This document shows, piece after piece, positions 1 to 64,000 of a stretch of 64,000 nt of DNA. The stretch covers positions 94,446,969-94,510,968 of the forward strand of contig NC_092370.1 of assembly GCF_030028105.1 (NCBI RefSeq), in the 5' to 3' direction. The notes below the pieces were generated by a model. The model was not told the origin of the DNA and did no database searches. It worked only from the letters and a program-made list of their open reading frames with translations. Positions within the stretch are counted from its first letter, which is position 1, and the number at the start of each line of letters is the position of its first letter. The position numbers and the translations under genes were made by a program. This DNA comes from Mobula birostris (lineage: Eukaryota).

Positions 1-73
1 CTTGGACCAGAAACACAGATTTCTTAACATGGCCTTCATTGGTAATCTCCAGCACACGATAACTATTTCTTAC

Positions 74-274
74 CTTGCCTCCTTTGAGCTGAACCTGAGC
101 CCCAAAGCCCAGCAAGGTCTGCACCACCAGAGGCTTACAGTGCTGCACTGCAATGTGTAGGGCTGTGTAGCAATCCTTTGTCTTTGCATCAACGTGCGCC
201 CCCTTCTGGAGTAACACTTTCACTACAGTTGCGTGCCCTCTCTTTGCTGCAGTATGGAGGCACACTGCCCCAGA
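74..274 (-). CDS. trpn1: TRPN1/NompC exon encoding two ankyrin repeats (SGAVCLHTAAKRGHATVVKVLLQKGAHVDAKTK-DCYTALHIAVQHCKPLVVQTLLGFGAQVQLKGGK)
   Basis: Hand translation: 201 bp = 67 codons with no stops; acceptor ctccag| and donor |gtaaga; follows the HMPNK repeat in NompC order. Confidence 0.92.
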
Positions 275-2020
275 CTGGAGGAAGAAAAAAATTTAATATC
301 ATGAGAAAATATGCTAGAAATACAATCCACCGCGAATTTGTTAACTTCTTTCTGAAATTCCTTAGGAGATCCTTAGGAAATAAATTTACTGTTTATTACT
401 CTAGATTTTTAAAAAATAAGTCTACACAGTTTTTCATGGTGAATATAGAAACTTCAGAAGTTATTGGATTTTTGAACCACTGGGAAATTAAGGGATATGG
501 GGACCAGTAGATGATAGAGGCTTTGTGACTTACCTGTGGTTTTACTTCTTATGTTCTTCAATATTAAAAAGTTCCTTGTAATCATACATTCCAATGTACA
601 TTACTTCAGAAGTAATACAGACTGTTATAATACTTCATGGAACAGACTTAAAACAATTATAGTGACATAGAAAAACAAGTCTTCAGTGGGCAAATTTAGA
701 ACAATAATGATGTCAAGTTACATTATTACAGATTCTCTGGGAACTGAAACATAATTTTCCATGTCACTTCACATGGTCAAGCACTGAAGACTTCTCATGA
801 ATGGAAATATACAGAAATAAATGCTTTGAAAAAGATTTTATGACCATGTACTTTTAAGCAAAGCACAAAACAATTGTATTTCCCATTAACTAAAATTTAC
901 AAGCATTGTCACAGTTCTTCCTCATGGTCTTCTAAATATCACGTAGACAAGTGTAAGGCTGAGAGCTTACCAACCTGAACATGGTTTAATGGGGATAGTT
1001 GGATCGGAAGGGGGAGGGAAATAAACAAGAAAACCCCCACAACATCTACTATCTCCATATTGCAATTCTGGATGCTTTAAATTACCCTTAAGAGGTACAC
1101 TTTTATTAGGTTGGTGTGAGGCAAAAATATCCCAAAGCGTTGAGTCATTTAAGAGAAGCATTGGTGTACATATGGGCAGAAAAGAAATCAGTCAAATGCT
1201 TAAAGGAGTATCATAAAAAAAGGGAAGAGATGTAAAGAGATGGAGAAGCAGAGGAGGGAATCCTAAAGCTTCGGGCCTCAGCAGCTAATGTCATGGCCCT
1301 AAAATCTGGTAAATTAAATGTATGCATGAGTGAGAAACTAGAATCAGAGGAATATGTGTCACTGAAAAAAAGTAGAGAGTGGGAAGGAATTACAGGGAGG
1401 AAGGGAAAAACCATGGAGGGATTTGAAAACAAGGTCAAAAGTCTTTAAATTGGGTCTGGTTTCATATCTAATGCAGCAAGATGCTTGCCATCTGTCTCAG
1501 TCACAGGACACTGTTACAGGAGATTTTCCTCATCTGAGCCTCCAACAGGCTCCAGTCAAGTTCTGATGGTTTCCCTGACATTACCATAATACTGGCTGGA
1601 CTGCTAACACTTGTGGAACTATGCATTTTAGCTTGGAGATGGAGAGAGAAAAGTTGGCAAAGAAATGCATGTTTTTAAAGAAAAATTTAATTCCTTAAAT
1701 TCCTTCTTTCTAGTTCCTTAAAATGTACACTTAGCGGGATGGAGTCTGGAGAACTGGGTTAAATTCATGGGTACAATATGTCAATAGATACAGGAGGAGC
1801 CGAACTATGAGGAAGTACTGGCTGGAACTTCTGAACTGTAGATCTGTGGTCTCTCCCCTCAGAAATACTTCCCCTTTGGGAGAGCCAGATTGATGACTAC
1901 AAGAGAAACAACACTTGCCAAACTGGTGCAGACATCGTACAGCTAAGCTCTACCCAGCTGGCTTGTGGTCAAAGACGCAAGGTGAAAGAAACAAAAAGCA
2001 CAAAAAGGGACAATTGCTAC

Positions 2021-2119
2021 CTTATTGGGCATGTGGAGAGGGACTCCTTTTTTCAGGAATGCCAGCACTGTTTCAGGGTGGCCGCAGTGTGAGGCGATGT
2101 GCATTAAAGTACTTCCATC
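2021..2119 (-). CDS. trpn1: TRPN1 ankyrin exon (DGSTLMHIASHCGHPETVLAFLKKGVPLHMPNK)
   Basis: 99 bp, phase 0, caatag| ... |gtagca; DGSTLMHIAS...GH...KKGV.LHMPNK is characteristic of NompC/TRPN1. Confidence 0.93.
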
Positions 2120-3059
2120 CTATTGATAAAACACATTATATCTGTTTATGCAACAGTGATAGCTTTAAGTTTTTATTTCCATTAAAAATAAGTACTGTCT
2201 CTGGTATAGGCGTGAGGTATACAAGCCTGATTCCAAGCTTGCAGAATCAGCTGACTTCAGTTCAGATGGCAATACTGCTCTTATTGTTTCTGGAATTGGC
2301 ATGAAAAACCCAGAAGGATAAGTCACACTTGCATGTGTCGTTATATCTTATATAGCCTGTTTGTATCCATGTTGATGGTATTAATAGGGTAGCTTAAGTG
2401 TGCGGGGCACCTGCACTCAGCCCAAAGGAATGGTATTCAGCTTCCTGTTTCTTACCACTCTAATTCACCATGTCACTCCTACTGTAACCAGCATGTGCAG
2501 TTCTGTTCCAAGAAGGTTCAACTCAAGCTTCAGGAACAAAATCTCATCTTTCTGGGCATATTACAGGAGTCAATTTAAAACTCGGCAACCATAGATCATC
2601 ACTCTTTATTTTTGTCTATAGCATATCTAGCCTTTCCTATAATAATTTTGGCTTAGCTTTTCTTATTTTTTTGTATAGTTTATGATGGGAATGTCCCACA
2701 TACTCACCATTGGAGCAAAACTTTACGTTGACAAAGAAGCTTTATCTGTTACTTCATCACCACATTAAATTGTCTCACCCTATCAAAGAAATTATTTTTA
2801 TTCTACCCACTTGCTCTGCTACTTCAATTAACTTTTTTTTTCTCTCTGTTTCACTGTTCTGATGGAGGGTCTTGGAGCTGAAATATAAACTGTTTTTCTT
2901 ACAACAGATACTAAGTATTTCTAGCATTCTCTGTGTGTACTTCAGGTTTCCAGCATCTGCATTTTTCTGGATTTTACTTTACGTTTTGTTACAGAACATG
3001 GAAAATAACACAGGAATAGACCCAAAATCAAGAGAAAATCTGCAGATGCTGGAAATCTG

Positions 3060-4090
3060 AGCAACACACACAAAATGCTGGAGGAACTCAGCAGGCCAGG
3101 CTGCATCTATGGAAAAAAGTGCGGTCAATGTTTCGGGCTGAAATCCCTTGGCAGGACTGGAGAAAGAAAGGTGGGGGGAGGGGAGAGAGAAACGTCAGGT
3201 GATAGGTGAAACTTGGAGGGACAGAAGGCCATGGAAGAAAGAAAAGGGGGGCAGGGAGGAGCACTAGAGGGAGGCAATGGGTGGTCAAGGAGATAACATG
3301 AGAGAGGGACAAAGGGATGGGAAATGGTGAAAGAGGGGAGGGGCATTACTGGAAGTTTAAGAAATCGATGTTCATGCCATCAGGTTGGAGGCTACCCAAA
3401 TGGCATATAAGGTGTTGTTGTTCCTCCAACCCAAGTGTGGTCTTATCCCGACAGTGGAGGAGGCCATGGATGGACATATTGGAATGGGAATGGGAAGTGG
3501 AATTAAAACGGGTGGTCACTGGGAGATCACACTTCTTCTGGCAGACAGCTTGTAGGTGCTCAGCAAAGCGGTCTCCCAATCTACATCGGGCCTCACCGAT
3601 ATGCAAGTGGCCACACTGGGAGCACCAAACACAGTATATGACCCCAACAGTCTCACCATACCTGTAAAGACTGTTTGAGGCCCTGAATGGTACTGGGGGA
3701 GGAGGTGTAGAGGAAAATGTTGCACTTGTTCCATGTGCAAGGATAAGTGGGGAGGGATGAATGGACAAGGGAGTCGCGTAGGGAGCAATCTCTGTGGAAA
3801 GCAGAAAGTGGGGAGGAGGGAAAGATGTGTTTACTGGCAGAATTCAGTTGGAGGTAGCAGAAGTTTTGGAGAATTATGTGCTGGATGTGGAGACTTGCAG
3901 AGTGGTACGTGAGGACAAGAGGACCCTATCCCTGCTAGGGTGGTAGGAGGATGGGGTAGGAGCAGACATGCATGAAATGGAAGAGATGCGGTTGAGGGCA
4001 GCATTGATGGTGGAGGGAATGAAGCTCCTTTCTTTGAAAAAGGAGCACACCTCCTTCGTTCTGGAATGAAAAGCATCTTCCTGAGAGAAG
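3060..4090 (-). mobile_element. Penelope-like retroelement fragment (GIY-YIG endonuclease and 3' region)
   Basis: ORF 3346-3768: VIYCVWCSQCGHLHIGEARCRLGDRFAEHL...HSHSNMSIHGLLHC...LGSLQPDGMNIDF; boundaries approximate. Confidence 0.8.
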
Positions 4091-4332
4091 ATGAGAGCAT
4101 GAATAAACCCCTCAACTTATAATGCGTATTTTAACCATAATACTATGTAAAAAAACTTGACTTGTAAGTCTCCTTTAAACTTTTCCCCCTCACCTTAATG
4201 CTACAACCTCTAATATTTGATATTTCTACACTATCTATGCCTCTCTTAATTTTATATGCAGAATTTCTATCAGGTTGCTGTTCAGCATCTGATGCTCCAG
4301 AGAGCACTGAAATACTCCAGATGTTTCCCACT

Positions 4333-4810
4333 TAGACAATAGGTGCAGGAATAGGCCATTCAGCCCTTCGAGCCAGCACCGCCATTCACTGTGATCGTGG
4401 CTGATCATCCACAATCAGTATCCTTTTCCTGCCTTCTCCCCACATCCCTTGACTCCGCTATCTTTAAGAGCTCTATCTAACTCTTTCTTGAAAGAATCCA
4501 GAGAACTGTCCTCCACTGCCTTCCGAGGCAGAGCATTCTACAGAACCACAACCCTCTGTGTGGAAAAAGTTTTTCCTCAACTCCGTTCTAAATGGTCTAC
4601 CTCTTATTCTTAAACTGTGGCCTCTGGTTCTGGACTCCCTCAACATCGGAAACATGTTTCCTGCCTCTAGCGTGTCCAATCCCTTAATAATCTTATATAA
4701 TAAACTTCTCGTACTCTTCAGTCCTGGTGAATCTCTTCTGCACCCACTGGAAAGCCTTTGCATTCTTCCAAGAATGGGGTGACCAGAAGTACACACAATA
4801 CTTCCAACGC
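4333..4810 (-). mobile_element. CR1 LINE 3' fragments
   Basis: YKIIKGLDTLEAGNMFPM..ESRTRGHSLRIRGRPFRTELRKNFF, the CR1 ORF2 C-terminus, plus a CR1-type 3' UTR. Confidence 0.8.
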
Positions 4811-6899
4811 AGGCAAACCAAATGTTAAAACAGCTTCAACATGACTTCTGAGTCTTTCTGCTCCAAGCCCATTCGTTACTATTCTATCGATGGAGCAATG
4901 GACCTGCGCCTTGAAATCACTCTGTATACCAATGCTCCACATTTAACGTATAATTTCCTCTTACATTTGACCTTACACACGTGCAAGAATCTGTTCCCTT
5001 ATCATATTGGCATTCCAATATATTTTCACACTCATATGTGCTGCTGCCTCCTGAGTTCATAAGAGTCTGGTTCTCTGATGTTACTCATATTTGGATGCTA
5101 ATATGTGTTCCTGATATTGCAGCCATGATTGACTAGTGGAGTCTAAATGTATCATCACTGTGTCCATGTCCATTTAATTGCTTGTATTTAAACAGCATGT
5201 TTGTTGAGGTGAGATTTGAACTCCCATCTGCCAGGTGCGGATCTCAGGGTGTCAGTTCAACAGTGTAATCGCCAAGCACCTTGCAACTTCCTGAAATTGT
5301 TATGATCAGGGCAAGGATGTATTTCCCGCTCTCCCATTGTGCCACGTCCTCTGTGCTCCACAGGAATTGTGCCTGCCTTTAGTCACTATCCATTTTCCAG
5401 TGGCTATAAAGCAGCAGACATTGAAGGATACAACTGACAGTCGGGATAGTATTTTATCATGTGCCTGGCTTTCCAGAGAGAATGTGAAACCGGGCAGTAT
5501 CAGCTGTTCCCCACACTAATATTGGTTCCCTCACTACAAACAAAACCAACATCAATTGAATCTGAATGTTTTGGACCTTTTCCCTTCAGCATACAACTTC
5601 ATGTCATTAAACATGTTACCCTATAGTGGATAATGGAAGGAATTAACTACATCACAATCATCTGCCAATGAATTAGCTTCGGTTTCAGAAGCGCATTTTA
5701 TTTTTAATTGTTTTTGGTATTATTCTAGCCGAATGGCTAGCTTGTGTTTCCTGCTATATGGAAACATCCATATTTACGTGGCTTCATAAATCCCCTAACT
5801 GCTCTGCAGCCAATCAGAGGCAGTTTTGAGGAACAGTTGCTTTTGCAATGCAAGAGAATGTTTTTTGACAAGTTATTGCAGCAAAGGAGTGATGCAACGG
5901 GATGAAATAGCAGGCCTCTACTGTACACAAACACACCTGGGCTTTTATTTCTTTCAAGGTTCACTGAGGCTCATCCTTCATGCTATTGCACCTGTCCCTA
6001 ATTGTCTTGTTCCTGGACTCTCCTGCATGCCAATTGAACAGCAACCAGATGGAATGTACTGAGCCCATTCAAAGCATAGAGGCAGGTACAGTACAATCTG
6101 TCCTTTCCAAGACCTCACTGGGTTTTTAAAGAGATTCATACAATTTTGCTAAATGCTGCGAGACCAATTGCTGACAATTAATACTGCAATCAACAAACAT
6201 TGCTCACACAGTGGGCTGCATGGTTCATTGGTGTTAAAGCTTGGAAGTTAATACAATTAACAGTGGGGTATAACCTAGCCCTATTCTAAGTTTAACCTTC
6301 TGGCAAATATCATTTTCAACAAAGAGGTGCTCAGCACAGGACATTTTGTCAGCTGTGTTTTGCACTTCCGTGTCATTTATTATGTAATCTTTGTGAAAAG
6401 GAACTTACGCCTTTATATTTAATGTTTTTAAAACAAACTGATGACAGTTTTATTTGTTCCTGCTATAATTAAATTCATTAGAGCCACTATGTAAACACAA
6501 ATTTAGGCATTTAGTTTTGCAACATTAATGGTCACATGATTAACAGAGTAAATGCTGAAACATATCTTTGATATACTGACCGGAGTGCTCCCATCCCCGT
6601 GCACAGCACTTTGCTTGACATTTACAGGAGCTAAAAACTGAAGCAGTTGAAACCGGCAGCTCACTTGCCACCCTCTCAAAAGCAACAGACACTGACATGT
6701 CAGCATCTTGCAGATTTATGTAACTGAATCAAAATATATATCTCTTTTATAAGGAAGGATAATAGCTAAGTGGAATCTAGCCCTCAAGTGGAAGAACCAT
6801 AGACATGTCTGAAAAAATAAACTATTGATTTCATTTATTCATTTACAGGATGTGGACATTGCTGGCAAAGCCTGCATCCCTCAGTGTGTCTGATGGACC

Positions 6900-8235
6900 A
6901 GAATCAAGTTTATTATCACCGTCATGTGTCATGAAATTTGTTAACTTAGCTACAGCAGTACAATGCAATACATGATAACACAGAAAGAAAAATTAAGCAA
7001 ATCAGTTACTGTAATTATATATATGTGTACATTAAATAGATTAAAAATAGTGCAAAAACAGAAGTAATATAAATTTAAAAAATGAAGTAGTGTTCCTGGC
7101 TTCTGTATCTATTTAGGAATCATATGGCAGAGGGGAAGAAGTTGTTCCTGAATCGCTGAGTGTGTGCTTTCAGGCTTCTGTACCTCCTTCCTGAAGGTAA
7201 CAATGAGAAGAGGGCATGCCCTGGGTCTTTAATAATGGATGCTGCCTTTCTGAGGCACCGCTCCTTGAAGATGTCCAGGATAACGCAAAGGCTAGTACCC
7301 AAGATGAAGCTGACTAACTTTACAACTTTCTGTAGCTTCTTTCGGTCCTGTGCAGTGGCCCCACAATACCAGGTAGCCTATCAGAATGCTCTCCATGGTG
7401 CATCTATAGAAGCTTTTGGGTGTTTTAGGTGACAAACCAAATCTCTTCAAACTCCTAATGAGACATATCCACCGTCTTGCCTTTTTTATAGCTGCATCAG
7501 TGCGTTGGGACCAGGTTAGATCCTCAGAGATCTTGATGTTCAGGAACTTCACACTGCTCACTCTCTCCACTTCTGATCCCCCTATGAAGATTGGTTCACG
7601 TTCCCTCGTCTTGCCCTTCCTGAAGTCCACAATCAGCTCTTTGGTCTTACTAACGTTGACGGCAAGGTTTTTGCTGTGACGCCACTCAACTAGCTAGTAT
7701 ATCTTGCTCCTGTACACCAACTCCTCTCTATCTGAGATTCTACAAACAAAGTTGTCTCATCAGCAAACTTATAAATAGTATTGGAGCTATGCCTAGCCAC
7801 GCAGTCATGGGTACATAGAGTAGAGCAGTGGGCTAAGCACGCACCCCTGAGGTGCACCAGTGTTGATCATCAGCGAGGAGGATATGTTATCACTCATCCG
7901 CACAGATTGTGGTCTTCTGGTTAGGAAGTCAAGGATCCAATTGCAAAGGGAGGTACAGAGGCCCAGGTTCAGTGGCTTATTGATCAGGACTGGGGGAAAA
8001 ATGGTGATAAACGCTGAGCTATAGTCAATGAACAGCATCCTGACATGGTTGTTTGTATTGACCAGGTGATCTAAAGCCGTGAGAAGAGCCATTGAGATTG
8101 TGGCTGCTGTAGACCTATTATGGCGATAGACAAATTGCAGTGCATCCGGGTCCTTGCTGAGGCAGGAGTTCATTCTAGCCATGACCAACCTCTCAAAGCA
8201 TTTCATCACCATAGATGTGAGTGCTACTGGGTAAT
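6900..8235 (-). mobile_element. Rex1/Babar-type LINE, 5'-truncated and frameshifted
   Basis: ORFs 7805-8212 (MKCFERLV...LFIDYSSAF...[14 protein letters not shown]), 7292-7630 and 7120-7302 (HALFSLLPSGRRYRSL...FFPSAI). Confidence 0.85.
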
Positions 8236-9268
8236 AGCTGGGAGATGTTGGAGGTTATTAAGCACCAACCATATCAGTGGTACATCAGACACATACAGGT
8301 GATGGTAGATTTGGATAATAGCAGATTTTCTATCCTGAAGAACATTCAGGATTGTTTACTGGAGTTCAATGCCTGAGCTGTGGGTGAATCTCCAATCTTA
8401 AACATTTGCTGCCATCTAGTGACCATGTGGTAATATTGGCAATCTTGACTATCTTTCAGTTAAAAGGGGCCTTATTACTTTCTACTACAACTTTTTCCAA
8501 AATTATTGCACTTTGTTTTTTTTTTTGCTTGTTTATGCCTCTTGTTGCACTCAGCTATAACTTGCCTAAAATAATCTTGTGCAGGATGTTGTGGGTGGCC
8601 CAGCCAATTGAGCCACTGTCTCAGTGATCCAGCTACCCAGGTTTAATCACGACCTCTGGTGCTGTCTGTAAGGAGTTTACATATTCTCCCTGTGACCATG
8701 TGGGTCTTCTCCCACATCCCAAAGGTATACAAGTGGGTTGGGGAGGAAATACAGGAAAGATCAAGGGAAAATGGATTGCTGAGAGCTGGCATTCACTCAA
8801 CGGGCTGAATGGCCTTCTGAGTTGTGAAGATATGTGGAAATTTTAATATAAATTTATGGTGGATAGTGGGAGGAGTACCATTGATCTAAATTACAATAAA
8901 TCACCATAAAAGTCTATATAATCCAATGTTATTATCCCAATTTTATTTTGGAGTTCTGACAAAGCCTTTCAAAACCGAAAGCATGATTTTTTTCCATAGA
9001 TGCTGCCTGACCTGCTGAGAGACTCGCACACTTCCTGTTTTCATTTCCAATTTCCAGTACCTGCCATTTTTGATTATTGATTCCTGATGTTCAGACAGTT
9101 TTTGTCGGATTGGATTGATGGACTGGTTGATAGTTCACTGGCCACCATTTAGATATGTTTGTGAGAATCTTACTTGTCCTGTTCAGAACACGAGGCACCT
9201 AATCTTTTCGTAGATTCTGCTCACTTAGTTACAATTGAAGCTTATCGACGTTTGAGTGGTGGAAATAC

Positions 9269-9370
9269 CTTTGTTTGGGCCAGTACATTGGATTTAAATT
9301 TCTCAGTTAATACTTCAACCACATTGGTGTGTCCTCGTTCAGCAGCAATGTGCAGTGGTGACCGGTCCAG
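9269..9370 (-). CDS. trpn1: TRPN1 ankyrin exon (LDRSPLHIAAERGHTNVVEVLTEKFKSNVLAQTK)
   Basis: 102 bp, phase 0, ttacag| ... |gtattt; resembles NompC DRTPMHLAAENGH...KFKAS...RTK. Confidence 0.92.
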
Positions 9371-10399
9371 CTGTAATAGTGAAATAGACAGGATTAATCC
9401 AAATTCAATCACCATTCATGTATAATCTAATGCTATTAACCGTAAGTTATTTCATAAGCCTATAGAATCACAATGAGGCCTTTAGGCCTATCATTTCTGT
9501 GAGGTATGGGCATACATACAGACATAGACACAGAAACCCACCAGGTGCACACTGGCCATTATCCACCCATTTACACTAATCCTACACTGTTCATTTAAAA
9601 AAAATTCTTCCTGCATTCTCATCAACTCCCTCCAGAACCTCACGCTTTGGGACATGCCCTCTTCTCATTACTACTATCAAAGAGGTACAAGAGTTTGAAG
9701 ATCCATACTCAATGATTTAGGAATAGCGTCTTCCCCTCCACCATCAGATTTATGAACAGTCCATGAACCCATGAACACTACCTCATTATTCATTTTATTG
9801 CAGTGTTTAGTTATTTTTGTAATTTATAGAGTTTTATGTCTTTGCACTACTGTACTCCTGTGGCAAAACAACAGCTTTCACGTCATTTGTCCAGGATAAT
9901 AAATCTGATTTTGATTCTGATTTAGATTCCACAAATTCACCTACTCATCAGTGACAAGTCAGAGTGGCCAACCTACCCACTGAAGAACGTATCTTTGGCT
10001 CAGATTGAACCAATGTAGCTGACACTGGGAGGTTATGCCACAGTGTCACTGAATACGTACCTCATCAATTTTGGCTAAAACCAATGGAACTGAAAACAAA
10101 TTGGTTTGCTGATTAGGAAATGGCTGAGTGATAGGAGATAGGTACCTGTTAACATCTTGCATAGATAATGAGCTAAGGTTCTGATTGTATTTATTGACAT
10201 AATTTATTTGTTCCCTGCAACCTTCATCTCATTATCAGTGCAAAATGTTAGCATTGTTTCAGGTGTCCACAAAAATAGAATAAAATGTCAGGCGGCCAAG
10301 GTCATAAATCTTATTTTGATTTCTAATATCTCCAAATGTCTAATTGTATCTCCAGTGCTTTTTTTTTCTCATTGTTACCATAAGGAAAGAGGTACCTAC

Positions 10400-10770
10400 C
10401 GAATGTTGAAAAGACGAGACAGGGTGAATGAGGAGAGGATGTTTCCTATGGGGGTATCGAGAACTAGAGGACACTGCCTCAAAACGGAGTGGTGACCCTT
10501 TAGAACAGAGGTAAGGAGGATTTTTTTTTTTGCCAGAGAGCAGTGAATCTATGGAGGGCTCTTCCACAGACTACAGGTGGGGCCAAGTACGTGGACATAT
10601 TTAAGGTGGAAGTTGATAGCTTCCTGATCGGTCAGGGCAGTAAAAGATATGGTGAGAAGGAAGGTGTATGGGGTTGAGTGGGATCCGGGATCAGCCCTGA
10701 TGTAATGGTGGAGCAGACTTGATGGGCTGAATGGCCTAATTCTGCTCCTATGTCTTATGGTTTTATGGTC
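10400..10770 (+). mobile_element. CR1 LINE 3' end fragment
   Basis: YRMLK..DRV.EERMFP..SRTRGH peptide and the CR1 3' tail gggctgaatggcctaattctgctcctatgtcttatgg. Confidence 0.75.
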
Positions 10771-11239
10771 TAAGAAGCCTGACAGCACGCACTCAGCGAC
10801 TCAGGGACAGCTTCTTTCCCTCTGTCAACCGATTTCTGAACAGACATTGAATGCATGAACATTACCTCATTCCATTTTTTACTTATGTTTTTGCACTACT
10901 TATTTAATTTAACTATTTGATAGTCATACAATATATATATACTCATGTAATTCACAGTTTTTCCATATATTATGATGTATTACATTGTACTGTGGCCGCA
11001 ACGTTAACAAGTTTCACTACGTATGCCGGAGATATTAAACCTGATTCTGACTTTACAGATTTGCATGACTTCTCTCACTCTCTACACTGGTTATTGTGAA
11101 TCTCAGCTCCCCTAATTTGTTGTTTATGGTCCTCTGGGCTTGCTCCACTCCTCCATGCGTGTCAATTAGAATGGGGCCAAAACTTAACTTCCACGTTTCC
11201 AGCTGGAATCTTTTCATCACCTAATATAGATATCCTACC

Positions 11240-11520
11240 CAACAGCAGTTAGCACAATGCTTTACAGGGCAGGTGACCGGGGTTCAATTCCTGTGCTGTC
11301 CTTAAGGCGTTGGTATGTTCTGCCCGTGACTGTGTGGGTTTCTCTTGCATGCTCTGGTTTCCTCCCACAGTCCAACGATCTGCCGCTTGCTATCTTAATT
11401 GGTCATTGTAAGTTTGTAAATTGTCTCTTAATTAGGCTAGCATGAAAAATTGGGGGTTTGCTGGGTGGTAACAAAGGGCCAGAAAGGCCTACTCTGTGCT
11501 GTATCTCAATAAAATAAAAA
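11240..11520 (+). mobile_element. tRNA-derived SINE
   Basis: B-box-like ggggttcaattcc, central gtgtgggtttc...gctctggtttcctcccacagtcc domain, LINE-like 3' tail; related copies near 8590-8820, 29750-30000(-) and 34300-34570(-). Confidence 0.65.
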
Positions 11521-11566
11521 TAAGAGAAATTAAATATCTTCAGCGCATGAGAACTGAAGAGAGTAC

Positions 11567-11668
11567 CTTGTCTGTAATGTTTGGATTGGCTTTGTACTGA
11601 TAGAAGAACTTCAGCATGAGTTCATCTCCTTCCGAGGCAGCAATATGCAAAGGAGTTTGACCTTCTTT
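11567..11668 (-). CDS. trpn1: TRPN1 ankyrin exon (KEGQTPLHIAASEGDELMLKFFYQYKANPNITDK)
   Basis: 102 bp, phase 0, ttgcag| ... |gtactc; resembles NompC GEGQTPLHIAAAEGDE..LKYFY. Confidence 0.92.
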
Positions 11669-13150
11669 CTGCAATGAAGGAACAGGCAGAGCTGAGAAGT
11701 ACCATCTTCTTTTCTGTCCATTGAATCATGAATATATTAACATTGTTGTGAATTCTGCTGCCCCCACCCCCACCAGCTAATCCTCTTGGACACTTGGTCT
11801 TTCCTTCAGTTTTAGACAATACAGAGAAATCATTACAAGCCTCAGAAACAAATGAAATTCCAGGAATGGTTCTAATTTAACGTCCCATTAGAATTAATTT
11901 TTAATCCCCGAGTTTGCCAAATGTGAGGTTTGATATTAACTCTACAGCAGGAATGTGTCAAAAAGCTGCAAGCATCCATTCATAACATTAATGAGGTATA
12001 ATTCACAAAATATTTGTAGCCTCTCAGATTATAACTCTATTCTCTTGTGCACTGAAGTCTGATCACATCATTTAACTTCATCAGCAATATTTATTATACT
12101 GTCAGAAATTCTTCGCGGGTACAGTGTGAACAAGGAATGCAGAACTAACTTGTTTATCCCTGAGGCAACACTGTTTTCCTTCTGTCATTTAACAAGTTTT
12201 CAGCACAGTAAATAATTTACTTATTAATCATCTACAGCCTTTCAGAATGTGTTCTCAATGGCCACACTATTGTAGCTATTCCTTTAAAATTACTGGAGAG
12301 TTTACAATTGCTCATAGAACACGATGCTTCTGAAATTACTTTTAACACTGCCTGACTTGTGTGCACTTTCGCTCATCTGTGTATTTTATTTCTTGCAGTA
12401 GTTGCCTTTCTGTTCCATTTCCTGCTACAACTAGCATTTATATACTTTTGATGTTACCAAAAATTTATCTTGCTATTTTACTGTTCATTATCGTGCTTAC
12501 GTAGGAATGTGAGCAGAAGAAATCCACAGAATCCCCTGAACCTGCCCTGGCATTTAATGTGGGAAAATGTCAAACATCCCACATAGTAAAGTGTGACAAC
12601 CACGGACTCAGCTGCGCAGCAGATTCGACAATTCCACTCATGAATGTCCAAGTGTCAGCTAATTATTATTTCATTATGGCGGTATTTAACTCCCTTCTTT
12701 TCATCATAGCGCTTGTTGAGACTTGAGCAAAGCACACATTGCCTGCTTGCATTCGGCCTTGTCTGAGAAAGTGGACTATCGAGTCAAATGACATTGAAGA
12801 CTAGCGATTCACATTTTATATTTAGATATTACTTTTGGCCACAGTATTGGCATCTAGTTTTTTATTTGAGGGTTTTAGTTAATGGTCCTGTTTGGCCTAG
12901 CGTTTATTGTTTTCCTTTTCTTTAAAATCCTGTTTGCATTAAAATCCTGTCTGTGCACTATTGACCCGCTTCAGTGTCTCTTTCTCTCCTCACTTGGGCC
13001 ATATCCGAACATCCATACAGTAAAGTCCGTATCAGCAACTTCTACTACCCTGCTGTTGTCAATTCTTTTAGAAAAACCCAAATTTGTGAGTCAACATACG
13101 TTGTCCACTTTCTTCAATGATATAAAATTTACATAGAAATTAGAACAGTA

Positions 13151-13715
13151 TGTAACACGCTGTAAGGTTTCACTGCTAAATGTAGTGGCCTCTCTGTAGC
13201 AGCAATGTTTGGGTTATGACTAGAGATAATGGTGCTTTGGAATGTGGGGACTATCCAATGAGAGAAATTTTGTTCTTTTTTGTTCTTTTTTGTGAGAAGA
13301 GAGAGTTTTGCGGTCTTTTGCCAGGTAGAGATGAGGAGAGAAGCCGCGAATGAAGAGAGTTGGTAGACCACTGGACGGAGTGGGCTTGGAGTGAGGGTTC
13401 GAAGGTCAGCGACGATCGAAGAAGGTCGATGGTGGACAGACGGCTTATCAGGGAGCTCCAACATTGTGCAATAGACTGTTTCATGAGAATGGGCCCTTTT
13501 CCTTTTTTTGTTTTCTTTACCAACCATATAGTCAAATTAAGAATTATAAAGCTCAATCGTTTAATCACATGTTGTGTACTATTTGTTATTTCATGGCACC
13601 GATTTGTAACAGGGGACACATCGTACAGCATCCACCCAAACGAGATTCCTTAAGTTTAGCCGGGCCAGAGGCTATCACCCCCTATATTAAGTCACTAGCC
13701 GAAGCGAGAATTACA
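13151..13715 (+). repeat. 5' LTR of the Gypsy element
   Basis: Starts TGTAAC, ends TTACA; diverged direct repeat of 19509-20061. Confidence 0.92.
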
Positions 13716-13719
13716 ATTC

Positions 13720-13733
13720 TGGGGGCTCGTCCG
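13720..13733 (+). promoter_or_regulatory. Primer-binding site complementary to tRNA-Pro
   Basis: tgggggctcgtccg just after the 5' LTR matches the classic tRNA-Pro PBS TGGGGGCTCGTCCGGGAT. Confidence 0.85.
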
Positions 13734-16524
13734 TGATTGATTCTGGCGGATGCTATGTGATTAACCGGCGCATCGAACCTGTGGGATAGATATCTGTACT
13801 CCAGATGAATCGTTAATTCGCCTGTTAAATAATGTTAAAGTTGCAATTGTGGGTGGAGGTTTGATAAAACGGTTGGCTCAGCTCTCGTTTTAACGCAGAC
13901 CAGCGCTGAGGTAGTGGTAGCTGGTGGTGGAGGTTTCAAAGACAGGGCTCTAACATTTCTGAGGAGTGAGGGGAAAGAGTCGTTGGATTTGGGATGTCTA
14001 ATTAGTCCATGTCCCCCTGGTGAAGAGTGAGAATTCTGGGGTAGTATCCGTCCTTACCTCTCTGGCGAATAAATGGAAAACTCAGATTCAAAGTCCCAGC
14101 TATGGTAGGCTCCGCCTATTCTCTGGAATAACGCCCACCCCTAACGGGGAGGAGGAGTATGAGACTTGGGCAGAGTGGACCTCTCAGTTGTTAGATGAGT
14201 GGCAGTGTTCTGATGATGAAAAGCAACAGAGATTGGTTGAGAGTTTAAATGGGCGGGCTGCTGACGTTGTGACAGCCTTCAGGTTAAAATATCCCCTAGC
14301 AACCTGTGAGCACTGGAAAGCTCTTTTGGCCCAACAGGAAGCCCAATGGAGCTCATGGTGGGGTTCCAGAACATGCGTCAGGAGAAGGGGGAGAAGCTTT
14401 CTGCTTTTATTTTTCGGCTAGAGAAGCAGCTAAATTGCTTGCAGCACAGAGGGGTCATTCAGGCGGCTGAGGTGGATCAGTTAAGAGTGGACCAGATAGC
14501 CAGGGGTGTCCAGTCCCATGACCTGATTGCTTGGGATCTCCGACAATCTCATAAGATGCACCCCCCTCCTTCTTTTGTTGAGCTGATCAGAGAGGTACAG
14601 GAAGAGGGGAACGCCGCGGCGGCGTGGGAGGACTCTGTCAGCAGGGTACAGTCCCTGGTAGTGGTCCCCTGCGGTGATAGCCTACCCCGGGGAGCGGTAG
14701 AGGAGACTGTGACAGAGTTGAGAACGGAGATATGTCAGCTGTTATCAGCGGGTGTGACCCCCCCCCCATATGATGGAGCTGATGGGGGGGGGTGGATCCC
14801 CCAAGGGGACAAACAACGTGGAGAGCTGCTGGCAGCAGGTGTCACGCCAGATGGAGAGTGAGCCCCTGGGTACTTAAGCAGAGGAAGTCCTTGGGAAAAC
14901 AGAGGAGACCCAGTGAGGGAACAGCCTGGTGTCCCTGGTGGAACAATGTACCAAGGAACCCCTGAAAGCAAAAGGCCCAATTCCTGAAGGCTTAGTGGGT
15001 CCATGCTCCAGTGTGTTGCTACAGATAGAGGGTATTTATGCTAAAGCCATACTCGACACTGGGTCGCAGGTCACGTTGTTGTACTGTTTGTTTTACAACT
15101 GGTATTTGAAGCATTTACCCTGGGAACATTGTCTGCGCACTCGGGGTTTCGAGCTGCTTTTGAGGAAGTGCGTGGCTGCATTAGGCTAGATACTGAATTT
15201 AGACGAGGGTCTGTGTGGTTCACCCAGTCAAAGCCAATGGTAGTACGGCCCGGGGAAGTAGCGAGATAGATGGGGACCCTCAAATTTCCTGCAAGCCTGA
15301 GAGCAAGGCCCTCTTAGTGGATACTCTGAAAGACCATGAGGATGAGTCAGGATTTCCTGCTGGTGTACTGGTGAGGCCTGAATTGCAGAAGCCTTCAATT
15401 GTACAGGCAAGCAGGATGGCAGTGATTGTCAGGAACACTATGAAGAGGGAGGTCACCTTCAAGCCGAGGATGCCCCTGGTGCTTCTGTTCCCAGTAATGG
15501 TAATGTCTAGTGTCCCTGTGAGACATGCCGGGGAGAAACTATTGGAAAAAGGGGGAAAGTTGACTGAGTCATTCAACTTCAGGGACTCCCCGGTTCCTCT
15601 GGGTTGGAAGAGGAGGTTGGTAGAGAAGATTTTGAAACTGGAAGGTGTCTCTTCCACTGACGAGTTTGATGTTGGTTGTTCCAAGAGCATGTGTCACACT
15701 ATCTGGGTGACCGAGGACAGAGGTCTCGGCAACTGGCTCCTGCAGAGGCGGAGGATGTTCGGCAGCACTTGTGAAAGTTGAAGGAAGCTGGGATCATCAC
15801 TGAGTCCTGAAGCCCCTATGCGTCCCCAGTAGTACTGGCCAGAAAGAAGAATGGGAATGTATGGATGTGTGTTCGCACCGTCCCTGACCAGTATACTGTC
15901 CCGAGGATTGAAGATGCACTGGCCTGCCTGAGTGGTGCGAAGTGGTTCAGTGTGCTGGACTTGAGGAGTGGATATTACCAGATCCCCATGAGTGAGGCCA
16001 ACAAAGAGAAAATGGTATTTATATGTCCCCTGGGATTTTTCCAGTTTGAAAGGACGCCCTAGGGCATCTCAGGAGCTCCTGCAAACTTCCAGCGGTTCAT
16101 GGAGAAGACGGTGGGGGATATGAACATGCTTGAGGTATTGATGTATCTGGATGACCTCATAGTGTTCGGATCCACCTTGGAAGAACATGAAGTGAGGCTG
16201 CTGAAGGTGCTGGGCTGCCTGAAAGCTGAAGGGTTAAAACTTTCCCTTGACAAGTGCCAGTTCTGCCAAACGTCTGTTAGCTATGTTGGGCACATAGTCT
16301 CACGGAATGGAGTACCTACATTTTCGGCTAAGATAGAGGTGGTAACCACATGGCCAAGACTCCAGACTGTGAGTGCTCTGAGCTTGTTCCTCGGGTTCTA
16401 TGGTTACTACGGAGGTTTGTGAAAGGCTACATGAAAGTGAGTCACCCATTGAATCAGCTTCTGTGTGGTTACCCTCCCTTGGGGAAGAAAGGGAGGGGGG
16501 GATAAAGGACAGAAGGGTGGAGAA

Positions 16525-17730
16525 CACTGATCCCTCTAAGCTGTGCACATGTGTGTGTGCACTCACATTTTTCAACCAGTGCACAAAGGAAATTAATGTG
16601 CTTATAAAAGGTTAGTTACCTAAAATAATGTAGTAATTAATAATTATACTTATTGAAAATAATCTTTTAGCTACCTGTTTCTGTTAACTAGTTAGTCAGT
16701 TTTTCAAATACCACAACGCACGTCATTAATTTATGTCACCTCACCATTCCTGTTCCAGTTTGTACAGCTGCCTCACGGCGGCAGCCACATTTGGCGGACA
16801 ATGTTCATATAGTAAAGTTTACAAAGATCTGTTTCAAATCTTGTAGATAGCTTACTAAGTTTTTATTGAAAAAATATTGATTCACTATGTCAAATTCAAA
16901 AGAAGTGAAGGGCGTGAAGCGCAAAAGAATTGCAAATTTGATTTGCGCGAGGCAAAATTAACAAGATAAGAAAGCAGTATCTGGGAGACAATGTTTTGTG
17001 GAGTGACAAAGTTAAAGTTTTGCTAAGCCAACAACGTGAAGAAAATGTCACAGTAGATACAAGTTTGCTGTTGACTTTTATAAATAGGCTTTGTGTTCAT
17101 TTAGAAGAAAGGTTTCCTGAAGGTGAGGTACAAGAATGGTCAGCTTTTGATTTCTCCACAATTGCAGAACGTGACTTCACATTTGGCGATGAACAAGTTA
17201 ATGCCTTATGTCTAAAATATCATGATTTTCTAGCTGAAAATACTGTAATAGTTAGACAGTTTAATGGTTTCAAATTTCCCTTGCAAGAAAAAATTAAATC
17301 CAAACTGATTTCAAACTTTACTCAAGTGGTGGCATTTGTACTTCAAAATGAACAGTTTTGCGACCCTGCACAGTTGATGGACATTGGGGGAACCTTTCTT
17401 GTGTCTAGTGCAAACTGTGAGCGAGGTTTTAGCCTAATGAATCAACTCAAAAACAAGCTGAGAAACTGTTTAGGTGAATGTCATTTGGATATGTTAATGA
17501 GAATCAAAAGCTATCAATTGGATGGAAGTTCTGTTAGTCTAGATAGAGTTTACAAAGAATAAGTAAATTCCAAAGACAGGAGAGAGAAAAAATAACTGAG
17601 TGACTTAAATATGTATGTTATTTTGTTGTTATTCTGTGCAGTTTTATGTCAAGTATTTTGTAAACCTACATAAACTGTGTCATGTGTGCATTCAGTGCGC
17701 ACATACTTTTGTCACAGGAAAAAAATCATC
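16525..17730 (+). mobile_element. hAT DNA transposon fragment (ZNF862/hATC-like transposase C-terminus) nested in the Gypsy pol
   Basis: Abrupt AT-rich block starting cactgatccctctaag (TIR-like); ORF 16996-17562 ends SSANCERGFSLMNQLKNKLRNCLGECHLDMLMRIK, the hAT dimerisation motif; right boundary approximate. Confidence 0.8.
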
Positions 17731-19508
17731 ACCGAGATGATCTGGGCATCAGTACCACTTGGGCAGCAGTTGAAAAGGGAGACATGGCTCAGGCAGAGAA
17801 GGTGAAACATGCGTCGGTCCCTCCATTACTGCAAGAATGGCCTAGGTTGGAGTTGAAGAACTAGATCTTGTACTGGGTCACATCACCTCCGGACTGACCT
17901 TGGCGTTGCTAGCTGGTTTTGCCCGAGAAGTATTGGAGGATTGCGTTGAAGTCACTTCATGATGATTCTGGACATTTGGGAGTGGAAAAGACCTATGGAT
18001 TGTTCAGGGACCTTTTTTACTGGCCCCGAATGAAATTGGAGGTCGAAGGATACTGCAAGTCAGGCATTCGATGCATACAGCGGAAGGCACTGCTGACGCA
18101 GGCGAGCCTTTGTCCCACCTGCAGAGTGTGGGTCCTCTGGACCTGGTGTGTATGGATTTCCTGTCAATAGAACCTGATGCCAGCAACACGGCGAATGTCT
18201 TAGTCATCACGGACCACTACACCAGATATGCTCAGGCTTTTCCTACCAAGGACCAGAGGGTGTCTACAGTGGCCAAAGTGTTATGGGAGAAGTATTTCAT
18301 CTCTTATGGCCTCTCCAGACAGATACATAGTGATCAGGGACGGGATTTTGAGAGCAGACTCATCCATGAGTTACTGGGCATGCTTGGAGTCAAGAAGTCG
18401 AGGACCACGCACTATCACCTGCAGGGTGATTCCCCGCCAGAGAGGTTTAATTGGACCTTGTTAGACATGCATCTGGTTCACAGTTATAACTGCACACAAA
18501 ATGAAGCTACTGGGTGCTCGCCATATTATCTGATGTTTGGGCACGAGGCGAGGTTACCTATTGGCCTTTGTTTTGGGACTGACGAGGGTGACTTACCCCT
18601 GAAAACTTATCTGAAGTTTGTGTCTGACATGAGAAGAGAGCTGAAAAGGGCTTATGAATTAGCTGGGTTCGCGGCTGCCAAGCAGAATCAAGGGAATAAG
18701 AGGAGGAATGATCAAAAGGTGAGGTCCTCCCAACTCCTGCCGGGAGACAAGAGTCCTCATAAGCTGGCGACTGCTGGGCAGCTACACCCTATGTGGTGGA
18801 GAGTCAGATGCCAAACCTACCAGTTTTCCGGGTGAAACCAAAGGAGGGGAATGGACCTCTCAAGATTCTCCATCGCAACCACCAGTTGCTGTGGGTCAAG
18901 AGGCGCAAGTAGACCCAGAGCCCAACTTGGAGCCCACACCTCGTAAGAGGACTCTGCAGAAATGGGGGGTGACTACCGGGCCCCCAACAGGTGAGGTTAG
19001 GCTGGCCCCAACCCCTGAGAGGAATACTGATTCGGAAGATGAGGACCTGGATGTGTGGTATATACTGCCTTTCGCTAACTCCCCATTGATTGGGGAAGAG
19101 ACTCCCGGTCCTTCTCCCATTGAGTCAGATGAAGTGGGGGTGGGGGCTATCTGTGGGCAGCCTGGGTTACAGTGGGACTCTGCAGGGTTTGATCACGGAA
19201 CAAAGGGCTTTGAGTTGCAGGTTGGCACGAATGATAGATCAGGGGAGGCCCCGCCAGGTAGACCAGAAGTATCCACAGTAGTGTCTGAACCTGAAGAGAT
19301 AGATGAAGGGGTGCGGAGGTCTCAGAGAATTAGGAGACCACCGGATAGGCTGGCCTATGTAGCAACAGGGGAACAGAGTGTAACCCCTACCATTTTCAGG
19401 AGCCATGTCACTGCCTTTTACACCTGGATTGGGCTTTGTGTTTTGCAGGAAGGGTTGGTGAATTATCTCAACATCATGAGGACATGACTAAATTTGGTGG
19501 GGGTAGAG

Positions 19509-20061
19509 TGTAACATGCTGTAAGATTTCACTGCGAATGTAATGGACTCTCTGTAGCAGCAATGTTTGGGTTATGACTAGAGATAACGGGGCTTTGGCAT
19601 GTGGGGACTATCCAATGAGAGAAATATTGTTCTTTCTTGTGGTTCTGGAAGAGAGAGTTTCGCGGTCTTTTGTTGGGGAGAGATGAGGAGAGAAGACGCG
19701 AGTGGAAAGAGTTGGTGGACCGTCGGACGGAGTGGGCATGGAGCGAGTGTCCGAAGGTCAGCAACGATCGGAGGAGGTCGCTGGTGGACAAACGGCTTAT
19801 CAGTGAGTTCCAACATTGTGCAATAGGCTGTTTCATGAGAATGGGCCCTTTTTTTGTTTTCTTTGCTAACCATATCGTCAAATTAAGAATTATAAAGCTC
19901 AATCATTTAATCACATATTGTGTACTGTTTGTTATTTTATGGTACTGATTTGCAACAGGGGACACATCACACAGCATCCACCAAAATGAGATTTCTTAAG
20001 TTTGGCCGGGCCAGGGGCTATCATCCCCTATATTAAGCTGTTAGCCAAAGCGAGATTTACA
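19509..20061 (+). repeat. 3' LTR of the Gypsy element
   Basis: Preceded by the purine-rich tract ggtgggggtagag; TG...CA termini; followed by TSD AGTA. Confidence 0.92.
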
Positions 20062-20329
20062 AGTAGAACACAATTTAACCTACTCCAAGAACAACTGAAT
20101 GCTTCCCTCCCACACAGCCTTCCAGCTTTCTTTCACCCATGTGCCTATCCAAGAGTTTCTTTAATGTGCCTCTACCACCAACCTTGGCAGCACATTCCAC
20201 GCACCATCATTCTCTGTGAAGAAAACCTATCTCTGACATCCTCCCCATACTTTCTTCCAATCACCTTGAAATTAAGCCTTCTTGTATTAGCTATTTCCTG
20301 CTGGATTGAAAAATATCTGCCTCTTTCAA

Positions 20330-20740
20330 GACCAGCTCAGCATCCTATCAAATGTCCTGTTGTAGCCCATGACAACCTTCTACACAACACCACCAACCTT
20401 CGTGTCATCTACCCACCATTCCACTTCCGTGTCTAAGTCATTTATAAAAATCACAAAAAGTAGGAGACCCAGAAGAGATCCCTGCAGATCACCACCAGTC
20501 ACTGATCTCCAGGCAGAATATATTCCACCTGTGTCCATGCTCTGCCTCTGCAGGCAAGCCAGTTCTGAATCCACACAGCCACGTTTCTCTGGATCCCATA
20601 TCTCCTGACTTTCTGTATGAGCCTTCCATGGGGGAACCTTGTCAAACGACTTACTAAAATCCAGATACACTACACCCACTGTTCGGCCTTCATCAGTCTG
20701 TTTTGTTACTTCCTTGAAGAATTAAATCAGGGTTAATCAT
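20330..20740 (-). mobile_element. CR1 RT fragment
   Basis: VVYLDFSKSFDKVP...QGSLLGLLLFVIFINDLD...DDTKVGGVV. Confidence 0.75.
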
Positions 20741-21021
20741 GACCTGTCACTCATTATGCCCTGCCCACTAACCTAATCAGCCTTTATTTAGGCTGTATTT
20801 AAATGTTTATTTAAATTAATTTTTGCATCGTAATGTGGTAGAACTTTTTCATTTTATAACTTATAGATTTACTACTTTGTATCTTCTGTGGTAGCAGTAA
20901 TTTGATCATTCCACTAATGAATTTGAAGAAATTTCTCCCAGACATATTTAGTTTTAAGTGTTTATTATTATAAGGGAATGGTGTAATTTCTCATAGTTGT
21001 TCTACACTTGTGCTTACTCAC

Positions 21022-21120
21022 ATTCTGAAAGTCAACACCAGCACCAAGCTCTACCATGAGTTTAGCCAATTCTAGATCTTTCTTTCTGCAGCAAACATGT
21101 AAGACTGTATCCCCATCATC
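21022..21120 (-). CDS. trpn1: TRPN1 ankyrin exon (DDGDTVLHVCCRKKDLELAKLMVELGAGVDFQN)
   Basis: 99 bp, phase 0, ttccag| ... |gtgagt; resembles NompC GD.ALH.ACRRRD.DM...LVDYG..VD.QN. Confidence 0.92.
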
Positions 21121-21599
21121 CTGGAAAGGAAGGCAGACGGTTAGGTGGATATTTCTTCTTTTTAAAAAGCTCTTCCACGTAAATGATTTTCCAAAGTCCA
21201 TGTCAACCCAGTGCTTCAGAAAAGCAAACAGATGGCTTTGAATTATCCGATACCACAGAGTGTCAACAAAGTCACAACTCTTTAAAATGTATTCAATGGA
21301 AACGGAACAAGACAGTTACAAACTGAATTGTTGATTCACTTTCATCCATATTGCACCATACTACAGAGTTCAAAGTTTATTAAACCAGCTCATGCCTGGA
21401 ACAAGTGAGATGAATCATCTTCATGAATCATTTAATTTTTATTTGCATAATTTGTCCTCTTTTGCACATTAGTTATTATTCAGTCTTTGTATATGTAGTT
21501 CTTCATCAATACTAATGTATTATTTGAATTTTAAATTCCACATAAAGAAAGCAGCCAGAGCAACATTTGTACACAAGAAATATTGAAAAGGTACATCCG

Positions 21600-22090
21600 T
21601 TTCTGTCACATAATGATGCTGAAAACCTAATTCATGTCTTTATATGGAATAGACTAGATTACTACAATGCACTTTTTACTGGCCTTCCAAAGTAATCTAT
21701 TGACAAACTTCATCTCATTCAGAATGCTGCTGCAAGAATTTTAACTAGAACCAGGATGAGGGGGCATACAACTCCTGTCCTAACCCCTCTGCATTAGCTT
21801 CCTGTATCTTTTAGAATTAATTTTAAATTTTTCTTCCTTGTTTTGAAGCTCTCAATAGTTTGGGACCAGAGTACATCACAGAATTGCTTTTGTTTTATAA
21901 CCCCACTCAAGTTCTTGAATCTTCTTCTGTTGAACTCTTAAATTTAAATAATCTCCCTCAAAAGATAGTTGGCAGGTCAGTTTTTTTGAACTACATTCCA
22001 AAGCTGTTGAACTCAATACCAAAACTATAAGGGATACAGACTCAGTTGACACTTTTAAACACTAGCTCAAAACCTATTTAATATCCTTAC
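21600..22090 (+). mobile_element. L2-like LINE ORF2 3' fragment, degenerate
   Basis: Translates as LIHVFI.NRLDYYNAL.TGLP...KL.LIQNAAARILT...PVSFRINFK, the typical L2-clade C-terminus. Confidence 0.65.
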
Positions 22091-24424
22091 GATTCACTAA
22101 CATCACTTTGTCTTTTATTTTCATGTTCACACTTTATCCCATTGTAAACCACTTCAGACTACATTGTTTGTATGAAAAGGGCTTTATATGTTTGTAAATA
22201 AATGATTATAATTATTATTATTATTTCTTCACTTTTCCCGTAAATACCTGTAAAAATGAATTTCAAGGTAGTATATGATAACATATAAATACTTTGATAA
22301 TAAATTTACATTGAAGCTTACTTCTCAACTGGATAGCAGTGTGAATTCTGGTGCCTTTGCAGTTGTCAGTACATGACCAGAAGGGCATGGTTCAGGACTT
22401 CCAACAGAAATCCACATACAAGGTAATGGCTTTACTTAACATAATAGTGGAATTAAAGGATGAAGATTATTTCACAAAGCTCAGGATCCCTATGGACATC
22501 ACTACCAAAATGCAGTCTTTTTCATATTCTTCCAATGAATTTGGAGGGTTTTGCAGAGGCAGTGTTATCTTTCTGGTGTTCCAAGTCCCTGCTATATGTA
22601 ATGCATGTAAGCATGTAAGAGGTTAGGGGTCAATGCTGCCCAGCCAACCATAATTTTATGCTAGGACTGAGGTCTTGAATTTCAAACACCTTTTCCTCAA
22701 ACAACCAAAGACTAAGCTAATCCATTAACGGCAATAGAATATTTTATCATTAATGTTTGATTGTGCTGGGGGTGGTTCTCAAGACAGGGAAAGTGGTTTA
22801 AGTTTAATTGTCATTCAACCATACACATGTATACAGTTAAACAAAGAGCATTCCTCCAGGGGCAAAGCGTAAAACTCAGTACACGTAGTCACACATAGCC
22901 CACAGCACATACAGTCATAAAACAATATTAGCACAAATCCCTGAGTGACATGGCCTACAGATTAATGGTGCATGGGATATTGTCCTAGAGCCACGTTCCT
23001 GCAAAAACAAGCACACAGCAGTTTTTCATCTCGCAATCCAGGCAATGAACACTGGAGAGCAGCAACGATGTGAGAGCTGGCGAGACGCCAACCCAGCAAA
23101 GATGCTAGCACGTCTGCCACACCTCTGTTCTCTCCCACACACAGGGGTGCCTCCTCCCCTGGGTGGCTGTCACAGGAAACCCCACACAGCTTCCCTGCCG
23201 TCAGTCTTGCTAAATGATCCAATGAATTGAACTTGCAGTATTTTGTACTACCAATGTTCAACAGGGTCTTGTCATTGCGACCAAGTGCACCGCTATCTTA
23301 CCAGAAATAAGAAGATGGTAATGTCTTGTGTTAGCTGATGCAGAAGAGATGTCTTCTGTGGTAGGTTCTATTTTACTTATGACAGCAGATCCTTTACCCA
23401 CAAAGGTATTGGTTAAAGAGAAAATTTATCACACAGATTATCGTAAATGTAAATAGAGAGAAAGTATTTAGAATAAATCACATTGACTTAGTCAATTGTA
23501 GCTAGTCTGCACATGATATAGAATTATGCCTGCAATCACCACACAACTCCTTTCATACTTTAGCCAAATAAATCTGTTTCCAATACTCTACCAAAGTGTG
23601 CAATTACAGCTCAGGGTGTTGTTTAGTTTAATGTTGTCCTGTTGTTTAGAAAAGGTAGCAAGGACAAGCAAGGGAACTACAGACCGCTCTGCTTGACATC
23701 AATAGTGGGAAAGTAACTAGAGGGAGTTTTGAAGGATAGCATTTGGATAGAAGGAGTTCGATTTCGCTTGTACAACTGGCCCGGCTGCGAAGTTGGATTG
23801 CTCTGGACACTGAGCTGATTTGAAGAGCTTGAGAGCGGCTTTCGGCTGTGCGATAAAATCTGGGCCTGGAGCAAGTTGCTAGGCAGCGTGGTCTAGGCCT
23901 GAAGCCTTTCGCAACAGCGGTACCTGTGTCCTAGTGTGAGGTATGAAACGCTGTTTAGACAACTTAAACATCGACCCAGATGGGAGGTGAGAGCCGATTT
24001 CTTTCACTCTCTGCAATCTTCACTCCTATCTCCAGGCATGAAGCCTTTCACTGTTCCGTTGTTGAGTCAATTTAAATGCCGGGCCAGATAAACTGAAAAG
24101 ACAGGGTATCAACACACACAAAATATGCTTGTGAATGCAGCATGCCAGGCAGCATCTATAGGAAGAGGTACAGTTAACGTTTCAGACTGAGACCCTTCGT
24201 CAGGACAACTGAAAGAAGAGATAGTAAGAGATTGGGGAGGGGGAGATCTGAAATGATAGGAGAAGACAGGAGGGGGAGGGATGGAGCTACGTGCTGGAAA
24301 GTTGATTGGCAAAACTGATACCAGGCTGGGTATCAGTTGAGATGAGAGCAAATTTTACTCGTTCTCTATGATGGCACTCCTCCCTCCATGGCGCTGAGGC
24401 TTGGCCTCAGCTGCTGTGCTTCAT

Positions 24425-25170
24425 AAGACCATAAGACATAGGAGCAGAATAAGGCCATTCAGCCCATCATCTGCTCTGCCATTCCATCATGGCTGATCCC
24501 AGATCCCACTCAACCCCATACACCTGCCTTCTTGCCACATCTTTTGATGCTGTGACTGATCAGGAAACCGTCAACTTCCGCCTAAAATATACTCATGGAC
24601 TAGGCCTTCACTGCAATCTGTGGCAGAGCATTCAGAATCAGAATGGGAATCAGGTTTATTATCACCGGCATGTGATGTGAAATTTGTTAACTTAGCAACA
24701 TCAGTTCAATGAAATACATAATATAGAAGAAAAAAAGAAATAAAATAATAACAATAAAATAATAAACAAATAAGTAAATCTTTATACAGTATACGTATAT
24801 TGAATAGATTAAAAATTGTGCAAAAAACAGAAATACTCTATATTAAAAAAAGTAGTGGGGTAGTGTCTAAGGGTTCAATGTCCGCTTAGGAATTGGATAG
24901 CAGAGGGGAAGAAGCTGTTCCTAAATCGCTGAGTGTGTGCCTTCAGGCTTCTTCCAGCATTCCACAGATCCACTAAACTCTGGATAAAAAAAAATTCCTC
25001 CTTACCTCTGTTCTAAAAGGTCGCTCCTCAGTTTTGAGGCTGTGTCCTCTAATTCTAGATACCCCCACCATAGGAAACATTCTCTTCTCACCGTATCTAG
25101 TTCTTTCAACACTCGGTAGGTTTCAATGAGATCACACTACATTCTTCTAGATTCCAGTGATACCGGCCCA
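24425..25170 (-). mobile_element. CR1 3' fragment interrupted by a Rex1-type 3' end (about 24632-24950)
   Basis: CR1 tail on both sides of a cagaatcagaat...aggggaagaagctgttcc segment that resembles 6900-7170. Confidence 0.6.
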
Positions 25171-25868
25171 AATTAGTGAGTACAGACTCCATGGCCACTA
25201 AGATGTTGAACTGATAAGCGAAGCTTTGAGCCTACTGGGGTCTGCTCTGGGGTTTGGATCTGAGGACTCAATTGTGGTTCAAAATGCTGATGTTCGCTTC
25301 AGTTGCTTCTATGATTTTTTTTCTTTCTCTTGTGCATCTTTTAATTTTAATTATTTATTTATTATTTAATTATTATTCTTTTTTTCTTTAATCGGTTCTT
25401 TGGGGTTTCTTGTTTTGTTGTATCTGTGAGCAATTAAGTCTCAAGGTTGTATAATTTATACATTGTTTGATAATAACTGTAATTGAATCTTGGCTCTTCA
25501 TGAGGAAGAGTCAATTTGGCTTTCTGCGTGGAAAGTTGTGTTTAATAGATTTTTTTAGAGTATTTCAAAGAAGTAACCAAAAGTTGGGTGAGGGTAGGGC
25601 AGTGGATGTTGCTTACTTGGACTTTAGCAAGGCCTTCGACAAGTCCTGCATGGTAGACTGATCTGGAATGTTAGGCCCCATGGAATTTAGGGAGAACTAG
25701 TTAGGTGGGTTCAAAATTGACTCATAGATAGGAAGCAGAGTGTGGTGGTTGAAAGTTACTTCCCAGAATAGAGGCCGGTGACTGGTGATATACCACAGGG
25801 ATCAGTGTTTGGGCCCTTATTATTCATTATTTATATCATAGATAATTGGTTTTGACTATTGTTATGTA

Positions 25869-26423
25869 CACTCAATGGCCACTTTATTAGATACACCTAC
25901 TCTTTGATGCAAATATCTAATCAGCAGATCAACTCAATGCATAAAAGCATGCAAACGTGGTCAAGAGGTTCAGTTGTTGTTCAGAAAAAAACATCAGAAC
26001 GGGGAAGAAATGTGATTAAAGTGACTTTGACCATGGAATGATTGTTGATGCCCAATGTTGTGGTTTGAGTATCCCAGAAACCACTAATCTCCTGGGATCT
26101 TCATGTACAACAGTCTCTAGAGTTTACAGAGAATTTTGTGAAAAACAAAAAGAAAAATCCCGTGAGCAGCAGTTCTATGGGCAAAAATGCATTGTTAATG
26201 AGAGAGTTCAGAGGTGAGTGGCCAGACTGATTCAAGCTGACAAGAATGTGACAGTAACTCAAATAACCGTGTGTTACAACAGTGATGTGCAGAAGAGCAA
26301 ATCTGAATGCACATCACATTGAACCTTGAAGTGAATAAGTTACAGCAGCAGGGGGTCACAAACATACACTCATTAGCCACTTTATTAGGTACAGGAGATA
26401 CTTAATAATATGGCCACTGAGTG
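25869..26423 (+). mobile_element. Internally deleted Tc1-family transposon inserted in a CR1 remnant (about 25505-26590)
   Basis: TIRs CACTCAaTGGCCA ... TGGCCACTGAGTG, TA dinucleotides on both flanks, degenerate Tc1 transposase N-terminus (G.KCD.SDFD.GMIV). Confidence 0.8.
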
Positions 26424-26999
26424 TATATGGAATGAGCTGCCAGAAGAAGTGGTTGAGGCAGGTGCAATAGTATCGTTTAAGAAGCACTTGAATAGATATA
26501 TGGAGGACTGGGGCTTAGCAGGATATGGGCCAAAAGCAGGAAATTAGGACTAGCTGGGTTGGCACTGTGTTCAGCATGGACTGGGTGGGTTATATCCGTA
26601 CTGCATTGCTCTTTCACTTATTTTCAGCATTTTGAGAGCATCAAAGGAGAATTAATAGACCAATCCAAAATAAATGTGATCTTCTGAATGACCTCATACT
26701 ATCCCAACATTGAGAAGAAACTTACTATGGATCCAATACAGAATACACCAATGGGGATAAAAGATTCTACCCCCAGCATGAAAACAAAGCAGGTTTGTAT
26801 TTACAGGGAAGAATAATATCAAATTATTTCAGGTGCCTCATTGGAGATTAAGTAGGTACTCTCAGCAGAGCCAGCATTGAAATTTTTGCAGTGAGAACAA
26901 ACATTAGTATGGTGGACCAATGAGTTTGCTTCATTTGTTGGCAAGCCCTATAGGACAATGTTCTGACAGCGCTTGACCCTGGGCCCAGATAACCTGTAC

Positions 27000-27104
27000 C
27001 TTCCGTTGCGTCCTGAGTTGTAGACCAGCATTAACACTGAGTAGTTCCTTGCACACTGCGACATTACCAACTTCAGCACTGAGAAACAAGGGAATGCAGC
27101 CATC
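27000..27104 (-). CDS. trpn1: TRPN1 ankyrin exon (DGCIPLFLSAEVGNVAVCKELLSVNAGLQLRTQRK)
   Basis: 105 bp, phase 0, tcatag| ... |gtacag; resembles NompC G.IPL.LA.E.GN...C.ELL....QL. Confidence 0.9.
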
Positions 27105-29355
27105 CTATGAAGAAAAACAAAGTGGAACAAAGTGCGATCACAGAAGAAGAAAAGACCGACATTTAGGTATTGCCTTTCATCCCTTCATAATACTTTTGTG
27201 ATGTGGTTACCATGGTAGTGCAAGAAGTACAGCAATTAGCTAACACACAGCAAGATCCTGTAACTATATTGCTGTCCTTTCCCAGATGCCCCGAGAAGCT
27301 GCTCTCTTAAATATCTGTGACTCTTTTAGCGAAGGTACTTCCATAGCACTATTGTGCAGGGAGTTCCAGGATCTAGATTCACTATTGTATAATTTCCGTG
27401 ACCTGAATTGGATGATGGTTAAGGGATAATAATATTTTTCAAAGCCAGTATACCATACAACTTAGAGGGGAGCTTGTAAGTTACACCATTTCCATCTGCT
27501 TGATGGGATTGAGACACTTGGACAAAGTATGTGATTATTACTGGAAAGTCTTTATTTATCCTTGTTTATTAAATTTGACCCAGAATACTGAGACTAACTC
27601 CAGAAACTACAGATGTTGGAGTCAGGTAGCATCTGTGGATCAACTAGATTGTTGATATTTTGGGTTGAAGCCCTTGCTCTGGATTGATGAATTGTCTCGA
27701 TGAAGGGTCTAAATGAAACTCTTAACCCAAAAGATCGACTGTCCGTTTTCCTCTGCAGATGCTGCCTGGCCTGCTGAATTCCCCAGCAGCTTTTTTTTTG
27801 CATTTAAGATGATTTTCTCACTCCTCGTCCACACTAAAGGATTTATTACACATATTCAAGAGAAAAGATAGACCCTTGGTTGAATATCTTATCCTGAAAA
27901 AATAAAAGAATGAAAATCAAATTTTTAAGACTATTAATTTGATCTATTAAAAACACCACCATTAAAATATTCCTAATAATCATTATAAATTAAAAATAAA
28001 TTGTTGCTACTAAATAATAATTAGGCATTGTTTAGTACCAACAATTCAGTTAAATCTATGATGATTATTAAAAATAGTTTAATGGCAGTTTTGACATTCT
28101 ATCCTAAATATGAATTTTCGTAAAATATTGCAGTCCTAAAAAGCACCTGAATATTGAAGGTGGCTTTTCAGAAGAATTCTAACTCTGTAATTGCTGTAAT
28201 ATCTGAATCAGATTTACCACCGTCTGGTTTTGGACTGGAAAATCATGGAGAAAATTGTTTTTGGTTGCTATTGTTAAATATGGGCAAGTGTGTCAGCTGA
28301 CGATTATAGGCACCTCCAGAAACTCAGCTCAAGCAATGTCATTTGAGTTGAAAACACTGCTTTCTTGTGAATTATTACAACAGCAATTAATACTAGAGAA
28401 TGACACATTTATGCAAAATCTTAAAGAAAGAAAAACAAAATAAGCTGGCAGGACCAGTAAGTTAGTTCTCAGGCAAGACCACTGGCTTGAAATCTTAGCT
28501 GTTTTTCTTTTGCAGATGCTGCCTGACTAGCTGAGTAGTTCCATGATCTCTGTTTCATTTAAGTACAGATGATTTGAGTATATTCAGTAATTTGGCAAAT
28601 GTGAAAGATAAATGAAATGCATCACAATTAACAGGTATTGTAGGTATTGATAGCCAGCCGGTGGTGTAGTGGCATCAGCACCCAGCCTTTAATGCGAGTG
28701 GTCCTGGGTTCGAATTCAGCCGGCTCCTCACATGCCTTCCATCGATGCTGACTCAGCCTCATAAAAAACAGACAAAATGCAAAAGAAATGGCAAGGTTGT
28801 TGCCCAGTGCACCACAAGGCACAGAGAGGAATAACAACTCTGTAGGTATTGATAAGTGAAAAGATTATCACATGCAAGAGATTTGAAAGTCATGATGATC
28901 AAGTAAGTTCTCTACACAGAGCTTTTCTTTGTCTTGAAAATCCTAGATTTCCTTGTAATCTATTTTTTATGTAAGTAATCCTCTCCCAGAGAGAAGATAT
29001 TTCAGCAGTAGGGTAGTCAATTATTGATCAGCAGAAGCTAGTTTATTAGCTGTTCTTCGTTGCAATGTTATACTGATGAACATTAATGAGGCAAATCATT
29101 GCTTTTTCTGGACAATAGATAAGAATGAAAAATTGTCATTCCATTACTATTTGAAATAAAAGATTCAAGTTTTCATTCATTGATTAAAAGTGTAAGCTCT
29201 TTTTTGAGAAAGAAGTATAGCAAGTTAACAGTATATCAGTAATATTTTATAAAACCAAGGACAAGGCCAGAATTTATTACACATTCACTATACATGAATA
29301 GAACCCAAACATACTTAGCTACGGTTTTTAAAGGTAAAGAGTCCCTATCTCCTAC

Positions 29356-29469
29356 CTTATCTTGCATCAATCGAGCATCTTTGTTTGAGGACCTCAGTAG
29401 CATCTGTACTATGTTGAGAGCACCACTGGGTCGACTGGCAGCAAAATGTAGAGGCAACTGATCCTTATG
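29356..29469 (-). CDS. trpn1: TRPN1 ankyrin exon (HKDQLPLHFAASRPSGALNIVQMLLRSSNKDARLMQDK), the most 5' exon recognised
   Basis: 114 bp, phase 0, tttcag| ... |gtagga; internal exon with no start codon. Confidence 0.9.
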
Positions 29470-30803
29470 CTGAAATAAAGACAATGAAATAGGCATTATA
29501 TAGAACATGTTAAAGAGGACACAATTTTCCCACCAATTCCCTGTTGCTGTCTGTGTCTCTAAGCAGAAGGCTGCAGAGTTCAGCATAGATATCTGGCATC
29601 AAATGCCAAATCTCAAATGTCTATTAAAAAAATTCTCTGGCATCCTTCTAAGAAAAGATGAGTAATCTTTGCTAACCAGATCATTACCTATTCCTCAGGC
29701 AATACCATATATACAAATTATACCAATATACAGGATGTTATTTATTTATTAAGATACCATGTGGCATTGACACTTCTAGCCCTTTGAGCTATGCCACCCT
29801 GCAATCCTCAAATTTAATCCTTGCCTAACCACCGGACAAATTACAATGACCAATCAACCTACCTACTAGTAGATTTTTGGACTGAGGGAGGAAACTCACG
29901 TGGTCATGGGGAGAACATACAAACTCCTTACGGGAATTGAACCTGGGCCGCCTGTACTGTAAAGCATTGTGCTAACCACTACACTACCATGCCACCCTAA
30001 TGTAAGAGGCTATAGAGAACAGTGGACATAGTCCAGTCAATCATGGGCACAACCCACCCCACCAGCGACAGCATCAATAGGAGATGCTGCATCTTCAGTG
30101 GGCCTTATCATCTAGGATCCCTGCTGCCTGGGTCATGACTTTGTTCCACTATTGTCAGACAGAAGGTACAGAAGCCTGAAATCTCACATCAGAAGGTTCA
30201 GGAAGAGCTCTTTTCCTTCAACTATGAGGTTCTTGAAACAACCTACCCCTGCTGCAGCAACCAAAAATTAAGGACCACCTGTTATGGACTTCTCTCTAAA
30301 TGTGTTTTGACTTGCACACGTTTTGCTTTGCGTAGTCTTTTTCCTCTTCACTGCCTTATATAATTTATGAACTATTCATGTATAATTTATGTTTTGTATG
30401 TTGTCTATATCTATGAGTCAGTGGTGCAAGCTTTTCATTGGAACTGTACTTCACAGTACTTGTACATATGGTGATAAATTTGACATGACTAGCAATATTA
30501 CAAAGGTAAAGTACTGAAGAAGCCAATAATCTGAAATAAAAATAGAACGTATTGGAAATGCTGAGCAGGTTAAGCAGCATTTATAGAGAGAGATAAAGAG
30601 TTAATATTACAGGTCAACGTTAATCAAAATCCTTTGTTATCCAACTGAGTTTGTAAAGCATTACTATATGCAAATTAGCATCTGCTTTTCATATAATAAA
30701 AGTATTACATTTCAAAAATATTTCATTGCCTCTGAAGTTCTTTGGGATGATGGAAAACATGCTATGGAATGCAAGCCTTTCTTTTTATTGCACTTCTTGC
30801 TGA

Positions 30804-30941
30804 TGCATTCAGCAGTCCATGGCATATTCACGAAACAAGGGGCAATCTATGGCAGTTGGATTAGCATGGTTTTGCATTCAGCAGTCCATGGCATATTCAC
30901 AAAACAAGGGGCAATCTATGGCAGTTGGATTAGCATGGTTT
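30804..30941. repeat. 69-bp tandem duplication, two near-identical copies
   Basis: tgcattcagcagtccatggcatattcac(g/a)aaacaaggggcaatctatggcagttggattagcatggttt repeated at 30804 and 30873. Confidence 0.9.
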
Positions 30942-33263
30942 TCTACGTTGTTCAAACAAACTGGCTTGGTGCTTCTCAATGGAGTCTTTCCTAGTTGATT
31001 TGAATTGGGAAACTTTTGAGCCCAGTGATTAGTTTGCAATGCACTATTGCCAGACATTACAGAAGAGGCAACAGCTCCAATGTGGCTTATGAGGGTATTT
31101 TTCAGGCTATCAGAATCATAAGGTCTTAGAGCTTGAAAAGAGGCCCTTCAGCCTACCAAGGCCCTGCTAAACATCCATTTGTTCTAATCTACTTTTACTC
31201 ATGCCACACTCTCTCCTCACACCCACACATGAGGGGCAATTTAACCCTACTCAGTCTGTGTTTATCCAAATACTTTTATATACAATCCCTTAAAACGCCT
31301 TCCAACAATGTATCCACTATTGATGTCAGGCTCACTGGCCTATAATTTCGCAGCCTGGAGCCTTTCTTAAACAATGAAACAACATTTGCTATCCTCCAAA
31401 CCTCCAGCAAACTTGCAGGGTAAATTCTATCATATTATAATCACCCTCTCCTAAGGGTTCCTTTACCTTAAGCTGTTTACTCAAATTTGGTTTATTGCAC
31501 AGCATGAAATCCAGAATTGCCATTTCCCTAGTGAGAGCCATCTAGTAGGGATACTGTACATACATTCCACATAACAATGTGTAGATCAACCGGAAAAATC
31601 AACTCCTGTGACAACTTGATTTTTTTCAGTCTATTTGCATATTGAAGTCCAACATTACCATTTTAACATTGTCTTTCTTTCTTCCTTTTTTAATCTCTTG
31701 TTGTTATGTGCACCTCACATTCTGGCTTCTATACACTGTATATAAATCCCACCAGGTTCTTTTGAGACAAGGAGGTGAGACAACTTTTTGAGATTAATAT
31801 AGGAAGTCAAGGCTCAAGGACTTGAAAGTAATATTGCAAAAAAAGCCACATAAACTCACACACAGTTGGAAGATACAGATTTGAAGTAATTGGTTAAGAG
31901 CCAGAGAGGAGGTGAAAGTTCTTTTACCCACTACACCCAGAATGCTTTACATGAAAGTCTGTTGTCACATGCTCATATAAGGACTTAGGGTCAACAAATG
32001 GTTTTTTATGTAAATAACTTTATTTTGTAATATTTCTGAATAAAGTATATTTTTGGGAAAAATAGCTCCTTATGCAGCTCTCTCTAAAGTTTGACTAAAC
32101 TTTCATAAAATCCCTTGAGGTAACCACTGCATAAAGATGCCACCTAAATTGGATGTGTTTCTTTAGCTGTTGTGGAAGTATGAGTTGGTAATGACTTTCA
32201 AAAGGAAATGAGGTTAGTGGTAAAGGGGAGACAATTGCAAAGAACAAGCAAGTGGAAATACTTAAGACAGTTCTTTCATAGAAGTCACAAGACATAACAA
32301 ACTGAATGCCCTTCTGTACTGCATTCTAAAGCAATTAGACTATCTGCTTAAGTAATAGCAACTTTACCCTTTTCATGAGGAATACACATGGACTGCAATG
32401 CATATTTTATATCTTTTCATCAGACATGCTGGATTTAAATCCAGTTCTCAAAATTGGGAATGCTGGAATCCAGTCTCCATAAATCTTCCCATTGAGCTGC
32501 CATTTAATATTAAATCTGGAACAATCAGCCCAAGAGCAGCTGGTAAAGTTTGCTGCTGTTGGTTTAATTGTTCTGTACTTATTATGTTCATGGAGAGTGA
32601 TTAACTGAAAAAGCCAATACACGGCTTCACTCATGTCTTTGTGTTGAACAAACCCCTCTAATTTGGCATTTAATTAATGATGTACTTATAAGGCAATAAT
32701 GGTGGCTTGTGCATTATATAGAAATAGGGGAGCAGTGTGAGGACAGTATTAAGTAGTGAGAGGTTTACTCTGCAGTTACTTGTGCTCTACCTGACCTAAG
32801 AAATATAGATATCACTTGCTGTTCAGGGGATACTGATTTTTTTTTTCTCCAAAAATACTTTATTCAGAAGTATTACAAAATAAAGTTATTTACATACAAG
32901 AAAAAAACATTTGTTGACTCTGAGTCCTTATTCAATAAAGGTATTTACAATAAAATTATGTGTTGGCTCTCTGTTCACTTACAAATGAAATATGTTTACA
33001 ATAAACCGTTCATTTACTCTCAACCTGTTCAGGGGCTACTGATGAACTTGCTCTACACAAAATTTTAACAAAATGAAGGACGAAAAGGAGATAGCAGATC
33101 CCAGCTGTACACAATTCCTTATAAGGTAGCGATATCACCTCTCCATTGCAATTGAAGCTGAATACATCATGTTGTCAAGACCTTACAAGGCATGAATGGT
33201 CACAAAAATCTAATACATCATAATGGATACCTCATATATTTAAGCTGTGAAAGATATTAAATA

Positions 33264-33271
33264 TATTTAAA
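33264..33271 (+). promoter_or_regulatory. TATA-like box of the Z1-like gene
   Basis: TATTTAAA about 60 bp upstream of the ATG; a second candidate tatatttaag lies near 33235. Confidence 0.45.
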
Positions 33272-33326
33272 CAAAGACAAGACGCTGGGATTTAAGAGTC
33301 AAAAGTAAGGTGGATGAGACACAGTA

Positions 33327-33491
33327 ATGAAGCGCTCTAAGCCAGTTAAGAAGACAGAAACTTGTTATTTACGGAGGCGGCACTTACGACGATTATGTCT
33401 AACCAAGAGGGACAGGTCTAAAATATATCGAAGAAGATGCCACATTAGAAGATTGCCAAAAAGAAGAAGAAGAGGGAGAAGAAGATGTTAA
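33327..33491 (+). CDS. Scylliorhinine Z1-like Cys/Arg-rich protamine, 54 aa: [54 protein letters not shown]
   Basis: Hand-translated, below the ORF-track cut-off; ATG...TAA, intronless; [10 protein letters not shown]...[19 protein letters not shown] pattern matches catshark protamine Z1 as I recall it; AATAAA at 33621. Confidence 0.88.
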
Positions 33492-33620
33492 GAATTGCTT
33501 GTCAGTCTTCATCCAACAAGAACCATTCCTAATGAGTTTTCTCAAGAAACGTTCACTGTTTGTGATGAAGTACTCCCTGAATTCAATACTCCTGCTGCTT
33601 CTTTCACTGAAGTCATTTTG

Positions 33621-33626
33621 AATAAA
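33621..33626 (+). terminator. Poly(A) signal of the Z1-like gene
   Basis: AATAAA 130 bp after the stop, preceded by TTCACTGA...TTG. Confidence 0.7.
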
Positions 33627-34686
33627 ATTCAAATCAAATAACTATTGTGTACCTTGACTCTAATGTACTGAACTGAGTTGGAGAGGATCAGTAACTTTAA
33701 ATTCCTTAGTGTTATCATTTCAGGGTATTTGTCCTAGGACTAGCATATAAGAGTCACTACAAAGAAAGCACAGCAGTGCCTCTATTTTTTTTAGAAATTA
33801 GCACAAATTCAAATTTACATCTAAAACTTTAAAAAACTTCTGCTGAGGCACAGTGCGGACTATCATGACAGATTCTGTCACAGCTTGCTATGGGAAGGCC
33901 AATGCCCACGAATGGAAAAACCTATAAAAAGTAGTGGATACAGTCCATTCCATCACAGGAAAAGCCCTCCCACCATTTAATACACCTACAAGTAGCACTG
34001 CCACAAGAAAGCAGCATCCACCAGCAAGGGCCCCCACCATCCACGGTCTTTTCTCTCTGCTGCCATTAAGGAAAAGGTACAGGAGCCTTACATCCAATGC
34101 TACCAGGTTCAGGAACAGTTATTGCCCCTCAACCAGCAGGCTCCTGAAGCAATGTGGATAACCACACTCACCTCAACACTGAACTGATTCCACACTTATG
34201 GACTCACTATCAAGGACTCCACAACTCATGTCTTAATATTATCTGTTCTTTATTTATGTGTTTGCACAGTTTGTTTTCTGTTGTTTTAAATTGAGAAATA
34301 GCATGGAATATGCCCTCATGGCCCTATGAACCATGCCATCCAGCAATTTCCCGATTTAATCCTCGCCTAATCACAGGACAGTTTATAATGGCCAAAGAAC
34401 TTACCAATCGGTACGCCTTTGGACTGTGGGAGGAAACTAGGGGACCCAGCGGAAACCCATGCAGTCACAGGGAGAACGTACAAACTCCTTACAGGCTGTG
34501 GTGGGAATTAAACCCAGGTAATCTGTACTGAAAAGCATAGTGCTAACCACTAAGCTACCACACCACCCCGTTGCACATTGGTTGTTCATCTGTCTTTGTT
34601 TTTATTGATTCTATTGTATTTCCTTGTATCTACTGTGAATGCCCGTAAGGAAATGAATCCTGGGTAGTATATGGTATCATATATAG

Positions 34687-35410
34687 CAGCGGTCCCCAAC
34701 CACCGAGCCGCGGACCGGTACCAGGCCACGGGGAAATGATATGAGTCAGCTGCACCTTTCCTTATTCCCTGTCACGCACTGTTGAACTTGGACATAGGGT
34801 TGCCAACAGTCCTGTATTTGTTGGGACATCCCATATATTGGGTTAAATCGGTTTGTCCCATATGGGACTGCCCTTGTCCCGTATTTCCCCCGCTAGGGTA
34901 GAGTGTTCCTACGAAACCTTTCATGCCGAAATGGCGTGAAGTGAAGGAGCAATTACCATTAATTTATACGGGAAAAGTTTTTGAGCGTTCCCAGACCCAA
35001 AAAGTAACCTACCAAATCATACCAACTAACACATAAAACTGAAAATATAGTGAAAGCAGGAATGATATGATAAATACACAGCCTATATAAAGTAGAAATA
35101 ATGTATGTGCAGTGTAGTTGGGAAGATAAAGGCAAAACCGATTTGTGGAAAAAAATCAACACGCACGCGCACACAAGTGCCCGCGCAAGGCTTTCATGGT
35201 CATGGTAGTCTTTCCTGGGGTAAAGTGTCCCAGGACTGCTAGTTTTATCGCTTATTTGGGGATGAGAAAATTGGCAACCCTTACTGTAAAAGACATGTTG
35301 AGGTGAGTTTAACCCTACTTGAATATACCTCCCCCCACCGGTCGGCCGGTCTGCAAGAATATTGTCATTATTAAACCAGTCCGCGCTGCAAAGAAGGTTG
35401 GGGACCACTG
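34687..35410. mobile_element. Non-autonomous hAT (Charlie-like) element
   Basis: TIRs cagcggtccccaacc ... ggttggggaccactg; 8-bp TSD ATATATAG on both sides. Confidence 0.88.
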
Positions 35411-35447
35411 ATATATAGACTTTGATAATAAATTTATTTTAAGGTTT

Positions 35448-37745
35448 CAGAATCAGAATCAGATACATTACAATACATAATAAAAATCTATAAAATACAA
35501 TAAAAATACATAAAATAAATTAAACAAGTAGTGCAAAAAGAGCAAAAAATAAATAGTGAGGTAGTGTACATGGATTGATTTTCCATTCAGAAATCTGATG
35601 GCGGTGGAGAAGAAACTGTTTCTAAGACATTGAGTGTATGTCTGCAGGTTCCTGTGTCTCCTTCTTGATGGGAGCAATGAGAAGGGGGCATGTCCTGGGT
35701 GATGGGGGTCTTTAATGATGGATGCCACCTTTTTGAGGCATCGCCTTTTGAAGATGTCCTCAATACTGGGGAGTCTGCTGCCCATGTTGGAAATGGCTGA
35801 GTTTACAGCTCTTTGCAGCTTTTTCCGATCCTGTGCAGTGGCCCCTTTGGAACAGATAATGATGCAACCAGTTAGATGCTCTCCATGGTACATCTGAGAG
35901 TCCATGTGAGAGTCTTTTGTGACATACCAAGTCTCTTCAAACCCCTAATGAAGTATCGGCACTGTCGTGCCTTCTTTGTAATTGAATCAATATTTTGGGC
36001 CCAGGACAGGTCTTCAGAGATACTGACACGCAGGAACTTGAAACTGCTCACCCTTTACACTGCTGAAACCTCGATGAGGACTGCTGTGTGTTTCCGTGAC
36101 TTCTACTTCCGGAAGTCTACAATCAATCAGGTCCACAATCTTACCAATGTTGAGTGCAAGGTTGTTGTTTTGACACTACTCAATCAGTTGATCTATCCTT
36201 CTCGTAGATACCTCCTGATCACCATTTGGAATTCTGCCAACAATACTTGTGTCATCTGCATTTGATCTGTGCCCAGTTGCGGGTGTAGAGAGTAGAGCAG
36301 ATGGGGAAAGCACGCATCCTTGAGCTATGCCCACGTTGACTGTCAGTGAGGAGGAGATGTTATTTCCAATTTGCATTTCTGTGGTCTTCTGATGAAATGG
36401 TCAAGGATCCAGTTGCAAAGGGAGGTACAGAGGCCCAGGTTTTGGAACTTTCTAATTCGTACTGAGGGTATGCTGGTGTTGAACTCTGAGCTGTAATCAA
36501 TAAACAGCAGGTGATCCGATGCCAAGTGGGGAACCAATGAGGTTGCATCTGCAGTGGACCTATAGTGGCAATAGGCAAATTGCAGAGGCTCCATGTCCTT
36601 ACTTAAGGCAGGAGTTGATCCTAGCCATGACCAACCCCTCAAAGCACTTCAGCACAGTAGATGTGGGTGATAAGTATTGAGGCAGATCATCCTGCTCGTC
36701 TTGGGCGATGCCATGATCGTCACCTTTTTGAAGTAGGTGGAAACCTCCAACTACAGCAGTGAGAGATGTCCTTGAAAATCTCCCACCAGTTGGTTGTCAC
36801 AGGTTTTCAATGCCCTACCAGCTCCACCATCAGGGCCTGATGACTTAGAAGGGTTATTTCTCATGAAAGAAATTATAATGTTGGCCTCTGAGACAGAGAT
36901 TACAGGGTCATCAGATGTGACAAGGATTTACACAGGTGTAGTTTTACTCTCCCTTTCAAAGCATGCATAAAAGTCATTTAGCTCATATGGAAGTGAAGCA
37001 TCAGAGAAATTCATGGTGTTAGGTTTTGCCTTGTAGGAAGTAATAACCTGCAAACCCTGCCAGAGCCAACATGCATCCAATTCCACCTCTAACTGCAATC
37101 AGAATTGTTTTTTTGCTCTTAAGATAGCCTTCCGTAGGGTGTACCTGGATTTCTTGTATAGTTCTCTATCAGCAGTCTTAATGTCACAGATACAGCCCGC
37201 AGCAGACTACGAATCTCCTAGTTCATCCATGGCTTTAGATTTGGGTATGCCCGGTATGTTATCGAAGGCACACACTCATCCATACAGGTGTTGATGAAGT
37301 TGGTGAAAAGTGGGGTGTTTTCAATCAGATCAAAAGATGAATCCCTGTATATAGTACAGCCCACCAATTCAAAGCAATCCTATAAATGCTCCTTTGCCTC
37401 CTTTGACCATACGTTCTTGGTCTTCACCACTGGTTCTATGGTGTTAGTCTCTGCCTATATGGAGACAGTAGAAGCATAGCCAGGTGATCAGACTTTACAA
37501 GGTGCAGGTATGGGATGGTATGGTGAGCATTGTTGGTGGTGGCATAACAGTAGACAAGTTTGTTGGCTCCTCTGGTTCCACAGGTGATATGTCGATGGTA
37601 GTCGACAGAGACTTCTTCACGCTGGCCTAGTTGAAAACCTGCAAAGACAAGGAAGGTATCAGAATTCGTTTCAAGACTGCTGATCATGGTGTTCAACGCC
37701 TCCAGTGCCTGTCTGACATTGGCCTGAGATGGAATATACACCACT
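35448..37745 (-). mobile_element. Rex1/Babar-type LINE, degenerate (EN to RT to 3' end)
   Basis: ORFs 35468-35905, 36176-36376, 36343-36642 and 37436-37786 carry Rex1 EN and RT motifs. Confidence 0.8.
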
Positions 37746-38690
37746 ATCAAGTTTGCTGATGACATTGGTGTCGTAGGCTGAATCAAAGGTGGTGATGAAT
37801 CAGCATATGAGGAAGACTGAAAATCTGGCTGAGTGGTGCCATAACAAAAACCTCTTCCTCAATGTCAACAAGATCAAGGAACTGATTATTGACTTCAAGA
37901 GGAGGAAACTAGAGGTCCATGAGCCAATGAGGTGGAGATGATCAGCACCTTTAAATTCCTCGGTGTTATCATTTCAGAGGACCTGTCCTAGGCCCAGCAC
38001 ATAAGTACAGCAAAGACAACACAGCAGCACCTCTACTTCCCGAGGCATTTGCAAAGATTCAGCGTGACATCTAAAACTTTGACAAACGTTTATAGATGTG
38101 TGGTGAAGAATATATTGACTGACTGCATCACAGCTTGGTATGGAAACACCAATGTCCTTGAACAGAAAATCCTACCAAAATGTAGTGGGTATGGTCCAGT
38201 CCATCACAGTTAAATCCCTCCCAACCAGTGAACACATCTATACAGGCCATTATCGCAGGAAAGCAGCATTCATCATCAGCGACCTCTACCACCCAATTCA
38301 GGCTCTCTTCTCACTGCTGCCATCAGGAAGAAAGTACAGAAACCTCAGGGCTCGCACCACCAGGTTCAAGAACAACTACCCCTCAACTATCAGGCTCTTG
38401 AATCAAAGGGGATAACTTCACTCAACTTAATGCCCCATCACAGAAATGTTCCCACAACTTATGTACTCACCTTCGAGGACTCTTCATCTCATGCTCTCGG
38501 TATTTATTGCTTATTTGTTTATTATTATTATTTCTTTTTTTGTATTTACACAGTGTGTTGTCCTTTGCACACTGGTTGTTTGCCCAGTTGGGTGTGATCT
38601 TTCATTGATTCTATTATGGTTATTGGATCTATTGAGTATGTGCGCAAGAAAATGAATCTCATGGTTGTATATGGTGACAGATTGAACTGA
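37746..38690 (+). mobile_element. Rex1-type LINE 3' fragment
   Basis: KFADD at 37749, then LFSLLPSGRKYRNLRARTTRFKNNYPSTIRLLNQ. Confidence 0.75.
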
Positions 38691-38699
38691 CCTTATTTC

Positions 38700-39362
38700 T
38701 TACATCCTTCACAGATATGAGGAGTAAAAATCTTCATCTAAATATGCAATGTGCAATCATAGTAATTTATAATAAATAGAACAGTCAATGTAATATAGAG
38801 TACACTCAAATTAGCAGGAGTTTATCAGTCTGATGGCCTGGTGGAAGAAGCTGGCCTGGATCCTGTTGGTCCTGGCTTTTATACTGCAGTACCGTTTCCC
38901 AGATGGTAGCAGCTGGAATAGATTGTGATTGGGGTGACTCCAGTCCCCAATGATCCTTCCGGCCCTTTTTACACACCTGTCTTTGTAAATGTCCTGAATC
39001 ATGGGAAGTTTACAACTACAGATGCGCTGGGCTGTCCGCACCACTCTCTGCAGAATCCTGCGATTAAGGGAGGTACAGTTCCCATACCAGGCAGTGATTC
39101 AGCCAGCCAGGATGCTCTCAATTTTGCCCCTGTAGAAAGTTCTTAGCATTCGGGGGCCCATACCAAACTTCCACAACCCTCTGAAGTGAAAGAGGCGCTG
39201 TTATGCCTTTTTCACCACACAGCTGCTGTGTATAGACACACGTGAGGTCCTTGGTGATGTGGATGTTGAGGAACTTAAAGCTGTTCACCCTCTCAACCCC
39301 AGATCCATTGGTGTCAATAGAGGTTAGGCTGTCTCTATTCCTCCCGCAATCCACAACCAGCT
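38700..39362 (-). mobile_element. Rex1-type LINE 3' fragment
   Basis: VERVNSFKFLNIHITKDL; HPNHNLFQLLPSGKRYCSIKARTNR..SFFHQAIRLIN. Confidence 0.75.
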
Positions 39363-40199
39363 CCTATATGAACTTTGAAGTACCCCTGACTGTGACTCTG
39401 CATTCAGCTGTAGTCCTAAATGGGAGTATCTGATGATTTTCTTCGGAGTTGAATGCAAAGAGTCACCACTGAAAGCCGCCAACTTGGCATCTGGTTGAAT
39501 TTCTGCAGCAGCACCAGTTGATGTGGAAAGGGCCACAATCACATTTAAATTTGGAAATAGGTGGCTTTCAGAAGAGATTGTGCTGAAAAAATAAACAAGA
39601 ATCTGGGTTTCAGATCAATCTATGAATAGAGATGCAGCATAGGATGAAATTTTGTAAATGCCTACAAAACAGGGGGACAATTCAGAATCATAGGAATGTA
39701 AATCACTATATGACATTACTATGGTGAGACAGGAATTGTTGGAGCTTTGGTGCTTTTAAATGCACAAAAGTTGCCAGGAGAGAGTGAGAGAGGGAGAGAA
39801 CAATGTGCATGCATAGACATCAGCGCATGCGCAGACAACATATCAGTATGTAGTGCTAAGGGGGAAAGTCATTGGTCTAAAAGAAATAGATCCATACATT
39901 ACAGTCCATTGACGAGAGTCCTTGATGAAGATGGTTTGAACCCAAATGCTGGGGTATCCGAAGCTAGATTTGAGACATGTTATCAAACTGGATCGGAGCA
40001 CAAAAGAAATGCTGGACGATATCACTAGTAGGCTTACTATTGAGCACAGAACTTATGCTCATGTTTTCCTTAAGTACCCAATTCTTGGCACCCAACACAT
40101 GATTATCGATTAATGAGAACGTCCTAAGCCCTTAAAGAGGCCATGCCAGCTATCCGTATTCTGGAGAATTAGAGTGTTTAAATCTCGGAAGCTGGCGTA

Positions 40200-42620
40200 G
40201 TTGCAAGCTGACCCCTGATGGCCTTGGTTGCTCAGAGAGTTGGTAATGGTAATCGTGAAAGAGATTCGGATCCACGATGTCTCTTTCTGGCACCCAGCAC
40301 CTTTCCTCCAGTCCACCAGGTATTGCTGAACACCTCCAGCACCTCACGAGTCCAAAAGTCTTTTCCCCATGAAGCCTGTTCCCCCTCAATAAACCTGGGT
40401 GGTGGGGAGGCGATAGTTGTGGGGCCAAGGGGCTGGTGCAGACAGGTTTTAATTCAGAGATTTAGAAGGTGGGGTTGATCTTTAGGGTCTTGGGGAGCTG
40501 CAGGGTGTAAGCCACTGGGTTTACTTTCCTCAGGATCTCAAAGAGACCAAAGAATTTGGGTGCCAACTTTCTAGATTCCACTCGGAGAGGCAAATATTAA
40601 GTGGACAGTTAGACCTGTTGCCCAGGCTGTAACGCGGATCGCAGACTTCTCCTTTGGCTTGCCTTGGTCTCCGCTCTCCGCTCTCCACATGGAGGCCAGC
40701 AAAATCTCTCTTGCCGTCATCCATTACTGCCTGCAGCATTGGACAAGTTCTTCTTCCTCAGGGACCCCAACTTCGGTTTCTTGCTCTAGAAAGAGGTGGA
40801 GGATAACAAAACTGGCACTTGAATAGAGACATCCCATGCACCGAGTGCTGTACAGTATTGTGGGTGATCTCTGCCCACATTAAATGGTCACACCACTGCT
40901 CAGGTCTTTCCAAGGCCAGGCATCTCAGGGTACATTCTAAATCTTGAATGGTCTGCTCCATCTGACCGTTGGACTGTGGATGAAACCCAGAGGAAAGGCT
41001 TGCTGTTATTCCTATCAGTTTACGGAGAGCCTTCCAGAAATGTGATGTGAATTGTTTACCATGATCTGAGACAATGTCCACTGGGGATCGTGGATCCTGA
41101 AGACCTGGTACAGGACAACCTCTCGTTCCAGTTCATCAAATTTATGGGACGGGGCATCTGGATTCTGGTTCTTCAACCGCAGTTGATAGGTCAGGATGAA
41201 ATTAAACTGGTTAAAAAACAAAGGCCACCTGGCCAGCCTGGAATTCAGCCTCTTGGCTTCCTGAATATAGGGCGGGTTTTAATGGTCAGTTCAAATGATA
41301 AAAGGGTTCTTGGCCCCTTTGGGCCAGTGAAGCCATTCCTCCAAAGCTAACTTAAGCACAAGAAACTCCTGATTCCAGATGTCATAGTTTCTCTTTGCCA
41401 GGGATAGCTGCCTGGAGAAGAATGCACACAGGTGCAGTTTGCTGTCTGAAGGTAACTGTTGAGACAAGACAGCACCTACTCTGATGTCTGAGGTGTCCAC
41501 CTCCCCAATGAAGGGAAGGTCCAGGTTAGGAGAAAGAAAGATGGGAGCTGTTGTAAATGGCTGTTTAAGCTCTGTGAAAGCAGCTTCTGCTTCAGTAGTA
41601 CAGACAAAAGGGCCCGTAGATTTCTTAGTTAGAGCCATCAGCATTCCTAATGAACTTCTGGTAGAAGTTAGCAAATCCCAAGAGTCGTTGGACCTGTTTG
41701 ATATTGGATGGTGGTGGCCAGTCTCTGACTGCCTGGGTCTTGGTAGGGTCCAACTCGAGATTACCATTAAGGATGATGAAACCCAAATATAAAACAGTCC
41801 TCACATGAAACTCAGACTTCTCCATCTTGACGTAAAGTCCATGGTCTAGTAGCCTCTTTAAAATGTCTCTGATGTGAGTGATGTGCACCTCCATGGACTT
41901 TGAGAAGATTAAGGTACCATCCAAGTAGACGAAGGCACACTTATGGAGAGTATCCCGGAGCACAGTGTTTATAAAGGCCTTGAAAACAGCTGGGGTGTTC
42001 ACTGGGCTGAAGGGCATAACCTGGTACTTGTAGTGTCTATTGAACGCCATCTTCCACTCATTGCCCTCCCTGATACAGACCAGATTGTAGGCACTCTGGA
42101 GATCTAATTTTGTGAATGCCCTCACTCCTTGGAGCATCTTGAAAGCCATATTCATAAGAGAAAGGGGGTAGCCATTCCTGGTCATTATGCAGTTTAATCC
42201 CCTGTAATTAATGCACTACAGCAGGCTCCCATCATTCTTTTGTACAAAGAAGAAGCTTGTGCCAGCTGGTGAGGTGGAGGGACTAATAAAGTCCATGGCA
42301 AGACCTTCCTTTATATACTCCTCCATGGCATTTCTCTCCAGGCCTGAGAGCACGTACAAACGACCCTGTAGAGGACAAGGACCAGGCAGCAGTTCCATGG
42401 TACAATTGTAGGGTCAGTGTAGTGGAAGAGTCGAGGCCTTTCCCTTGCTGAGAACCTCCTCTAAGTCCTTCTAAATATTGGGGATTTTGGCCGGTTTGGA
42501 TGGTGTTACCTCCTCCGGACTTCACTTTGAGGATGACTCCTGAGACCTTTTTGGTGACAGGGGTGATTCAACGGGCTTCAGGGTCCACAAGCAACAGCAG
42601 TGAGGTTCTTACAGAGGGTT
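40200..42620 (-). mobile_element. Degenerate chromodomain-bearing Gypsy (Tf2/sushi-like) pol without recognisable LTRs
   Basis: RT (FTKLDLQSAYNLV, YQVMPF, FVYLD), RNase H (EVDTSD..VGAVLSQ..CAFFSR..NYD), integrase (IVSDHGKQFTSHFW..SSGFHPQSNGQ), chromodomain-like YLVDW...WVPERDIVDP. Confidence 0.85.
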
Positions 42621-42639
42621 CTTGCATCCCCAGGATTAG

Positions 42640-43220
42640 GCTTCAAGGGCCAGCATTCCCTTCAGTGTCCTATCCTGAGTCCCTTCACTCCAGTTCCCAG
42701 CCCCTGGCCAAATTAGTTTAAACCCTTCCCAAGAGCCCTAAGTAAGCTGTCCATGAGAATATTGCTCCCAGGTGTCACTTTTGTACAGGTCATTCCCCCC
42801 TAGAAGAGATCCCAATCACCCAAGAACTTGAAGCCCTGCCCCCTGCACCAGTTTCACTGCCACACATTTATCTGCCAATTCATCCTGTTTCTACCCTTAC
42901 TGGTGTATGGAATAGGCAGCAATCCAGAAATTAGTACCCTTGAGGTCCTGCTTCTTGGCTTTTTGCCAAGCTCTCTGAATTCTCTTTTCAGGCCCTCTTT
43001 GCTTTTCCTTCCTATGTCATTGGTACCAATCTGTACCAAGACATCTGGCTGCTCTCCCTCCCCCTCCAAAATGCTGTGCTCATGATCAAGACGTCTCTGA
43101 CCCTGGCACCTGGGAGGCAACATACCATCTGGGTGTCCTGTTCATGTCCACAGAATCTCCTGTCTGTCTCTCTGACTGTCGAGTCCCCTATCACTACTGC
43201 TCCCCTCTTCTCCCTCTTTC
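42640..43220 (-). mobile_element. CR1 ORF1 (SGNH esterase) fragment
   Basis: IGDSTVR...CLPGARVRDV...VQIGTNDI...VLISGLLP. Confidence 0.8.
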
Positions 43221-44672
43221 CCAGGTAAATTTGAGGGCAGGGTGGAAATTGGAGGCAAAGTGGATGAAGTCAATGAGTTCAGCATGGGTGCAGGAAGCAG
43301 CACCAATGCAGTCATTGGTGAAAAAAAAAATAAGGAATTATAATAATGGAGTAGAATAATTGTGCCGTTTTCTGGGAATGTTGCTGTGATCCTTATTGTT
43401 TTTACTTTATATTATTGATTGATTTCAGGACAGCAGCTCTGAAATAATGACACAAATACATAGAATTTGCTGAGAAAATAACAGATTTAAGCTGTAAGGA
43501 TATGTCTGGAATGACCTAGCCATTTATGATTAGAAAGAAATACTTTTATGATGTTCATATCTCCATAAATTAACCTGCCTTGTGACTTTTGCACAAGAAA
43601 TTGCTGAATTTGCAGAAAGATGGGGTTGGTATTTAACAGAGCCAGTATCCCCTTGATTGCATGTTCCTTCAGTGCTAGCCATTATTTCCAGTTCAGAAAC
43701 AGAACAAATAAAACTATGGTATCTTGGTCCAGCAGTTAGTAAATCAAATTTAAAAGCTTTATATTATTCTTACTTTTCTTTTGTCTTCTTTGCTCTCTCC
43801 TTTATTACAACTTTTTTTTCTCTTGGTGAAACTTAACTTCTCCAATCAATGGTACAGGGATTGTGCATATAGACTCATTAGCAACCCAGCAGCGATGCAG
43901 TGACAGAGCACACACCACCAGGTTCAGGAACAATTACCCTACAACTACCAGGCTCCTGAATCAGCGTGAATAACTTCATCTGTGCACCATAACTATGAAC
44001 TGATTCTACACACAAACTCTTCAAGAACTCTTTACAGCTCATGTTCTCAGTAATATTTCTTATTTACACAAATAATTATCTTTAGCACATTGTTTGTTTG
44101 TCAGTGTACATTTATGAATTTTTTTTCATAAATTCTGTTGTATTTCTTTATTTTCCTGTAAATGCCTGCAAAAAAACGGATCTTAAGATAGTATTTGGTA
44201 ATATATACGTACTTTGATAAATTTTACTTTGACATTGAGGTTCAGATACAGTTAATATCCTACAACAATCAGGCTCTTGAACCGACATGGATAACTTCAG
44301 CAACCACTACTTTGAATGGATTCTAGAACCTTCTTGCTGACTCACTTTCAAGGATTCTGGAACTCTTGCTCTCAGCATTAGGTTGTTTTGCACCGTTTGA
44401 TTTCTTTTGCACGTTGGTTATTTGTCAGTTTTTAACTGTTTATGTATAATTTTCAGTAAATTCAACAGTATTCATTTTATTCCTGTAAATGCCAGCAAGA
44501 AAATGAATCTTAAGGTAGTAGTATATGGTAACATGTATGTACTTTGATAATAAGTTTACTTTGAACTCCTACATGACCATCATGATGACATGACAATAGG
44601 GCAGGATGCTGAAAAGTCTATAAAACTAGAGACTGAACACTTCCAAAGCGGTCAGTGGCTGAAGGCTGAAGC

Positions 44673-44789
44673 ATGAAGAGGTGTGTGCGCAAACGCAGGC
44701 GCAGGCGTAGAAATGGCAAGAAACCTTGCAAACGAAAATCAAGTACTATTGTCAGAGCACATCTTGTTCATCGGCGAAGAGCTGGGTGA
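44673..44789 (+). CDS. Truncated duplicate of the Z2-like protamine, 38 aa: MKRCVRKRRRRRRNGKKPCKRKSSTIVRAHLVHRRRAG (possible pseudogene)
   Basis: 44579-44783 reads identical to 46003-46207 (promoter, TATA, 5' UTR, 37 codons), then GGG TGA from unrelated flank; lacks the native 3' UTR. Confidence 0.7.
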   Translation: MKRCVRKRRRRRRNGKKPCKRKSSTIVRAHLVHRRRAG

Positions 44790-46042
44790 TTGAAATTCAG
44801 GTAAAATTAACTAGTTTGATGTCATTTTTTTGAATTGCTGTTCTTATTAGTGCTAATGTGCTTTAGCAAAGGAAATTTGCCATCTTTCTCTGGACAAGCC
44901 TTTATGTGAAATCTTTAATAACTCATATTTACAGTGCATGGCCCCATAAAAAAGCCCAGCTAGCCATTCAGTTCAAGGGCAATAAATGCAGGCCAGTCAT
45001 GGGATAATTGGCAAAAAAACAATTAACCCTATTTCTTTAACTGATACAATCATTCACCATTTGGTCCTAGATTTCCAACTGCACTCACTATGCTGCTAGC
45101 ATCACACACATTAGTAATGGATATTCACGCTGAAAGTTGTGGAGAATAATCTAACTCTTGGTTCTCCACTCAAGGAGACTTGGTGCCATTCCTGAACTTG
45201 GCTGAATAGAACAACTGGATAAATGTTGCCAGGCCATATTGAAGTAACACCTTAGTGACTTGCTTTGTACTTTGACACCTACTTCAATAATATTGACTGA
45301 GAATAGCAGAGTTGGAATTTTAATACCTAAAAAATACTCTCCATTGGATGGAAACAAATGTTTCATGCATTGACTTCAAATAGTTTAGCTTAAATGTAGA
45401 AAACACTAAAGCTGGCCAACAAGATTTTGCTGAACCATATATAGTGTTATACTATATGATAATCAAGAGAAATTCATGATCAAATTGTACAAGCAATTGT
45501 TTGGGGAGACCAGACAGGTACCAACAGAGCAAAGAGAAGCTTCCAAAGACTTTGATTTAAACTTAAGAGGGACAGAGGTTCTTTACTTCGAGTGAAAGGT
45601 ATGTTGTGGGAAAACTCAATTGTCTCTCGGTAAATTTAGAATTATCAAGTTAAATTAAATCCAATCAGCCCTGGCAGATAGGACACAAATTTGATTGTGT
45701 TCAACATTTCACTGGTGAGAATATATACATGGGAACCCTTTGTAAGTTTTAACCCATTGTTGTGTTCCAGGATAATTGTGATCTGAATAGAAGTAGCTTT
45801 GCACGAAATACCTTAAAATCAGTTATCTGCTAAACATATACAATCCCAAAACAACTTGGCCCAAGTGCCAAATATAGACAAATACCTTAAAAGGCAGTTT
45901 GGGAAAAAAATACCTTAATAGGCAATTATATGTTGAACATACACAGCCCAAAAAAAATTTGTGACAAAATGCCAAATATGGAAAGTAGCTGAAACCTGTA
46001 AAATCATGATGACATGACAATAGGGCAGGATGCTGAAAAGTC

Positions 46043-46049
46043 TATAAAA
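46043..46049 (+). promoter_or_regulatory. TATA box of the Z2-like gene
   Basis: TATAAAA 54 bp upstream of the ATG, with TGATGACATGACA (CRE half-site-like) about 35 bp further upstream. Confidence 0.7.
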
Positions 46050-46096
46050 CTAGAGACTGAACACTTCCAAAGCGGTCAGTGGCTGAAGGCTGAAGC

Positions 46097-46228
46097 ATGA
46101 AGAGGTGTGTGCGCAAACGCAGGCGCAGGCGTAGAAATGGCAAGAAACCTTGCAAACGAAAATCAAGTACTATTGTCAGAGCACATCTTGTTCATCGGCG
46201 AAGAGCTTCAAGACGTTGTCATCGGTAA
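46097..46228 (+). CDS. Scylliorhinine Z2-like protamine, 43 aa: MKRCVRKRRRRRRNGKKPCKRKSSTIVRAHLVHRRRASRRCHR
   Basis: Hand-translated, absent from the ORF track; MK.C.RKRRRRRR...CK..SSTIVRAHLVHRR.A.RRC matches catshark protamine Z2 as I recall it; TATA upstream, AATAAA at 46370. Confidence 0.9.
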   Translation: MKRCVRKRRRRRRNGKKPCKRKSSTIVRAHLVHRRRASRRCHR

Positions 46229-46369
46229 GAAGCTATGACAGATCAAAGAAAAGAACCATGTTTTGAGCTATTCGAGTACTAAAGAAGATGTGCACAAGGC
46301 AGACTGGATGAGGAAACTGCTTGAATTGAAACTTCGTTCTTCACACCATGTTCACTGATTCAAATTGAA

Positions 46370-46375
46370 AATAAA
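46370..46375 (+). terminator. Poly(A) signal of the Z2-like gene
   Basis: AATAAA 142 bp after the stop, followed by a motif shared with the S1-like gene. Confidence 0.75.
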
Positions 46376-47167
46376 AGCCTACAAGTACTGAGACTTGGAA
46401 AAAATATTTTGTTTGACTCAAGTTTTTTCAAATATAATTGCAGAATTATTTCATTACATGGTCAAGGGTGCTTGAATTGAAAGCGAAAGTGGTGCAAATG
46501 AACCTCCTATAGATGTCAGTCAAGAGAACATTGAAACACTCATTCTGTTGGGAGGGCATTCCAGGACTTTGTAGATACTGTTTCTATGCATCTGCTAGTC
46601 TATGACTAGATGGTAGAGATAATGTATGATCGGTAGGATTCACCATTCTGTTGGTTGAGACTGGTGTAAGTGCAGGGGGATTTGATGAGTGAAAGACAGG
46701 GAGAAGGTGTGAAAGACATCCCAAAGCAGGCCCATCATCAACCATTGTGCTGGTGTGGTCATTGCCATACTAAAGGAAATGTAAGATTTACTTTGCAGTC
46801 AAACCACAATGTAATAATGAACAAGAGAAAATCTGCAGAAGCTAGAAATCCAAGCAACACACACCAAATGCTGGAGGAACTCAACGGGCCAGGCAGCATG
46901 TATGGAAAAGAACACAGTCAATGTTTTGGGACGAGATCCATCACCACTCCTGATGAAGGGTTGACTGTACTCTTTTCCATAGATACAGCCTGGCCTGCTG
47001 AGTTGGACCACAAGGCAAAGGAGCAGAATTAGGCCATCTGGCCCGTTGAGTTTGCTCTGCCATTCAGTCAAGGCTGATCCTTTTCTTTATCTCCTCCTTA
47101 ACTACTATTCCCGGCCCTCTCCCCAAAACCTTTGATGCCATGTCAAATCAAGAACCCATCAATCTCT

Positions 47168-48210
47168 TGTCATGGCTCGGTCCGTGAAGTCCGCATTCTG
47201 GTTCACGGTCTGGTCCATCGACCCTTGCTCCAGGTTTTCCTGTCTACCCTGTTTCTGTTTCTGTTGAGCACTAATTGAGGCAGCTGATTCTTGTTGGGGC
47301 TGGCTGTATAAATACCTCCAGAAACCAGGGGCATGGCTGCTGGATTGTTCTTGTCCTTACTCCTTGTATCCCTTCCCCTCTCTTCTGTTTCCTTGCCTGA
47401 AGCCCTGCCTTGTCTTGCTGGTAACTCCTGCCTCGCCTCGCCTGTAGTCTTGTCTTGGAGCCACCCTGTACCTAGCTCCCTTCCTGTCCCTTGCCTCCGT
47501 CAGGTAGGCCAGGCCGTATTGCCGTTACCCTGCAGTGGGTTCTGTCCCTTTCTGTCCCTTGCCTCCGTTGGGTAAGCCAGGCTGTGTTGCTGTTACCTAC
47601 AGTTGGTTCTGTCCCTTCCTGTCCCTTGCCTCTGTCGGATAAGCCGGGCTGTTTTGCTGTTACCCTGCGGTTGGTTCTGTCCCTTCCTGTCCCTTGCCTC
47701 CGTCGGGTAAGCCAGGCCATATTGCCCTTACCCTGTGGTGGTTTCTGTCCCTTCCTGTCCCTTGCCTCTGTCGGGTGGAGATCCGCGCCCTGCCCAGGAG
47801 GAGCTTCAAGACCCCAAGCCTCTAGCTGAGCCTCGCCTCATGCCGAGCTTCAAGACCCCAAGCCTCAAGCCTCTAGTCTCAAGTCTCTGGTCTCCAGCCT
47901 CACCTCAAGTCTCAAGCCTTACCTCGAGTCTCAAGCCTGAAGACTCCAGCCTCGTCTTGCCTGCCAGCCAAGTCACGTCCTTGCCCGGTTCTGGGGTCCG
48001 AGCCAGAGGCAAGACCCAGATTCTGGGTCCTTATACAGTCTCTGGCTTGGAGTCCAAGCCCTGGTTCCTAACTCTCTTGTCCAGTCCTGTTCCGGGTTCC
48101 CGGTTTTCATGTCCATGTCCTTACCCTCACCCTGTATCCTAGTCCTGTCCCTAGTACTTCAGTGTCTGTGTCTTGCACTTGGGTCTGTTCCCAGCCACCA
48201 CCTTATGACA
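47168..48210. mobile_element. Solo LTR, about 1.04 kb, with an internal minisatellite
   Basis: Termini TGTCAT...ATGACA; 5-bp TSD TCTCT at 47163-47167 and 48211-48215; about five copies of a ~65-bp unit at about 47478-47775. Confidence 0.8.
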
Positions 48211-49016
48211 TCTCTGCCTTAAATACACCCAACCATCTGGCCTCCACAGCTGCATGTGGCAACAAGTTCCACAAATTCACCACACTTTGGCTAAAGAAAT
48301 TTCTCTGCATCTCTGTTTTGAAAGGGTGCCCCTCTATCCTGAGGCTGTGCCCTCTTGTCCTAGGCTCTACCACCATGGGAAACATCCTTTCCACATCTAC
48401 CCTGTCTAGACCTTTCATCATTCGAAAGGTTTCAATGAGATCCTCATCCTTCTGGATTCCAGCGAGTACAGACCCGGAGCCATCAAACGTTCCTCGTATG
48501 ATAACCCTTTCATTACTGGAATCATCCTTGTGAACGTCCTCTGGACCGTCTCTAATGCCAGCATATCTCTTCTAAGATGAGGGGCCCAAAACTGTTCACA
48601 ATACTCAAGGTGAGGCCTCACCAGTCCCTTATAAAGCCTCAGCATCACATCCTTGCTCTTGAATTCTAGACCTGTTGAAATGAATGCTAACATGGCATTT
48701 ACGTTCCTCACCACTGACTCAACCTGCAAGTTAACCTTCAGGGTGTTCTGCACAAGGACTCCCAAGTCTCCCTGCATTTTAGATTCCTGGATTTTCTCCC
48801 CATTTAGAAAATAGTCCACACATTTATTTCTACTACTAAAGTGCATGACCATGCATTTTCCAACATTGTATTTTGTTTCCCATTTTCTTGCTCATGCTCC
48901 TAATCTGTCCAAGTCCTTCCACATCCTACCTGTTTCCTCAACACCACCTGCCCCTCCACTAATCTTCGTATCATCTGCAAACTTGGCAAAAAAGCCTTCT
49001 ATTCGATCATCTAAAT

Positions 49017-49266
49017 CAGTGGTCCTCAACCTCCGGGCTGCGGACCGATACCGGGCCGTGGAGAATGCAGCGGTGCAGCGGTAGCTGGAATGTATCCAGC
49101 ACATCTTTAAGAAAAAAGCTGAAATAAACAAGCTAATTGATTAGGTGCCGCCCAGCAAGTAAATGTCGGCCCAGATCAGAGGCGCCTCCTAATCAATTAG
49201 CTTATTTATAAGCTGCATTCTTCGCGACCCAGTATCGGTCCACGGCCCAGAGGTTGGGGACCACTG
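49017..49266. mobile_element. hAT MITE, 250 bp
   Basis: TIRs cagtggtcctcaacct ... aggttggggaccactg; 8-bp TSD ATCTAAAT. Confidence 0.9.
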
Positions 49267-52200
49267 ATCTAAATCATTTATATACAGCATAAAAATAAGT
49301 GGTCCCAACACCAGCCCCCGCGGGACAAAACTAGTCACTGGTAGCGAACCAGAAAAGGATCCTTTTATTCCTACTCACCGCCTCCTACCGATCAGCCAAT
49401 GCTCTAACCATGTTAGTAACTTTCCTGTAATACTATGGGGTCTTAACTTAGTAAGCAGCCTCATGTGTGGCACCTTGACTTAGGCCTTCTGAAAATCCAA
49501 ATATATAATATCCACTGTATCCCCTTTATCTATGCTACTTGTAATCTCCTGAAAGAATTCCACCAGGTTCATTAGGCAGGATTTTCCCTGAAGGAAACCA
49601 TGCTGACTTTGTCCTATCTTGTCCTGTGTAACCAAGTTCTCCATCACCTCATCCTTAACAATTGACTCTAGCTTCTTCCCAACTACTGACGTCAGGCTAA
49701 CTGGTCTATTAATTTCCTTTCTGCTGCCTTCCTCCTTTCTTAAAGAGTGGAGTGATATTTGCAATTTTCCAGTCCTCTGGCACTATGCCAGAGTCCAATA
49801 ATTTTTGAAAAATCATTTCTAATGCCACCACAATCTCTAACCCTACCTCCTTCAGAACCCTAGGGTGCAGTTCATCTGGTCCGGGTGACTTATCTTCTTT
49901 TAGGTCTTTCAGCTTTTTCAGCACCTTCTCTCTTGTAATAGTAACAGCACCTACCTCTCTTCCTTCACACACCACAAAATCAGGCATACTGCTCGTGACT
50001 TCCACAGTGAAGGCTGATACACAATACACATTTAGTTCATCAGCATCTCCTTGTCCCCCGTTATTATTTATCCTCCCTCATTTTCTAGCAGTCCTTTATC
50101 TACTCTCATTTCTCTTTTATTTTTAACATACTTGAAAAAACTTTTACTATCTACTTTGATATTATTTGCTAGTTTGCTTTCATATTTCAACTTTCCCCTT
50201 CTAATAATTTTTTTAGTTGATCTCTGTAGTTTTTTGAAAACTTCCCAATCCTCTACCTTCCCACTAATTTTTGCTTTGCTGTATGCCCTTCCTCTTGCTT
50301 TCACAATAGCATTGACTTCTCTTGTAAGCCACGTTGTACTATTTTACCATTTGAGTATTTCTTCATTTTTGGAATATACATGTCCTGCACCTTCCTCATT
50401 TTTCTCAGAAACGCACGCCATTGCTGTTCTGCTGACATCCCTGCCAGCGGCTCCATCCAATTTACTTCGGCAAACTCCTCTCTCATACCATTGTAATTTC
50501 CCTTACTCCACTGAAATACTGCTATATCAGACTTTACTTTCTCCCTATCAAATTTCAAGTTGAACACAATCATATTGTGATCACTGGTTCCTAAGGGTTC
50601 TTTTACCATAAGTTCCCTAATCGCCTCCGGTTCGTAACATAACATACAATCCAGTATAGCTGATCCTCTAGTATGTTCAATGATAAACTGGTCTAAAAAG
50701 CTATCTCTTAGGCATTCAACAAACTCACTTTCTTGAGATCCATTACCAACCTGATTTTCCTAACTGAACTGCATGTTAAAACCTCCCATGACTATCATAG
50801 CATTCCTCTTTTGATCCGCCTTATTTCCCGTTGTAACCTTTGATCCACCTCCCAGCCACTGTTGGGAGGTCTGTATATAACTGCCATCAATGTCTTTTTA
50901 CCCATGCAGTTTCTTAACTCACCCCACAAGGATTCAAACATCTTCCGATCCTATGTCACACCATCCCCTCTGCCTACCTTCCTATCCCTCCGATATAGCA
51001 TGTAACCTTGGACATTCAGCTCCCAACTACAACCATCCTTCCGCCACGATTCGGTGATAGAAACATAGAAAACCTACAGCACAATACAGGCCCTTTGGCC
51101 CACAATGCTGTGCTGATTTTGGAAATTATCTAGGGTTACCTCTATTTTTCTAAGCTCCATGTACCTATCCAGGAGTCTCTTAAAAGACCCCATCGTATTC
51201 GCCTTCACCACCGTCGACGGCAGCCTATTCCACGCACTCACCACTCTCTGCATAAAAAACTTACCCCTGACATCTCCTCTGTACTTACTTCCAAGCACCT
51301 TAAAACTGTGCCCTCTCGTGTTAGCCAATTCAGCTTGGGAAAAAGCCTCTGATTATCTATACGATCAATGCCTCTCATCATTTTATACAAGATATAGGAG
51401 CAAAATTAGGCCATTTGGCCTATCTAATCTACTCTGCCATTTCATCATGGCTGACCCAATTTTCCTCTCAGCCCCAATCTTCTGCCTTCTTCCAGTACCT
51501 CTTCATGCCCTGACCGATCAAGAATCTATCAATCTTTGTATTAAATACACATAAAGACTAGGCCTCCACAGGTGTCTGTTGTAAAGAATTCCACAGATTC
51601 ATCACTCCCTGGCTAAAGAAATTCCTTATCATCTCTGTTCTAAAAGGATGCCCCTCTCTTTTGAGGCTGTCCCCTCTGGTCTTAGACTCTCCCATCACAG
51701 GAAACATCCTCTTTACATCCACTCTATCAAGAACTTTCACCATCTCAGGGTCTATCCTGTGCTGCTCCCTTAGGATCTTGTGTACTTCAATGAACCTCCT
51801 TATTCTAAACTCCAAGGACAGATTCAACTATTCTTAACCACTCACGTATGATATTTCTTGTGTTCCAGGAATTAGTCAGGAGAATCTTTTTTTGAGACTA
51901 CCTCCAACACTAATATCTTCTTTCATAAATAAGAGATGAAAATTGTGTGCAGTACTTCAGGTGTCTCTGTAACAGGACTTCCCTATTTTAAACCCTTAAC
52001 CACTTTGCAAGAAGAGCCAATATGCCAGATGCCTTCCTAACTACTTGCTGTACGCGTCTGTTAACTTCCTGTGTAGTGTGCATATACACCAAGATCCCTA
52101 TAAACTTCATTCATCTGCAAATTCTCTTCTCTTAGATACTGATCTGTCTTTTGTTTTCTCTTTGCAAAATGCATGGCTTTACATTTTTCCTCTTTAAATT

Positions 52201-53548
52201 CCACTTGCTAATCTTTTCCTACTCAATCTACTGTATATCTTATTCCAGAATCCAAAATGACATCACAACATACCCTCCCTCCTATCTTACTTTAAGCACT
52301 GCTTCCTGCTTAATACTGTATAAACAGTAAATCATTGAGGGGCAAGAACTGATTACAGTATTAGGGCACTTCCTAGTTACAACTTTACAGCCTAAATGTT
52401 ACAGAACCTGCACCAGTTCACTCACGGTCTCTTAGAGAACAAAATCTACTATTCATTTCTGATCGAGCCTATGTGACAAAGATTGCTGTCTTTTGATTAG
52501 AGATTACGGCCACAGCATCATACCTGGCAATCTGTAATATTGCAACAAGATCATCCACCTTATTTCTTATACTACACACATTTAGATACACAGCTTGAGG
52601 ACCATATTTGCTATCCTTTCTGATTCTGCATCCCTGTTGGCTGCAATTAAGTCCCATCACCTGCCTGCCTTTCCTGACAATCTGACTGCACGCTACCTTT
52701 ACCTTTTTACCATCCATCCTATCCTGAGTACTTTCACTCCGGTTCCCAACTCCTACCGAGTTCTTCCAATATTTTGTGTGTGTTACAATGTAGTAATGAC
52801 CTGTTTTGAAATTGGTGAGGGCAGTACTGAGGGAGTGTTGTATTGCTGGAATATTCTTTCACATTAAGCATTAAATTGATACTCTACCAACCCCGCTAAG
52901 TGACCTTGAATAATTTTAGGCATTTCTCTGAAGAAAACTGAGCAGGTGTGTTATCCCCTAGGCTCTGGCCAAAATCGTCCTCATTCAGCATTACTAAAAC
53001 ATATTCCCAATTCTGTACTACATTCCTGTTTGAGTGAGTTTGTTGTGCATAAAATATAGAGTAAGAAACAATAACTACACTTTAAGAATGTGCCTTGAGT
53101 GTAAAGCGCCTCAGGATGATATGAAAGTACTTTATATGTGCAAGCCTTTCTGTTTTATCTTATTTTGTTTTCAAGCTTTAAGCAATGCAGCTAGTTCTTC
53201 AAAGTAATGGGGGAGATGTTCTGTTCTCAGGCCGGCAGGCATACTGTGAATTATCTACTGATCTTTCTCAGAGGAAGTCCTAATTTCCAGAGTTGGCCTG
53301 GGCTTGCAGGGTACCTTCCATCCTATACTAGTGACTCTGAGTGGTATCCAGAAGAGCCAGACAAACTGCAATGGGTTTCACAGCTCCCGGGTAGGAAATA
53401 GCTGTAAGTACAATCAGTCTGTTCAAATAAATGGAAGAAGTCAGCTACCGGGAGCTGTAAGTAGGGATTTTTTAAATATTTAATTGTTAGGGTTCGTTTT
53501 TAATATATGTGTGTTCTTTACAATCTTAAAGTAGTAAAGTGAAAAGTA

Positions 53549-53645
53549 AAAGTGGCAGGCAGGCAAATCCAGGGCAAAAATCTGTAGGTCCCTTGAAAAG
53601 TGGCCCTTTCTGATTTTTGCCTTGGATTTGCCTGCCTGCCACTTT
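53549..53645. repeat. 34-bp inverted repeat with a 29-bp spacer at the 5' end of a CR1 copy
   Basis: aaagtggcaggcaggcaaatccagggcaaaaatc (53549-53582) against gatttttgccttggatttgcctgcctgccacttt (53612-53645), one mismatch. Confidence 0.85.
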
Positions 53646-53689
53646 AACATAATTGTATAAGGGCTAAGAGTGTTGTAAAAGCAAGCCTG

Positions 53690-56567
53690 AAGGCTTTGTG
53701 TGGCAATGCAAGGAGCATTCGTAACAAGGTGGATGAATTGAATGTGCAGATAGTTATTAATGAATATGATACAGTTGGGATCATAGAGACATGGCTCCAG
53801 GGTGACCAAGGATGGGAGCTCAACATTCAAGGATATCCAATATTCAGGAGGGATAGACATGAAAGAAAAGGAGGTGGGGTAGCATTGCTGGTTAGAGAGG
53901 AGATTAACACATTAGAAAGGAAGGACGTTAGCCTGGAGGATGTGGGATCAATATGGGTAGAGCTGCATAACACTAAGGGGCAGAAAACGCTGGTGGGAGT
54001 TGTGTACAGGCCACCTAACTGTAGTAGTGAGGTTGGGGATGGCATTAAACAAGAAATTAGAAATGTGTGCAATAAAGGAACAGCAGTTATAATGGGTATC
54101 TTCAATCTACATATAGATTGGGTGAACCAAATTAGTAAGGGTGCTGAGGAAGAGGATTTCTTGGAATGTATGCGGGATGGTTTCCTGAACCAACATGTCA
54201 AGGAACCAACTAGACAGCAGGCCATTCTAGACTGAGTATTGAGCAATGAGGAAGGGTTAGTTAGCAATCTTGTCATGAGAGGCCCCTTGGTAAGAGTGAC
54301 CATAATATGGTGGAATTCTTCATTAAGATGGAGAGTGACATAGTTAATTCAGAAACAAAGGTTCTGAACTTATAGAAGGGTAACTTTGAAGGTATGAGAT
54401 ATGAATTAGCTAAGATAGACTGGCAAATGATACTTCAAGGGTTGACGGTGGATATGCAATAGCAAGGATTTAAAGATCCCATGGATGAACCACAACAATT
54501 GTTCATCCCAGTTTGGCAAAAGAATAAATCAGGGAAGGTAGTGCACCCGTGGCTGACAAGGGAAATTAGGGATAGTATCAATTTCAAAGAAGAAACATAC
54601 AAATTAGCCAGAAAAAGTGGCACACCTGAGGACTGGGAGAAATTCAGAGTCCAGCAGAAGAGGACAAAGGGCTTAATTAGGAAAGGGAAAAAAGATTATG
54701 AGAGAGAGCTGGCAGGGAATATAAAAACTGACTGTAAAAGCTTTTATAGATATGTGAAAAGAAAAAGATTGCTTTGACAAATGTAGGTCCCTTACAGTCA
54801 GAAACAGGTGAATTGATCATGGGGAACAAGGACATGGCAGACCAATTGAATAACTACTTTGGTTCTGCCTTCACTAAGGAGGACATAAATAATCTTCCGG
54901 AAATAGTAGGGGACCGAGGGGCTAGTGAGATGGAGGAACTGAGGGAAATACATGTTAGTAGGGAAGTGGTGTTAGGTAAATTGAAAGGGTTAAAGGCAGA
55001 TAAATCCCCAGGGCCAGATGGTCTGCATCCCAGAGTGCTTAAGGAAGTGGCCCAAGAAATAGTGGATGCATTAGTGATAATTTTTCAAAACTCTTTAGAT
55101 TCTGGACTAGTTCCTGAGGATTGGAGGGTGGCTTATGTAATCCCGCTTTTTAAAAAAGGAGGGAGAGAGTAATTGGGGAATTATAGACTGATTAGCCTAA
55201 CATCAGTGGTGGAGAAAATGCTAGAGTCAGTTATCAAAGATGTGATAACAGCACGTTTGGAAAGCGGTGAAATCATCGGACAAAGTCAGCATGGATTTGT
55301 GAAGGGAAAATCATGTCTGACGAATCCCATAGAATTTTTTGAGGATGTAACTAGTAGAGTGGATAGGGGAGAACCAGTGGATGTGGTATATTTGGATTTT
55401 CAAAAGGCTTTTGACAAGGTCCCACACAGGAGATTAGTGTGCAAACTTAAAGCACACGGTATTGGGGGTATGGTATTGTTGTGGATAGAGAATTGGTTGG
55501 CAGACAGGAAGCAAAGAGTGGGAATAAATGGGACCTTTTCAGAATGGCAGGCAGTGACTAGTGGGGTACCGCAAGGCTCAGTGCTGGGACCTCAATTGTT
55601 TACAATATATATTAATGACTTAGGCGAGGGAATTAAATGCAGCATCTCCAAGTTTGCGGATGACACGAAGCTGGGTGGCAGTGTTAGCTGTGAGGAGGAT
55701 GCTAAGAGGATGCAGGGTGACTTGGATAGGTTAAGTGAGTCGGAAAATTCATGGCAGATGCAACTTAATGTGGATAAATGTCAGGTTATCCACTTTGGTG
55801 TGAAGAACAGGAAAACAGATTATTACCTGAATGGTGGCCGATTAGGAAAAGGGGAGGTGCAACGAGACCTGGGTGCCATTGTACACCAGTCATTGAAAGT
55901 GGGCATGCTGATACAGCAGGCGGTGAAAAAGGCGAATGGTATGCTGGCATTCATAGCGAGAGGATTCGAGTACAGGAGCAGGGAGGTTCTACTGCAGTTG
56001 TACAAGGCCGTGGTGAGACCACACCTGGAGTATTGTGTGCAGTTTTGGTCCCCTAATCTGAGGAAAGACATTCTTGCCATAGAGGGAGTACAAAGAAGGT
56101 TCACCAGATTGATTCCTGGGATGGCAGGACTTTCATATGAAGAAAGACTGGATCGACTAGGCTCATACTCGCTGGAATTTAGAAGATTGAGGGGGGATCT
56201 TATTGAAACATATAAAATTCTAAAGGGATTGGACAGGCTAGATGCAGGAAGATTTTTCCCGATGGTGGGGAAATCCAGAACGAGGGGTCACAGTTTGAGG
56301 ATAAAGGGGAAGCCTTTTAGGACCGAGATGAGGAAAAATTTCTTCACACAGAGAGTGGTGAATCTGTGGAATTCTCTGCCACAGGAAACAGTTGAGGCCT
56401 GTTGATTGGCTATATTTAAGAGGGAGTTAGATATGGCCCTTGTGGCTAAAAGGATCAGGGTGTATGGAGAGAAGGCAGGTACAGGGTGCTGAGTTGGATG
56501 ATCAGCCATGATCATACTGAATGGCGGTGCAGGCTGAATTGCCTACTCCTGCACCTATTTTCTATGT
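53690..56567 (+). mobile_element. CR1 LINE with near-complete ORF2 (APE endonuclease and RT), few stops/frameshifts
   Basis: ORFs 53696-54235 (NARSIRNK..ETW..GVVYRPP..G.FN), 54481-55172 and 55173-56405 (YLDFQKAFDKV, PQGSVLGP, FADD, RTRGH); CR1 3' tail cctactcctgcacctattttctatgt. Confidence 0.95.
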
Positions 56568-57749
56568 AAACCTATGTTCTGTAATAGCTAACACTGGCCA
56601 TCTACCCTTTCTGTGCCCCTCATAATTTTTATAAACTTCTCTTAGGTCTCCCATGAACCTCCAATGCACCAGAGAAAATAATCCAAGTTTGTTCAACCTC
56701 TCCTCATAGCTCATACATTCTAATCCAGGCAGCATCCTGGTAAAGCTCTTGTGCACTCCCTCCAAAATCTCTATACCCTTCCTGTAATGGGTGTCCAGAA
56801 ATACACCAAGAGTGGCTTAACGAAAGTTTGATACAACTGTAATATGGCTTCCTGATTCCCATGCTCACTGTGCATACCACCCTTACCAATCTATTAACTT
56901 GTGCAGCCGTTGTCAGAGAGCTATGGAAATGGAACCCAAGATCCTTCTGTACATCAATGTTGTTAAGGATCCTGCCAGGAGCTCTATACCTCCCCTTAAA
57001 CCTGACCTCAGAAAGTGTAACACCTTACACTTTCCCAGATTAATCTTCATCTCTCTGCGACATCTGTAATTGATCTATCTCCTAATGTATCCTTTGATGA
57101 TCTTCTTCACTTTCTATAATGCCACCAATATTTATGTTGTCTGAAAACTTACTGACCAACCCATCTACATTTTTCTCCACGTCACTATATAGATAATCCT
57201 TCATGTTCAACAAAATTGAGTGCTTTGAGTAGGAAGGGCACAGAATATAACCTGGTCAAGGGACTTAGTCCCTGCCCTAATGCACTGGCTGCCAGTCTAG
57301 AATCCTGATGAAGGACCTTGGCCCAAACGTCAACTGTTTATTCATTTCCATAGAGGCTATCCAACCTGCTGAGTTCCTCAGTATCTTGCGTGTGTTGTTC
57401 TGGATTTCCTGCATCTGCCGAATCTTTTGTGTTTATGTCAGTCAGTCTGTATGAGATAGTAAGCAAAACCATATGAGTGAGAAATATACTCAACTCAGCT
57501 CGGCGCTTCACAAAAAAACAGCCTCTCCTCCGTGGACTCTTGATATACTTCTATCTGGCTTGGTAAAGCAGCCAGCATAATCAAAGATCCCACCCACCCC
57601 GGACATTTTCTCTTCTTCCCTCTCCCATGGGGCCGACAATAGATAAAACAAGGGGAGTATCTCTGATATTTGAGACCAAATGTAGCATTTAAAATTAGAC
57701 TGTGTTTCTATGTCTACCTATTAAATGTTGCTAGCAGCAAGGTTGCGAT

Positions 57750-60160
57750 AAATAACTGAGCAATAAATACTGAAAACATGAGATGAAGACTCATTGAATC
57801 CATAGATTGTGGAAACGCTTCAATGATGGGGCAAGCGAAATTGAGTGAAGTTATCCCCTCTGGTTCAAAAGCCTGATGGTTGAGGGGTAGTAACTGTTCC
57901 TGAACCTGGTGCTGTGAGTCCTGAGGCTCTGGTACCTTCCTTCTGACGGCAGCAGCAAGAAAGGAGCATGGCCTGAATGATGGGCTTCCCTGATGATGGA
58001 TGCTGCTTTCCTGAGACAATGCTTTATACGGCATGTGCTCAATGGTGGGGAGGGTTTTACCCGTGTAATCCAACGGGCCATATCTACTATTTTTTGTAGG
58101 ATTTTCCATTCAAGGGAAATGGTGTTTCGAAACTAGGCTGTGATACAGCCAGTCATATACTCTCCATTATAGAAGTTTGTCAATGTTTTAGATGTCATGC
58201 AAAATCTTCACAAAATTCTAAAGAAATAAAGGCACTGCTGTGCTTTCTTCGTAATTGCACTTATGTGCCAGGCCCAGAACTGTTCATCCAAAATAGCTGC
58301 ACTGAGAAATTTAAAGTTGCTGACCCTCTCTACCTCTGATCCTCCGATGAGGACTGGTTTCTTCCTCCTGAAGTCAATAATCAGCTCCTTGGTCTTTCTA
58401 ACATTAAGTAAGGGATTTTTGTTATGGCACCACTCCAGATTTTCAATCTCTCTCCTATACTGAGTCATCATCACCATTGATTTGGCCTAAGAGAGTGGTG
58501 TTGTCAGCAAACTTTAATATGGCATTGGAGTGTAAATGTGTAGAGCAAAGGGCTAAGACACAGCTTTGTGATGCACCTATGCTGATGGAGATTGTGGAGA
58601 TGTTCTTGCCAGTCCAAAATGACTGGGGTCTGCAAGTGAGGAAATCATAAACAAGAGAAAATCTGCAGATGCTAGAGAACTCAACAGGCTAGGCAGCATC
58701 TAGGAAAAGAGTACAGCTGACGTTTTGGGCCAAAACCTTTTGGAAACATCGACTGTACTCTTTTCCTAGATGCTGCCTGGCTGCTGAGTTCCTCCAGAAT
58801 TTTGTGTGTGTTGTTAAATCGAGGATACAATTGTACAAGGAAGTATTGAGGCCAAGGTCTTGAAGTGTATTGATTAGTTTTGAGGGGATGATGGTATTGA
58901 ATGCTGAACTGTAGTCAATAAAGAGTAATCCTGATGTTCCAGGATTGAGTGAAGAGTGAAGAGTAAATTAGATTATGAGGACACTCAGTCTTTGTCTGTT
59001 GTCATTTAGAAATGCATGCATTAAAAAATGATACAACGTTCCTCCAGAATGATATCACAAGGAAACACAGGATAAACCAAGACTAAAACTGACAAACCCA
59101 CATAATTATAACATATAGTTACAACAGTGCAAAGCAATACCATAATTTGATAAAGAGCAGACCATGGGCATGGTAAAAAAAAAGTCTCAAAGTCCCGATA
59201 GACTCATCATCTCACGCAGACGGTAGAAGGGAGGAACTCTCCTGCCATGAACCTTCAAGCACTGCCAACTTGCCGATGCAGCACCATTGGAAGCACCAAA
59301 CCGCAGCGGACTCTGAGTCTGTCCGAAAACTTTGAGCCTCTGACCAGCCCCTCCGACACAGCCTTTCCGAGCTCCATCCTCTGCTGAGTGCTTTGAGCCC
59401 GCCCCGGCCGTCGAGCAGCAAGCAAAGCGGAGGACTCAGGGCCTTCCCCTCCAGGGATTCTGGACCACACAGTAGCAGATGAGATGGCATTTGTTGTGGA
59501 TCTGTTGCTCTGGTAGACAAGTTGCTTTTCAGTCAGGAGTTGAACATGTTTCGTCACCAGCCTCTCAAAATGCTACTTCACAGTGGATGTAAGTACTACT
59601 GGACGACTTTCATTGAGGCAGGCACCAGTTCATTGAGAACTGGTGCCCACGTTCTTCTTAGGCACCAGTGTAACTGAAGCCTGCTTGAAGAAAGTAGTCA
59701 CCTCTGACTGCCGCAGTAAGACATTATAGATCTCAATGAACACTCCAGCCAGTTGATCAGTACTTGGTCAGGTACCTCGTCTGGGTCAGACTCATTCTGT
59801 GGGCTCACCCATCTGAAGGCTGCTGCGCAAACGCCTGAAAGACTGAAATCACAGGATCATCTGGAAGTGTGAGTGTTTGTGATAGCTCCTCCATGTTTTG
59901 ACGCTCAAAGTGAGTATAGAAGGCATTGAGCTCATCTGGAAGCGAAGCCCTGTAGTTGTCTGTATTACTTGATTAAACTTTATAAGCAGTAATAGCATTC
60001 ATCCCCTGCCACAACTGTTGAACATGTTTTGTTGATTCGAGTTTAGCCCAGAATTGCCACTTTGCCCATGAGATGGCTTTTCAGAGATCGTACCTGGACC
60101 TCTTGTAACTTTCCTGGTCACCAGACTTGAATGCCTCTGATCTGACCCACCTGTAGACTA
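57750..60160 (-). mobile_element. Rex1-type LINE remnant interrupted by smaller repeats
   Basis: ORFs 57851-58081 and 58208-58477 (LNVRKTKELIIDFRR..VERVSNFKFL); further degenerate RT/EN sequence to about 60150. Confidence 0.7.
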
Positions 60161-60880
60161 CATGCAGATTTTTGCAAAGTTTTTGCCTGTGTTTGGTTTC
60201 TTCAGTGTAGAGGAAACCACTTTGTGGATCACATTTTGAACACTAGGTTGGGAGATTTGTTGTTTCACCTACAAAGAAATATGGACTCTCTAGAAGGGGA
60301 TAAGGAAGAGATGTTGTTATTTACAGGGACATAGTTGATGGAGAGCAGGACTGATGGAGAATGGACGTGAAAGCACAGAGGAACATCTGGAGAAATTTCT
60401 GAAACGCCCGTTCGCTGCTGTTGTTACTGTGTGGTCGGGAATATTTCAGAGGGTAGGCTTCAAAATCCCCGGCCTTGCCTGCTTTTGGCGACGGAGATGG
60501 AGGTCGAATCGTTCGGACAGAGATGGCGCTCAGTACTCGGTGTCGGAGAGCTGATCAGAGCTTGAAGTTTTTGGATGACTCAGGGTCAGATTGTGGTCGG
60601 CACGGCAGGGAGAGTTTTTCTTCCTTCTCCCGTCTGCGTGAGATGTGGGACATTTGAGAAACTTTGAACTTTACTGTGCTCACGGACTTCTTCATCAAGT
60701 TATGGTATTGTTACACCGTTTGTAACTGTATGTTAGAATTATGTGGTTTTGTCAGTTTTTTCAGTCTTGGTTTGTCCTGCGTTTTGTGATATCACACCGG
60801 AGGAAATAATGTATCATTTCTTAATGCATGCATTACTAAATGACAATAAAGGAGGACTACGTGTATTCATAATCATAATA
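58968..60880. repeat. Two oppositely oriented copies (about 58968-59471 and 60330-60880) of one non-autonomous retro-repeat
   Basis: gtcatttag.aatgcatgcattaa.aaatgataca...gatatcacaa at 59000-59060 is the reverse complement of 60785-60845. Confidence 0.65.
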
Positions 60881-62004
60881 ACTCAGCATTCCATGTTATA
60901 GAATCTCCAGGCCTGACAATGGGGGCACATAAAAGAGAATGTGGCACTGTCATTTACAACTGAAATGAGGCCGTGTGGGTAGAACTTAGCAGTAAAAAGG
61001 GGATGATTACGTGCCTTCTAGTAGTCGGGCAAAGTGACAGCAGATATGCGGACAAGTCACAGAGGTGTGCCAACAATAGAAATATAGCAGCAGGGAATTT
61101 CAACTTCCCCAGTATTAACAAGGATTACTGTAGTTTGACAGCTGCAAGCAGGAGAGATTTCTGAGCTGGTGTGTAGATAGTAGACTTAAGATAGTAGATA
61201 ATAGACCTAATTTTAGGGAATGTAGACATGAAAGTGGATGACTAGCTAGTTGGATAGTGAGCATACATTTAGAGGTAGTTATGGAAAGGGATATGCATGG
61301 CCCAGTTCCTGGATTGAGGGAATGCTGATTTTGAAATAAAGTAAAATCTGGTAGAAGTATAATAAAAAAATTGCTAGAGGAAATCAGTGTGTCAGGCAGC
61401 ATCCGAGGAGGGAAACAGACAGTTGATATTTCAGGTGGAAATCTGGCACCTGGATTGAAAGTGTAAGGGGACATAGCCAGTGAGGTGAGGGGAAGGGGTG
61501 AAACAAGAGCTGGCAGGTGACAGGTGGATCCAGGTGAAACAGTGTAATAAGCATTCTGAGGACAGAAGGGCAAAACAAGTCCTTGTCCGATGTATGGGTA
61601 CCCTTTACATTTCCCTGCTTATCATCCCTCTTCACCTGAATCCCGCTGTCAGTCGCCAGCTCTTTTTCCCTACTCCTTCCCATCGCCACTTTATAATGAC
61701 TATCCCCCTTTGCTCTTTCAGTCCAGGTGAAGGGTCTCGATTGTTCTTTTCCCTCCACCTGACCCAGTGAGTTCATCTAGTAGTTGGCTTTTTACCCCAG
61801 ATTCTACCATCTACAGTCTCTTTTTATCTCCTGGTAAAAGTAAGCTGGAAGAGACAGGCCTACATCAGACAAGTGGGAGTCATTTAACTGTGAAATAATG
61901 GACTCACAAAAGGCTGACAGGTGTCAAGGAATATTGAGTTTTTCCAGAGCAAAATTAATACATTGCCAGTTTCTTCAAAAACAGTGTTAACTTGTTTTAA
62001 ACAA

Positions 62005-62300
62005 TTTTTTCCCGGGGCTGAAACGGCTAGCATGAGAGGGCACAGCTTTAAGGTGCTTGGAGGTAGGTACAGAGGAGATATCAGGGGAAAGTTTTTTACG
62101 CAGAGATTGGTGAGTGTGTGGAATGGGCTGCCAGCGACGGTGGTGGAGACGAATCTGATAGGGTCTTTTAAGAGACTCCTGGACAGGTATATGGAGCTTT
62201 GGGTAACCCTAGTTAATGTATCAGGTAAGGACATGTTTGGCACAGCTTTGTGGGCCAAAAGGCCTGTATTGTGCTGTAGGTTTTCTATGTTTTTATGTTT
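62005..62300 (+). mobile_element. CR1 3' fragment
   Basis: RGHSFKVLGGRYRGDIRGKFFTQRLVSVWNGLP; same family as 51058-51330(-). Confidence 0.75.
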
Positions 62301-62696
62301 TATTTTATTTATCTTATGGTACTAAGATATTTACATCTTGATGAATACAAAATATGGTTCTTCAGACCGTACACGGTACGATTACATCACTCACCAAAGG
62401 CATTACAAGTTTTGTCCATATATGGCATGACGTTGGTATAAAGACACTGAAATCCATTGTGTATTGATCAAACTCACCAATAAAATGATATGATCAATGT
62501 ATCAGTGTATTCACCTTATAAGGTGCCATTTACATCTCTATGAATACAAAATATGGCTTCAGACCAAACATGGTATGATTATGTCACTCAACAATGGTGC
62601 TTGCAGGCATTAAAAGCTGCCTACGGGAGCTAACATTCAATTGAAAATCTCTAATCAGTGAGATAGTGTACAAGACAATTTGCTAATCAAGAGGAC

Positions 62697-62963
62697 ATGA
62701 CCAAGTCACGATATCGTACCAGACGCAGCCGACCACGTAACCGATATGGTAGGCGGCTGCGTAAATCAAAGGGTCGAAGGAGAGGGCGGCGAGTCAGCCG
62801 CAGACCTCGCCATGCCTCCTACAGGAGAAAGGTACAGAAGAGTGTGCATCAAAAACGCCGCAGCAGACTCCGAGATGAAATTGAAAATTTGAAAGTAAAG
62901 AACAACAGACGTCTTAATGAATCGCTTAAGCAGCATAGAATGCCCATGAGGGTGCCTGTCTGA
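62697..62963 (+). CDS. Spermatid-specific intermediate (transition-like) basic protein S1, 88 aa
   Basis: MTKSRYRTRRSRPRNRYGRRLRKSKGRRRGRRVSRRPRH...RDEIENLKVKNNRRLNESLKQHRMPMRVPV; the N-terminal TKSRYR and C-terminal DEI.NLKVKNNRRLNESLKQHR.PMRVPV match catshark S1 as I recall it; intronless, AATAAA at 62997. Confidence 0.9.
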   Translation: MTKSRYRTRRSRPRNRYGRRLRKSKGRRRGRRVSRRPRHASYRRKVQKSVHQKRRSRLRDEIENLKVKNNRRLNESLKQHRMPMRVPV

Positions 62964-62996
62964 ATGCCATGATGAAAAGAGTATCACTTGATATTG

Positions 62997-63002
62997 AATA
63001 AA
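62997..63002 (+). terminator. Poly(A) signal of the S1-like gene
   Basis: AATAAA 34 bp after TGA. Confidence 0.75.
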
Positions 63003-63559
63003 AAACAAGTACTTGAGACTTGGAAAACAAAATCTTCCTGTTTCGTTTTACATTTTTCTCAACCTATTAGAAATAGTGAATCAAAAAATTAATCTCAAAG
63101 ACATAATTAAATCTTGTATTAAAAAGGTTCCATCTGCAAAAGAAAGCTACCCTGCAGACCTCTGGCAGTATTCAGTAGTGGTGTCTTATGGCTATGAATG
63201 ATCCTTGGTTCTGATAAATGTACTTTGCAAGAACATCAGGCTGTAGTTGTGCCCAAGTCTGAAATTTAAGGCATTTTGCAACTATGACCTTTGGAGGGTA
63301 TCAAAGTCAAAAGCAGGGTGCAATGGGTGATTGTGACATTTTGACTTATAAATAAGATTTTGGATGAGTGAGTGCCAAGAGGTCACAAGTTAACTGTGAA
63401 TGACAGATAGGGCAGGAGCAGACACAGGCAGCAAATTGGACTGGAGATGGAGGATGAAGGGAGAAGGTCTTTGATGGGTTGTCATGATTTCTTGCGATCA
63501 ATTATTTACCATTCTTTATGCCATAACAGATTGAGTGCATCATGGCATCATCAGAACCA

Positions 63560-63917
63560 GAGCGAAAAACAGAAATAATATAAATAATATAACATAAAAA
63601 GAAAAAAAGTGAAGTAGTGTTCTTGGGTTCAATGACCACTTAGGAATCGTATGGCAGAGGGGAAGAAGCTGTTCCTGAATCACAGTGTGTGCGTTCAGGC
63701 TTCTTTACCTCCTTCCTGATGGTAGCAATGAGGAGAGGGCATGTCCCGGGTGATCAGGATCCTTAATAATGGACACTGCCTTTCTGAGGCACCGATCCTT
63801 GAAAATGTCTTGGATATTTTGGAGGCTAAACCCATGATGGAGCTGACTAATTTTACAACTTTCTGTAGCTTCTTTTGATCCTGTGCAATCGACCCCTCCC
63901 CCAATACCAGACACCAT
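63560..63917 (-). mobile_element. Rex1-type LINE 3' fragment
   Basis: CLRKAVSIIKDPDHPGHALSSLLPSGRR. Confidence 0.7.
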
Positions 63918-64000
63918 GTAGGTAACCGTGGTATTTATTACCTGTCCTTATGTTTGTCCTTTTCACTTGGGTGGTTTTATAAAAGATGGACTCCTATTTA

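Follow-up and report, generated by a model that had tools for sequence, protein, structure and literature searches.

Our analysis points to clustered genes for sperm nuclear basic proteins on the + strand of the window, that is, the whole 64,000-nucleotide stretch of Mobula birostris DNA analyzed here. The cluster probably consists of an orthologue of the spermatid-specific protein S1, two unrelated cysteine-containing protamine-like genes and one duplicate made up of the promoter plus the 5′ half of one of them, in a likely intron of TRPN1. An earlier note on this DNA had read the locus as a sperm-chromatin cluster of protamines Z1 and Z2, a Z2 duplicate and S1, nested in TRPN1. The identities of S1 and TRPN1 and the clustering stood up, the names Z1 and Z2 were not confirmed, and the nesting is likely.

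The S1 gene and its basic neighbors

Four small basic ORFs, starting at 33327, 44673, 46097 and 62697, lie between 33327 and 62963, all on the + strand and within less than 30 kb, as had been described (Table 1). When the ATG-initiated ORFs of both strands of the window were ranked, with a minimum length of 20 aa (n = 634), these four took ranks 1 to 4 for their share of Lys plus Arg (0.42 to 0.51), and rank 5 followed at 0.35; no further Arg-dense frame was found in the window. The three complete genes are about 320 to 400 nt long and apparently intronless, and the TATA-like box and AATAAA that the earlier note ascribed to each could be read from the sequence at all three.

The 88-aa ORF is, by its sequence, a full-length relative of the spermatid-specific protein S1 of Scyliorhinus canicula, as the earlier note had expected of a BLASTP-type check. 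A similarity search gave 11 candidates, three of them at E ≤ 0.01, with SSS1_SCYCA as the best (E 3.6e-31), followed by two Callorhinchus proteins; the full-length identities are 80, 66 and 59%, the first of these over 87 aligned residues of SSS1_SCYCA. Both proteins are collinear and of nearly equal length (87 compared to 88 aa with Met) and share an N-terminal two thirds rich in Arg, Ser and Tyr and a near-invariant C-terminal block. Closer inspection of the alignment of four sequences, which takes in the two Callorhinchus proteins, revealed that L65, K66, K68, N70, R72-S76 and K78-H80 of the block after the basic domain are invariant in all four. The catshark protein comes from another species, with which an identity of 80% and not near 100% accords, and has one Cys, whereas the ray protein has none; furthermore, the catshark S1 is known at the protein level only, whereas the window shows the ray gene together with its signals and neighbors. 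Among the S1-like predicted proteins in a collection of 5.8 billion, none came from sharks or rays and the only entries were two unnamed ones from Callorhinchus, in line with the earlier expectation that gene-prediction pipelines probably miss genes this small.

Table 1. Features of the window, with coordinates counted from its first letter
Feature	Position	Strand	Basis or details
Six further TRPN1 ankyrin exons	74..27104	-	Colinear tblastn ranges, Pfam Ank, AG/GT contexts
tblastn ranges of these six exons	27000-27104, 20971-21153, 11549-11683, 9269-9367, 2021-2119, 74-277	-	
Most upstream TRPN1 exon in window	29356..29469	-	38 aa, phase 0, splice sites
Inferred TRPN1 intron	29470..64000 (>34.5 kb)	-	No N-terminal hit better than E 0.28; upstream end not in window
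CC(A/T)6GG (CArG-like) box	33117..33126	.	210 bp upstream of Z1-like ATG
Z1-like protamine-like gene	33235..33650	+	ORF, signals, X2 contigs
Z1-like TATA-like box	33235-33243	+	Sequence reading
Z1-like ORF	33327-33491	+	54 aa; 20 Arg (37%), 7 Lys, 4 Cys
Z1-like AATAAA	33621-33626	+	Sequence reading
LTR-retrotransposon remnant (reverse transcriptase, RNase H)	40758..42185	-	Pfam
Z2-like truncated duplicate	44579..44789	+	38-aa ORF 44673-44789
TATAAAA of duplicate	44619-44625	+	Sequence reading
AATAAA at duplicate	44981-44986	+	Absent from the earlier note
Three CC(A/T)6GG boxes (45885, 45913, 45972)	45885..45981	.	212-125 bp upstream of Z2-like ATG
Z2-like protamine-like gene, complete	46043..46402	+	ORF, signals, 3′ motif
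Z2-like TATAAAA	46043-46049	+	Sequence reading
Z2-like ORF	46097-46228	+	43 aa; 16 Arg (37%), 6 Lys, 3 Cys
Z2-like AATAAA	46370-46375	+	Sequence reading
Non-LTR retrotransposon (endonuclease + reverse transcriptase ORFs)	53696..56405	+	Pfam
Two CC(A/T)6GG boxes (62416, 62514)	62416..62523	.	281 and 183 bp upstream of S1 ATG
S1 gene	62608..63027	+	Similarity to SSS1_SCYCA, signals, 3′ motif
S1 TATA-like box, weak, CATTAAAAG	62608-62616	+	Sequence reading
S1 ORF	62697-62963	+	88 aa
S1 AATAAA	62997-63002	+	Sequence reading

The complete genes also have regulatory elements in common. CC(A/T)6GG is the consensus of the CArG box, of the SRF/MADS type, and of the eight such boxes in the window, six fall in the 300 bp that precede the Z1-like, Z2-like and S1 genes (one, three and two, respectively). 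Six boxes in three 300-bp regions were reached by 8 of 200,000 random triples of regions and by none of 20,000 local shuffles, an enrichment that was noticed post hoc; the count over the whole window is at the level of shuffled sequence (mean, 6.73). We found no paper on a CArG box or serum response factor at spermatid or protamine-type promoters. Furthermore, the Z2-like gene (46381-46402) and the S1 gene (63005-63027) share a motif at their 3′ ends that agrees in 22 of 23 bases (E 1e-5).

The genes had been said to be separated mostly by transposons: four of nine tested intergenic ORFs between 33 and 63 kb match transposon families in Pfam (RVT_1 twice, Exo_endo_phos and RT RNase H), and the other five match nothing in Pfam.

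The Z2 duplicate of the earlier note is indeed present, as a copy with a truncated 3′ end. Positions 44579-44783 equal 46003-46207 over 205 bp at 100% identity, comprising 94 bp of promoter and the first 37 Z2-like codons, after which the reading frame ends with Gly and a stop codon. It has its own TATAAAA and an AATAAA but neither a CC(A/T)6GG box nor the shared 3′ motif. The perfect identity, the spacing of just 1.4 kb between copy and complete gene and the dissimilar flanks would also fit an assembly artifact with no real second locus; we hold this to be rather improbable, though still worth reckoning with, as the window is free of gaps (no N) and both junctions of the duplicate run through unique sequence.

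TRPN1 on the opposite strand

The minus-strand gene is TRPN1, as had been stated: seven exons follow one another along residues 116-388 of a NOMPC orthologue (P0013) with 57 to 79% identity and canonical splice sites, and P0013 itself matches NOMPC (5vkq) with an E value of 0 over residues 8-1612. Six of these exons were aligned to residues 153-388 of P0013 and residues 122-206 of P0010; the transmembrane domain of the TRP channel would be encoded past the low end of the window. The seventh, at 29356-29469, is 89% identical to residues 84-121 of skate XP_032876287.1 and 65% identical to residues 116-152 of the frog NOMPC orthologue, and its best match in the PDB is NOMPC 194-234. The earlier description of this exon as internal is borne out, with an acceptor (tttcag) directly before 29469 and a GT donor (GTAGGA) following its end at 29356.

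Upstream exons were sought above 29470 on both strands with the N-terminal 83 to 162 residues of five relatives, and no hit was better than E 0.28 (+) or E 0.45 (-); all 273 minus-strand hits look random. No coding sequence for ankyrin repeats or for the TRPN1 N terminus turned up in 29470-64000, as the earlier note had claimed for the remainder of the window, and the interval 29470-33300, in which TRPN1 exons had beforehand been named as evidence against nesting, is clear of matches to the relatives' N termini. As the window has no upstream exons, these are presumed to lie beyond 64000. Since the 83 to 115 residues that precede this point in the relatives match nowhere in the window, the nesting is inferred, not seen; the downstream host exons are present. 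Most likely, the cluster lies antisense within an intron of TRPN1 that is longer than 34.5 kb and lies upstream of the 29469 exon. It would resemble other antisense intron-nested genes in that small genes of the opposite strand sit in what is by far the longest intron seen here (>34.5 kb compared to 1.7 to 9.3 kb) and differs from them in that the upstream exon of the host is out of view.

Alternatively, TRPN1 may start at or near the 29469 exon, with an unseen non-coding first exon in 29470-33200, or may have lost its N-terminal exons, in which case the sperm genes would be arranged head to head with TRPN1 on its upstream side. The invisibility of an upstream exon across 34.5 kb and the end of the window at 64000 are compatible with such a layout, yet we judge it unlikely: the 29469 exon begins in phase 0 directly after a good acceptor and has no ATG context, 83 and 115 residues, with a conserved block and an ankyrin repeat among them, precede its counterpart in skate and frog, and all seven TRPN1 exons are intact.

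Identity of the Z1-like and Z2-like genes

Scylliorhinines Z1 and Z2 are cysteine-containing protamines of the catshark, of 50 and 46 aa. The ORFs of the window resemble them in their small size, their richness in Arg, the presence of Cys and the linkage to S1, and without Met they are, at 53 and 42 aa, near these sizes; the Z1-like ORF, the Z2-like ORF and the duplicate have 4, 3 and 3 Cys, and the S1 ORF has none. In contrast, a similarity in sequence was not demonstrable, and orthology to a given scylliorhinine is a candidate assignment. The word index, which may miss diverged short proteins, gave no candidate with three common 5-residue words for the 54-aa ORF and one candidate, with none at E ≤ 10, for the 43-aa ORF. 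The catshark scylliorhinines were not retrieved by these searches or by exact look-ups of the protein collection. Pfam models of protamines and transition proteins matched none of the four ORFs and none of the three S1 relatives at E ≤ 10, and Pfam as a whole gave only noise for the basic ORFs at this threshold. The Z1-like, Z2-like and S1 proteins share no similarity beyond composition (z of −0.43 to 0.92). Since neither similarity to catshark Z1 and Z2 nor a Pfam family was found, the names given earlier were not confirmed, and the case for protamines is built on composition, on the linkage to S1 and on a single sequencing run.

This run is one of four public runs (X1 to X4) that were compared with the Z1-like region; X2, which comes from a related species, was found with the Z1-like gene as the query. 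The records searched contained no RNA run of the ray itself. Its contigs cover 33212-33716 and are piled exactly over the gene at depths of 1.9e4 to 1.2e5 (3.9e4, 1.9e4, 7.5e4, 1.2e5 and 2.6e4 in successive bins). The run is RNA by guess only and of unrecorded tissue, and expression is poorly gauged by the depth of contigs; as a sign of testis expression, these contigs are indirect. A contig of depth 744 spans 33029-33258 and thus also extends upstream of the presumed start of the gene. Indels within the ORF form compensating pairs (33353/33355 and 33401/33407), and those at 33515-33520, in the 3′ untranslated region, are not compensated. X1, another sample of the X2 organism, X3 and X4 have no contigs across 33111-33615; X4 has a trace (depth, 2.85) in the bin 33010-33110, and the bins in 32101-32807 are empty in all four runs. 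The Z1-like gene is real, with contigs exactly over it in one of four runs, that of a related species.

That S1 is the only sperm-chromatin gene here, and that the Z1-like and Z2-like ORFs encode small basic proteins with another function or arose by chance in transcripts that are non-coding or come from transposons, would accord with the missing homologues, the dissimilarity to S1 and to each other and the unrecorded tissue of X2, but is very unlikely in view of two ORFs that are the most basic of the 634, contain Cys, share the orientation of S1, have properly spaced TATA and AATAAA signals, have in common with S1 the upstream box class and (Z2-like) the 3′ motif. Furthermore, the Z1-like gene stands at very high depth in a single sample, and its paired indels there preserve the frame.

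Model and relation to the mammalian protamine cluster

In our model of a sperm nuclear basic protein cluster, all genes would be transcribed from the + strand and switched on after meiosis, as extrapolated from the known biology of S1 and protamines. Their Arg-rich products would displace the histones, S1 first and transiently and the protamines afterwards, and the cysteines of the protamines may cross-link the packed chromatin. The genes are probably co-regulated as one domain, for which the CC(A/T)6GG boxes, 125 to 281 bp ahead of the ATG, and the 3′-end element common to the Z2-like and S1 genes are the putative basis. Cluster and transposon filler would lie antisense inside TRPN1, the NOMPC orthologue and a gene of a different tissue. 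Nested genes are common, and therefore, the nesting is of lesser weight.

In mammals, the published account (PMC4869110) describes genes for protamines and a transient histone-replacement protein that lie together, are expressed at very high levels and form a chromatin domain of their own; this PRM1-PRM2-TNP2 cluster adjoins SOCS1. The ray locus is similar in that protamine-like and intermediate-protein genes are adjacent and co-oriented within 30 kb. It differs in that the members are non-homologous, with no match to the Pfam protamine and transition-protein families, and in that the ray genes are apparently intronless, are separated by transposon filler, carry other regulatory motifs and have as their presumed host a TRPN1 intron rather than a SOCS1 neighborhood. 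The locus is plausibly a non-homologous analogue of the mammalian domain.

A further-reaching reading, which we put forward as a tentative and somewhat doubtful one, is that of an old sperm-chromatin domain of cartilaginous fish within a TRPN1 intron, in which an S1 conserved in chimaera, shark and ray is combined with fast-evolving Cys protamines under a shared CArG-like (MADS/SRF-type) promoter code and 3′ element. If true, the domain would have arisen independently of the mammalian PRM1-PRM2-TNP2 domain, as its counterpart by convergence, and it would point to a logic of spermatid transcription unlike the CREM/TATA logic described for mammals. S1 and the scylliorhinines of the dogfish were sequenced as proteins, and our search of the open literature (subscription journals lay outside the scope) brought up no paper that deals with the genes or with how they are arranged in the genome. 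Cartilaginous fish and our own lineage have been separate for more than 400 million years. The linkage of an intermediate protein to protamines in a ray bears on the question of whether histone-replacement genes were clustered ancestrally or came to be so by convergence, and the compact promoters with a simple common motif are material for the study of haploid gene expression outside mammals.

Four basic reading frames and the identity of S1

The claim of a cluster read in one orientation was borne out, since the four basic ORFs (the Z1-like, Z2-like, and S1 ORFs and a truncated copy of the Z2-like gene) all lie on the + strand between 33327 and 62963. When the ATG ORFs of the two strands with a length of 20 aa or more were ranked by their share of Lys plus Arg, these four took ranks 1 to 4 of 634 (0.42 to 0.51), followed by a 20-aa ORF with a share of 0.35. 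Together with this ranking, a six-frame scan of Arg density gave no fifth basic gene in the window as S2, Z3, or S4. The four top ranks and the lack of any other Arg-dense frame indicate that the pattern is not due to chance and leave no fifth candidate for these proteins; the earlier note had proposed a search of the rest of the intron for S2, Z3, and Z4. From the spacing of the TATA-like and AATAAA motifs, messages of ~320 to 400 nt are predicted, with no space for introns. The window sequence contains no N, and an Rfam search of it returned 0 families.

Coordinates of the cluster genes, their signals, and the exons of the minus-strand gene
Feature	Position	Strand	Details or basis
Z1-like ORF	33327-33491	+	54 aa, 37% Arg, 4 Cys
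Truncated Z2 copy ORF	44673-44789	+	38 aa
Z2-like ORF	46097-46228	+	43 aa, 37% Arg, 3 Cys
S1 ORF	62697-62963	+	88 aa
Z1-like signals	TATA-like stretch 33235-33243; AATAAA 33621-33626	+	sequence reading
Z2-like signals	perfect TATAAAA 46043-46049, 54 nt 5' of ATG; AATAAA 46370-46375	+	sequence reading
S1 signals	weak TATA-like CATTAAAAG 62608-62616; AATAAA 62997-63002	+	sequence reading
CC(A/T)6GG box, Z1-like	33117-33126		upstream of ATG
CC(A/T)6GG boxes, Z2-like	45885, 45913, 45972 (span to 45981)		upstream of ATG
CC(A/T)6GG boxes, S1	62416, 62514 (span to 62523)		upstream of ATG
TRPN1 exon	29469-29356	-	tblastn, frog protein
TRPN1 exon	27104-27000	-	tblastn, frog protein
TRPN1 exon	21153-20971	-	tblastn, frog protein
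TRPN1 exon	11683-11549	-	tblastn, frog protein
TRPN1 exon	9367-9269	-	tblastn, frog protein
TRPN1 exon	2119-2021	-	tblastn, frog protein
TRPN1 exon	277-74	-	tblastn, frog protein

For the 88-aa ORF, three proteins at E ≤ 0.01 were found among 11 candidates from a collection of 5.8 billion proteins. The best match was the spermatid-specific protein S1 of the catshark Scyliorhinus canicula (E = 3.6e-31), and the other two were unnamed proteins of Callorhinchus milii with 94 and 93 aa. All three are collinear with the ORF over the full length (80, 66, and 59% identity, respectively), and the C-terminal block beyond the basic domain is nearly invariant across the aligned relatives. Judged by sequence, the 88-aa ORF is an S1 orthologue, as the earlier note had expected. 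With 80% identity instead of ~100%, the window cannot be S. canicula DNA. The two Callorhinchus proteins (UniRef A0A4W3KFX7 and A0A4W3HC88, 66 and 59% identical) are S1-like and have three Cys each. The presence of two S1-like proteins in the elephant shark argues that the S1 family predates the shark-chimaera split and was duplicated in the elephant shark.

As for protamines Z1 and Z2, the description of the products as small, Arg-rich, and Cys-containing held, but the names could not be confirmed: of seven query sequences made from the four ORFs by keeping or removing the initiator Met, none had an exact match in the protein collection, and the word-index homologue search yielded no candidate for the Z1-like ORF and a single, non-scoring one for the Z2-like ORF. 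Searches of the four ORFs against Pfam at E ≤ 10 returned noise only (Nnf1, 0.17; zf-SAP30, 0.016; both below the cut-off), with no match of any of them to the protamine and transition-protein families. What remains for the Z1-like and Z2-like reading is composition, gene-like signals, linkage to a co-oriented S1, the Z1-like contigs, and the shared boxes. In pairwise local alignments, the Z1-like, Z2-like, and S1 proteins had no likeness beyond composition (z of −0.43 to 0.92 against 1,000 shuffles), and the idea that they are recognizable protein-level paralogues was dropped.

The TRPN1 gene on the opposite strand

The minus strand carries ankyrin exons, and TRPN1, the gene of a mechanosensory channel (NOMPC orthologue), was searched exon by exon. 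The exon at 29356-29469 begins directly after tttcag and ends before GTAGGA; of the proteins with a solved structure, Drosophila NOMPC matches it best (residues 194 to 234). Compared alone with 1.84 billion representatives, this 38-aa exon was about 88 to 89% identical to residues 84 to 121 of a 206-aa model of the skate Amblyraja radiata (XP_032876287.1, misnamed ASB18-like) and 65% identical to residues 116 to 152 of a 1,644-aa frog protein, which itself aligns with NOMPC over residues 8 to 1612 (E = 0). In a local tblastn, seven exons of the window were colinear on frog residues 116 to 388, and their splice contexts were canonical. Hence, the minus-strand gene is TRPN1 and the exon at 29469 is internal, in agreement with the earlier reading.

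To place the exons further upstream, the 83 to 162 residues preceding the 29469 exon in five relatives were used as queries at permissive settings. Above 29470, the best E values were 0.45 on the minus strand (273 matches) and 0.28 on the plus strand, all of which look random, and none of the conserved TRPN1 N-terminal motifs was found in the six frames of the window. Since neighboring exons are 69 to 88% identical to the skate protein, any upstream exon present should have shown up. The proposed nesting therefore survives the earlier note's own check, in that no upstream exon was found at 29470-33300, but the upstream exon itself is unseen in the window, and it is by inference that we place it beyond. 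Most likely, a TRPN1 intron of >34.5 kb contains the whole cluster; the other TRPN1 introns seen measure 1.7 to 9.3 kb.

Past the TRPN1 exon end ...DFQN (20968-21201, minus strand), the frame continues for 15 codons into the intron and stops where the 206-aa skate model stops, with 9 of the 15 residues alike. This extension may mark a short N-terminal isoform kept in both species, or it may be no more than intron sequence that has been conserved.

Nine of the larger intergenic ORFs were compared with Pfam: four hit families of reverse transcriptase, endonuclease, or RNase H, and five hit nothing. At 47333-47829, in the space that separates the Z2-like gene from the next transposon, ORFs that overlap one another encode a repeated peptide (…LPCLRRVSQAVLPLPCGGFCPFLSLASVG…), which points to a tandem repeat with a unit of ~70 bp.

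Shared flanking elements and the truncated Z2 copy

An 11-nt match between the upstream regions of the Z1-like and S1 genes proved to be a CC(A/T)6GG box, which we take to be the CArG consensus. The number of such boxes in the window is as expected (8, versus a shuffle mean of 6.73), and six of the eight lie at most 300 bp 5' of the start codons of the three complete genes (125 to 281 bp). In post hoc tests, six boxes were reached by random position triples in 8 of 200,000 trials and by shuffled upstream regions in 0 of 20,000 (mean, 0.064; maximum, 2). One-mismatch near-matches flank the boxes, e.g., CCTTACAAGG at ~33181. No such box tied to protamine promoters was found in the open literature searched; a paper that treats CBF-A (CArG-box binding factor A) together with Prm2 mRNA is about RNA binding, not promoters.

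Furthermore, the Z2-like and S1 genes have a 3' motif in common (22 of 23 bases, 46381-46402 and 63005-63027; E = 1e-5), of which the Z1-like gene has only a faint echo. The shared stretch runs around and just past AATAAA (46360-46402 and 62987-63027), though the proteins are unrelated, and the likeness may reflect a 3'-end element that both genes use, gene conversion between them, or a remnant of common ancestry.

The Z2 duplicate described earlier is indeed present in the sequence, with its 3' end missing: 44579-44783 equals 46003-46207 over 205 bp at 100% identity, a stretch that takes in 94 bp of the Z2-like promoter, TATA box included, and codons 1 to 37. Past codon 37 the sequence diverges, the frame ends one codon later, and an AATAAA follows at 44981, 195 nt further downstream. 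The copy keeps the TATA box, but the duplicated stretch begins 3' of the CC(A/T)6GG boxes of the Z2-like gene and has none, and it is without the 3' motif; if real, the copy would be a natural promoter-deletion variant. Two alike transposon tail pieces (44098-44566; ORF ends …GNIYVL and …GNMYVL) lie immediately 5' of it, and its 5' breakpoint adjoins the second.

Z1-like contigs and the proposed role of the cluster

Among runs recorded as RNA, none contains the Z1-like stretch. Four listed public runs, X1 to X4, were compared over 32000-35000, which concerns the Z1-like gene only. X2, a putative RNA run, had contig depths of 3.9e4, 1.9e4, 7.5e4, 1.2e5, and 2.6e4 in five bins across 33212-33716, i.e., from the TATA region to slightly beyond the AATAAA of the Z1-like gene; this run was picked by the Z1-like gene itself, and contig depth is a poor expression measure. 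Nothing was seen across 33111-33615 in X1 (organism and study of X2, other sample), X3, or X4, the last of which had a trace depth of 2.85 in the bin 33010-33110. The stretch 32101-32807 was empty in all four runs, and the transposon sequence from 33900 onward was covered in all four. The X2 contigs differ from the window by ~9% (organism coded A), and thus, X2 stems from a relative. The indels listed within the Z1-like ORF are compensating pairs (33353/33355 and 33401/33407), and those at 33515-33520, just 3' of the stop, are non-compensating. From its coverage in X2, the Z1-like gene looks like the source of a very abundant message confined to one sample, the RNA kind of the run being only guessed.

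One X2 contig with a depth of 744 spans 33029-33258, 5' of the presumed Z1-like start. Its depth, ~1 to 2% of that of the gene body, suggests read-through or a second, minor start further upstream. Among the 16 of 20 differences listed for this contig, none falls in the box at 33117-33126.

Going by the known biology of S1 and protamines, the cluster genes would be transcribed at the haploid stage, S1 would replace the histones first, and the protamines would then take over, cross-linked by disulfide bonds between their cysteines. It is probable that the three complete genes are regulated together as a single domain, like the mammalian protamine cluster. The latter is described as PRM1, PRM2, and TNP2 in a chromatin domain of their own, and its transcripts rank among the most abundant RNAs of the testis (PMC4869110). 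The two clusters are alike in arrangement and inferred task but not by descent; the members here fail the Pfam protamine/transition-protein test.

The proteins of the cluster are of a known kind. Its genomic arrangement, the conservation of S1 from chimaera to ray, and the shared promoter boxes were not found in the searchable papers, a set outside of which subscription journals and supplements lie. In sum, gene nesting in itself is ordinary, and the cluster is of solid interest for the evolution of sperm chromatin.

Follow-up and report, generated by a model that had tools for sequence, protein, structure and literature searches.

A protamine Z1 orthologue in a cartilaginous-fish genome, its probable sperm-chromatin gene neighbours and the CArG motif in their upstream regions

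Protamines, the P-type among the sperm nuclear basic proteins, are small and contain at least 30% arginine, and in eutherian mammals their genes are linked to that of an intermediate protein, as a Z1 and a Z2-like gene lie beside an S1 gene in the locus described here. In dogfish, the sperm fibres are reported to come apart only once they have been reduced and alkylated, which also holds for man and bull but not for trout (accessible part of PMC2110730), and since reduction is needed for dispersal, disulfide cross-links of cysteine-containing protamines may be supposed for this animal. A paper of 1985 on a cysteine- and arginine-rich dogfish protamine is cited in the accessible text of PMC10099843. 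For mammals, late translation of the protamines and their locking by disulfide bonds have been described (PMC8812575, in the sections accessible). The likeness between the eutherian PRM1-PRM2-TNP2 cluster and the present locus concerns cysteine-containing, disulfide-linked protamines there (PMC8812575, same sections) and a cysteine-containing protamine recognised from sequence alone here.

The present analysis covers a stretch of 64,000 nucleotides from the genome of Mobula birostris (the window). The Z1 gene found in it is an addition to a family already known and as such a fairly ordinary finding; the value lies in the context, namely a cluster of Z1, Z2-like and S1 genes beside or inside a TRPN1 gene and a statistically clear CArG motif common to the three. 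The full-text literature that we searched held no paper on the genomic cluster, no match for TRPN1 together with protamine and no account of CArG boxes in these promoters (in its accessible part, PMC3798277 uses CArG merely in a protein name). The original dogfish work and most subscription papers lie outside this coverage, and the absence of the cluster, the TRPN1 nesting and the CArG promoters from the literature is hence weak evidence of novelty.

The Z1 reading frame and its catshark counterpart

The reading frame at 33327-33491 of the forward strand runs from ATG to TAA in a single exon and encodes 54 amino acids (R20 K7 H2 C4), 37% of which are arginine. Its cysteines stand at positions 13, 24, 38 and 54, the last being the C-terminal residue, and with about 50 amino acids, a richness in arginine and lysine and four cysteines including a C-terminal one, the product has the form of Z1. 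A preliminary description had named a 54-aa arginine- and cysteine-containing frame with these four cysteines and with a tail, RRRRGRRRC, written almost entirely in AGA codons; the frame and its cysteines were found again, and the arginine codons of the tail are AGA in seven out of seven cases. With its 54 amino acids, the frame is shorter than the 60 that the ORF tool demands by default. The antisense frame of 77 amino acids that had been dismissed as spurious is likewise present (33399-33632, reverse strand, with a TTG start when read by table 11). It runs across the purine-rich tail of Z1, nothing was seen in its favour, and we judge it in the same way.

When searched with phmmer against 1,835,955,588 representative proteins, the Z1 frame returned one single match, scyliorhinine Z1 of the catshark Scyliorhinus canicula (E=3.6e-8, with 70% identity in the part that matched), which clusters with PRTZ1_SCYCA (P08433). 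The Z1-like identity proposed beforehand, for which similarity to Z1 had been set as the test, is borne out by this sole match, and the same search brought up no mammalian protamine as a homologue. The alignment with catshark Z1 is collinear over the whole length, with 69% identity, 34 of 54 columns invariant, an identical LRRRHLRRL core and one gap of three residues in the tail, and the invariant non-basic residues comprise P6, C13, L15, H19, L20, L23, D29, S31, Y34, H39, L43, P44 and C54. None of 5000 composition-preserving shuffles (mean 47.8, maximum 81) attained the local score of 169. In the same test, the two other arginine-rich proteins of the window scored at chance level against the Z1 frame (2201/5000 and 4030/5000), and the match to catshark Z1 can therefore be regarded as specific rather than compositional.

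From our point of view, one could still imagine that the frame arose by chance over an AGA microsatellite and resembles Z1 in composition only. Such an origin would fit the low-complexity tail, the fact that no Pfam family is assigned to the frame, the word-index protein search, which gave no candidate where the exhaustive search later found Z1, and the composition-adjusted BLASTP, which gave only E=5e-4 over 30 residues. However, it does not fit the outcome of the shuffles, the conservation of non-basic residues, the linkage to a confirmed S1 gene or the promoter motif that the two genes have in common, and with the phmmer match, the alignment and the shuffles taken together a chance frame is effectively ruled out, its probability being next to nil. 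On the sequence evidence, the cartilaginous-fish genome analysed here encodes at 33327-33491 the orthologue of catshark protamine Z1, and we put the probability that it is a working gene, likely for a sperm protamine, at about 0.85.

The two proteins also differ. Catshark Z1 has 51 amino acids and 16 arginines, compared to 54 and 20 in the window, and its cysteines stand at 4, 13, 26 and 51, so that in this comparison of two species only two of the four, Cys13 and the C-terminal one, are aligned. Catshark Cys4 has no counterpart in the window, a cysteine placed two residues before it stands in for Cys26, and Cys38 occurs in the window protein only. With only two of four positions aligned, the disulfide pattern would have to differ from that of catshark Z1. 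The shifts suggest that the number of cysteines and not their position is the conserved property.

The tail is three residues longer in the window, and the gap falls into the tract AGA4-GGG-AGA3 (codons 46-53, 33462-33485, forward strand), which is followed by TGT for the last cysteine. From codon 36 onward, all 11 arginine codons are AGA, compared to none of the nine before it. Slippage behind the length difference is plausible and fits the position of the gap between the two protein sequences compared, be it as an expansion in the window or as a contraction in the catshark.

Several signals flank the gene. On the upstream side there are two TATA-like boxes (33235-33243 and 33262-33270, forward strand) and two identical 10-nt elements (33161-33170 and 33212-33221, forward strand) that we take, by resemblance, to be CRE-like, and an AATAAA polyadenylation signal follows 130 nt past the stop codon (33621-33626, forward strand). 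No intron is needed by the coding region; within the leader, a sequence resembling a splice donor (33305) may belong to an intron in the 5' UTR. Mammalian Prm1, in contrast, has one intron (PMC8812575, accessible part), whereas the coding regions of the cluster have none. The ratio of observed to expected CpG amounts to 0.98-1.27 in the three coding sequences vs 0.30 in the window, the former values being inflated by CGN arginine codons. Z1 and the Z2-like gene resemble each other in a motif, aligned with gaps, that closes with AATAAA (33605-33627 and 46353-46376).

The exact protein sequences of Z1, the Z2-like gene, its truncated copy and S1 were absent from a collection of 15 billion sequences, and a metagenome scan gave 322 pattern matches without a relative among them. 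Since one relative of Z1 is found among 1.84 billion representatives, genes of this kind seem to be largely missed by annotation.

The neighbouring genes, probably for sperm chromatin

The window contains 492 ATG-initiated reading frames of at least 25 amino acids, and only four of these exceed 30% arginine, namely Z1, a Z2-like gene, a truncated copy of the latter and S1. All four lie on the forward strand and form one cluster; a Z3-like or S2-like gene or a decayed extra copy was not found in the window.

S1 is represented by an orthologue of the spermatid-specific protein S1 of 88 amino acids (62697-62963, forward strand; AATAAA at 62997), which matches SSS1_SCYCA with E=3.6e-31 and is 80% identical to catshark S1 (P13275). 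Its identity to two relatives from Callorhinchus milii is 66% and 59%, and these values point to an elasmobranch as the source of the DNA. While the S1 protein of S. canicula (P13275) and the other relatives have at least one cysteine in four cases out of four, that of the window has none. The two Callorhinchus milii proteins, A0A4W3KFX7 and A0A4W3HC88 (E=2.9e-18 and 2.4e-14), are labelled uncharacterized and could be named as S1 relatives.

Between Z1 and S1, a frame of 43 amino acids (R16 K6 C3; 46097-46228, forward strand) was classed as protamine-type by its arginine and cysteine content, and we assume it to resemble scylliorhinine Z2. It is accompanied by TATAAAA at 46043 and AATAAA at 46370. 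For its protein, the word-index search gave one word-sharing candidate and no match at E<=10, and the Atlas search gave nothing. Comparison of the window with itself revealed a truncated copy of this gene at 44579-44789 (forward strand), 205 bp of which (44579-44783) are 100% identical to 46003-46207. The copy sits 1424 bp upstream, spans the proximal promoter and the first 37 codons, and holds a frame of 38 amino acids (44673-44789); it has neither the native 3' end nor a CArG box in the 400 nt upstream of it. The identity over 205 bp points either to a duplication of very recent date or to a mistake in the assembly.

At the protein level, paralogy among Z1, the Z2-like protein and S1 is at chance level. 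On the 3' side, the Z2-like gene and S1 share an element right behind AATAAA (46381-46402 and 63005-63027, forward strand), with identity in 22 of 23 columns and E=0.003 in the comparison of the window with itself. It is possible that this element and the gapped motif of Z1 and the Z2-like gene are signals for 3' processing or translational delay, or traces of duplication. Three sets of presumed-RNA contigs, which are of unknown tissue and uninformative on expression, gave mostly repeat matches when compared with 27000-46600, and their depth over 44658-46600 is zero.

The upstream CArG boxes and their potential role

Upstream of all three complete genes we find the CArG core of the serum response element, CC(A/T)6GG, which was first seen as a palindrome common to the aligned upstream regions. 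Z1 has one perfect box at -210 from its ATG (33117-33126) and a one-mismatch copy at 33181-33190, the Z2-like gene has three perfect boxes starting at 45885, 45913 and 45972 (-212, -184 and -125; 45885-45981 overall), and S1 has two, starting at 62416 and 62514 (-281 and -183; 62416-62523 overall). The S1 promoter is partly duplicated inside with a spacing of about 198 nt, a second set of CArG, TGACG and TATA-like sequences lying at 62416-62443, and local duplication explains part of the multiple boxes within one promoter.

The number of perfect boxes in the whole window (eight) is close to the chance mean of 6.7, but six of the eight are gathered in the 300-nt stretches upstream of the three complete genes, which make up 1.4% of the window. 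When 1536 patterns built like CArG were tested, none but CArG itself occurred in all three upstream regions (binomial 2e-10), and none of 1000 random position triples gave any such pattern as strong; these values have to be read with the motif having been noticed before it was tested and with the control covering this one family of patterns. Within 400 nt upstream of the genes there are six more boxes with one mismatch. Across the six perfect boxes, the A/T core takes five different sequences while CC...GG is kept, and such varied cores between fixed ends fit selection on a binding site. From the sequence pattern, we consider the boxes to be probably functional.

An SRE-like element conserved in mammalian P1 promoters was reportedly described in 1993. 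In human PRM1, a serum response element is located adjacent to c.-190 (accessible part of PMC4607923), and this can be set against the CArG boxes at -125 to -281 in the window. If the boxes are indeed functional, SRF most likely, or another MADS-box factor, would bind them and, together with the CRE-like element and the TATA box, would switch the three genes on jointly in haploid cells. Z1 would then likely be transcribed in spermatids, and its mRNA could be stored and translated late, as is the case for mammalian protamines. At the chromatin, where histones would first be displaced by S1, the arginine-rich Z1 product would replace this intermediate protein on the DNA, with its 27 arginine and lysine residues neutralising DNA phosphates. 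Z1 and the Z2-like protein are predicted to bind DNA through their arginine runs, while the four cysteines of Z1 may form bridges within the molecule as well as to other Z1 and Z2-like molecules, and the disulfide bonds would finally lock the sperm chromatin.

Two other readings have to be weighed against a Z1 gene that is expressed under the control of its CArG box. One is that the orthologue is intact yet silent or of minor importance and that the Z2-like protein does most of the packing, for which one could point to the single perfect box of Z1 vs three and two in the Z2-like and S1 promoters, to the shifted cysteine pattern and to an identity with the catshark protein that is lower for Z1 (69%) than for S1 (80%). 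However, the intact frame, all four cysteines including the C-terminal one, the TATA-like boxes, AATAAA and the CpG content have been retained, and protamines are described as fast-evolving (PMC8812575, accessible part), which together make a silent gene improbable. The other reading accepts that Z1 is expressed and concerns the boxes only, which might be passive relics of duplication or serve some factor different from SRF, the resemblance to PRM1 then being convergent. Further flanking sequence is common to the genes, for instance the 23-nt 3' element that S1 has together with the Z2-like gene, and points to duplication; in addition, a study of the mouse Prm1 and Prm2 promoters lists TATA, Y-box, Tet1, CAAT and CRE elements and has, in the accessible portion of its main text, neither SRE nor serum (PMC2690471). 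Passive relics, on the other hand, sit poorly with A/T cores that vary while CC...GG stays, with flanks and proteins that are otherwise without clear similarity and with the six additional one-mismatch boxes. We therefore see this reading as possible but doubtful, and prefer that of an expressed Z1 gene with functional boxes.

The locus makes it testable whether elasmobranchs and eutherians acquired their cysteine-containing protamines independently or inherited them with one ancestral cluster, and whether the activation of protamine genes by SRF has been conserved over long times. One could speculate that the Z1/Z2/S1 cluster of cartilaginous fishes, co-regulated, nested in antisense in a TRPN1 intron and activated by SRF via CArG boxes that would correspond to the SRE of mammalian PRM1, dates back to the ancestor of the jawed vertebrates instead of having two origins, but at present we regard this as unlikely.

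The antisense ankyrin exons and the surroundings of the cluster

The mammalian protamine cluster lies by SOCS1 and RMI2, whereas that of the window adjoins what we read, from its exons, as a gene for a TRPN1-like mechanosensitive channel. Seven ankyrin-repeat exons in phase 0, similar to TRPN1/nompC, occupy the reverse strand between 74 and 29469; with boundaries read by eye, they are located at 29356-29469 (38 codons), 27000-27104 (35), 21022-21120 (33), 11567-11668 (34), 9269-9370 (34), 2021-2119 (33) and 74-274 (67). In a structure search with six of the exons, four list fruit-fly NOMPC (5vkq), at residues 195-230, 267-298, 325-366 and 399-470, and adding up the exon lengths places these four stretches exactly in register, the exons thus being collinear with residues 195-470. 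For the two others 5vkq was not listed (in one case at a cut-off of 1e-8). By whole-chain score, repeat-rich ankyrins or DARPins came before NOMPC every time. An Atlas search with an exon of this host gene gave generic ankyrin clusters, and one short contig of the presumed-RNA run X3, which is of unknown tissue and uninformative on expression, matches the ankyrin exon at 29.4 kb.

In TRPN1/NOMPC, the TRP channel domain comes after 29 ankyrin repeats. The window differs in containing only part of the ankyrin array; the channel domain was not seen in it and would lie past its start. The most upstream exon starts at a splice acceptor, and further exons must therefore lie above 29471. Between 29.5 and 64 kb, no ankyrin-like exon was recognised by motif scans, by profile searches or among 121 phase-0 donor candidates inspected by eye; the exon profile is insensitive, a leave-one-out trial having ranked first just four of the seven known exons. 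We hence infer that the cluster is rather likely nested, in antisense orientation, in a large intron of TRPN1. Be it nested or adjacent, the locus provides cluster coordinates and TRPN1 as a conserved landmark by which such genes could be found in the genomes of sharks, rays and chimaeras.

To the eye, reading frames that may be fragments of retrotransposon gag, pol and integrase and of LINE reverse transcriptase are present at about 14300-18900 (forward), 41290-42185 (reverse), 48400-51800 (reverse) and 54800-56400 (forward). Tandem repeats are found at 30804-30942, with two copies of period 69, and at 47477-47776, with 4.4 copies of period 68.

Follow-up and report, generated by a model that had tools for sequence, protein, structure and literature searches.

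A likely Z2-type sperm protamine gene among basic-protein open reading frames in an inferred TRPN1 intron of Mobula birostris

Descriptions of the basic proteins of shark sperm go back decades and concern one catshark. In 1985, Martinage reportedly sequenced a dogfish sperm protamine rich in cysteine and arginine, and we take it to be the protein that goes by the name Z2; dogfish Cys- and Arg-rich protamines and the transitions of spermiogenesis are likewise said to have been treated by Gusse and Chevaillier in 1978 and 1981 and by Saperas in 1997. Does a ray genome hold a complete gene for such a protein, and if so, what surrounds it and what might its distinctive core do? We addressed this in a 64,000-nucleotide stretch of Mobula birostris DNA (hereafter, the window), for which an initial annotation had proposed a complete protamine gene at positions 46097–46228. 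We conclude with considerable confidence that these positions hold an intact, intronless gene, likely for a ray Z2-type sperm protamine, and that it is one of four basic-protein open reading frames (ORFs) apparently lying antisense in one TRPN1 intron.

A compact gene for a 43-residue basic protein

The gene and its flanking elements comprise three features:

46003–46049, plus strand: putative proximal promoter of the 43-aa gene, with two TGACA words and TATAAAA
46097–46228, plus strand: intronless ORF of 43 aa plus stop, rich in Arg, Lys, Cys, and His, recognized by translation, by ORF ranking, and by the lack of a splice joint among the X20 matches listed
46229–46404, plus strand: 3′ UTR of the 43-aa gene, with AATAAA (46370–46375), a 22-nt element (46381–46402), and the poly(A) site (46399–46404)

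Each anatomical element that had been claimed for the gene was located. The canonical TATAAAA occupies 46043–46049, −54 from the ATG; ahead of it are two TGACA words resembling CRE half-sites, at 46010 and 46015, and the base at the −3 Kozak position is A. Translation of the plus strand yields 43 residues and a stop, with AATAAA downstream at 46370. Within the protein, we found the R6 cluster (R8–R13), three Cys (Cys4, Cys19, and Cys41), and three His (His30, His33, and His42). The non-repetitive core corresponds to residues 23–35 (13 residues) and occurs again in a 205-nt duplicate located 1,424 nt upstream of the gene's matching stretch.

The composition of the protein (16 Arg, or 37%; 6 Lys, or 14%; 3 Cys; 3 His; no Asp or Glu) is distributed such that residues 23–33 form the only non-basic spacer, between basic blocks at residues 2–22 and 34–40. 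It is small, Arg-rich, clustered in its Arg, and free of acidic residues, as protamines are, and it carries three Cys that could serve as cross-links through putative disulfides. Its net basic content ranks first among the 634 ATG-initiated ORFs of at least 20 aa in the window. ORFs of at least 35 aa with an Arg plus Lys content of at least 40% number four in the window, versus none in 100 windows shuffled in two-base blocks. The ORF had escaped the ORF track, for which its size under the usual length cut-off would be explanation enough.

We aligned contigs from relatives to positions 44784–46700, using four of the 24 listed runs: X20 (organism J), X7 and X19 (organism B), and X9 (organism C). 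None of the 24 is recorded as RNA; X20 and X19 are RNA runs by guess, and X7 was treated as DNA. The support count excludes runs X1–X4 (organism A), from which the window itself may come, as well as the zero-share RNA runs X21–X24 and the small-share runs outside the four aligned. In X20, 6,673 contigs fell on the gene region, and their cover was confined to 46064–46404, approximately 10^5-fold over background. Summed depth was 4 × 10^5 to 1.8 × 10^6 over 46064–46383, at most 22 up to 46063, and 0 beyond 46447, the rise falling in bin 46064–46127, downstream of the putative promoter; expression level is only poorly gauged by contig depth. Among the loose ends listed (the best 20 of 68), 20 contigs end in an A run at 46404, 29 nt past the AATAAA; the genome itself has six A at 46399–46404, so internal priming may account for these ends. 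No splice joint over the gene was present among the X20 matches listed. An abundant intronless mRNA would be expected to leave just such a signal, with TATA and AATAAA as its limits and with extra A, and an abundant polyadenylated message from a compact gene is in turn what a protamine gene would be expected to give; here it is seen in relative J, in a run that is RNA by guess. In X19, from organism B, there was no cover over the 3′ end of the intact gene.

Relatives B and C also contain extra, partial copies of the gene. One, in the X7 data from B, spans 46188–46398 with 22 differences and 7 gap columns; another, in the same data, spans 46281–46404 at doubled depth and continues into A-rich letters. 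Both are devoid of the promoter and 5′ end. In C (X9), an extra copy starts at 46188, as in B. Judged from their sequences, these 5′-truncated, promoterless copies, which stop at the poly(A) site, are probably retrocopies of the 43-aa gene's mRNA, with one probably old and common to B and C and the other probably young and present in B. Such retrocopies point to expression of the gene in the germ line. As a separate observation, a contig of C that spans promoter and gene (45858–46335) has a depth of 11, versus approximately 5 for its neighbors, which could reflect either two complete copies or noise.

Host gene, clustered neighbors, and a partial duplicate

The minus strand of the window encodes part of TRPN1:

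29356–29469, minus strand: TRPN1 internal exon, residues 118–155 (tblastn); the inferred host intron starts above this exon and continues beyond the end of the window
27000–27104, minus strand: TRPN1 exon, residues 156–190 (tblastn)
21022–21120, minus strand: TRPN1 exon, residues 191–223 (tblastn)
11567–11668, minus strand: TRPN1 exon, residues 224–257 (tblastn)
9269–9370, minus strand: TRPN1 exon, residues 258–291 (tblastn)
2021–2119, minus strand: TRPN1 exon, residues 292–324 (tblastn)
74–274, minus strand: TRPN1 exon, residues 325–391 (tblastn and protein search)

Two ankyrin-like minus-strand pieces match NompC (PDB 5vkq) colinearly, and a protein search with a third returned 98 proteins, chondrichthyan TRPN1 on top. 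These colinear ankyrin-repeat exons, with matches named as TRPN1, all have canonical AG/GT ends, from 29469 down to 74, and their 274 residues are identical to M. birostris TRPN1 (XP_072115641.1; 274/274). Over the same residues, 270 are identical in M. hypostoma, 258–261 in intact Hypanus and Hemitrygon models, 243–247 in sharks, and 227 in the chimaera, which places the Z2-like gene in a chondrichthyan host and assigns the window to a manta or devil ray. XP_072115641.1 extends N-terminally by 117 residues beyond the exon at 29469, whose acceptor is normal, and residues 1–120 of four TRPN1 proteins, used as queries, turned up no orthologous exon anywhere in the window (4/4 queries). From this we infer that 29470–64000 belongs to a single TRPN1 intron of at least 34.5 kb, with the exons for residues 1–117 located outside the window.

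All nine Narcine TRPN1 models in the protein cluster (P0018 and P0117–P0124) are without these 117 N-terminal residues, their first exon being the one that ends at 29469 or a later one, owing either to a real truncation or to an annotation break at a large intron; this tempers the inferred nesting. The TRPN1 introns are also home to what we take to be mobile elements: a broken Ty3/gypsy-type retrotransposon at ~13100–19950, with gag-, RT-, and integrase-like ORF pieces and similar terminal stretches; a presumed DNA-transposase-like piece inside it (16942–17562); and, between the clustered genes (~40100–42250 and 48000–56500), a presumed second decayed gypsy-like element plus several CR1/L2-type LINE fragments. 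Tandem arrays occur at 47477–47776 (68 nt, 4.4 copies) and 30804–30942 (69 nt, 2 copies).

The four most basic ORFs of the window (33327–33491, 44673–44789, 46097–46228, and 62697–62963) are all on the plus strand and lie within the inferred intron, apparently antisense to TRPN1. In addition to the 43-aa gene, the cluster comprises:

33327–33491, plus strand: 54-aa Arg/Cys-rich ORF with 4 Cys; AATAAA at 33621, no canonical TATA within 300 nt
44579–44783, plus strand: exact 205-nt partial duplicate (promoter, 5′ UTR, and codons 1–37), 100% identical to 46003–46207
44673–44789, plus strand: truncated 38-aa ORF of the duplicate, without Ser38, Cys41, His42, and the native 3′ UTR
62697–62963, plus strand: 88-aa basic ORF, Cys-free, with an acidic tail; TATAAA at 62437, AATAAA at 62997, shared 3′ element at 63005–63027

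We take the 54-aa ORF to be a Z1-like protamine and the 88-aa ORF to be an S1/S2-like spermatid transition protein. Protein searches with the Z1-like ORF found no homolog. The S1-like ORF found one among 1.84 billion representatives, a Callorhinchus milii protein (A0A4W3HC88; 60% identity, E 7.7e-15) without an assigned name; none of 2,000 shuffles aligned as well. This chimaera homolog implies that the S1-like family already existed when chimaeras diverged from the shark and ray lineage. Upstream of the S1-like gene, a 72-nt segment is duplicated (62329–62400 and 62528–62597; 83% identity). The TATAAA of the gene, with TGACGT just ahead, is 260 nt from the ATG, implying a long 5′ UTR, a 5′ UTR intron, or a second start. 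The Z1-like gene has a 14-nt AT-only palindrome (33257–33270) ~60–70 nt before its ATG and uses AGA for 11 of its 20 Arg codons; codon choice is mixed in the Z2- and S1-like genes.

Between AATAAA and the cleavage site, an element of 22/23 nt is common to the Z2- and S1-like genes. When the 40 nt downstream of AATAAA at 112 sites were considered against the Z2-like gene, the S1-like gene scored 40, whereas none of the remaining 110 sites scored above 20; gene-wide DNA similarity between the two also exceeded 300 of 300 shuffles. The element contains a 5-bp hairpin, and its single indel lies in the hairpin loop. The stability of this hairpin is not significant (equaled in 16 and 12 of 200 shuffles), and the Z2-like 3′ UTR is less structured than shuffles (191/200). 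Z1-like DNA had no significant similarity to that of the Z2- or S1-like gene (41 and 39 of 300 shuffles), nor did similarity among the Z1-, Z2-, and S1-like proteins rise above shuffles (862, 875, and 1,346 of 2,000). By way of one short element, these comparisons suggest that the Z2- and S1-like genes may have common ancestry or shared regulation.

The duplicate reads codons 1–37 as in the 43-aa gene, followed by Gly and a stop; an AATAAA downstream, at 44981, is at chance level. Inclusion of the TATA box identifies it as a DNA-level copy. Both of its junctions are found in the X7 data from relative B, where the 205-nt unitig has a depth of 23.4 versus 13.3 and no difference, and their presence there indicates that the duplicate is not an assembly artifact. 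In relative C (X9), the contig is unbroken across 46003 and 46207, and there is no duplicate joint among the matches listed, which suggests that the duplication probably postdates the separation from C. All four copies of the segment, two in the window and two (collapsed) in B, agree throughout their 205 nt, against a flank difference of 1.45%. The chance of this identity is P ~0.003 if all four evolve neutrally and P ~0.05 if only the truncated copy does, which hints, if weakly, at gene conversion or selection. It is this identity that would favor a second working protamine gene, or conversion keeping both copies alike, along with one 200-nt X19 contig (B, RNA by guess; depth 4.2) that crosses the 3′ junction. 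Against this stand the marginal P of ~0.05, the loss of Ser38, Cys41, and the native 3′ UTR from the 38-aa ORF, the lack of a duplicate joint among the matches listed for C or J, and the strandless nature of the junction contig, which could derive from DNA or TRPN1 pre-mRNA. We regard a working or converted copy as unlikely; the duplicate is most likely young and non-functional.

Identity of the protein and role of its core

We take the 43-aa protein to be a Z2-like keratinous protamine, comparable to scylliorhinine Z2 of the catshark Scyliorhinus canicula, and presume, in line with the initial annotation, that its core is identical in catshark Z2. Database searches were largely blank. In Pfam, the 43-aa protein matched no protamine or transition-protein family at E ≤ 10 (only Nnf1, E 0.17), and the three neighboring ORFs matched none at E ≤ 1. 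No match to the 43-aa protein was found in PDB sequences or the ESM Atlas, and a word-index protein search, run twice, gave one candidate each time, neither scoring, with catshark Z2 not among the results. An exact look-up in a collection of 15 billion proteins contained none of the four ORFs, and Rfam gave 0 matches at E ≤ 1 over 44400–46700. One metagenome locus out of 186 candidates (L001; 52% over 23 aa, with differing flanks) was rejected as a chance match. Decoys that retained the 13-residue core were recovered in 22 of 200 cases by phmmer at E ≤ 1 and in 103 of 200 by an alignment profile at E ≤ 10; because of this low search power, the blanks are uninformative on novelty. Structure predictors yield spurious helices for protamines, according to the accessible portion of PMC13756071.

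How the gene varies among relatives bears on its core, for which unusual conservation had been put forward as the mark of a functional site. Between B and the window, 0 of 402 nt differ over 46003–46404, versus 22 of 1,513 nt in the flanks (Fisher P 0.005). Constraint therefore extends over the entire unit, UTR included, and not over the core alone. In relative C, the ORF is covered by one contig, and listed indels upstream of the ATG explain all 11 of its gap columns. Relative J, among the loose ends listed, apparently has an Arg run longer by two codons and a replacement of His42-Arg43, with Cys41 kept. The tables for J and C cover the best 40 of 128 substitutions, 12 of 20 indels, 20 of 68 loose ends, and 26 of 6,714 pieces, and the letters of the core in both organisms lie outside these rows. 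The J data fit variable ends and a middle that is possibly more constrained.

Ser in the wake of paired basic residues is in a context typical of basophilic-kinase sites, and Ser23/Ser24 and Ser38 are so placed. On the strength of the sequence, the leading reading, to which we give roughly even odds of being right, is that the core holds phosphorylation sites that would pace deposition on DNA. Mammalian P2 binds zinc, and a site for zinc or another metal in the core, formed by His30 and His33 (His30-x-x-His33) with Cys19 or Cys41, would draw on two histidines one helical turn apart with Cys nearby. The initial annotation's suggestion of metal binding, if taken to involve all three His, is weakened by the replacement of His42 in organism J, and the absence of change between the window and B throughout gene and UTR again argues against core-specific constraint. 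We rank phosphoregulation above the metal site, which we think rather improbable; that the core has no special role is somewhat less doubtful. PMC8812575, in its accessible portion, places segments phosphorylated on Ser/Thr beside the Arg domain of PRM1 and describes interprotamine disulfides made by Cys.

What else could the 43-aa gene be? Instead of a final protamine orthologous to catshark Z2, its product might be a transition protein of spermatids or some other basic testis protein particular to the lineage. The 3′-end element held in common with the S1-like gene and absent from the Z1-like gene would fit this, as would the Lys content of 14%, and the Z2 orthology itself is putative. Yet the protein is small, without an acidic residue, and equipped with an R6 run and three Cys, whereas the 88-aa S1-like protein is Cys-free with an acidic tail; its presumed agreement with Z2 points the same way, leaving a transition protein quite improbable. 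The dearth of database matches could also suggest a chance ORF, a dead copy, or an assembly artifact. No shuffled window gave such an ORF, the gene is intact in B and is without a frame-shifting indel among those listed for C, poly(A) RNA-like cover is present in J, and the junctions of the duplicate recur in an independent organism, so we give this explanation almost no credence. The claim of a complete protamine-type gene from a cartilaginous fish stands, based on its anatomy, the ray host genome, the poly(A) RNA-like cover, the probable retrocopies, and the sperm-protein-like neighbors.

For a Z2-type protamine, a plausible course of events would begin with the TATA promoter and its CRE-like words firing in spermatids to give a polyadenylated mRNA of ~330 nt, whose abundance in germ cells would suffice for more than one retroposition. 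The 43-aa protein would then displace histones and S-type transition proteins, its basic blocks (2–22 and 34–40) neutralizing DNA phosphates, while Cys4, Cys19, and Cys41 might cross-link adjacent protamines. Phosphorylation sites that set the pace of deposition may reside at core residues 23–33, a step on which we remain evenly divided.

Relation to known sperm protein genes

Catshark scylliorhinine Z2 is of the same size class as the 43-aa protein, with similar Arg clusters, a similar Cys and His content, presumably the same central non-basic core, and a cartilaginous host; the ray gene differs in having a truncated tandem copy upstream. The 88-aa and 54-aa ORFs of the window would fit catshark S1/S2 and Z1. 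Relative to the catshark set, the six frames of the window hold no S2-, Z3-, or Z4-like ORF and no further protamine-like ORF of any kind.

Mammalian PRM genes have one intron and lie in an unrelated neighborhood. The ray genes differ in being intronless and apparently nested antisense in TRPN1, and their proteins match no Pfam protamine family. The likeness to mammalian PRM1-PRM2-TNP2 lies in tight linkage and common orientation of protamine-type and transition-protein-type genes and in Cys-bearing protamines. TRPN1/NompC, a mechanosensory channel (XP_072115641.1; PDB 5vkq), enters as the host gene only. The accessible portion of PMC13756071 describes a PRM1-PRM2-TNP2 gene cluster in mammals and repeated gain of Cys by amniote protamines and does not mention sharks. 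In the mainly open-access literature searched, there was no account of a chondrichthyan protamine gene cluster or of genes nested in TRPN1 (in one listing, TRPN1 was absent from the best 20 of 282 rows), and the accessible portions of PMC11607694, PMC10099843, PMC6523547, PMC2112839, and PMC3750513 contain nothing on gene organization.

The 43-aa gene alone would be an expected ortholog; the inferred cluster context, shared 3′ element, duplicate, and probable retrocopies are of more interest. Tentatively, and at less than even odds, we suggest that an ancient, co-regulated cluster of Z1-, Z2-, and S-type genes may lie antisense in the TRPN1 intron across cartilaginous fishes, with the Z2- and S1-like genes descended from one ancestor, a shared 3′ RNA element timing their processing or translation, a layout like that of PRM1-PRM2-TNP2 reached independently, and TRPN1 as the synteny anchor. 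Protamine genes are often absent from annotations, as shown for birds in the accessible portion of PMC13756071. A TRPN1-anchored locus would let orthologs be gathered across chondrichthyans, and selection on the core and cysteines could then be measured in an internally fertilizing lineage. The same set would let one ask whether the clustering of protamine and transition-protein genes, and disulfide-locked chromatin, arose separately from those of mammals. If our suggestion is true, the TRPN1 intron would guide the search for these genes, missing from annotations, in the genomes of all sharks, rays, and chimaeras, and cartilaginous fishes would have come to the PRM1-PRM2-TNP2 layout independently of mammals.

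Follow-up and report, generated by a model that had tools for sequence, protein, structure and literature searches.

Three short intronless genes for Arg-rich proteins lie on one strand, together within 30 kb, in the window (the whole 64-kb stretch of DNA analysed here). The first is a protamine Z1-like ORF of 54 amino acids, rich in Arg and Cys (33327–33491, + strand); the second is a protamine Z2-like, Arg-rich ORF of 43 amino acids (46097–46228, + strand); and the third, of 88 amino acids, is S1 (62697–62963, + strand). All three are followed by a canonical AAUAAA hexamer, at 33621, 46370 and 62997, respectively. A protein search with S1 gave 3 matches among 11 candidates and established full-length homology to S1 of Scyliorhinus canicula, a spermatid-specific protein (SSS1_SCYCA, P13275; 80% identity over the aligned part, E = 3.6e-31), which places the window in a cartilaginous fish. 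This direct homologue is known as a protein, and our literature search found no description of its gene cluster or cis-elements. Two Callorhinchus homologues (66% and 59% identity) place the origin of the S1 family before the split between chimaeras and sharks and rays. Both Callorhinchus proteins carry extra cysteines.

The labels Z1 and Z2 are putative and refer to the dogfish protamines of these names. Protein searches with these two ORFs returned no homologue, which for short low-complexity proteins is no sign of novelty, and the Z1-like ORF has a weak Protamine_P1 feature match (0.80). Protamines evolve fast, and their relationships, as well as their link to transition or intermediate proteins, are usually unreadable from protein sequence. 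For the three pairs of proteins, 1048, 1356 and 835 of 2000 shuffles score as well as the real sequences, and for the coding sequences 949, 336 and 939 of 1000 codon shuffles do, which bears out the original prediction that the coding regions have little in common beyond Arg richness.

The only other short Arg-rich gene sequence seen in the window is a partial copy of Z2. The partial copy (44579–44783, + strand) is an exact 205-nt match to 46003–46207, comprising the TATA box, the leader and the first 37 codons. It lies 1.4 kb upstream of Z2, directly after a repeat tail, has neither the CArG boxes nor the 3′ element described below and would encode a truncated 38-amino-acid peptide; it is either a very recent duplication or an assembly error. 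An inverted duplication of approximately 90 nt (87%; 32842–32931 and 31977–32062) lies just upstream of the Z1-like promoter.

On the opposite strand, ankyrin-repeat exons are spread over positions 170–29500 or so (at approximately 0.2, 9.4, 11.7, 21.1 and 29.4 kb) and mark a NOMPC/TRPN-like gene (best solved relative, NOMPC). Of the exons found, the one furthest upstream corresponds to NOMPC residues 194–234, and none earlier was detected above 29.6 kb; the sperm genes therefore lie either upstream of this gene or antisense in one of its early introns.

CArG boxes in the three promoters

Eight perfect CC(A/T)6GG boxes (CArG boxes) occur in the window, a total in keeping with its composition (matched by 37 of 100 shuffles), and six of them lie in the 300 nt that precede one of the three ATGs. 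Z1 has one (33117–33126, 210 nt upstream of the ATG), Z2 has three (starting at 45885, 45913 and 45972 within 45885–45981) and S1 has two (starting at 62416 and 62514 within 62416–62523). The number expected in these intervals is 0.11 (binomial P = 2.1e-10; the pattern is the best of 80 related patterns), and none of 20,000 promoter shuffles reached six boxes or gave all three genes one. Further boxes with one mismatch stand near the three promoters, and the two perfect S1 boxes have no change among the differences listed for the related DNA run X9, introduced below. These boxes, with Z1 included, are the firmest sign that all three genes are regulated as one unit; they give independent support to common regulation of all three. 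The CArG consensus is an SRF-type site, and a factor of the SRF type may be the driver of the cluster. We found no account of CArG boxes in protamine promoters, in a literature search whose coverage left most subscription papers outside.

Homology of the promoters by alignment was considered and rejected, as random segments do equally well in 123, 21 and 505 of 1000 cases for the three pairs, and the best pair (Z1–S1) is driven by a CArG box. The Z2-like ATG is preceded by TATAAA at 46043. CRE-like words (TACATCA, TGACAT, TGACG) are present in all three promoters, at 33163 and 33214 in Z1, at 46010 in Z2 and at 62382, 62428 and 62581 in S1. The S1 promoter also contains a duplication of 69–72 nt (83–84%; 62329–62400 and 62528–62597), each copy containing a CRE-like word as well as a near-CArG box.

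A near-identical stretch after the poly(A) signals of Z2 and S1

Just past AATAAA, Z2 has ACAAGTACTGAGACTTGGAAAA (46381–46402) and S1 has ACAAGTACTTGAGACTTGGAAAA (63005–63027), exactly as had been quoted for these positions and one indel apart. The match extends over 22–23 nt and has a near-identical core of 19 bases: ACAAGTACTGAGACTTGG in Z2 (46381–46398, + strand), which stands between AATAAA and the predicted cleavage site and is followed by 6 A, and ACAAGTACTTGAGACTTGG in S1 (63005–63023, + strand). It starts 5 nt after the hexamer in Z2 (hexamer at 46370) and 2 nt after it in S1 (hexamer at 62997). These are the sole two matches in the 64-kb window, and none of 100 window shuffles yields two. 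Inside the window the element is not a fragment of a common repeat, the possibility that the original prediction had set against itself: there is no third copy when up to 3 mismatches are allowed, and neither 3′ end overlaps self-repeat matches, though 27% of the window lies in self-repeats.

In an alignment of the 45 nt past the hexamer, Z2 and S1 score 41, a value equalled by 1 of 6296 control pairs drawn from 113 AATAAA sites; within the first 30 nt, 0 of 200,000 shuffles reach the observed score. Sensitive blastn of each gene with its flanks against the window lists the 22–23-nt element (E 0.002) as the only Z2–S1 similarity within approximately 500 nt of the genes. On either side of the core the similarity fades, with several indels. 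A motif around the poly(A) signal had been proposed as common to all three genes; its downstream core is present in Z2 and S1, as quoted, and absent from Z1: 3771 (Z1–S1) and 191 (Z1–Z2) of the 6296 control pairs score equally well downstream of the hexamer, and 845 of 6296 do so when the whole Z1 poly(A) site is compared.

No known motif was recognized in the element. It contains no YRS, CPE-like or UGUA motif, and no Rfam family reached its gathering score anywhere in the window; at E ≤ 10, Z2 had 0 matches and S1 had 5, all at chance level. Five metagenome matches to the hexamer plus core were rejected as relatives, because they reduce to 2 independent microbial-looking loci, approximately the number expected by chance, that have no Arg-rich ORF or CArG box.

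Upstream of the hexamer, all three genes have a second, shorter piece: TCACTGA...TTG and AATAAA (33621–33626) in Z1 (33604–33626, + strand), with no downstream core after it; TCACTGA...TTGAA and AATAAA (46370–46375) in Z2 (46352–46375, + strand); and TCACTTGA..TTG and AATAAA (62997–63002) in S1 (62984–63002, + strand), where no substitution is among the differences listed in four relatives. The proposed pattern TCACT(T)GA..TTGAA is thus found where it had been placed, but its spacing is not constant, the spacer being 7 nt in Z1, 6 nt in Z2 and 2 nt in S1. Searched with a spacer of 3–10 nt, the pattern finds only Z1 and Z2, a count matched by 6 of 100 shuffles. Control triples share a 5-mer across their three 20-nt windows in 1442 of 100,000 cases; when a shared TTG ahead of the hexamer is required as well, 2 of 100,000 shuffles qualify, under a rule that was chosen after the data had been seen. 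Among 100 control AATAAA sites, TTG is present in 2 and TCACT in 0. In this piece the Z2 sequence resembles Z1 more than S1. The MAFFT alignment misplaces the piece and was excluded from the counts. We take the upstream piece common to the three genes as probably real, if weak; the strong match joins two of them, Z2 and S1.

Two further repeats touch these 3′ regions. The word ATTGAA recurs in the transcripts, 2 times in Z2 and 3 times in S1, and an exact 14-nt direct repeat, TGCTTGAATTGAAA, flanks the Z2 poly(A) site (46318–46331 and 46469–46482); repeats of this kind are present in 4 of 213 bins.

The element at the probable mRNA end and in relatives

The geometry of both poly(A) sites would place the element near the end of the message. 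A U-rich stretch that is likely to be the downstream element of the site begins 31 nt past the hexamer in each gene, at 46406–46415 in Z2 (+ strand, 31–40 nt past the hexamer) and at 63033–63062 in S1 (+ strand, 31–60 nt past the hexamer); it is less clear in Z1. Cleavage approximately 20 nt past the hexamer is the usual geometry (PMC11535156, in excerpt).

From 24 sequencing runs listed, 4 were chosen and aligned to the S1 region (62320–63400) at 80% likeness. One of these, X9, is a DNA run with a single contig spanning 62320–63349. The other three, X16, X19 and X20, come from three other organisms in separate studies and are probable RNA, although none is recorded as RNA; they cover the S1 gene only. 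X16 has depth in the interval 63023–63059 and none at 63037, such that its cover ends at 63036 or earlier; X19 has no depth from 63023 and ends at 63022 or earlier; and X20 is a single contig that ends at 63017. The S1 core therefore lies under the probable-RNA contigs of relatives, whose cover ends between 63017 and at most 63036, that is 15 to at most 34 nt past the hexamer, with the proviso that contig ends do not fix RNA ends. Because of these cover stops, which are a weak hint by themselves, the U-rich stretches from 31 nt and the usual cut at approximately 20 nt, the S1 element is likely to form the last 20 or so nucleotides of the mRNA. For Z2 the same position is likely from geometry only. 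The terminal AAAA of the quoted motif, judging from the cover in relatives, probably falls at or beyond the cleavage site and merges with the tail. At the other end of the gene, the cover of X16 and X19 begins in the bin 62616–62652, adjoining ATTAAAA at 62609; the S1 promoter has TATAAA at 62437, after the upstream set of boxes, yet the probable-RNA cover starts only near 62620–62650.

The S1 motif is present in the orthologues of all four other organisms, with at least 1 substitution among the differences listed. Since the relatives' S1 orthologues have it, the S1 copy is, on this comparison, older than the splits of these species. Over 62982–63022 a single substitution is among the differences listed for the four organisms (X9, at 63011). 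In the same block, the length of the A run right at the hexamer changes in X9 and X20. The first part of the 3′ UTR, by contrast, has a T insertion in X16 and X20, again among the differences listed, and in X19 its first 18 nt have at least 2 substitutions and an insertion of approximately 10 nt, which show up as loose ends, the sole form in which some X19 differences are seen. A further 25 differences, approximately 20 of them in X9 and 5 in X20 and probably mostly downstream, and 19 loose ends stand outside those listed. The alignments suggest constraint on the S1 copy: the listed variable sites number 1 of 42 in the S1 3′ block against 26 of 333 in the leader and coding sequence, a difference that is not significant (Fisher p = 0.17), and in the 19-nt core 1 of 19 sites varies among the differences listed, which equals the X9 average of 5%. 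The cross-species check that had been called for thus came out in favour of the S1 copy as to its presence in four other organisms and left its constraint short of significance.

Origin and possible role of the element

We consider the best explanation to be that the 19-base stretch of Z2 and S1 is a selected, mRNA-terminal site, putatively bound by a protein that times storage and translation, in a co-regulated cluster; our confidence in this reading is a little under even. It is favoured by a match far beyond chance whose placement with respect to AATAAA and the U-rich stretch is alike in Z2 and S1, by the probable-RNA cover that stops within or just past the S1 copy, and further by the upstream piece common to the three genes and by the CArG boxes; a role in storage and translation is proposed by analogy with mammalian protamine mRNAs. 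In this mechanism, the three genes would descend from an old tandem duplication, with coding parts diverged beyond recognition. An SRF-type factor acting at the CArG boxes would switch them on together, and an RNA-binding protein of spermatids would recognize the terminal element beside the poly(A) tail. The element would have been kept by selection and would set when the message is stored and translated in spermatids, and Z1 would have retained only the upstream TCACT...TTG piece. Several findings go against this reading: Z1 is without the core despite the same programme, no known motif is present, the constraint has p = 0.17, protein and coding sequences have no detectable homology and short copying events are seen in the locus.

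The last of these points introduces the main alternative, which we regard as possible but on the unlikely side: Z2 acquired a copy of a short piece from the S1 3′ end, by DNA-templated conversion or from a reverse-transcribed S1 mRNA, and uses it only as an ordinary poly(A) cassette, in which case the match would say nothing about a special element or a common coding ancestor. The locus does contain copies of comparable kinds (the exact 205-nt copy of Z2, the 69-nt duplication in the S1 promoter and the approximately 90-nt inverted duplication near Z1), and the strong identity stops at the presumed mRNA end and gives way in Z2 to a pure run of 6 A. A single indel over 19 nt is compatible with a neutral copy, given the approximately 5% divergence of X9, the non-significant constraint is as expected of such a copy, and S1, whose orthologues have the motif, could be the donor. 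Against a copy, the similarity fades on both sides with several indels, as it would for an old block with a kept core, and the upstream piece of Z2 is nearer to Z1 than to S1. The CArG promoters point to a common history or programme of all three genes, and no target-site duplication abuts the A run of Z2, the 14-nt repeat standing at a distance (46318 and 46469).

Two further claims of the original prediction concern descent and control. Descent of the three genes from one ancestor is no more than a possible reading, because a poly(A) cassette copied from S1 to Z2 explains the match equally well and Z1 is without the core. The common control element is partly supported: the stretch is not a repeat within the window, is present in S1 orthologues and is probably inside the mRNA. 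Its function is putative and its constraint is not significant.

A more far-reaching form of the selected-element reading, which we hold to be doubtful, takes the genes as the one cluster of approximately 30 kb from which cartilaginous fishes would run their switch from histones to protamines, with a two-part code of its own, SRF-type CArG boxes at the promoters and a previously undescribed element after AAUAAA, and takes S1, Z1 and Z2 as ancient paralogues. The element, within the last 20 bases, would then be where a spermatid factor sets the order of storage and translation, and the cluster would be an independent counterpart of the mammalian PRM1–PRM2–TNP2 domain; this part is equally doubtful.

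The core might alternatively act through structure. A 5-bp CAAGU/ACUUG hairpin, as modelled, would bring a cut site 27–29 nt from the start of the hexamer near AAUAAA and so aid 3′ processing or stability, which we think improbable. Both short stretches take this hairpin as their minimum-energy fold (−4.0 and −3.4 kcal/mol), and both known differences, the Z2/S1 indel and the X9 change at 63011, lie in its loop. The fold has z values of only −0.96 and −1.28, however, stems of at least 5 bp occur in 13 of 100 control AATAAA sites and the pairing probability falls to 0.35 and 0.10 in longer context. No compensatory change was seen between the sequences compared, two of two changes in a loop of 7 of the 19 bases has a chance of 0.14, and pairing by itself would not keep the primary sequence constant. 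Distal cuts made possible by RNA structure have been described (Wu and Bartel 2017, as cited in PMC11535156 and PMC6771402, in excerpt): folded 3′ ends join the poly(A) signal to a distal cut. The likeness here is the small hairpin between the hexamer and the presumed cut; the difference is that this hairpin is weak and not significant, and that primary sequence, rather than pairing, is common to both genes.

Convergence, by which unrelated genes would have gained the same binding site for a spermatid factor, is very improbable: the absence of detectable protein and coding homology and a common selective setting agree with it, but the genes are neighbours on one strand, the 19 near-identical bases are in register with the hexamer and typical RNA-binding sites are much shorter than 19 bases. 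We give next to no credence to chance or a common repeat fragment, for although 27% of the window is in self-repeats, 0 of 200,000 shuffles reach the score, the window holds no third copy, neither 3′ end is in a self-repeat and both copies stand at the same place of two sperm genes.

If the element is selected, as we favour, it and the promoter boxes would serve as non-coding markers of ancestry and co-regulation that are testable in public shark and ray genomes, and they could act as bait for missing members of the family. Should the reading with a two-part code be true, S1, Z1 and Z2 would be paralogues traceable only through their cis-elements. The testes of sharks and rays are zoned by stage, so the timing of translation is directly testable. 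If the match is merely a copied poly(A) cassette, it would represent ordinary conversion among clustered genes, which would leave the CArG promoters as the more solid new lead.

Comparison with known systems

The translational control element (TCE) of mouse Prm1 lies just before the poly(A) signal, whereas the core described here comes after AAUAAA. It differs from the TCE also in being common to protamine-like and intermediate-protein genes, and its function is putative. Mammals store their protamine mRNAs and translate them late, by way of 3′ UTR elements (PMC3798277, PMC4672889 and PMC8799248, in excerpt), and the excerpted text of PMC3798277 describes repression of Prm1 by the TCE in its 3′ UTR. 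The likeness, by analogy with this partial account, would be that of a short element in the 3′ UTR of a protamine mRNA. Y-box proteins bind a short 3′ UTR consensus on stored spermatid mRNAs (PMC4672889, in excerpt). That consensus, [UAC][CA]CA[UC]C[ACU], has no match in the shared element or in the S1 and Z1 3′ UTRs, and its one match in the Z2 3′ UTR, at 46342, is at background frequency (3.1 per kb).

Clustering of PRM1 and PRM2 and their control by CREM are reported in the excerpted part of PMC8799248, where the PRM1–PRM2–TNP2 domain appears only as a reference title. The cluster here resembles that domain in that protamine genes are grouped with a transition-type gene, and differs in its CArG promoters, its intronless genes and its NOMPC/TRPN-like ankyrin neighbour on the opposite strand; likeness to the mammalian genes themselves is limited to the weak Protamine_P1 match of Z1. 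Our literature search found no account of the cluster or the element; the dogfish protamine cDNA and protein papers of the 1980s fall outside its coverage and may mention 3′ similarities. What emerges is a real terminal element of two genes, with a putative function, in a previously unremarked, CArG-marked cluster of genes for sperm basic proteins.

Other features of the window

Two repeat features complete the picture of the window. An LTR-retrotransposon-like element occupies 13296–20062, with terminal repeats of approximately 420 nt and broken gag/pol frames. A tandem repeat with a 68-nt unit in 4.4 copies lies at 47477–47811.

Follow-up and report, generated by a model that had tools for sequence, protein, structure and literature searches.

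The mammalian PRM1-PRM2-TNP2 cluster occupies 13-15 kb on 16p13.3, and a serum response element sits next to position -190 of human PRM1 (PMC4607923). TNP2 is adjoined by SOCS1 (in part of PMC4869110), and transition proteins are treated in sections of PMC9258737. For cartilaginous fishes, dogfish spermiogenic protein transitions are cited within PMC11607694, the dogfish keratinous protamines Z1 and Z2 are named in the title of a reference given in PMC10099843, and protamine goes unmentioned in text portions of PMC3466250, which concerns elephant shark testis cDNAs. Our search of the literature, which was thin on subscription journals, including the 1980s dogfish work, found no paper on protamine or S1 genes in TRPN1. 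Dogfish spermatid proteins are reportedly the subject of protein and cDNA papers from that decade, and S1 is regarded as a transition protein from its UniProt name and the dogfish work.

The window analyzed here, a stretch of 64,000 nucleotides from the ray Mobula birostris, contains three intronless genes on the plus strand, in the order Z1-like, Z2-like and S1 (Table 1). We think that S1 and the two Arg/Cys-rich protamine-like genes probably form a co-regulated spermatid cluster that is antisense to TRPN1 and driven through CArG boxes, with SRF as the probable factor. The S1 protein is already known from catshark and would be ordinary alone; what matters is the apparently nested cluster and its CArG signature.

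Table 1. Positions of the genes, regulatory elements and exons in the window.
Feature	Position	Strand	Details
S1 spermatid basic (transition-type) protein gene	62697..62963	+	ATG at 62697, stop at 62963; 88 aa, intronless, no Cys
S1 residues 60-80, predicted helix holding all acidic residues	62874..62936	+	composition, AlphaFold2
S1 AATAAA and 3' element	62997..63027	+	common to Z2-like gene
Z2-like AATAAA and 3' element	46370..46402	+	common to S1
Perfect CArG box, S1 promoter	62416..62425	.	-281 from S1 ATG
Perfect CArG box, S1 promoter	62514..62523	.	-183 from S1 ATG; same 10-mer precedes Z1-like gene
Duplicated 72-bp S1 promoter segment	62329..62597	+	62329-62400 versus 62528-62597, 83% identical; each with a one-mismatch CArG
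Three perfect CArG boxes, Z2-like promoter	45885..45981	.	-212, -184 and -125 from Z2-like ATG
Perfect CArG box (-210) and one-mismatch box (-146), Z1-like promoter	33117..33190	.	distances from Z1-like ATG
Z1-like protamine-like gene	33327..33491	+	54 aa, 20 Arg, 7 Lys, 4 Cys; AATAAA at 33621
Z2-like protamine-like gene	46097..46228	+	43 aa, 16 Arg, 6 Lys, 3 Cys; TATAAA at 46043
Truncated copy of Z2-like gene	44579..44789	+	205 bp identical to 46003-46207; TATA and 37 codons; no CArG boxes, different end
TRPN1 exon, aa 118-155	29356..29469	-	polypyrimidine tract and AG acceptor
Six further TRPN1 exons, aa 156-391	27104-27000, 21120-21022, 11668-11567, 9370-9269, 2119-2021, 274-74	-	all AG/GT, phase 0
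Inferred TRPN1 intron, codons 117/118	29470..64000	-	at least 34.5 kb, holds cluster; far end beyond window

The S1 gene is almost certainly the ray orthologue of the gene for catshark spermatid protein S1. Its predicted product was identical to catshark (Scyliorhinus canicula) SSS1_SCYCA (UniProt P13275) at 70 of 87 positions without gaps (E 3.6e-31), so the ORF is not a chance one, and a sequence-only reading that had named this an S1-like spermatid protein locus was correct. An unnamed member of the P13275 cluster was identical at 73/87 positions, and the Callorhinchus milii proteins A0A4W3KFX7 and A0A4W3HC88 at 57/87 and 51/87, respectively, indicating that the S1 family is older than the split between chimaeras and elasmobranchs. 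P13275 and these two uncharacterized Callorhinchus proteins were the only matches, from 11 candidates, when S1 was used to query 5.8 billion proteins; a full HMMER scan over 1.84 billion representatives gave one match, a Callorhinchus protein, and none of 281 pattern matches in a metagenome scan was confirmed. Callorhinchus has two S1 paralogues in UniRef, both unnamed. Comparison with both S1 and S2 of catshark had been proposed; S1 was matched, and none of the three matches from the 5.8 billion proteins was called S2. Within the window, tblastn with five homologues found no second S1-like gene (next best E 0.062).

S1 has two parts that differ in charge. Residues 1-59 contain 24 Arg and 6 Lys but lack acidic residues, all four of which fall within residues 60-88. 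The bipartite 88-residue protein described in the sequence-only reading was therefore recovered, with both the quoted N-terminal motif and the C-terminal segment present; the N-terminus is indeed rich in Arg, but "Tyr-rich" does not describe a protein with three Tyr in 88 residues. The proposed likeness to protamine P1 found no support in Pfam: S1 and its four homologues did not match Protamine_P1 (PF00260) at E up to 10 in a search whose HMMER filters drop weak matches. Profile matches of S1 to the mammalian transition proteins TP1 and TP2 were likewise absent, and the Pfam matches of S1 and the protamine-like ORFs were all sub-threshold (zf-SAP30 at E 0.016, Nnf1, L19e).

The two genes upstream of S1 are probably orthologues of dogfish Z1 and Z2. 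A scan for basic ORFs beginning with ATG found eight in the window, four of them with at least 40% Arg+Lys (33327-33491, 44673-44789 [38 aa], 46097-46228 and S1), all on the plus strand between 33 and 63 kb; at a length of at least 35 aa, there were four such ORFs in the real window and none in each of 200 shuffled windows. The Z1-like and Z2-like proteins are about 50% Arg+Lys with 3-4 Cys, and in their shortness, Arg richness and several Cys they resemble the keratinous protamines of dogfish; we take the 33327 ORF to be the putative counterpart of Z1 and the 46097 ORF that of Z2. Polyadenylation signals (AATAAA) lie 129 and 141 nt downstream of the Z1-like and Z2-like ORFs, and the TATAAA of the Z2-like gene is at -54 from its ATG. 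Searches for these names gave little: a database search with a mixed alignment of the two proteins, a poor query, yielded 0/33 candidates at E up to 10, and Pfam Protamine_P1 did not match either ORF at E up to 10, again with HMMER filters that drop weak matches. Placement in a protein atlas put the Z1-like protein at 0.80 to a protamine P1 cluster, which is a lead only, and another atlas look-up was blank. The coding sequences of S1, Z1-like and Z2-like did not align with one another, and there was no protein-level paralogy.

The Z2-like gene has a partial second copy. Positions 44579-44783 duplicate 46003-46207 exactly, including the TATA box and the first 37 codons, and the sequence suggests either a very recent duplication or an assembly artefact. 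Elsewhere on the plus strand, a 29-aa ORF with 31% basic residues (32208-32297) follows, at 65 nt, one of the two perfect CArG boxes that lie away from the three intact genes (32143-32152); a poly(A) signal comes 211 nt after the ORF. This ORF is possibly a decayed or small further member of the cluster.

These sperm protein genes seem to have been missed by annotation. The S1 matches fell into three clusters, none from NCBI shark or ray annotation. Exact look-up of the Z1-like and Z2-like sequences in the protein collection returned no entry, and the sperm proteins of the window were absent from this collection, whereas TRPN1 of Mobula birostris was present.

Contigs from sequencing runs give a weak hint of an unspliced S1 transcript spanning about 62635-63040. 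We compared four of 21 runs over the S1 region; none is recorded as RNA and none carries a tissue label. Run X1 is RNA by our guess, run X14 is of unstated kind, and the two come from two studies. X14 had one unbroken 316-nt contig across 62653-62981, and X1 had no cover at 62308-62613 or 63073-63400, such that contigs of both runs end near both ends of the gene and those of run X11 continue through. The summed contig depth of X1 over the gene was 0.5-2.5 million, although contig depth cannot rank expression, and run X2 contributed one 166-nt piece at a depth of 3.6.

The C-terminus of S1 may plausibly serve in protein interaction. It had been called almost invariant and amphipathic in the sequence-only reading, which proposed a conserved interaction domain. 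Near-invariance held between ray and catshark, where residues 60-88 (29 aa) carry 2 changes and residues 2-59 carry 15 (Fisher P 0.045), but did not extend to the chimaera, in which each Callorhinchus homologue was identical to ray S1 at 19/33 C-terminal positions. Residues 2-20 were equally conserved relative to catshark (2/19 changed), and in comparisons with the two Callorhinchus homologues residues 2-55 (38/54 and 32/54 identical) were conserved at least as well as the C-terminus. Eleven columns from L65 to H80 were invariant in 5/5 homologues, including chimaera. AlphaFold2, given five sequences, predicted a single helix at residues 40-79, of which only the part at 61-80 reached good confidence (pLDDT about 80), with a pTM of 0.25. 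Its amphipathicity was modest: the hydrophobic moment of residues 60-80 was matched or exceeded by 867/10000 shuffles, and that of the best of six S1 windows tried by 500/10000. Homodimer prediction with residues 45-88 scored 0.02.

The constraint on S1 may be partly at the level of nucleotides. Run X14 differed from the window at 14 positions over the S1 region, two in the leader, 12 in codons 5-58 and none in codons 59-88 (P 0.007), and seven of the 12 coding differences were synonymous (four codons change the residue). There were no synonymous changes in codons 59-88 versus seven in codons 1-58 (P 0.054). This pattern, the modest amphipathicity and the drop in identity in chimaera would fit a C-terminus that is kept because of a 3'-proximal RNA element, or as a plain DNA-binding helix, and not for protein interaction. 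We consider this rather unlikely, given the eleven columns that are invariant as far as chimaera, the confident part of the modeled helix, and the fact that the nucleotide pattern comes from a single comparison (X14). The reading of the helix as a handle for other proteins is itself somewhat less likely than not.

S1 and the Z2-like gene have a 3' element in common. The S1 AATAAA is at 62997-63002, 33 nt past the stop codon, and about 25 nt directly after AATAAA are common to the two genes. The alignment score of 52 was reached by none of 1000 shuffles and none of 897 controls from the window, and the element is present in exactly two copies in the window; the Z1-like gene is without it. Rfam had no matches in 29000-64000.

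The promoters of the three genes are enriched in CArG boxes. We defined a perfect box as CC(A/T)6GG and a promoter as the 300 nt before an intact ATG. The number of perfect boxes in the window was near that expected by chance (eight versus 6.7), but six of the eight were within the promoters of the three genes, where 0.03 were expected (binomial P 2e-10). None of 20000 promoter shuffles reached six, and 15 control motifs with variant flanks had 44 sites in the window and none in the three promoters. The motif was picked after inspection of the promoters, by way of an 11-mer common to those of S1 and the Z1-like gene; this post-hoc choice is offset by the textbook consensus and the large margin. 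An unbiased search for exact 7- and 8-mers common to all three promoters returned a single 7-mer, and whole-promoter alignments among the genes lacked significance (matched by 40 to 188 of 1000 shuffles). No consensus CRE at one mismatch occurred within 400 nt of any of the three start codons, where there were half-sites only. Among 40 listed of the 60 differences in run X11, none was inside the two perfect S1 boxes. The copies of the 72-bp segment in the S1 promoter are spaced by about 198 bp, and one X11 contig crosses both.

CArG boxes are binding sites of SRF. From their distribution, the boxes of the cluster are likely functional, and SRF is the factor that we favor, by a little over even chances, as the one acting there. 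Alternatively, the three genes could be tandem paralogues in which the CArG boxes and the 3' element are inherited leftovers, or the boxes could be sites for another factor. The 3' element that is common to S1 and the Z2-like gene does point to common ancestry or sequence exchange, the S1 near-CArG boxes sit in the local 72-bp duplication, and the SRF sites here are predictions. However, perfect boxes with four different core sequences are kept between -125 and -281 in all three genes, and the persistence of these boxes in genes whose coding and other promoter sequences fail to align suggests selection. We therefore think inherited leftovers improbable and continue to regard the boxes as likely regulatory sites of a probably co-regulated cluster.

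The cluster is likely nested in an intron of TRPN1, as judged from exon positions in one genome, from which both the gene order and the position relative to TRPN1 are taken. Minus-strand ORFs with ankyrin-like translations had matches to NOMPC and to TRPN1 of chondrichthyans, and the best PDB match of the exon that begins at 29469 was NOMPC (5vkq). The seven TRPN1 exons (aa 118-391), all AG/GT and phase 0, were collinear with Mobula birostris XP_072115641.1 (P0012) and identical at 274/274 residues, compared with 270/274 for M. hypostoma and 261/274 for Hemitrygon, which marks the window as DNA of a Mobula ray. In XP_072115641.1, 117 aa precede the 29469 exon. Codons 1-117 were absent from the window: the best matches were 5-7 of 12 per piece, versus 12/12 for four control pieces, and tblastn with residues 1-117 gave a best E of 0.046. 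The Z1-like gene, the truncated copy, the Z2-like gene and S1 are all antisense to TRPN1 within the 34.5 kb upstream of the codon-118 exon, and the absence of codons 1-117 indicates that the cluster is probably in one intron.

Alternatively, TRPN1 could be shorter and begin at the 29469 exon, with the cluster genes upstream of it as divergent neighbors and not nested genes. Two of 19 TRPN1 records start at or within this exon region, Narcine isoform X3 (P0007), which begins four residues before it, and Hypanus X10 (P0017), which begins inside it, and a short form would also fit the lack of exons for codons 1-117 in the window. In the other 17 records the exon is preceded by at least 80 aa, as it is in the perfectly matching Mobula birostris protein, and the exon has a canonical acceptor. 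A short TRPN1 is thus quite improbable, and we retain nesting within the intron between codons 117 and 118.

Repeats are found throughout this region. A broken Gypsy-like LTR element at 14000-19500, recognized by gag-, RT- and integrase-like frames upon reading translations, lies in a TRPN1 intron between flanking repeats (13151-13716 and 19509-20062) that are 87% identical. At 53600-56400 there is a fragment of a CR1/L2-type LINE with a 410-aa open frame that reads as reverse transcriptase-like, and many older LINE pieces are scattered across the whole window. Tandem repeats include a 68-bp unit in 4.4 copies (47477-47776) and a 69-bp two-copy repeat (30804-30942, 98%).

We propose the following sequence of events. 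A MADS-box factor, most likely SRF, would bind the CArG boxes and turn on all three genes after meiosis, and the 3' element of S1 and the Z2-like gene might control how the 3' end is formed or at which stage translation occurs. Residues 1-59 of S1, rich in Arg and free of Cys, would make reversible electrostatic contacts with DNA during the departure of histones, perhaps tuned by phosphorylation of Ser (S4 and S34 are invariant in 5/5 homologues). The acidic helix at residues 60-80 would stay off the DNA and could act as a handle by which S1 is loaded or removed, after which the Cys-bearing protamines would replace S1 and then cross-link. That S1 is instead a remnant of a linker histone (H1 or PL-type), with this helix left over from the winged-helix recognition helix, is very unlikely: the idea comes from a likeness of a few residues only, whereas the C-terminal 32 aa matched only ribosomal L29 in PDB (three matches at E up to 10, all E 3.9 or worse), a five-sequence S1 profile had no PDB match, neither Pfam Linker_histone nor Foldseek (S1 model versus PDB) gave any match, and the model is a single helix with no winged-helix domain.

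The ray gene extends what is known of S1 from catshark. The two proteins are alike in having a basic N-terminus, an acidic and hydrophobic C-terminus and an ungapped alignment; ray S1 lacks the single Cys of catshark S1, and the Callorhinchus homologues, a pair of paralogues, have small insertions and more Cys. Catshark P13275 is a database record without a contig, whereas ray S1 is known as a gene with a promoter, a 3' end and neighbors. The intron that separates codons 117 and 118 of TRPN1 would offer a constant location from which these genes could be gathered in every chondrichthyan genome, and such a collection would test single versus repeated origin of the vertebrate protamine clusters.

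By analogy, the ray locus may work like the mammalian PRM1-PRM2-TNP2 cluster at a different genomic address. Both link protamine-like genes and a transition-type gene in one stretch, the mammalian cluster in 13-15 kb beside SOCS1 and the ray cluster in a span of about 30 kb antisense to TRPN1. The genes of the mammalian locus carry an intron and those of the ray are intronless, and the ray proteins have no Pfam match to Protamine_P1, P2, TP1 or TP2. The enrichment of CArG boxes makes SRF a candidate regulator and is echoed in human PRM1 by the serum response element near -190. It is doubtful, but conceivable, that chondrichthyans have an SRF-driven cluster of spermatid transition and protamine genes, antisense in the TRPN1 intron, whose CArG box or serum response element near -190 was inherited, in common with PRM1, from the jawed-vertebrate ancestor. 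If so, protamine genes would have kept a homologous mode of regulation for over 400 million years in two clusters whose proteins and addresses are not recognizably homologous.
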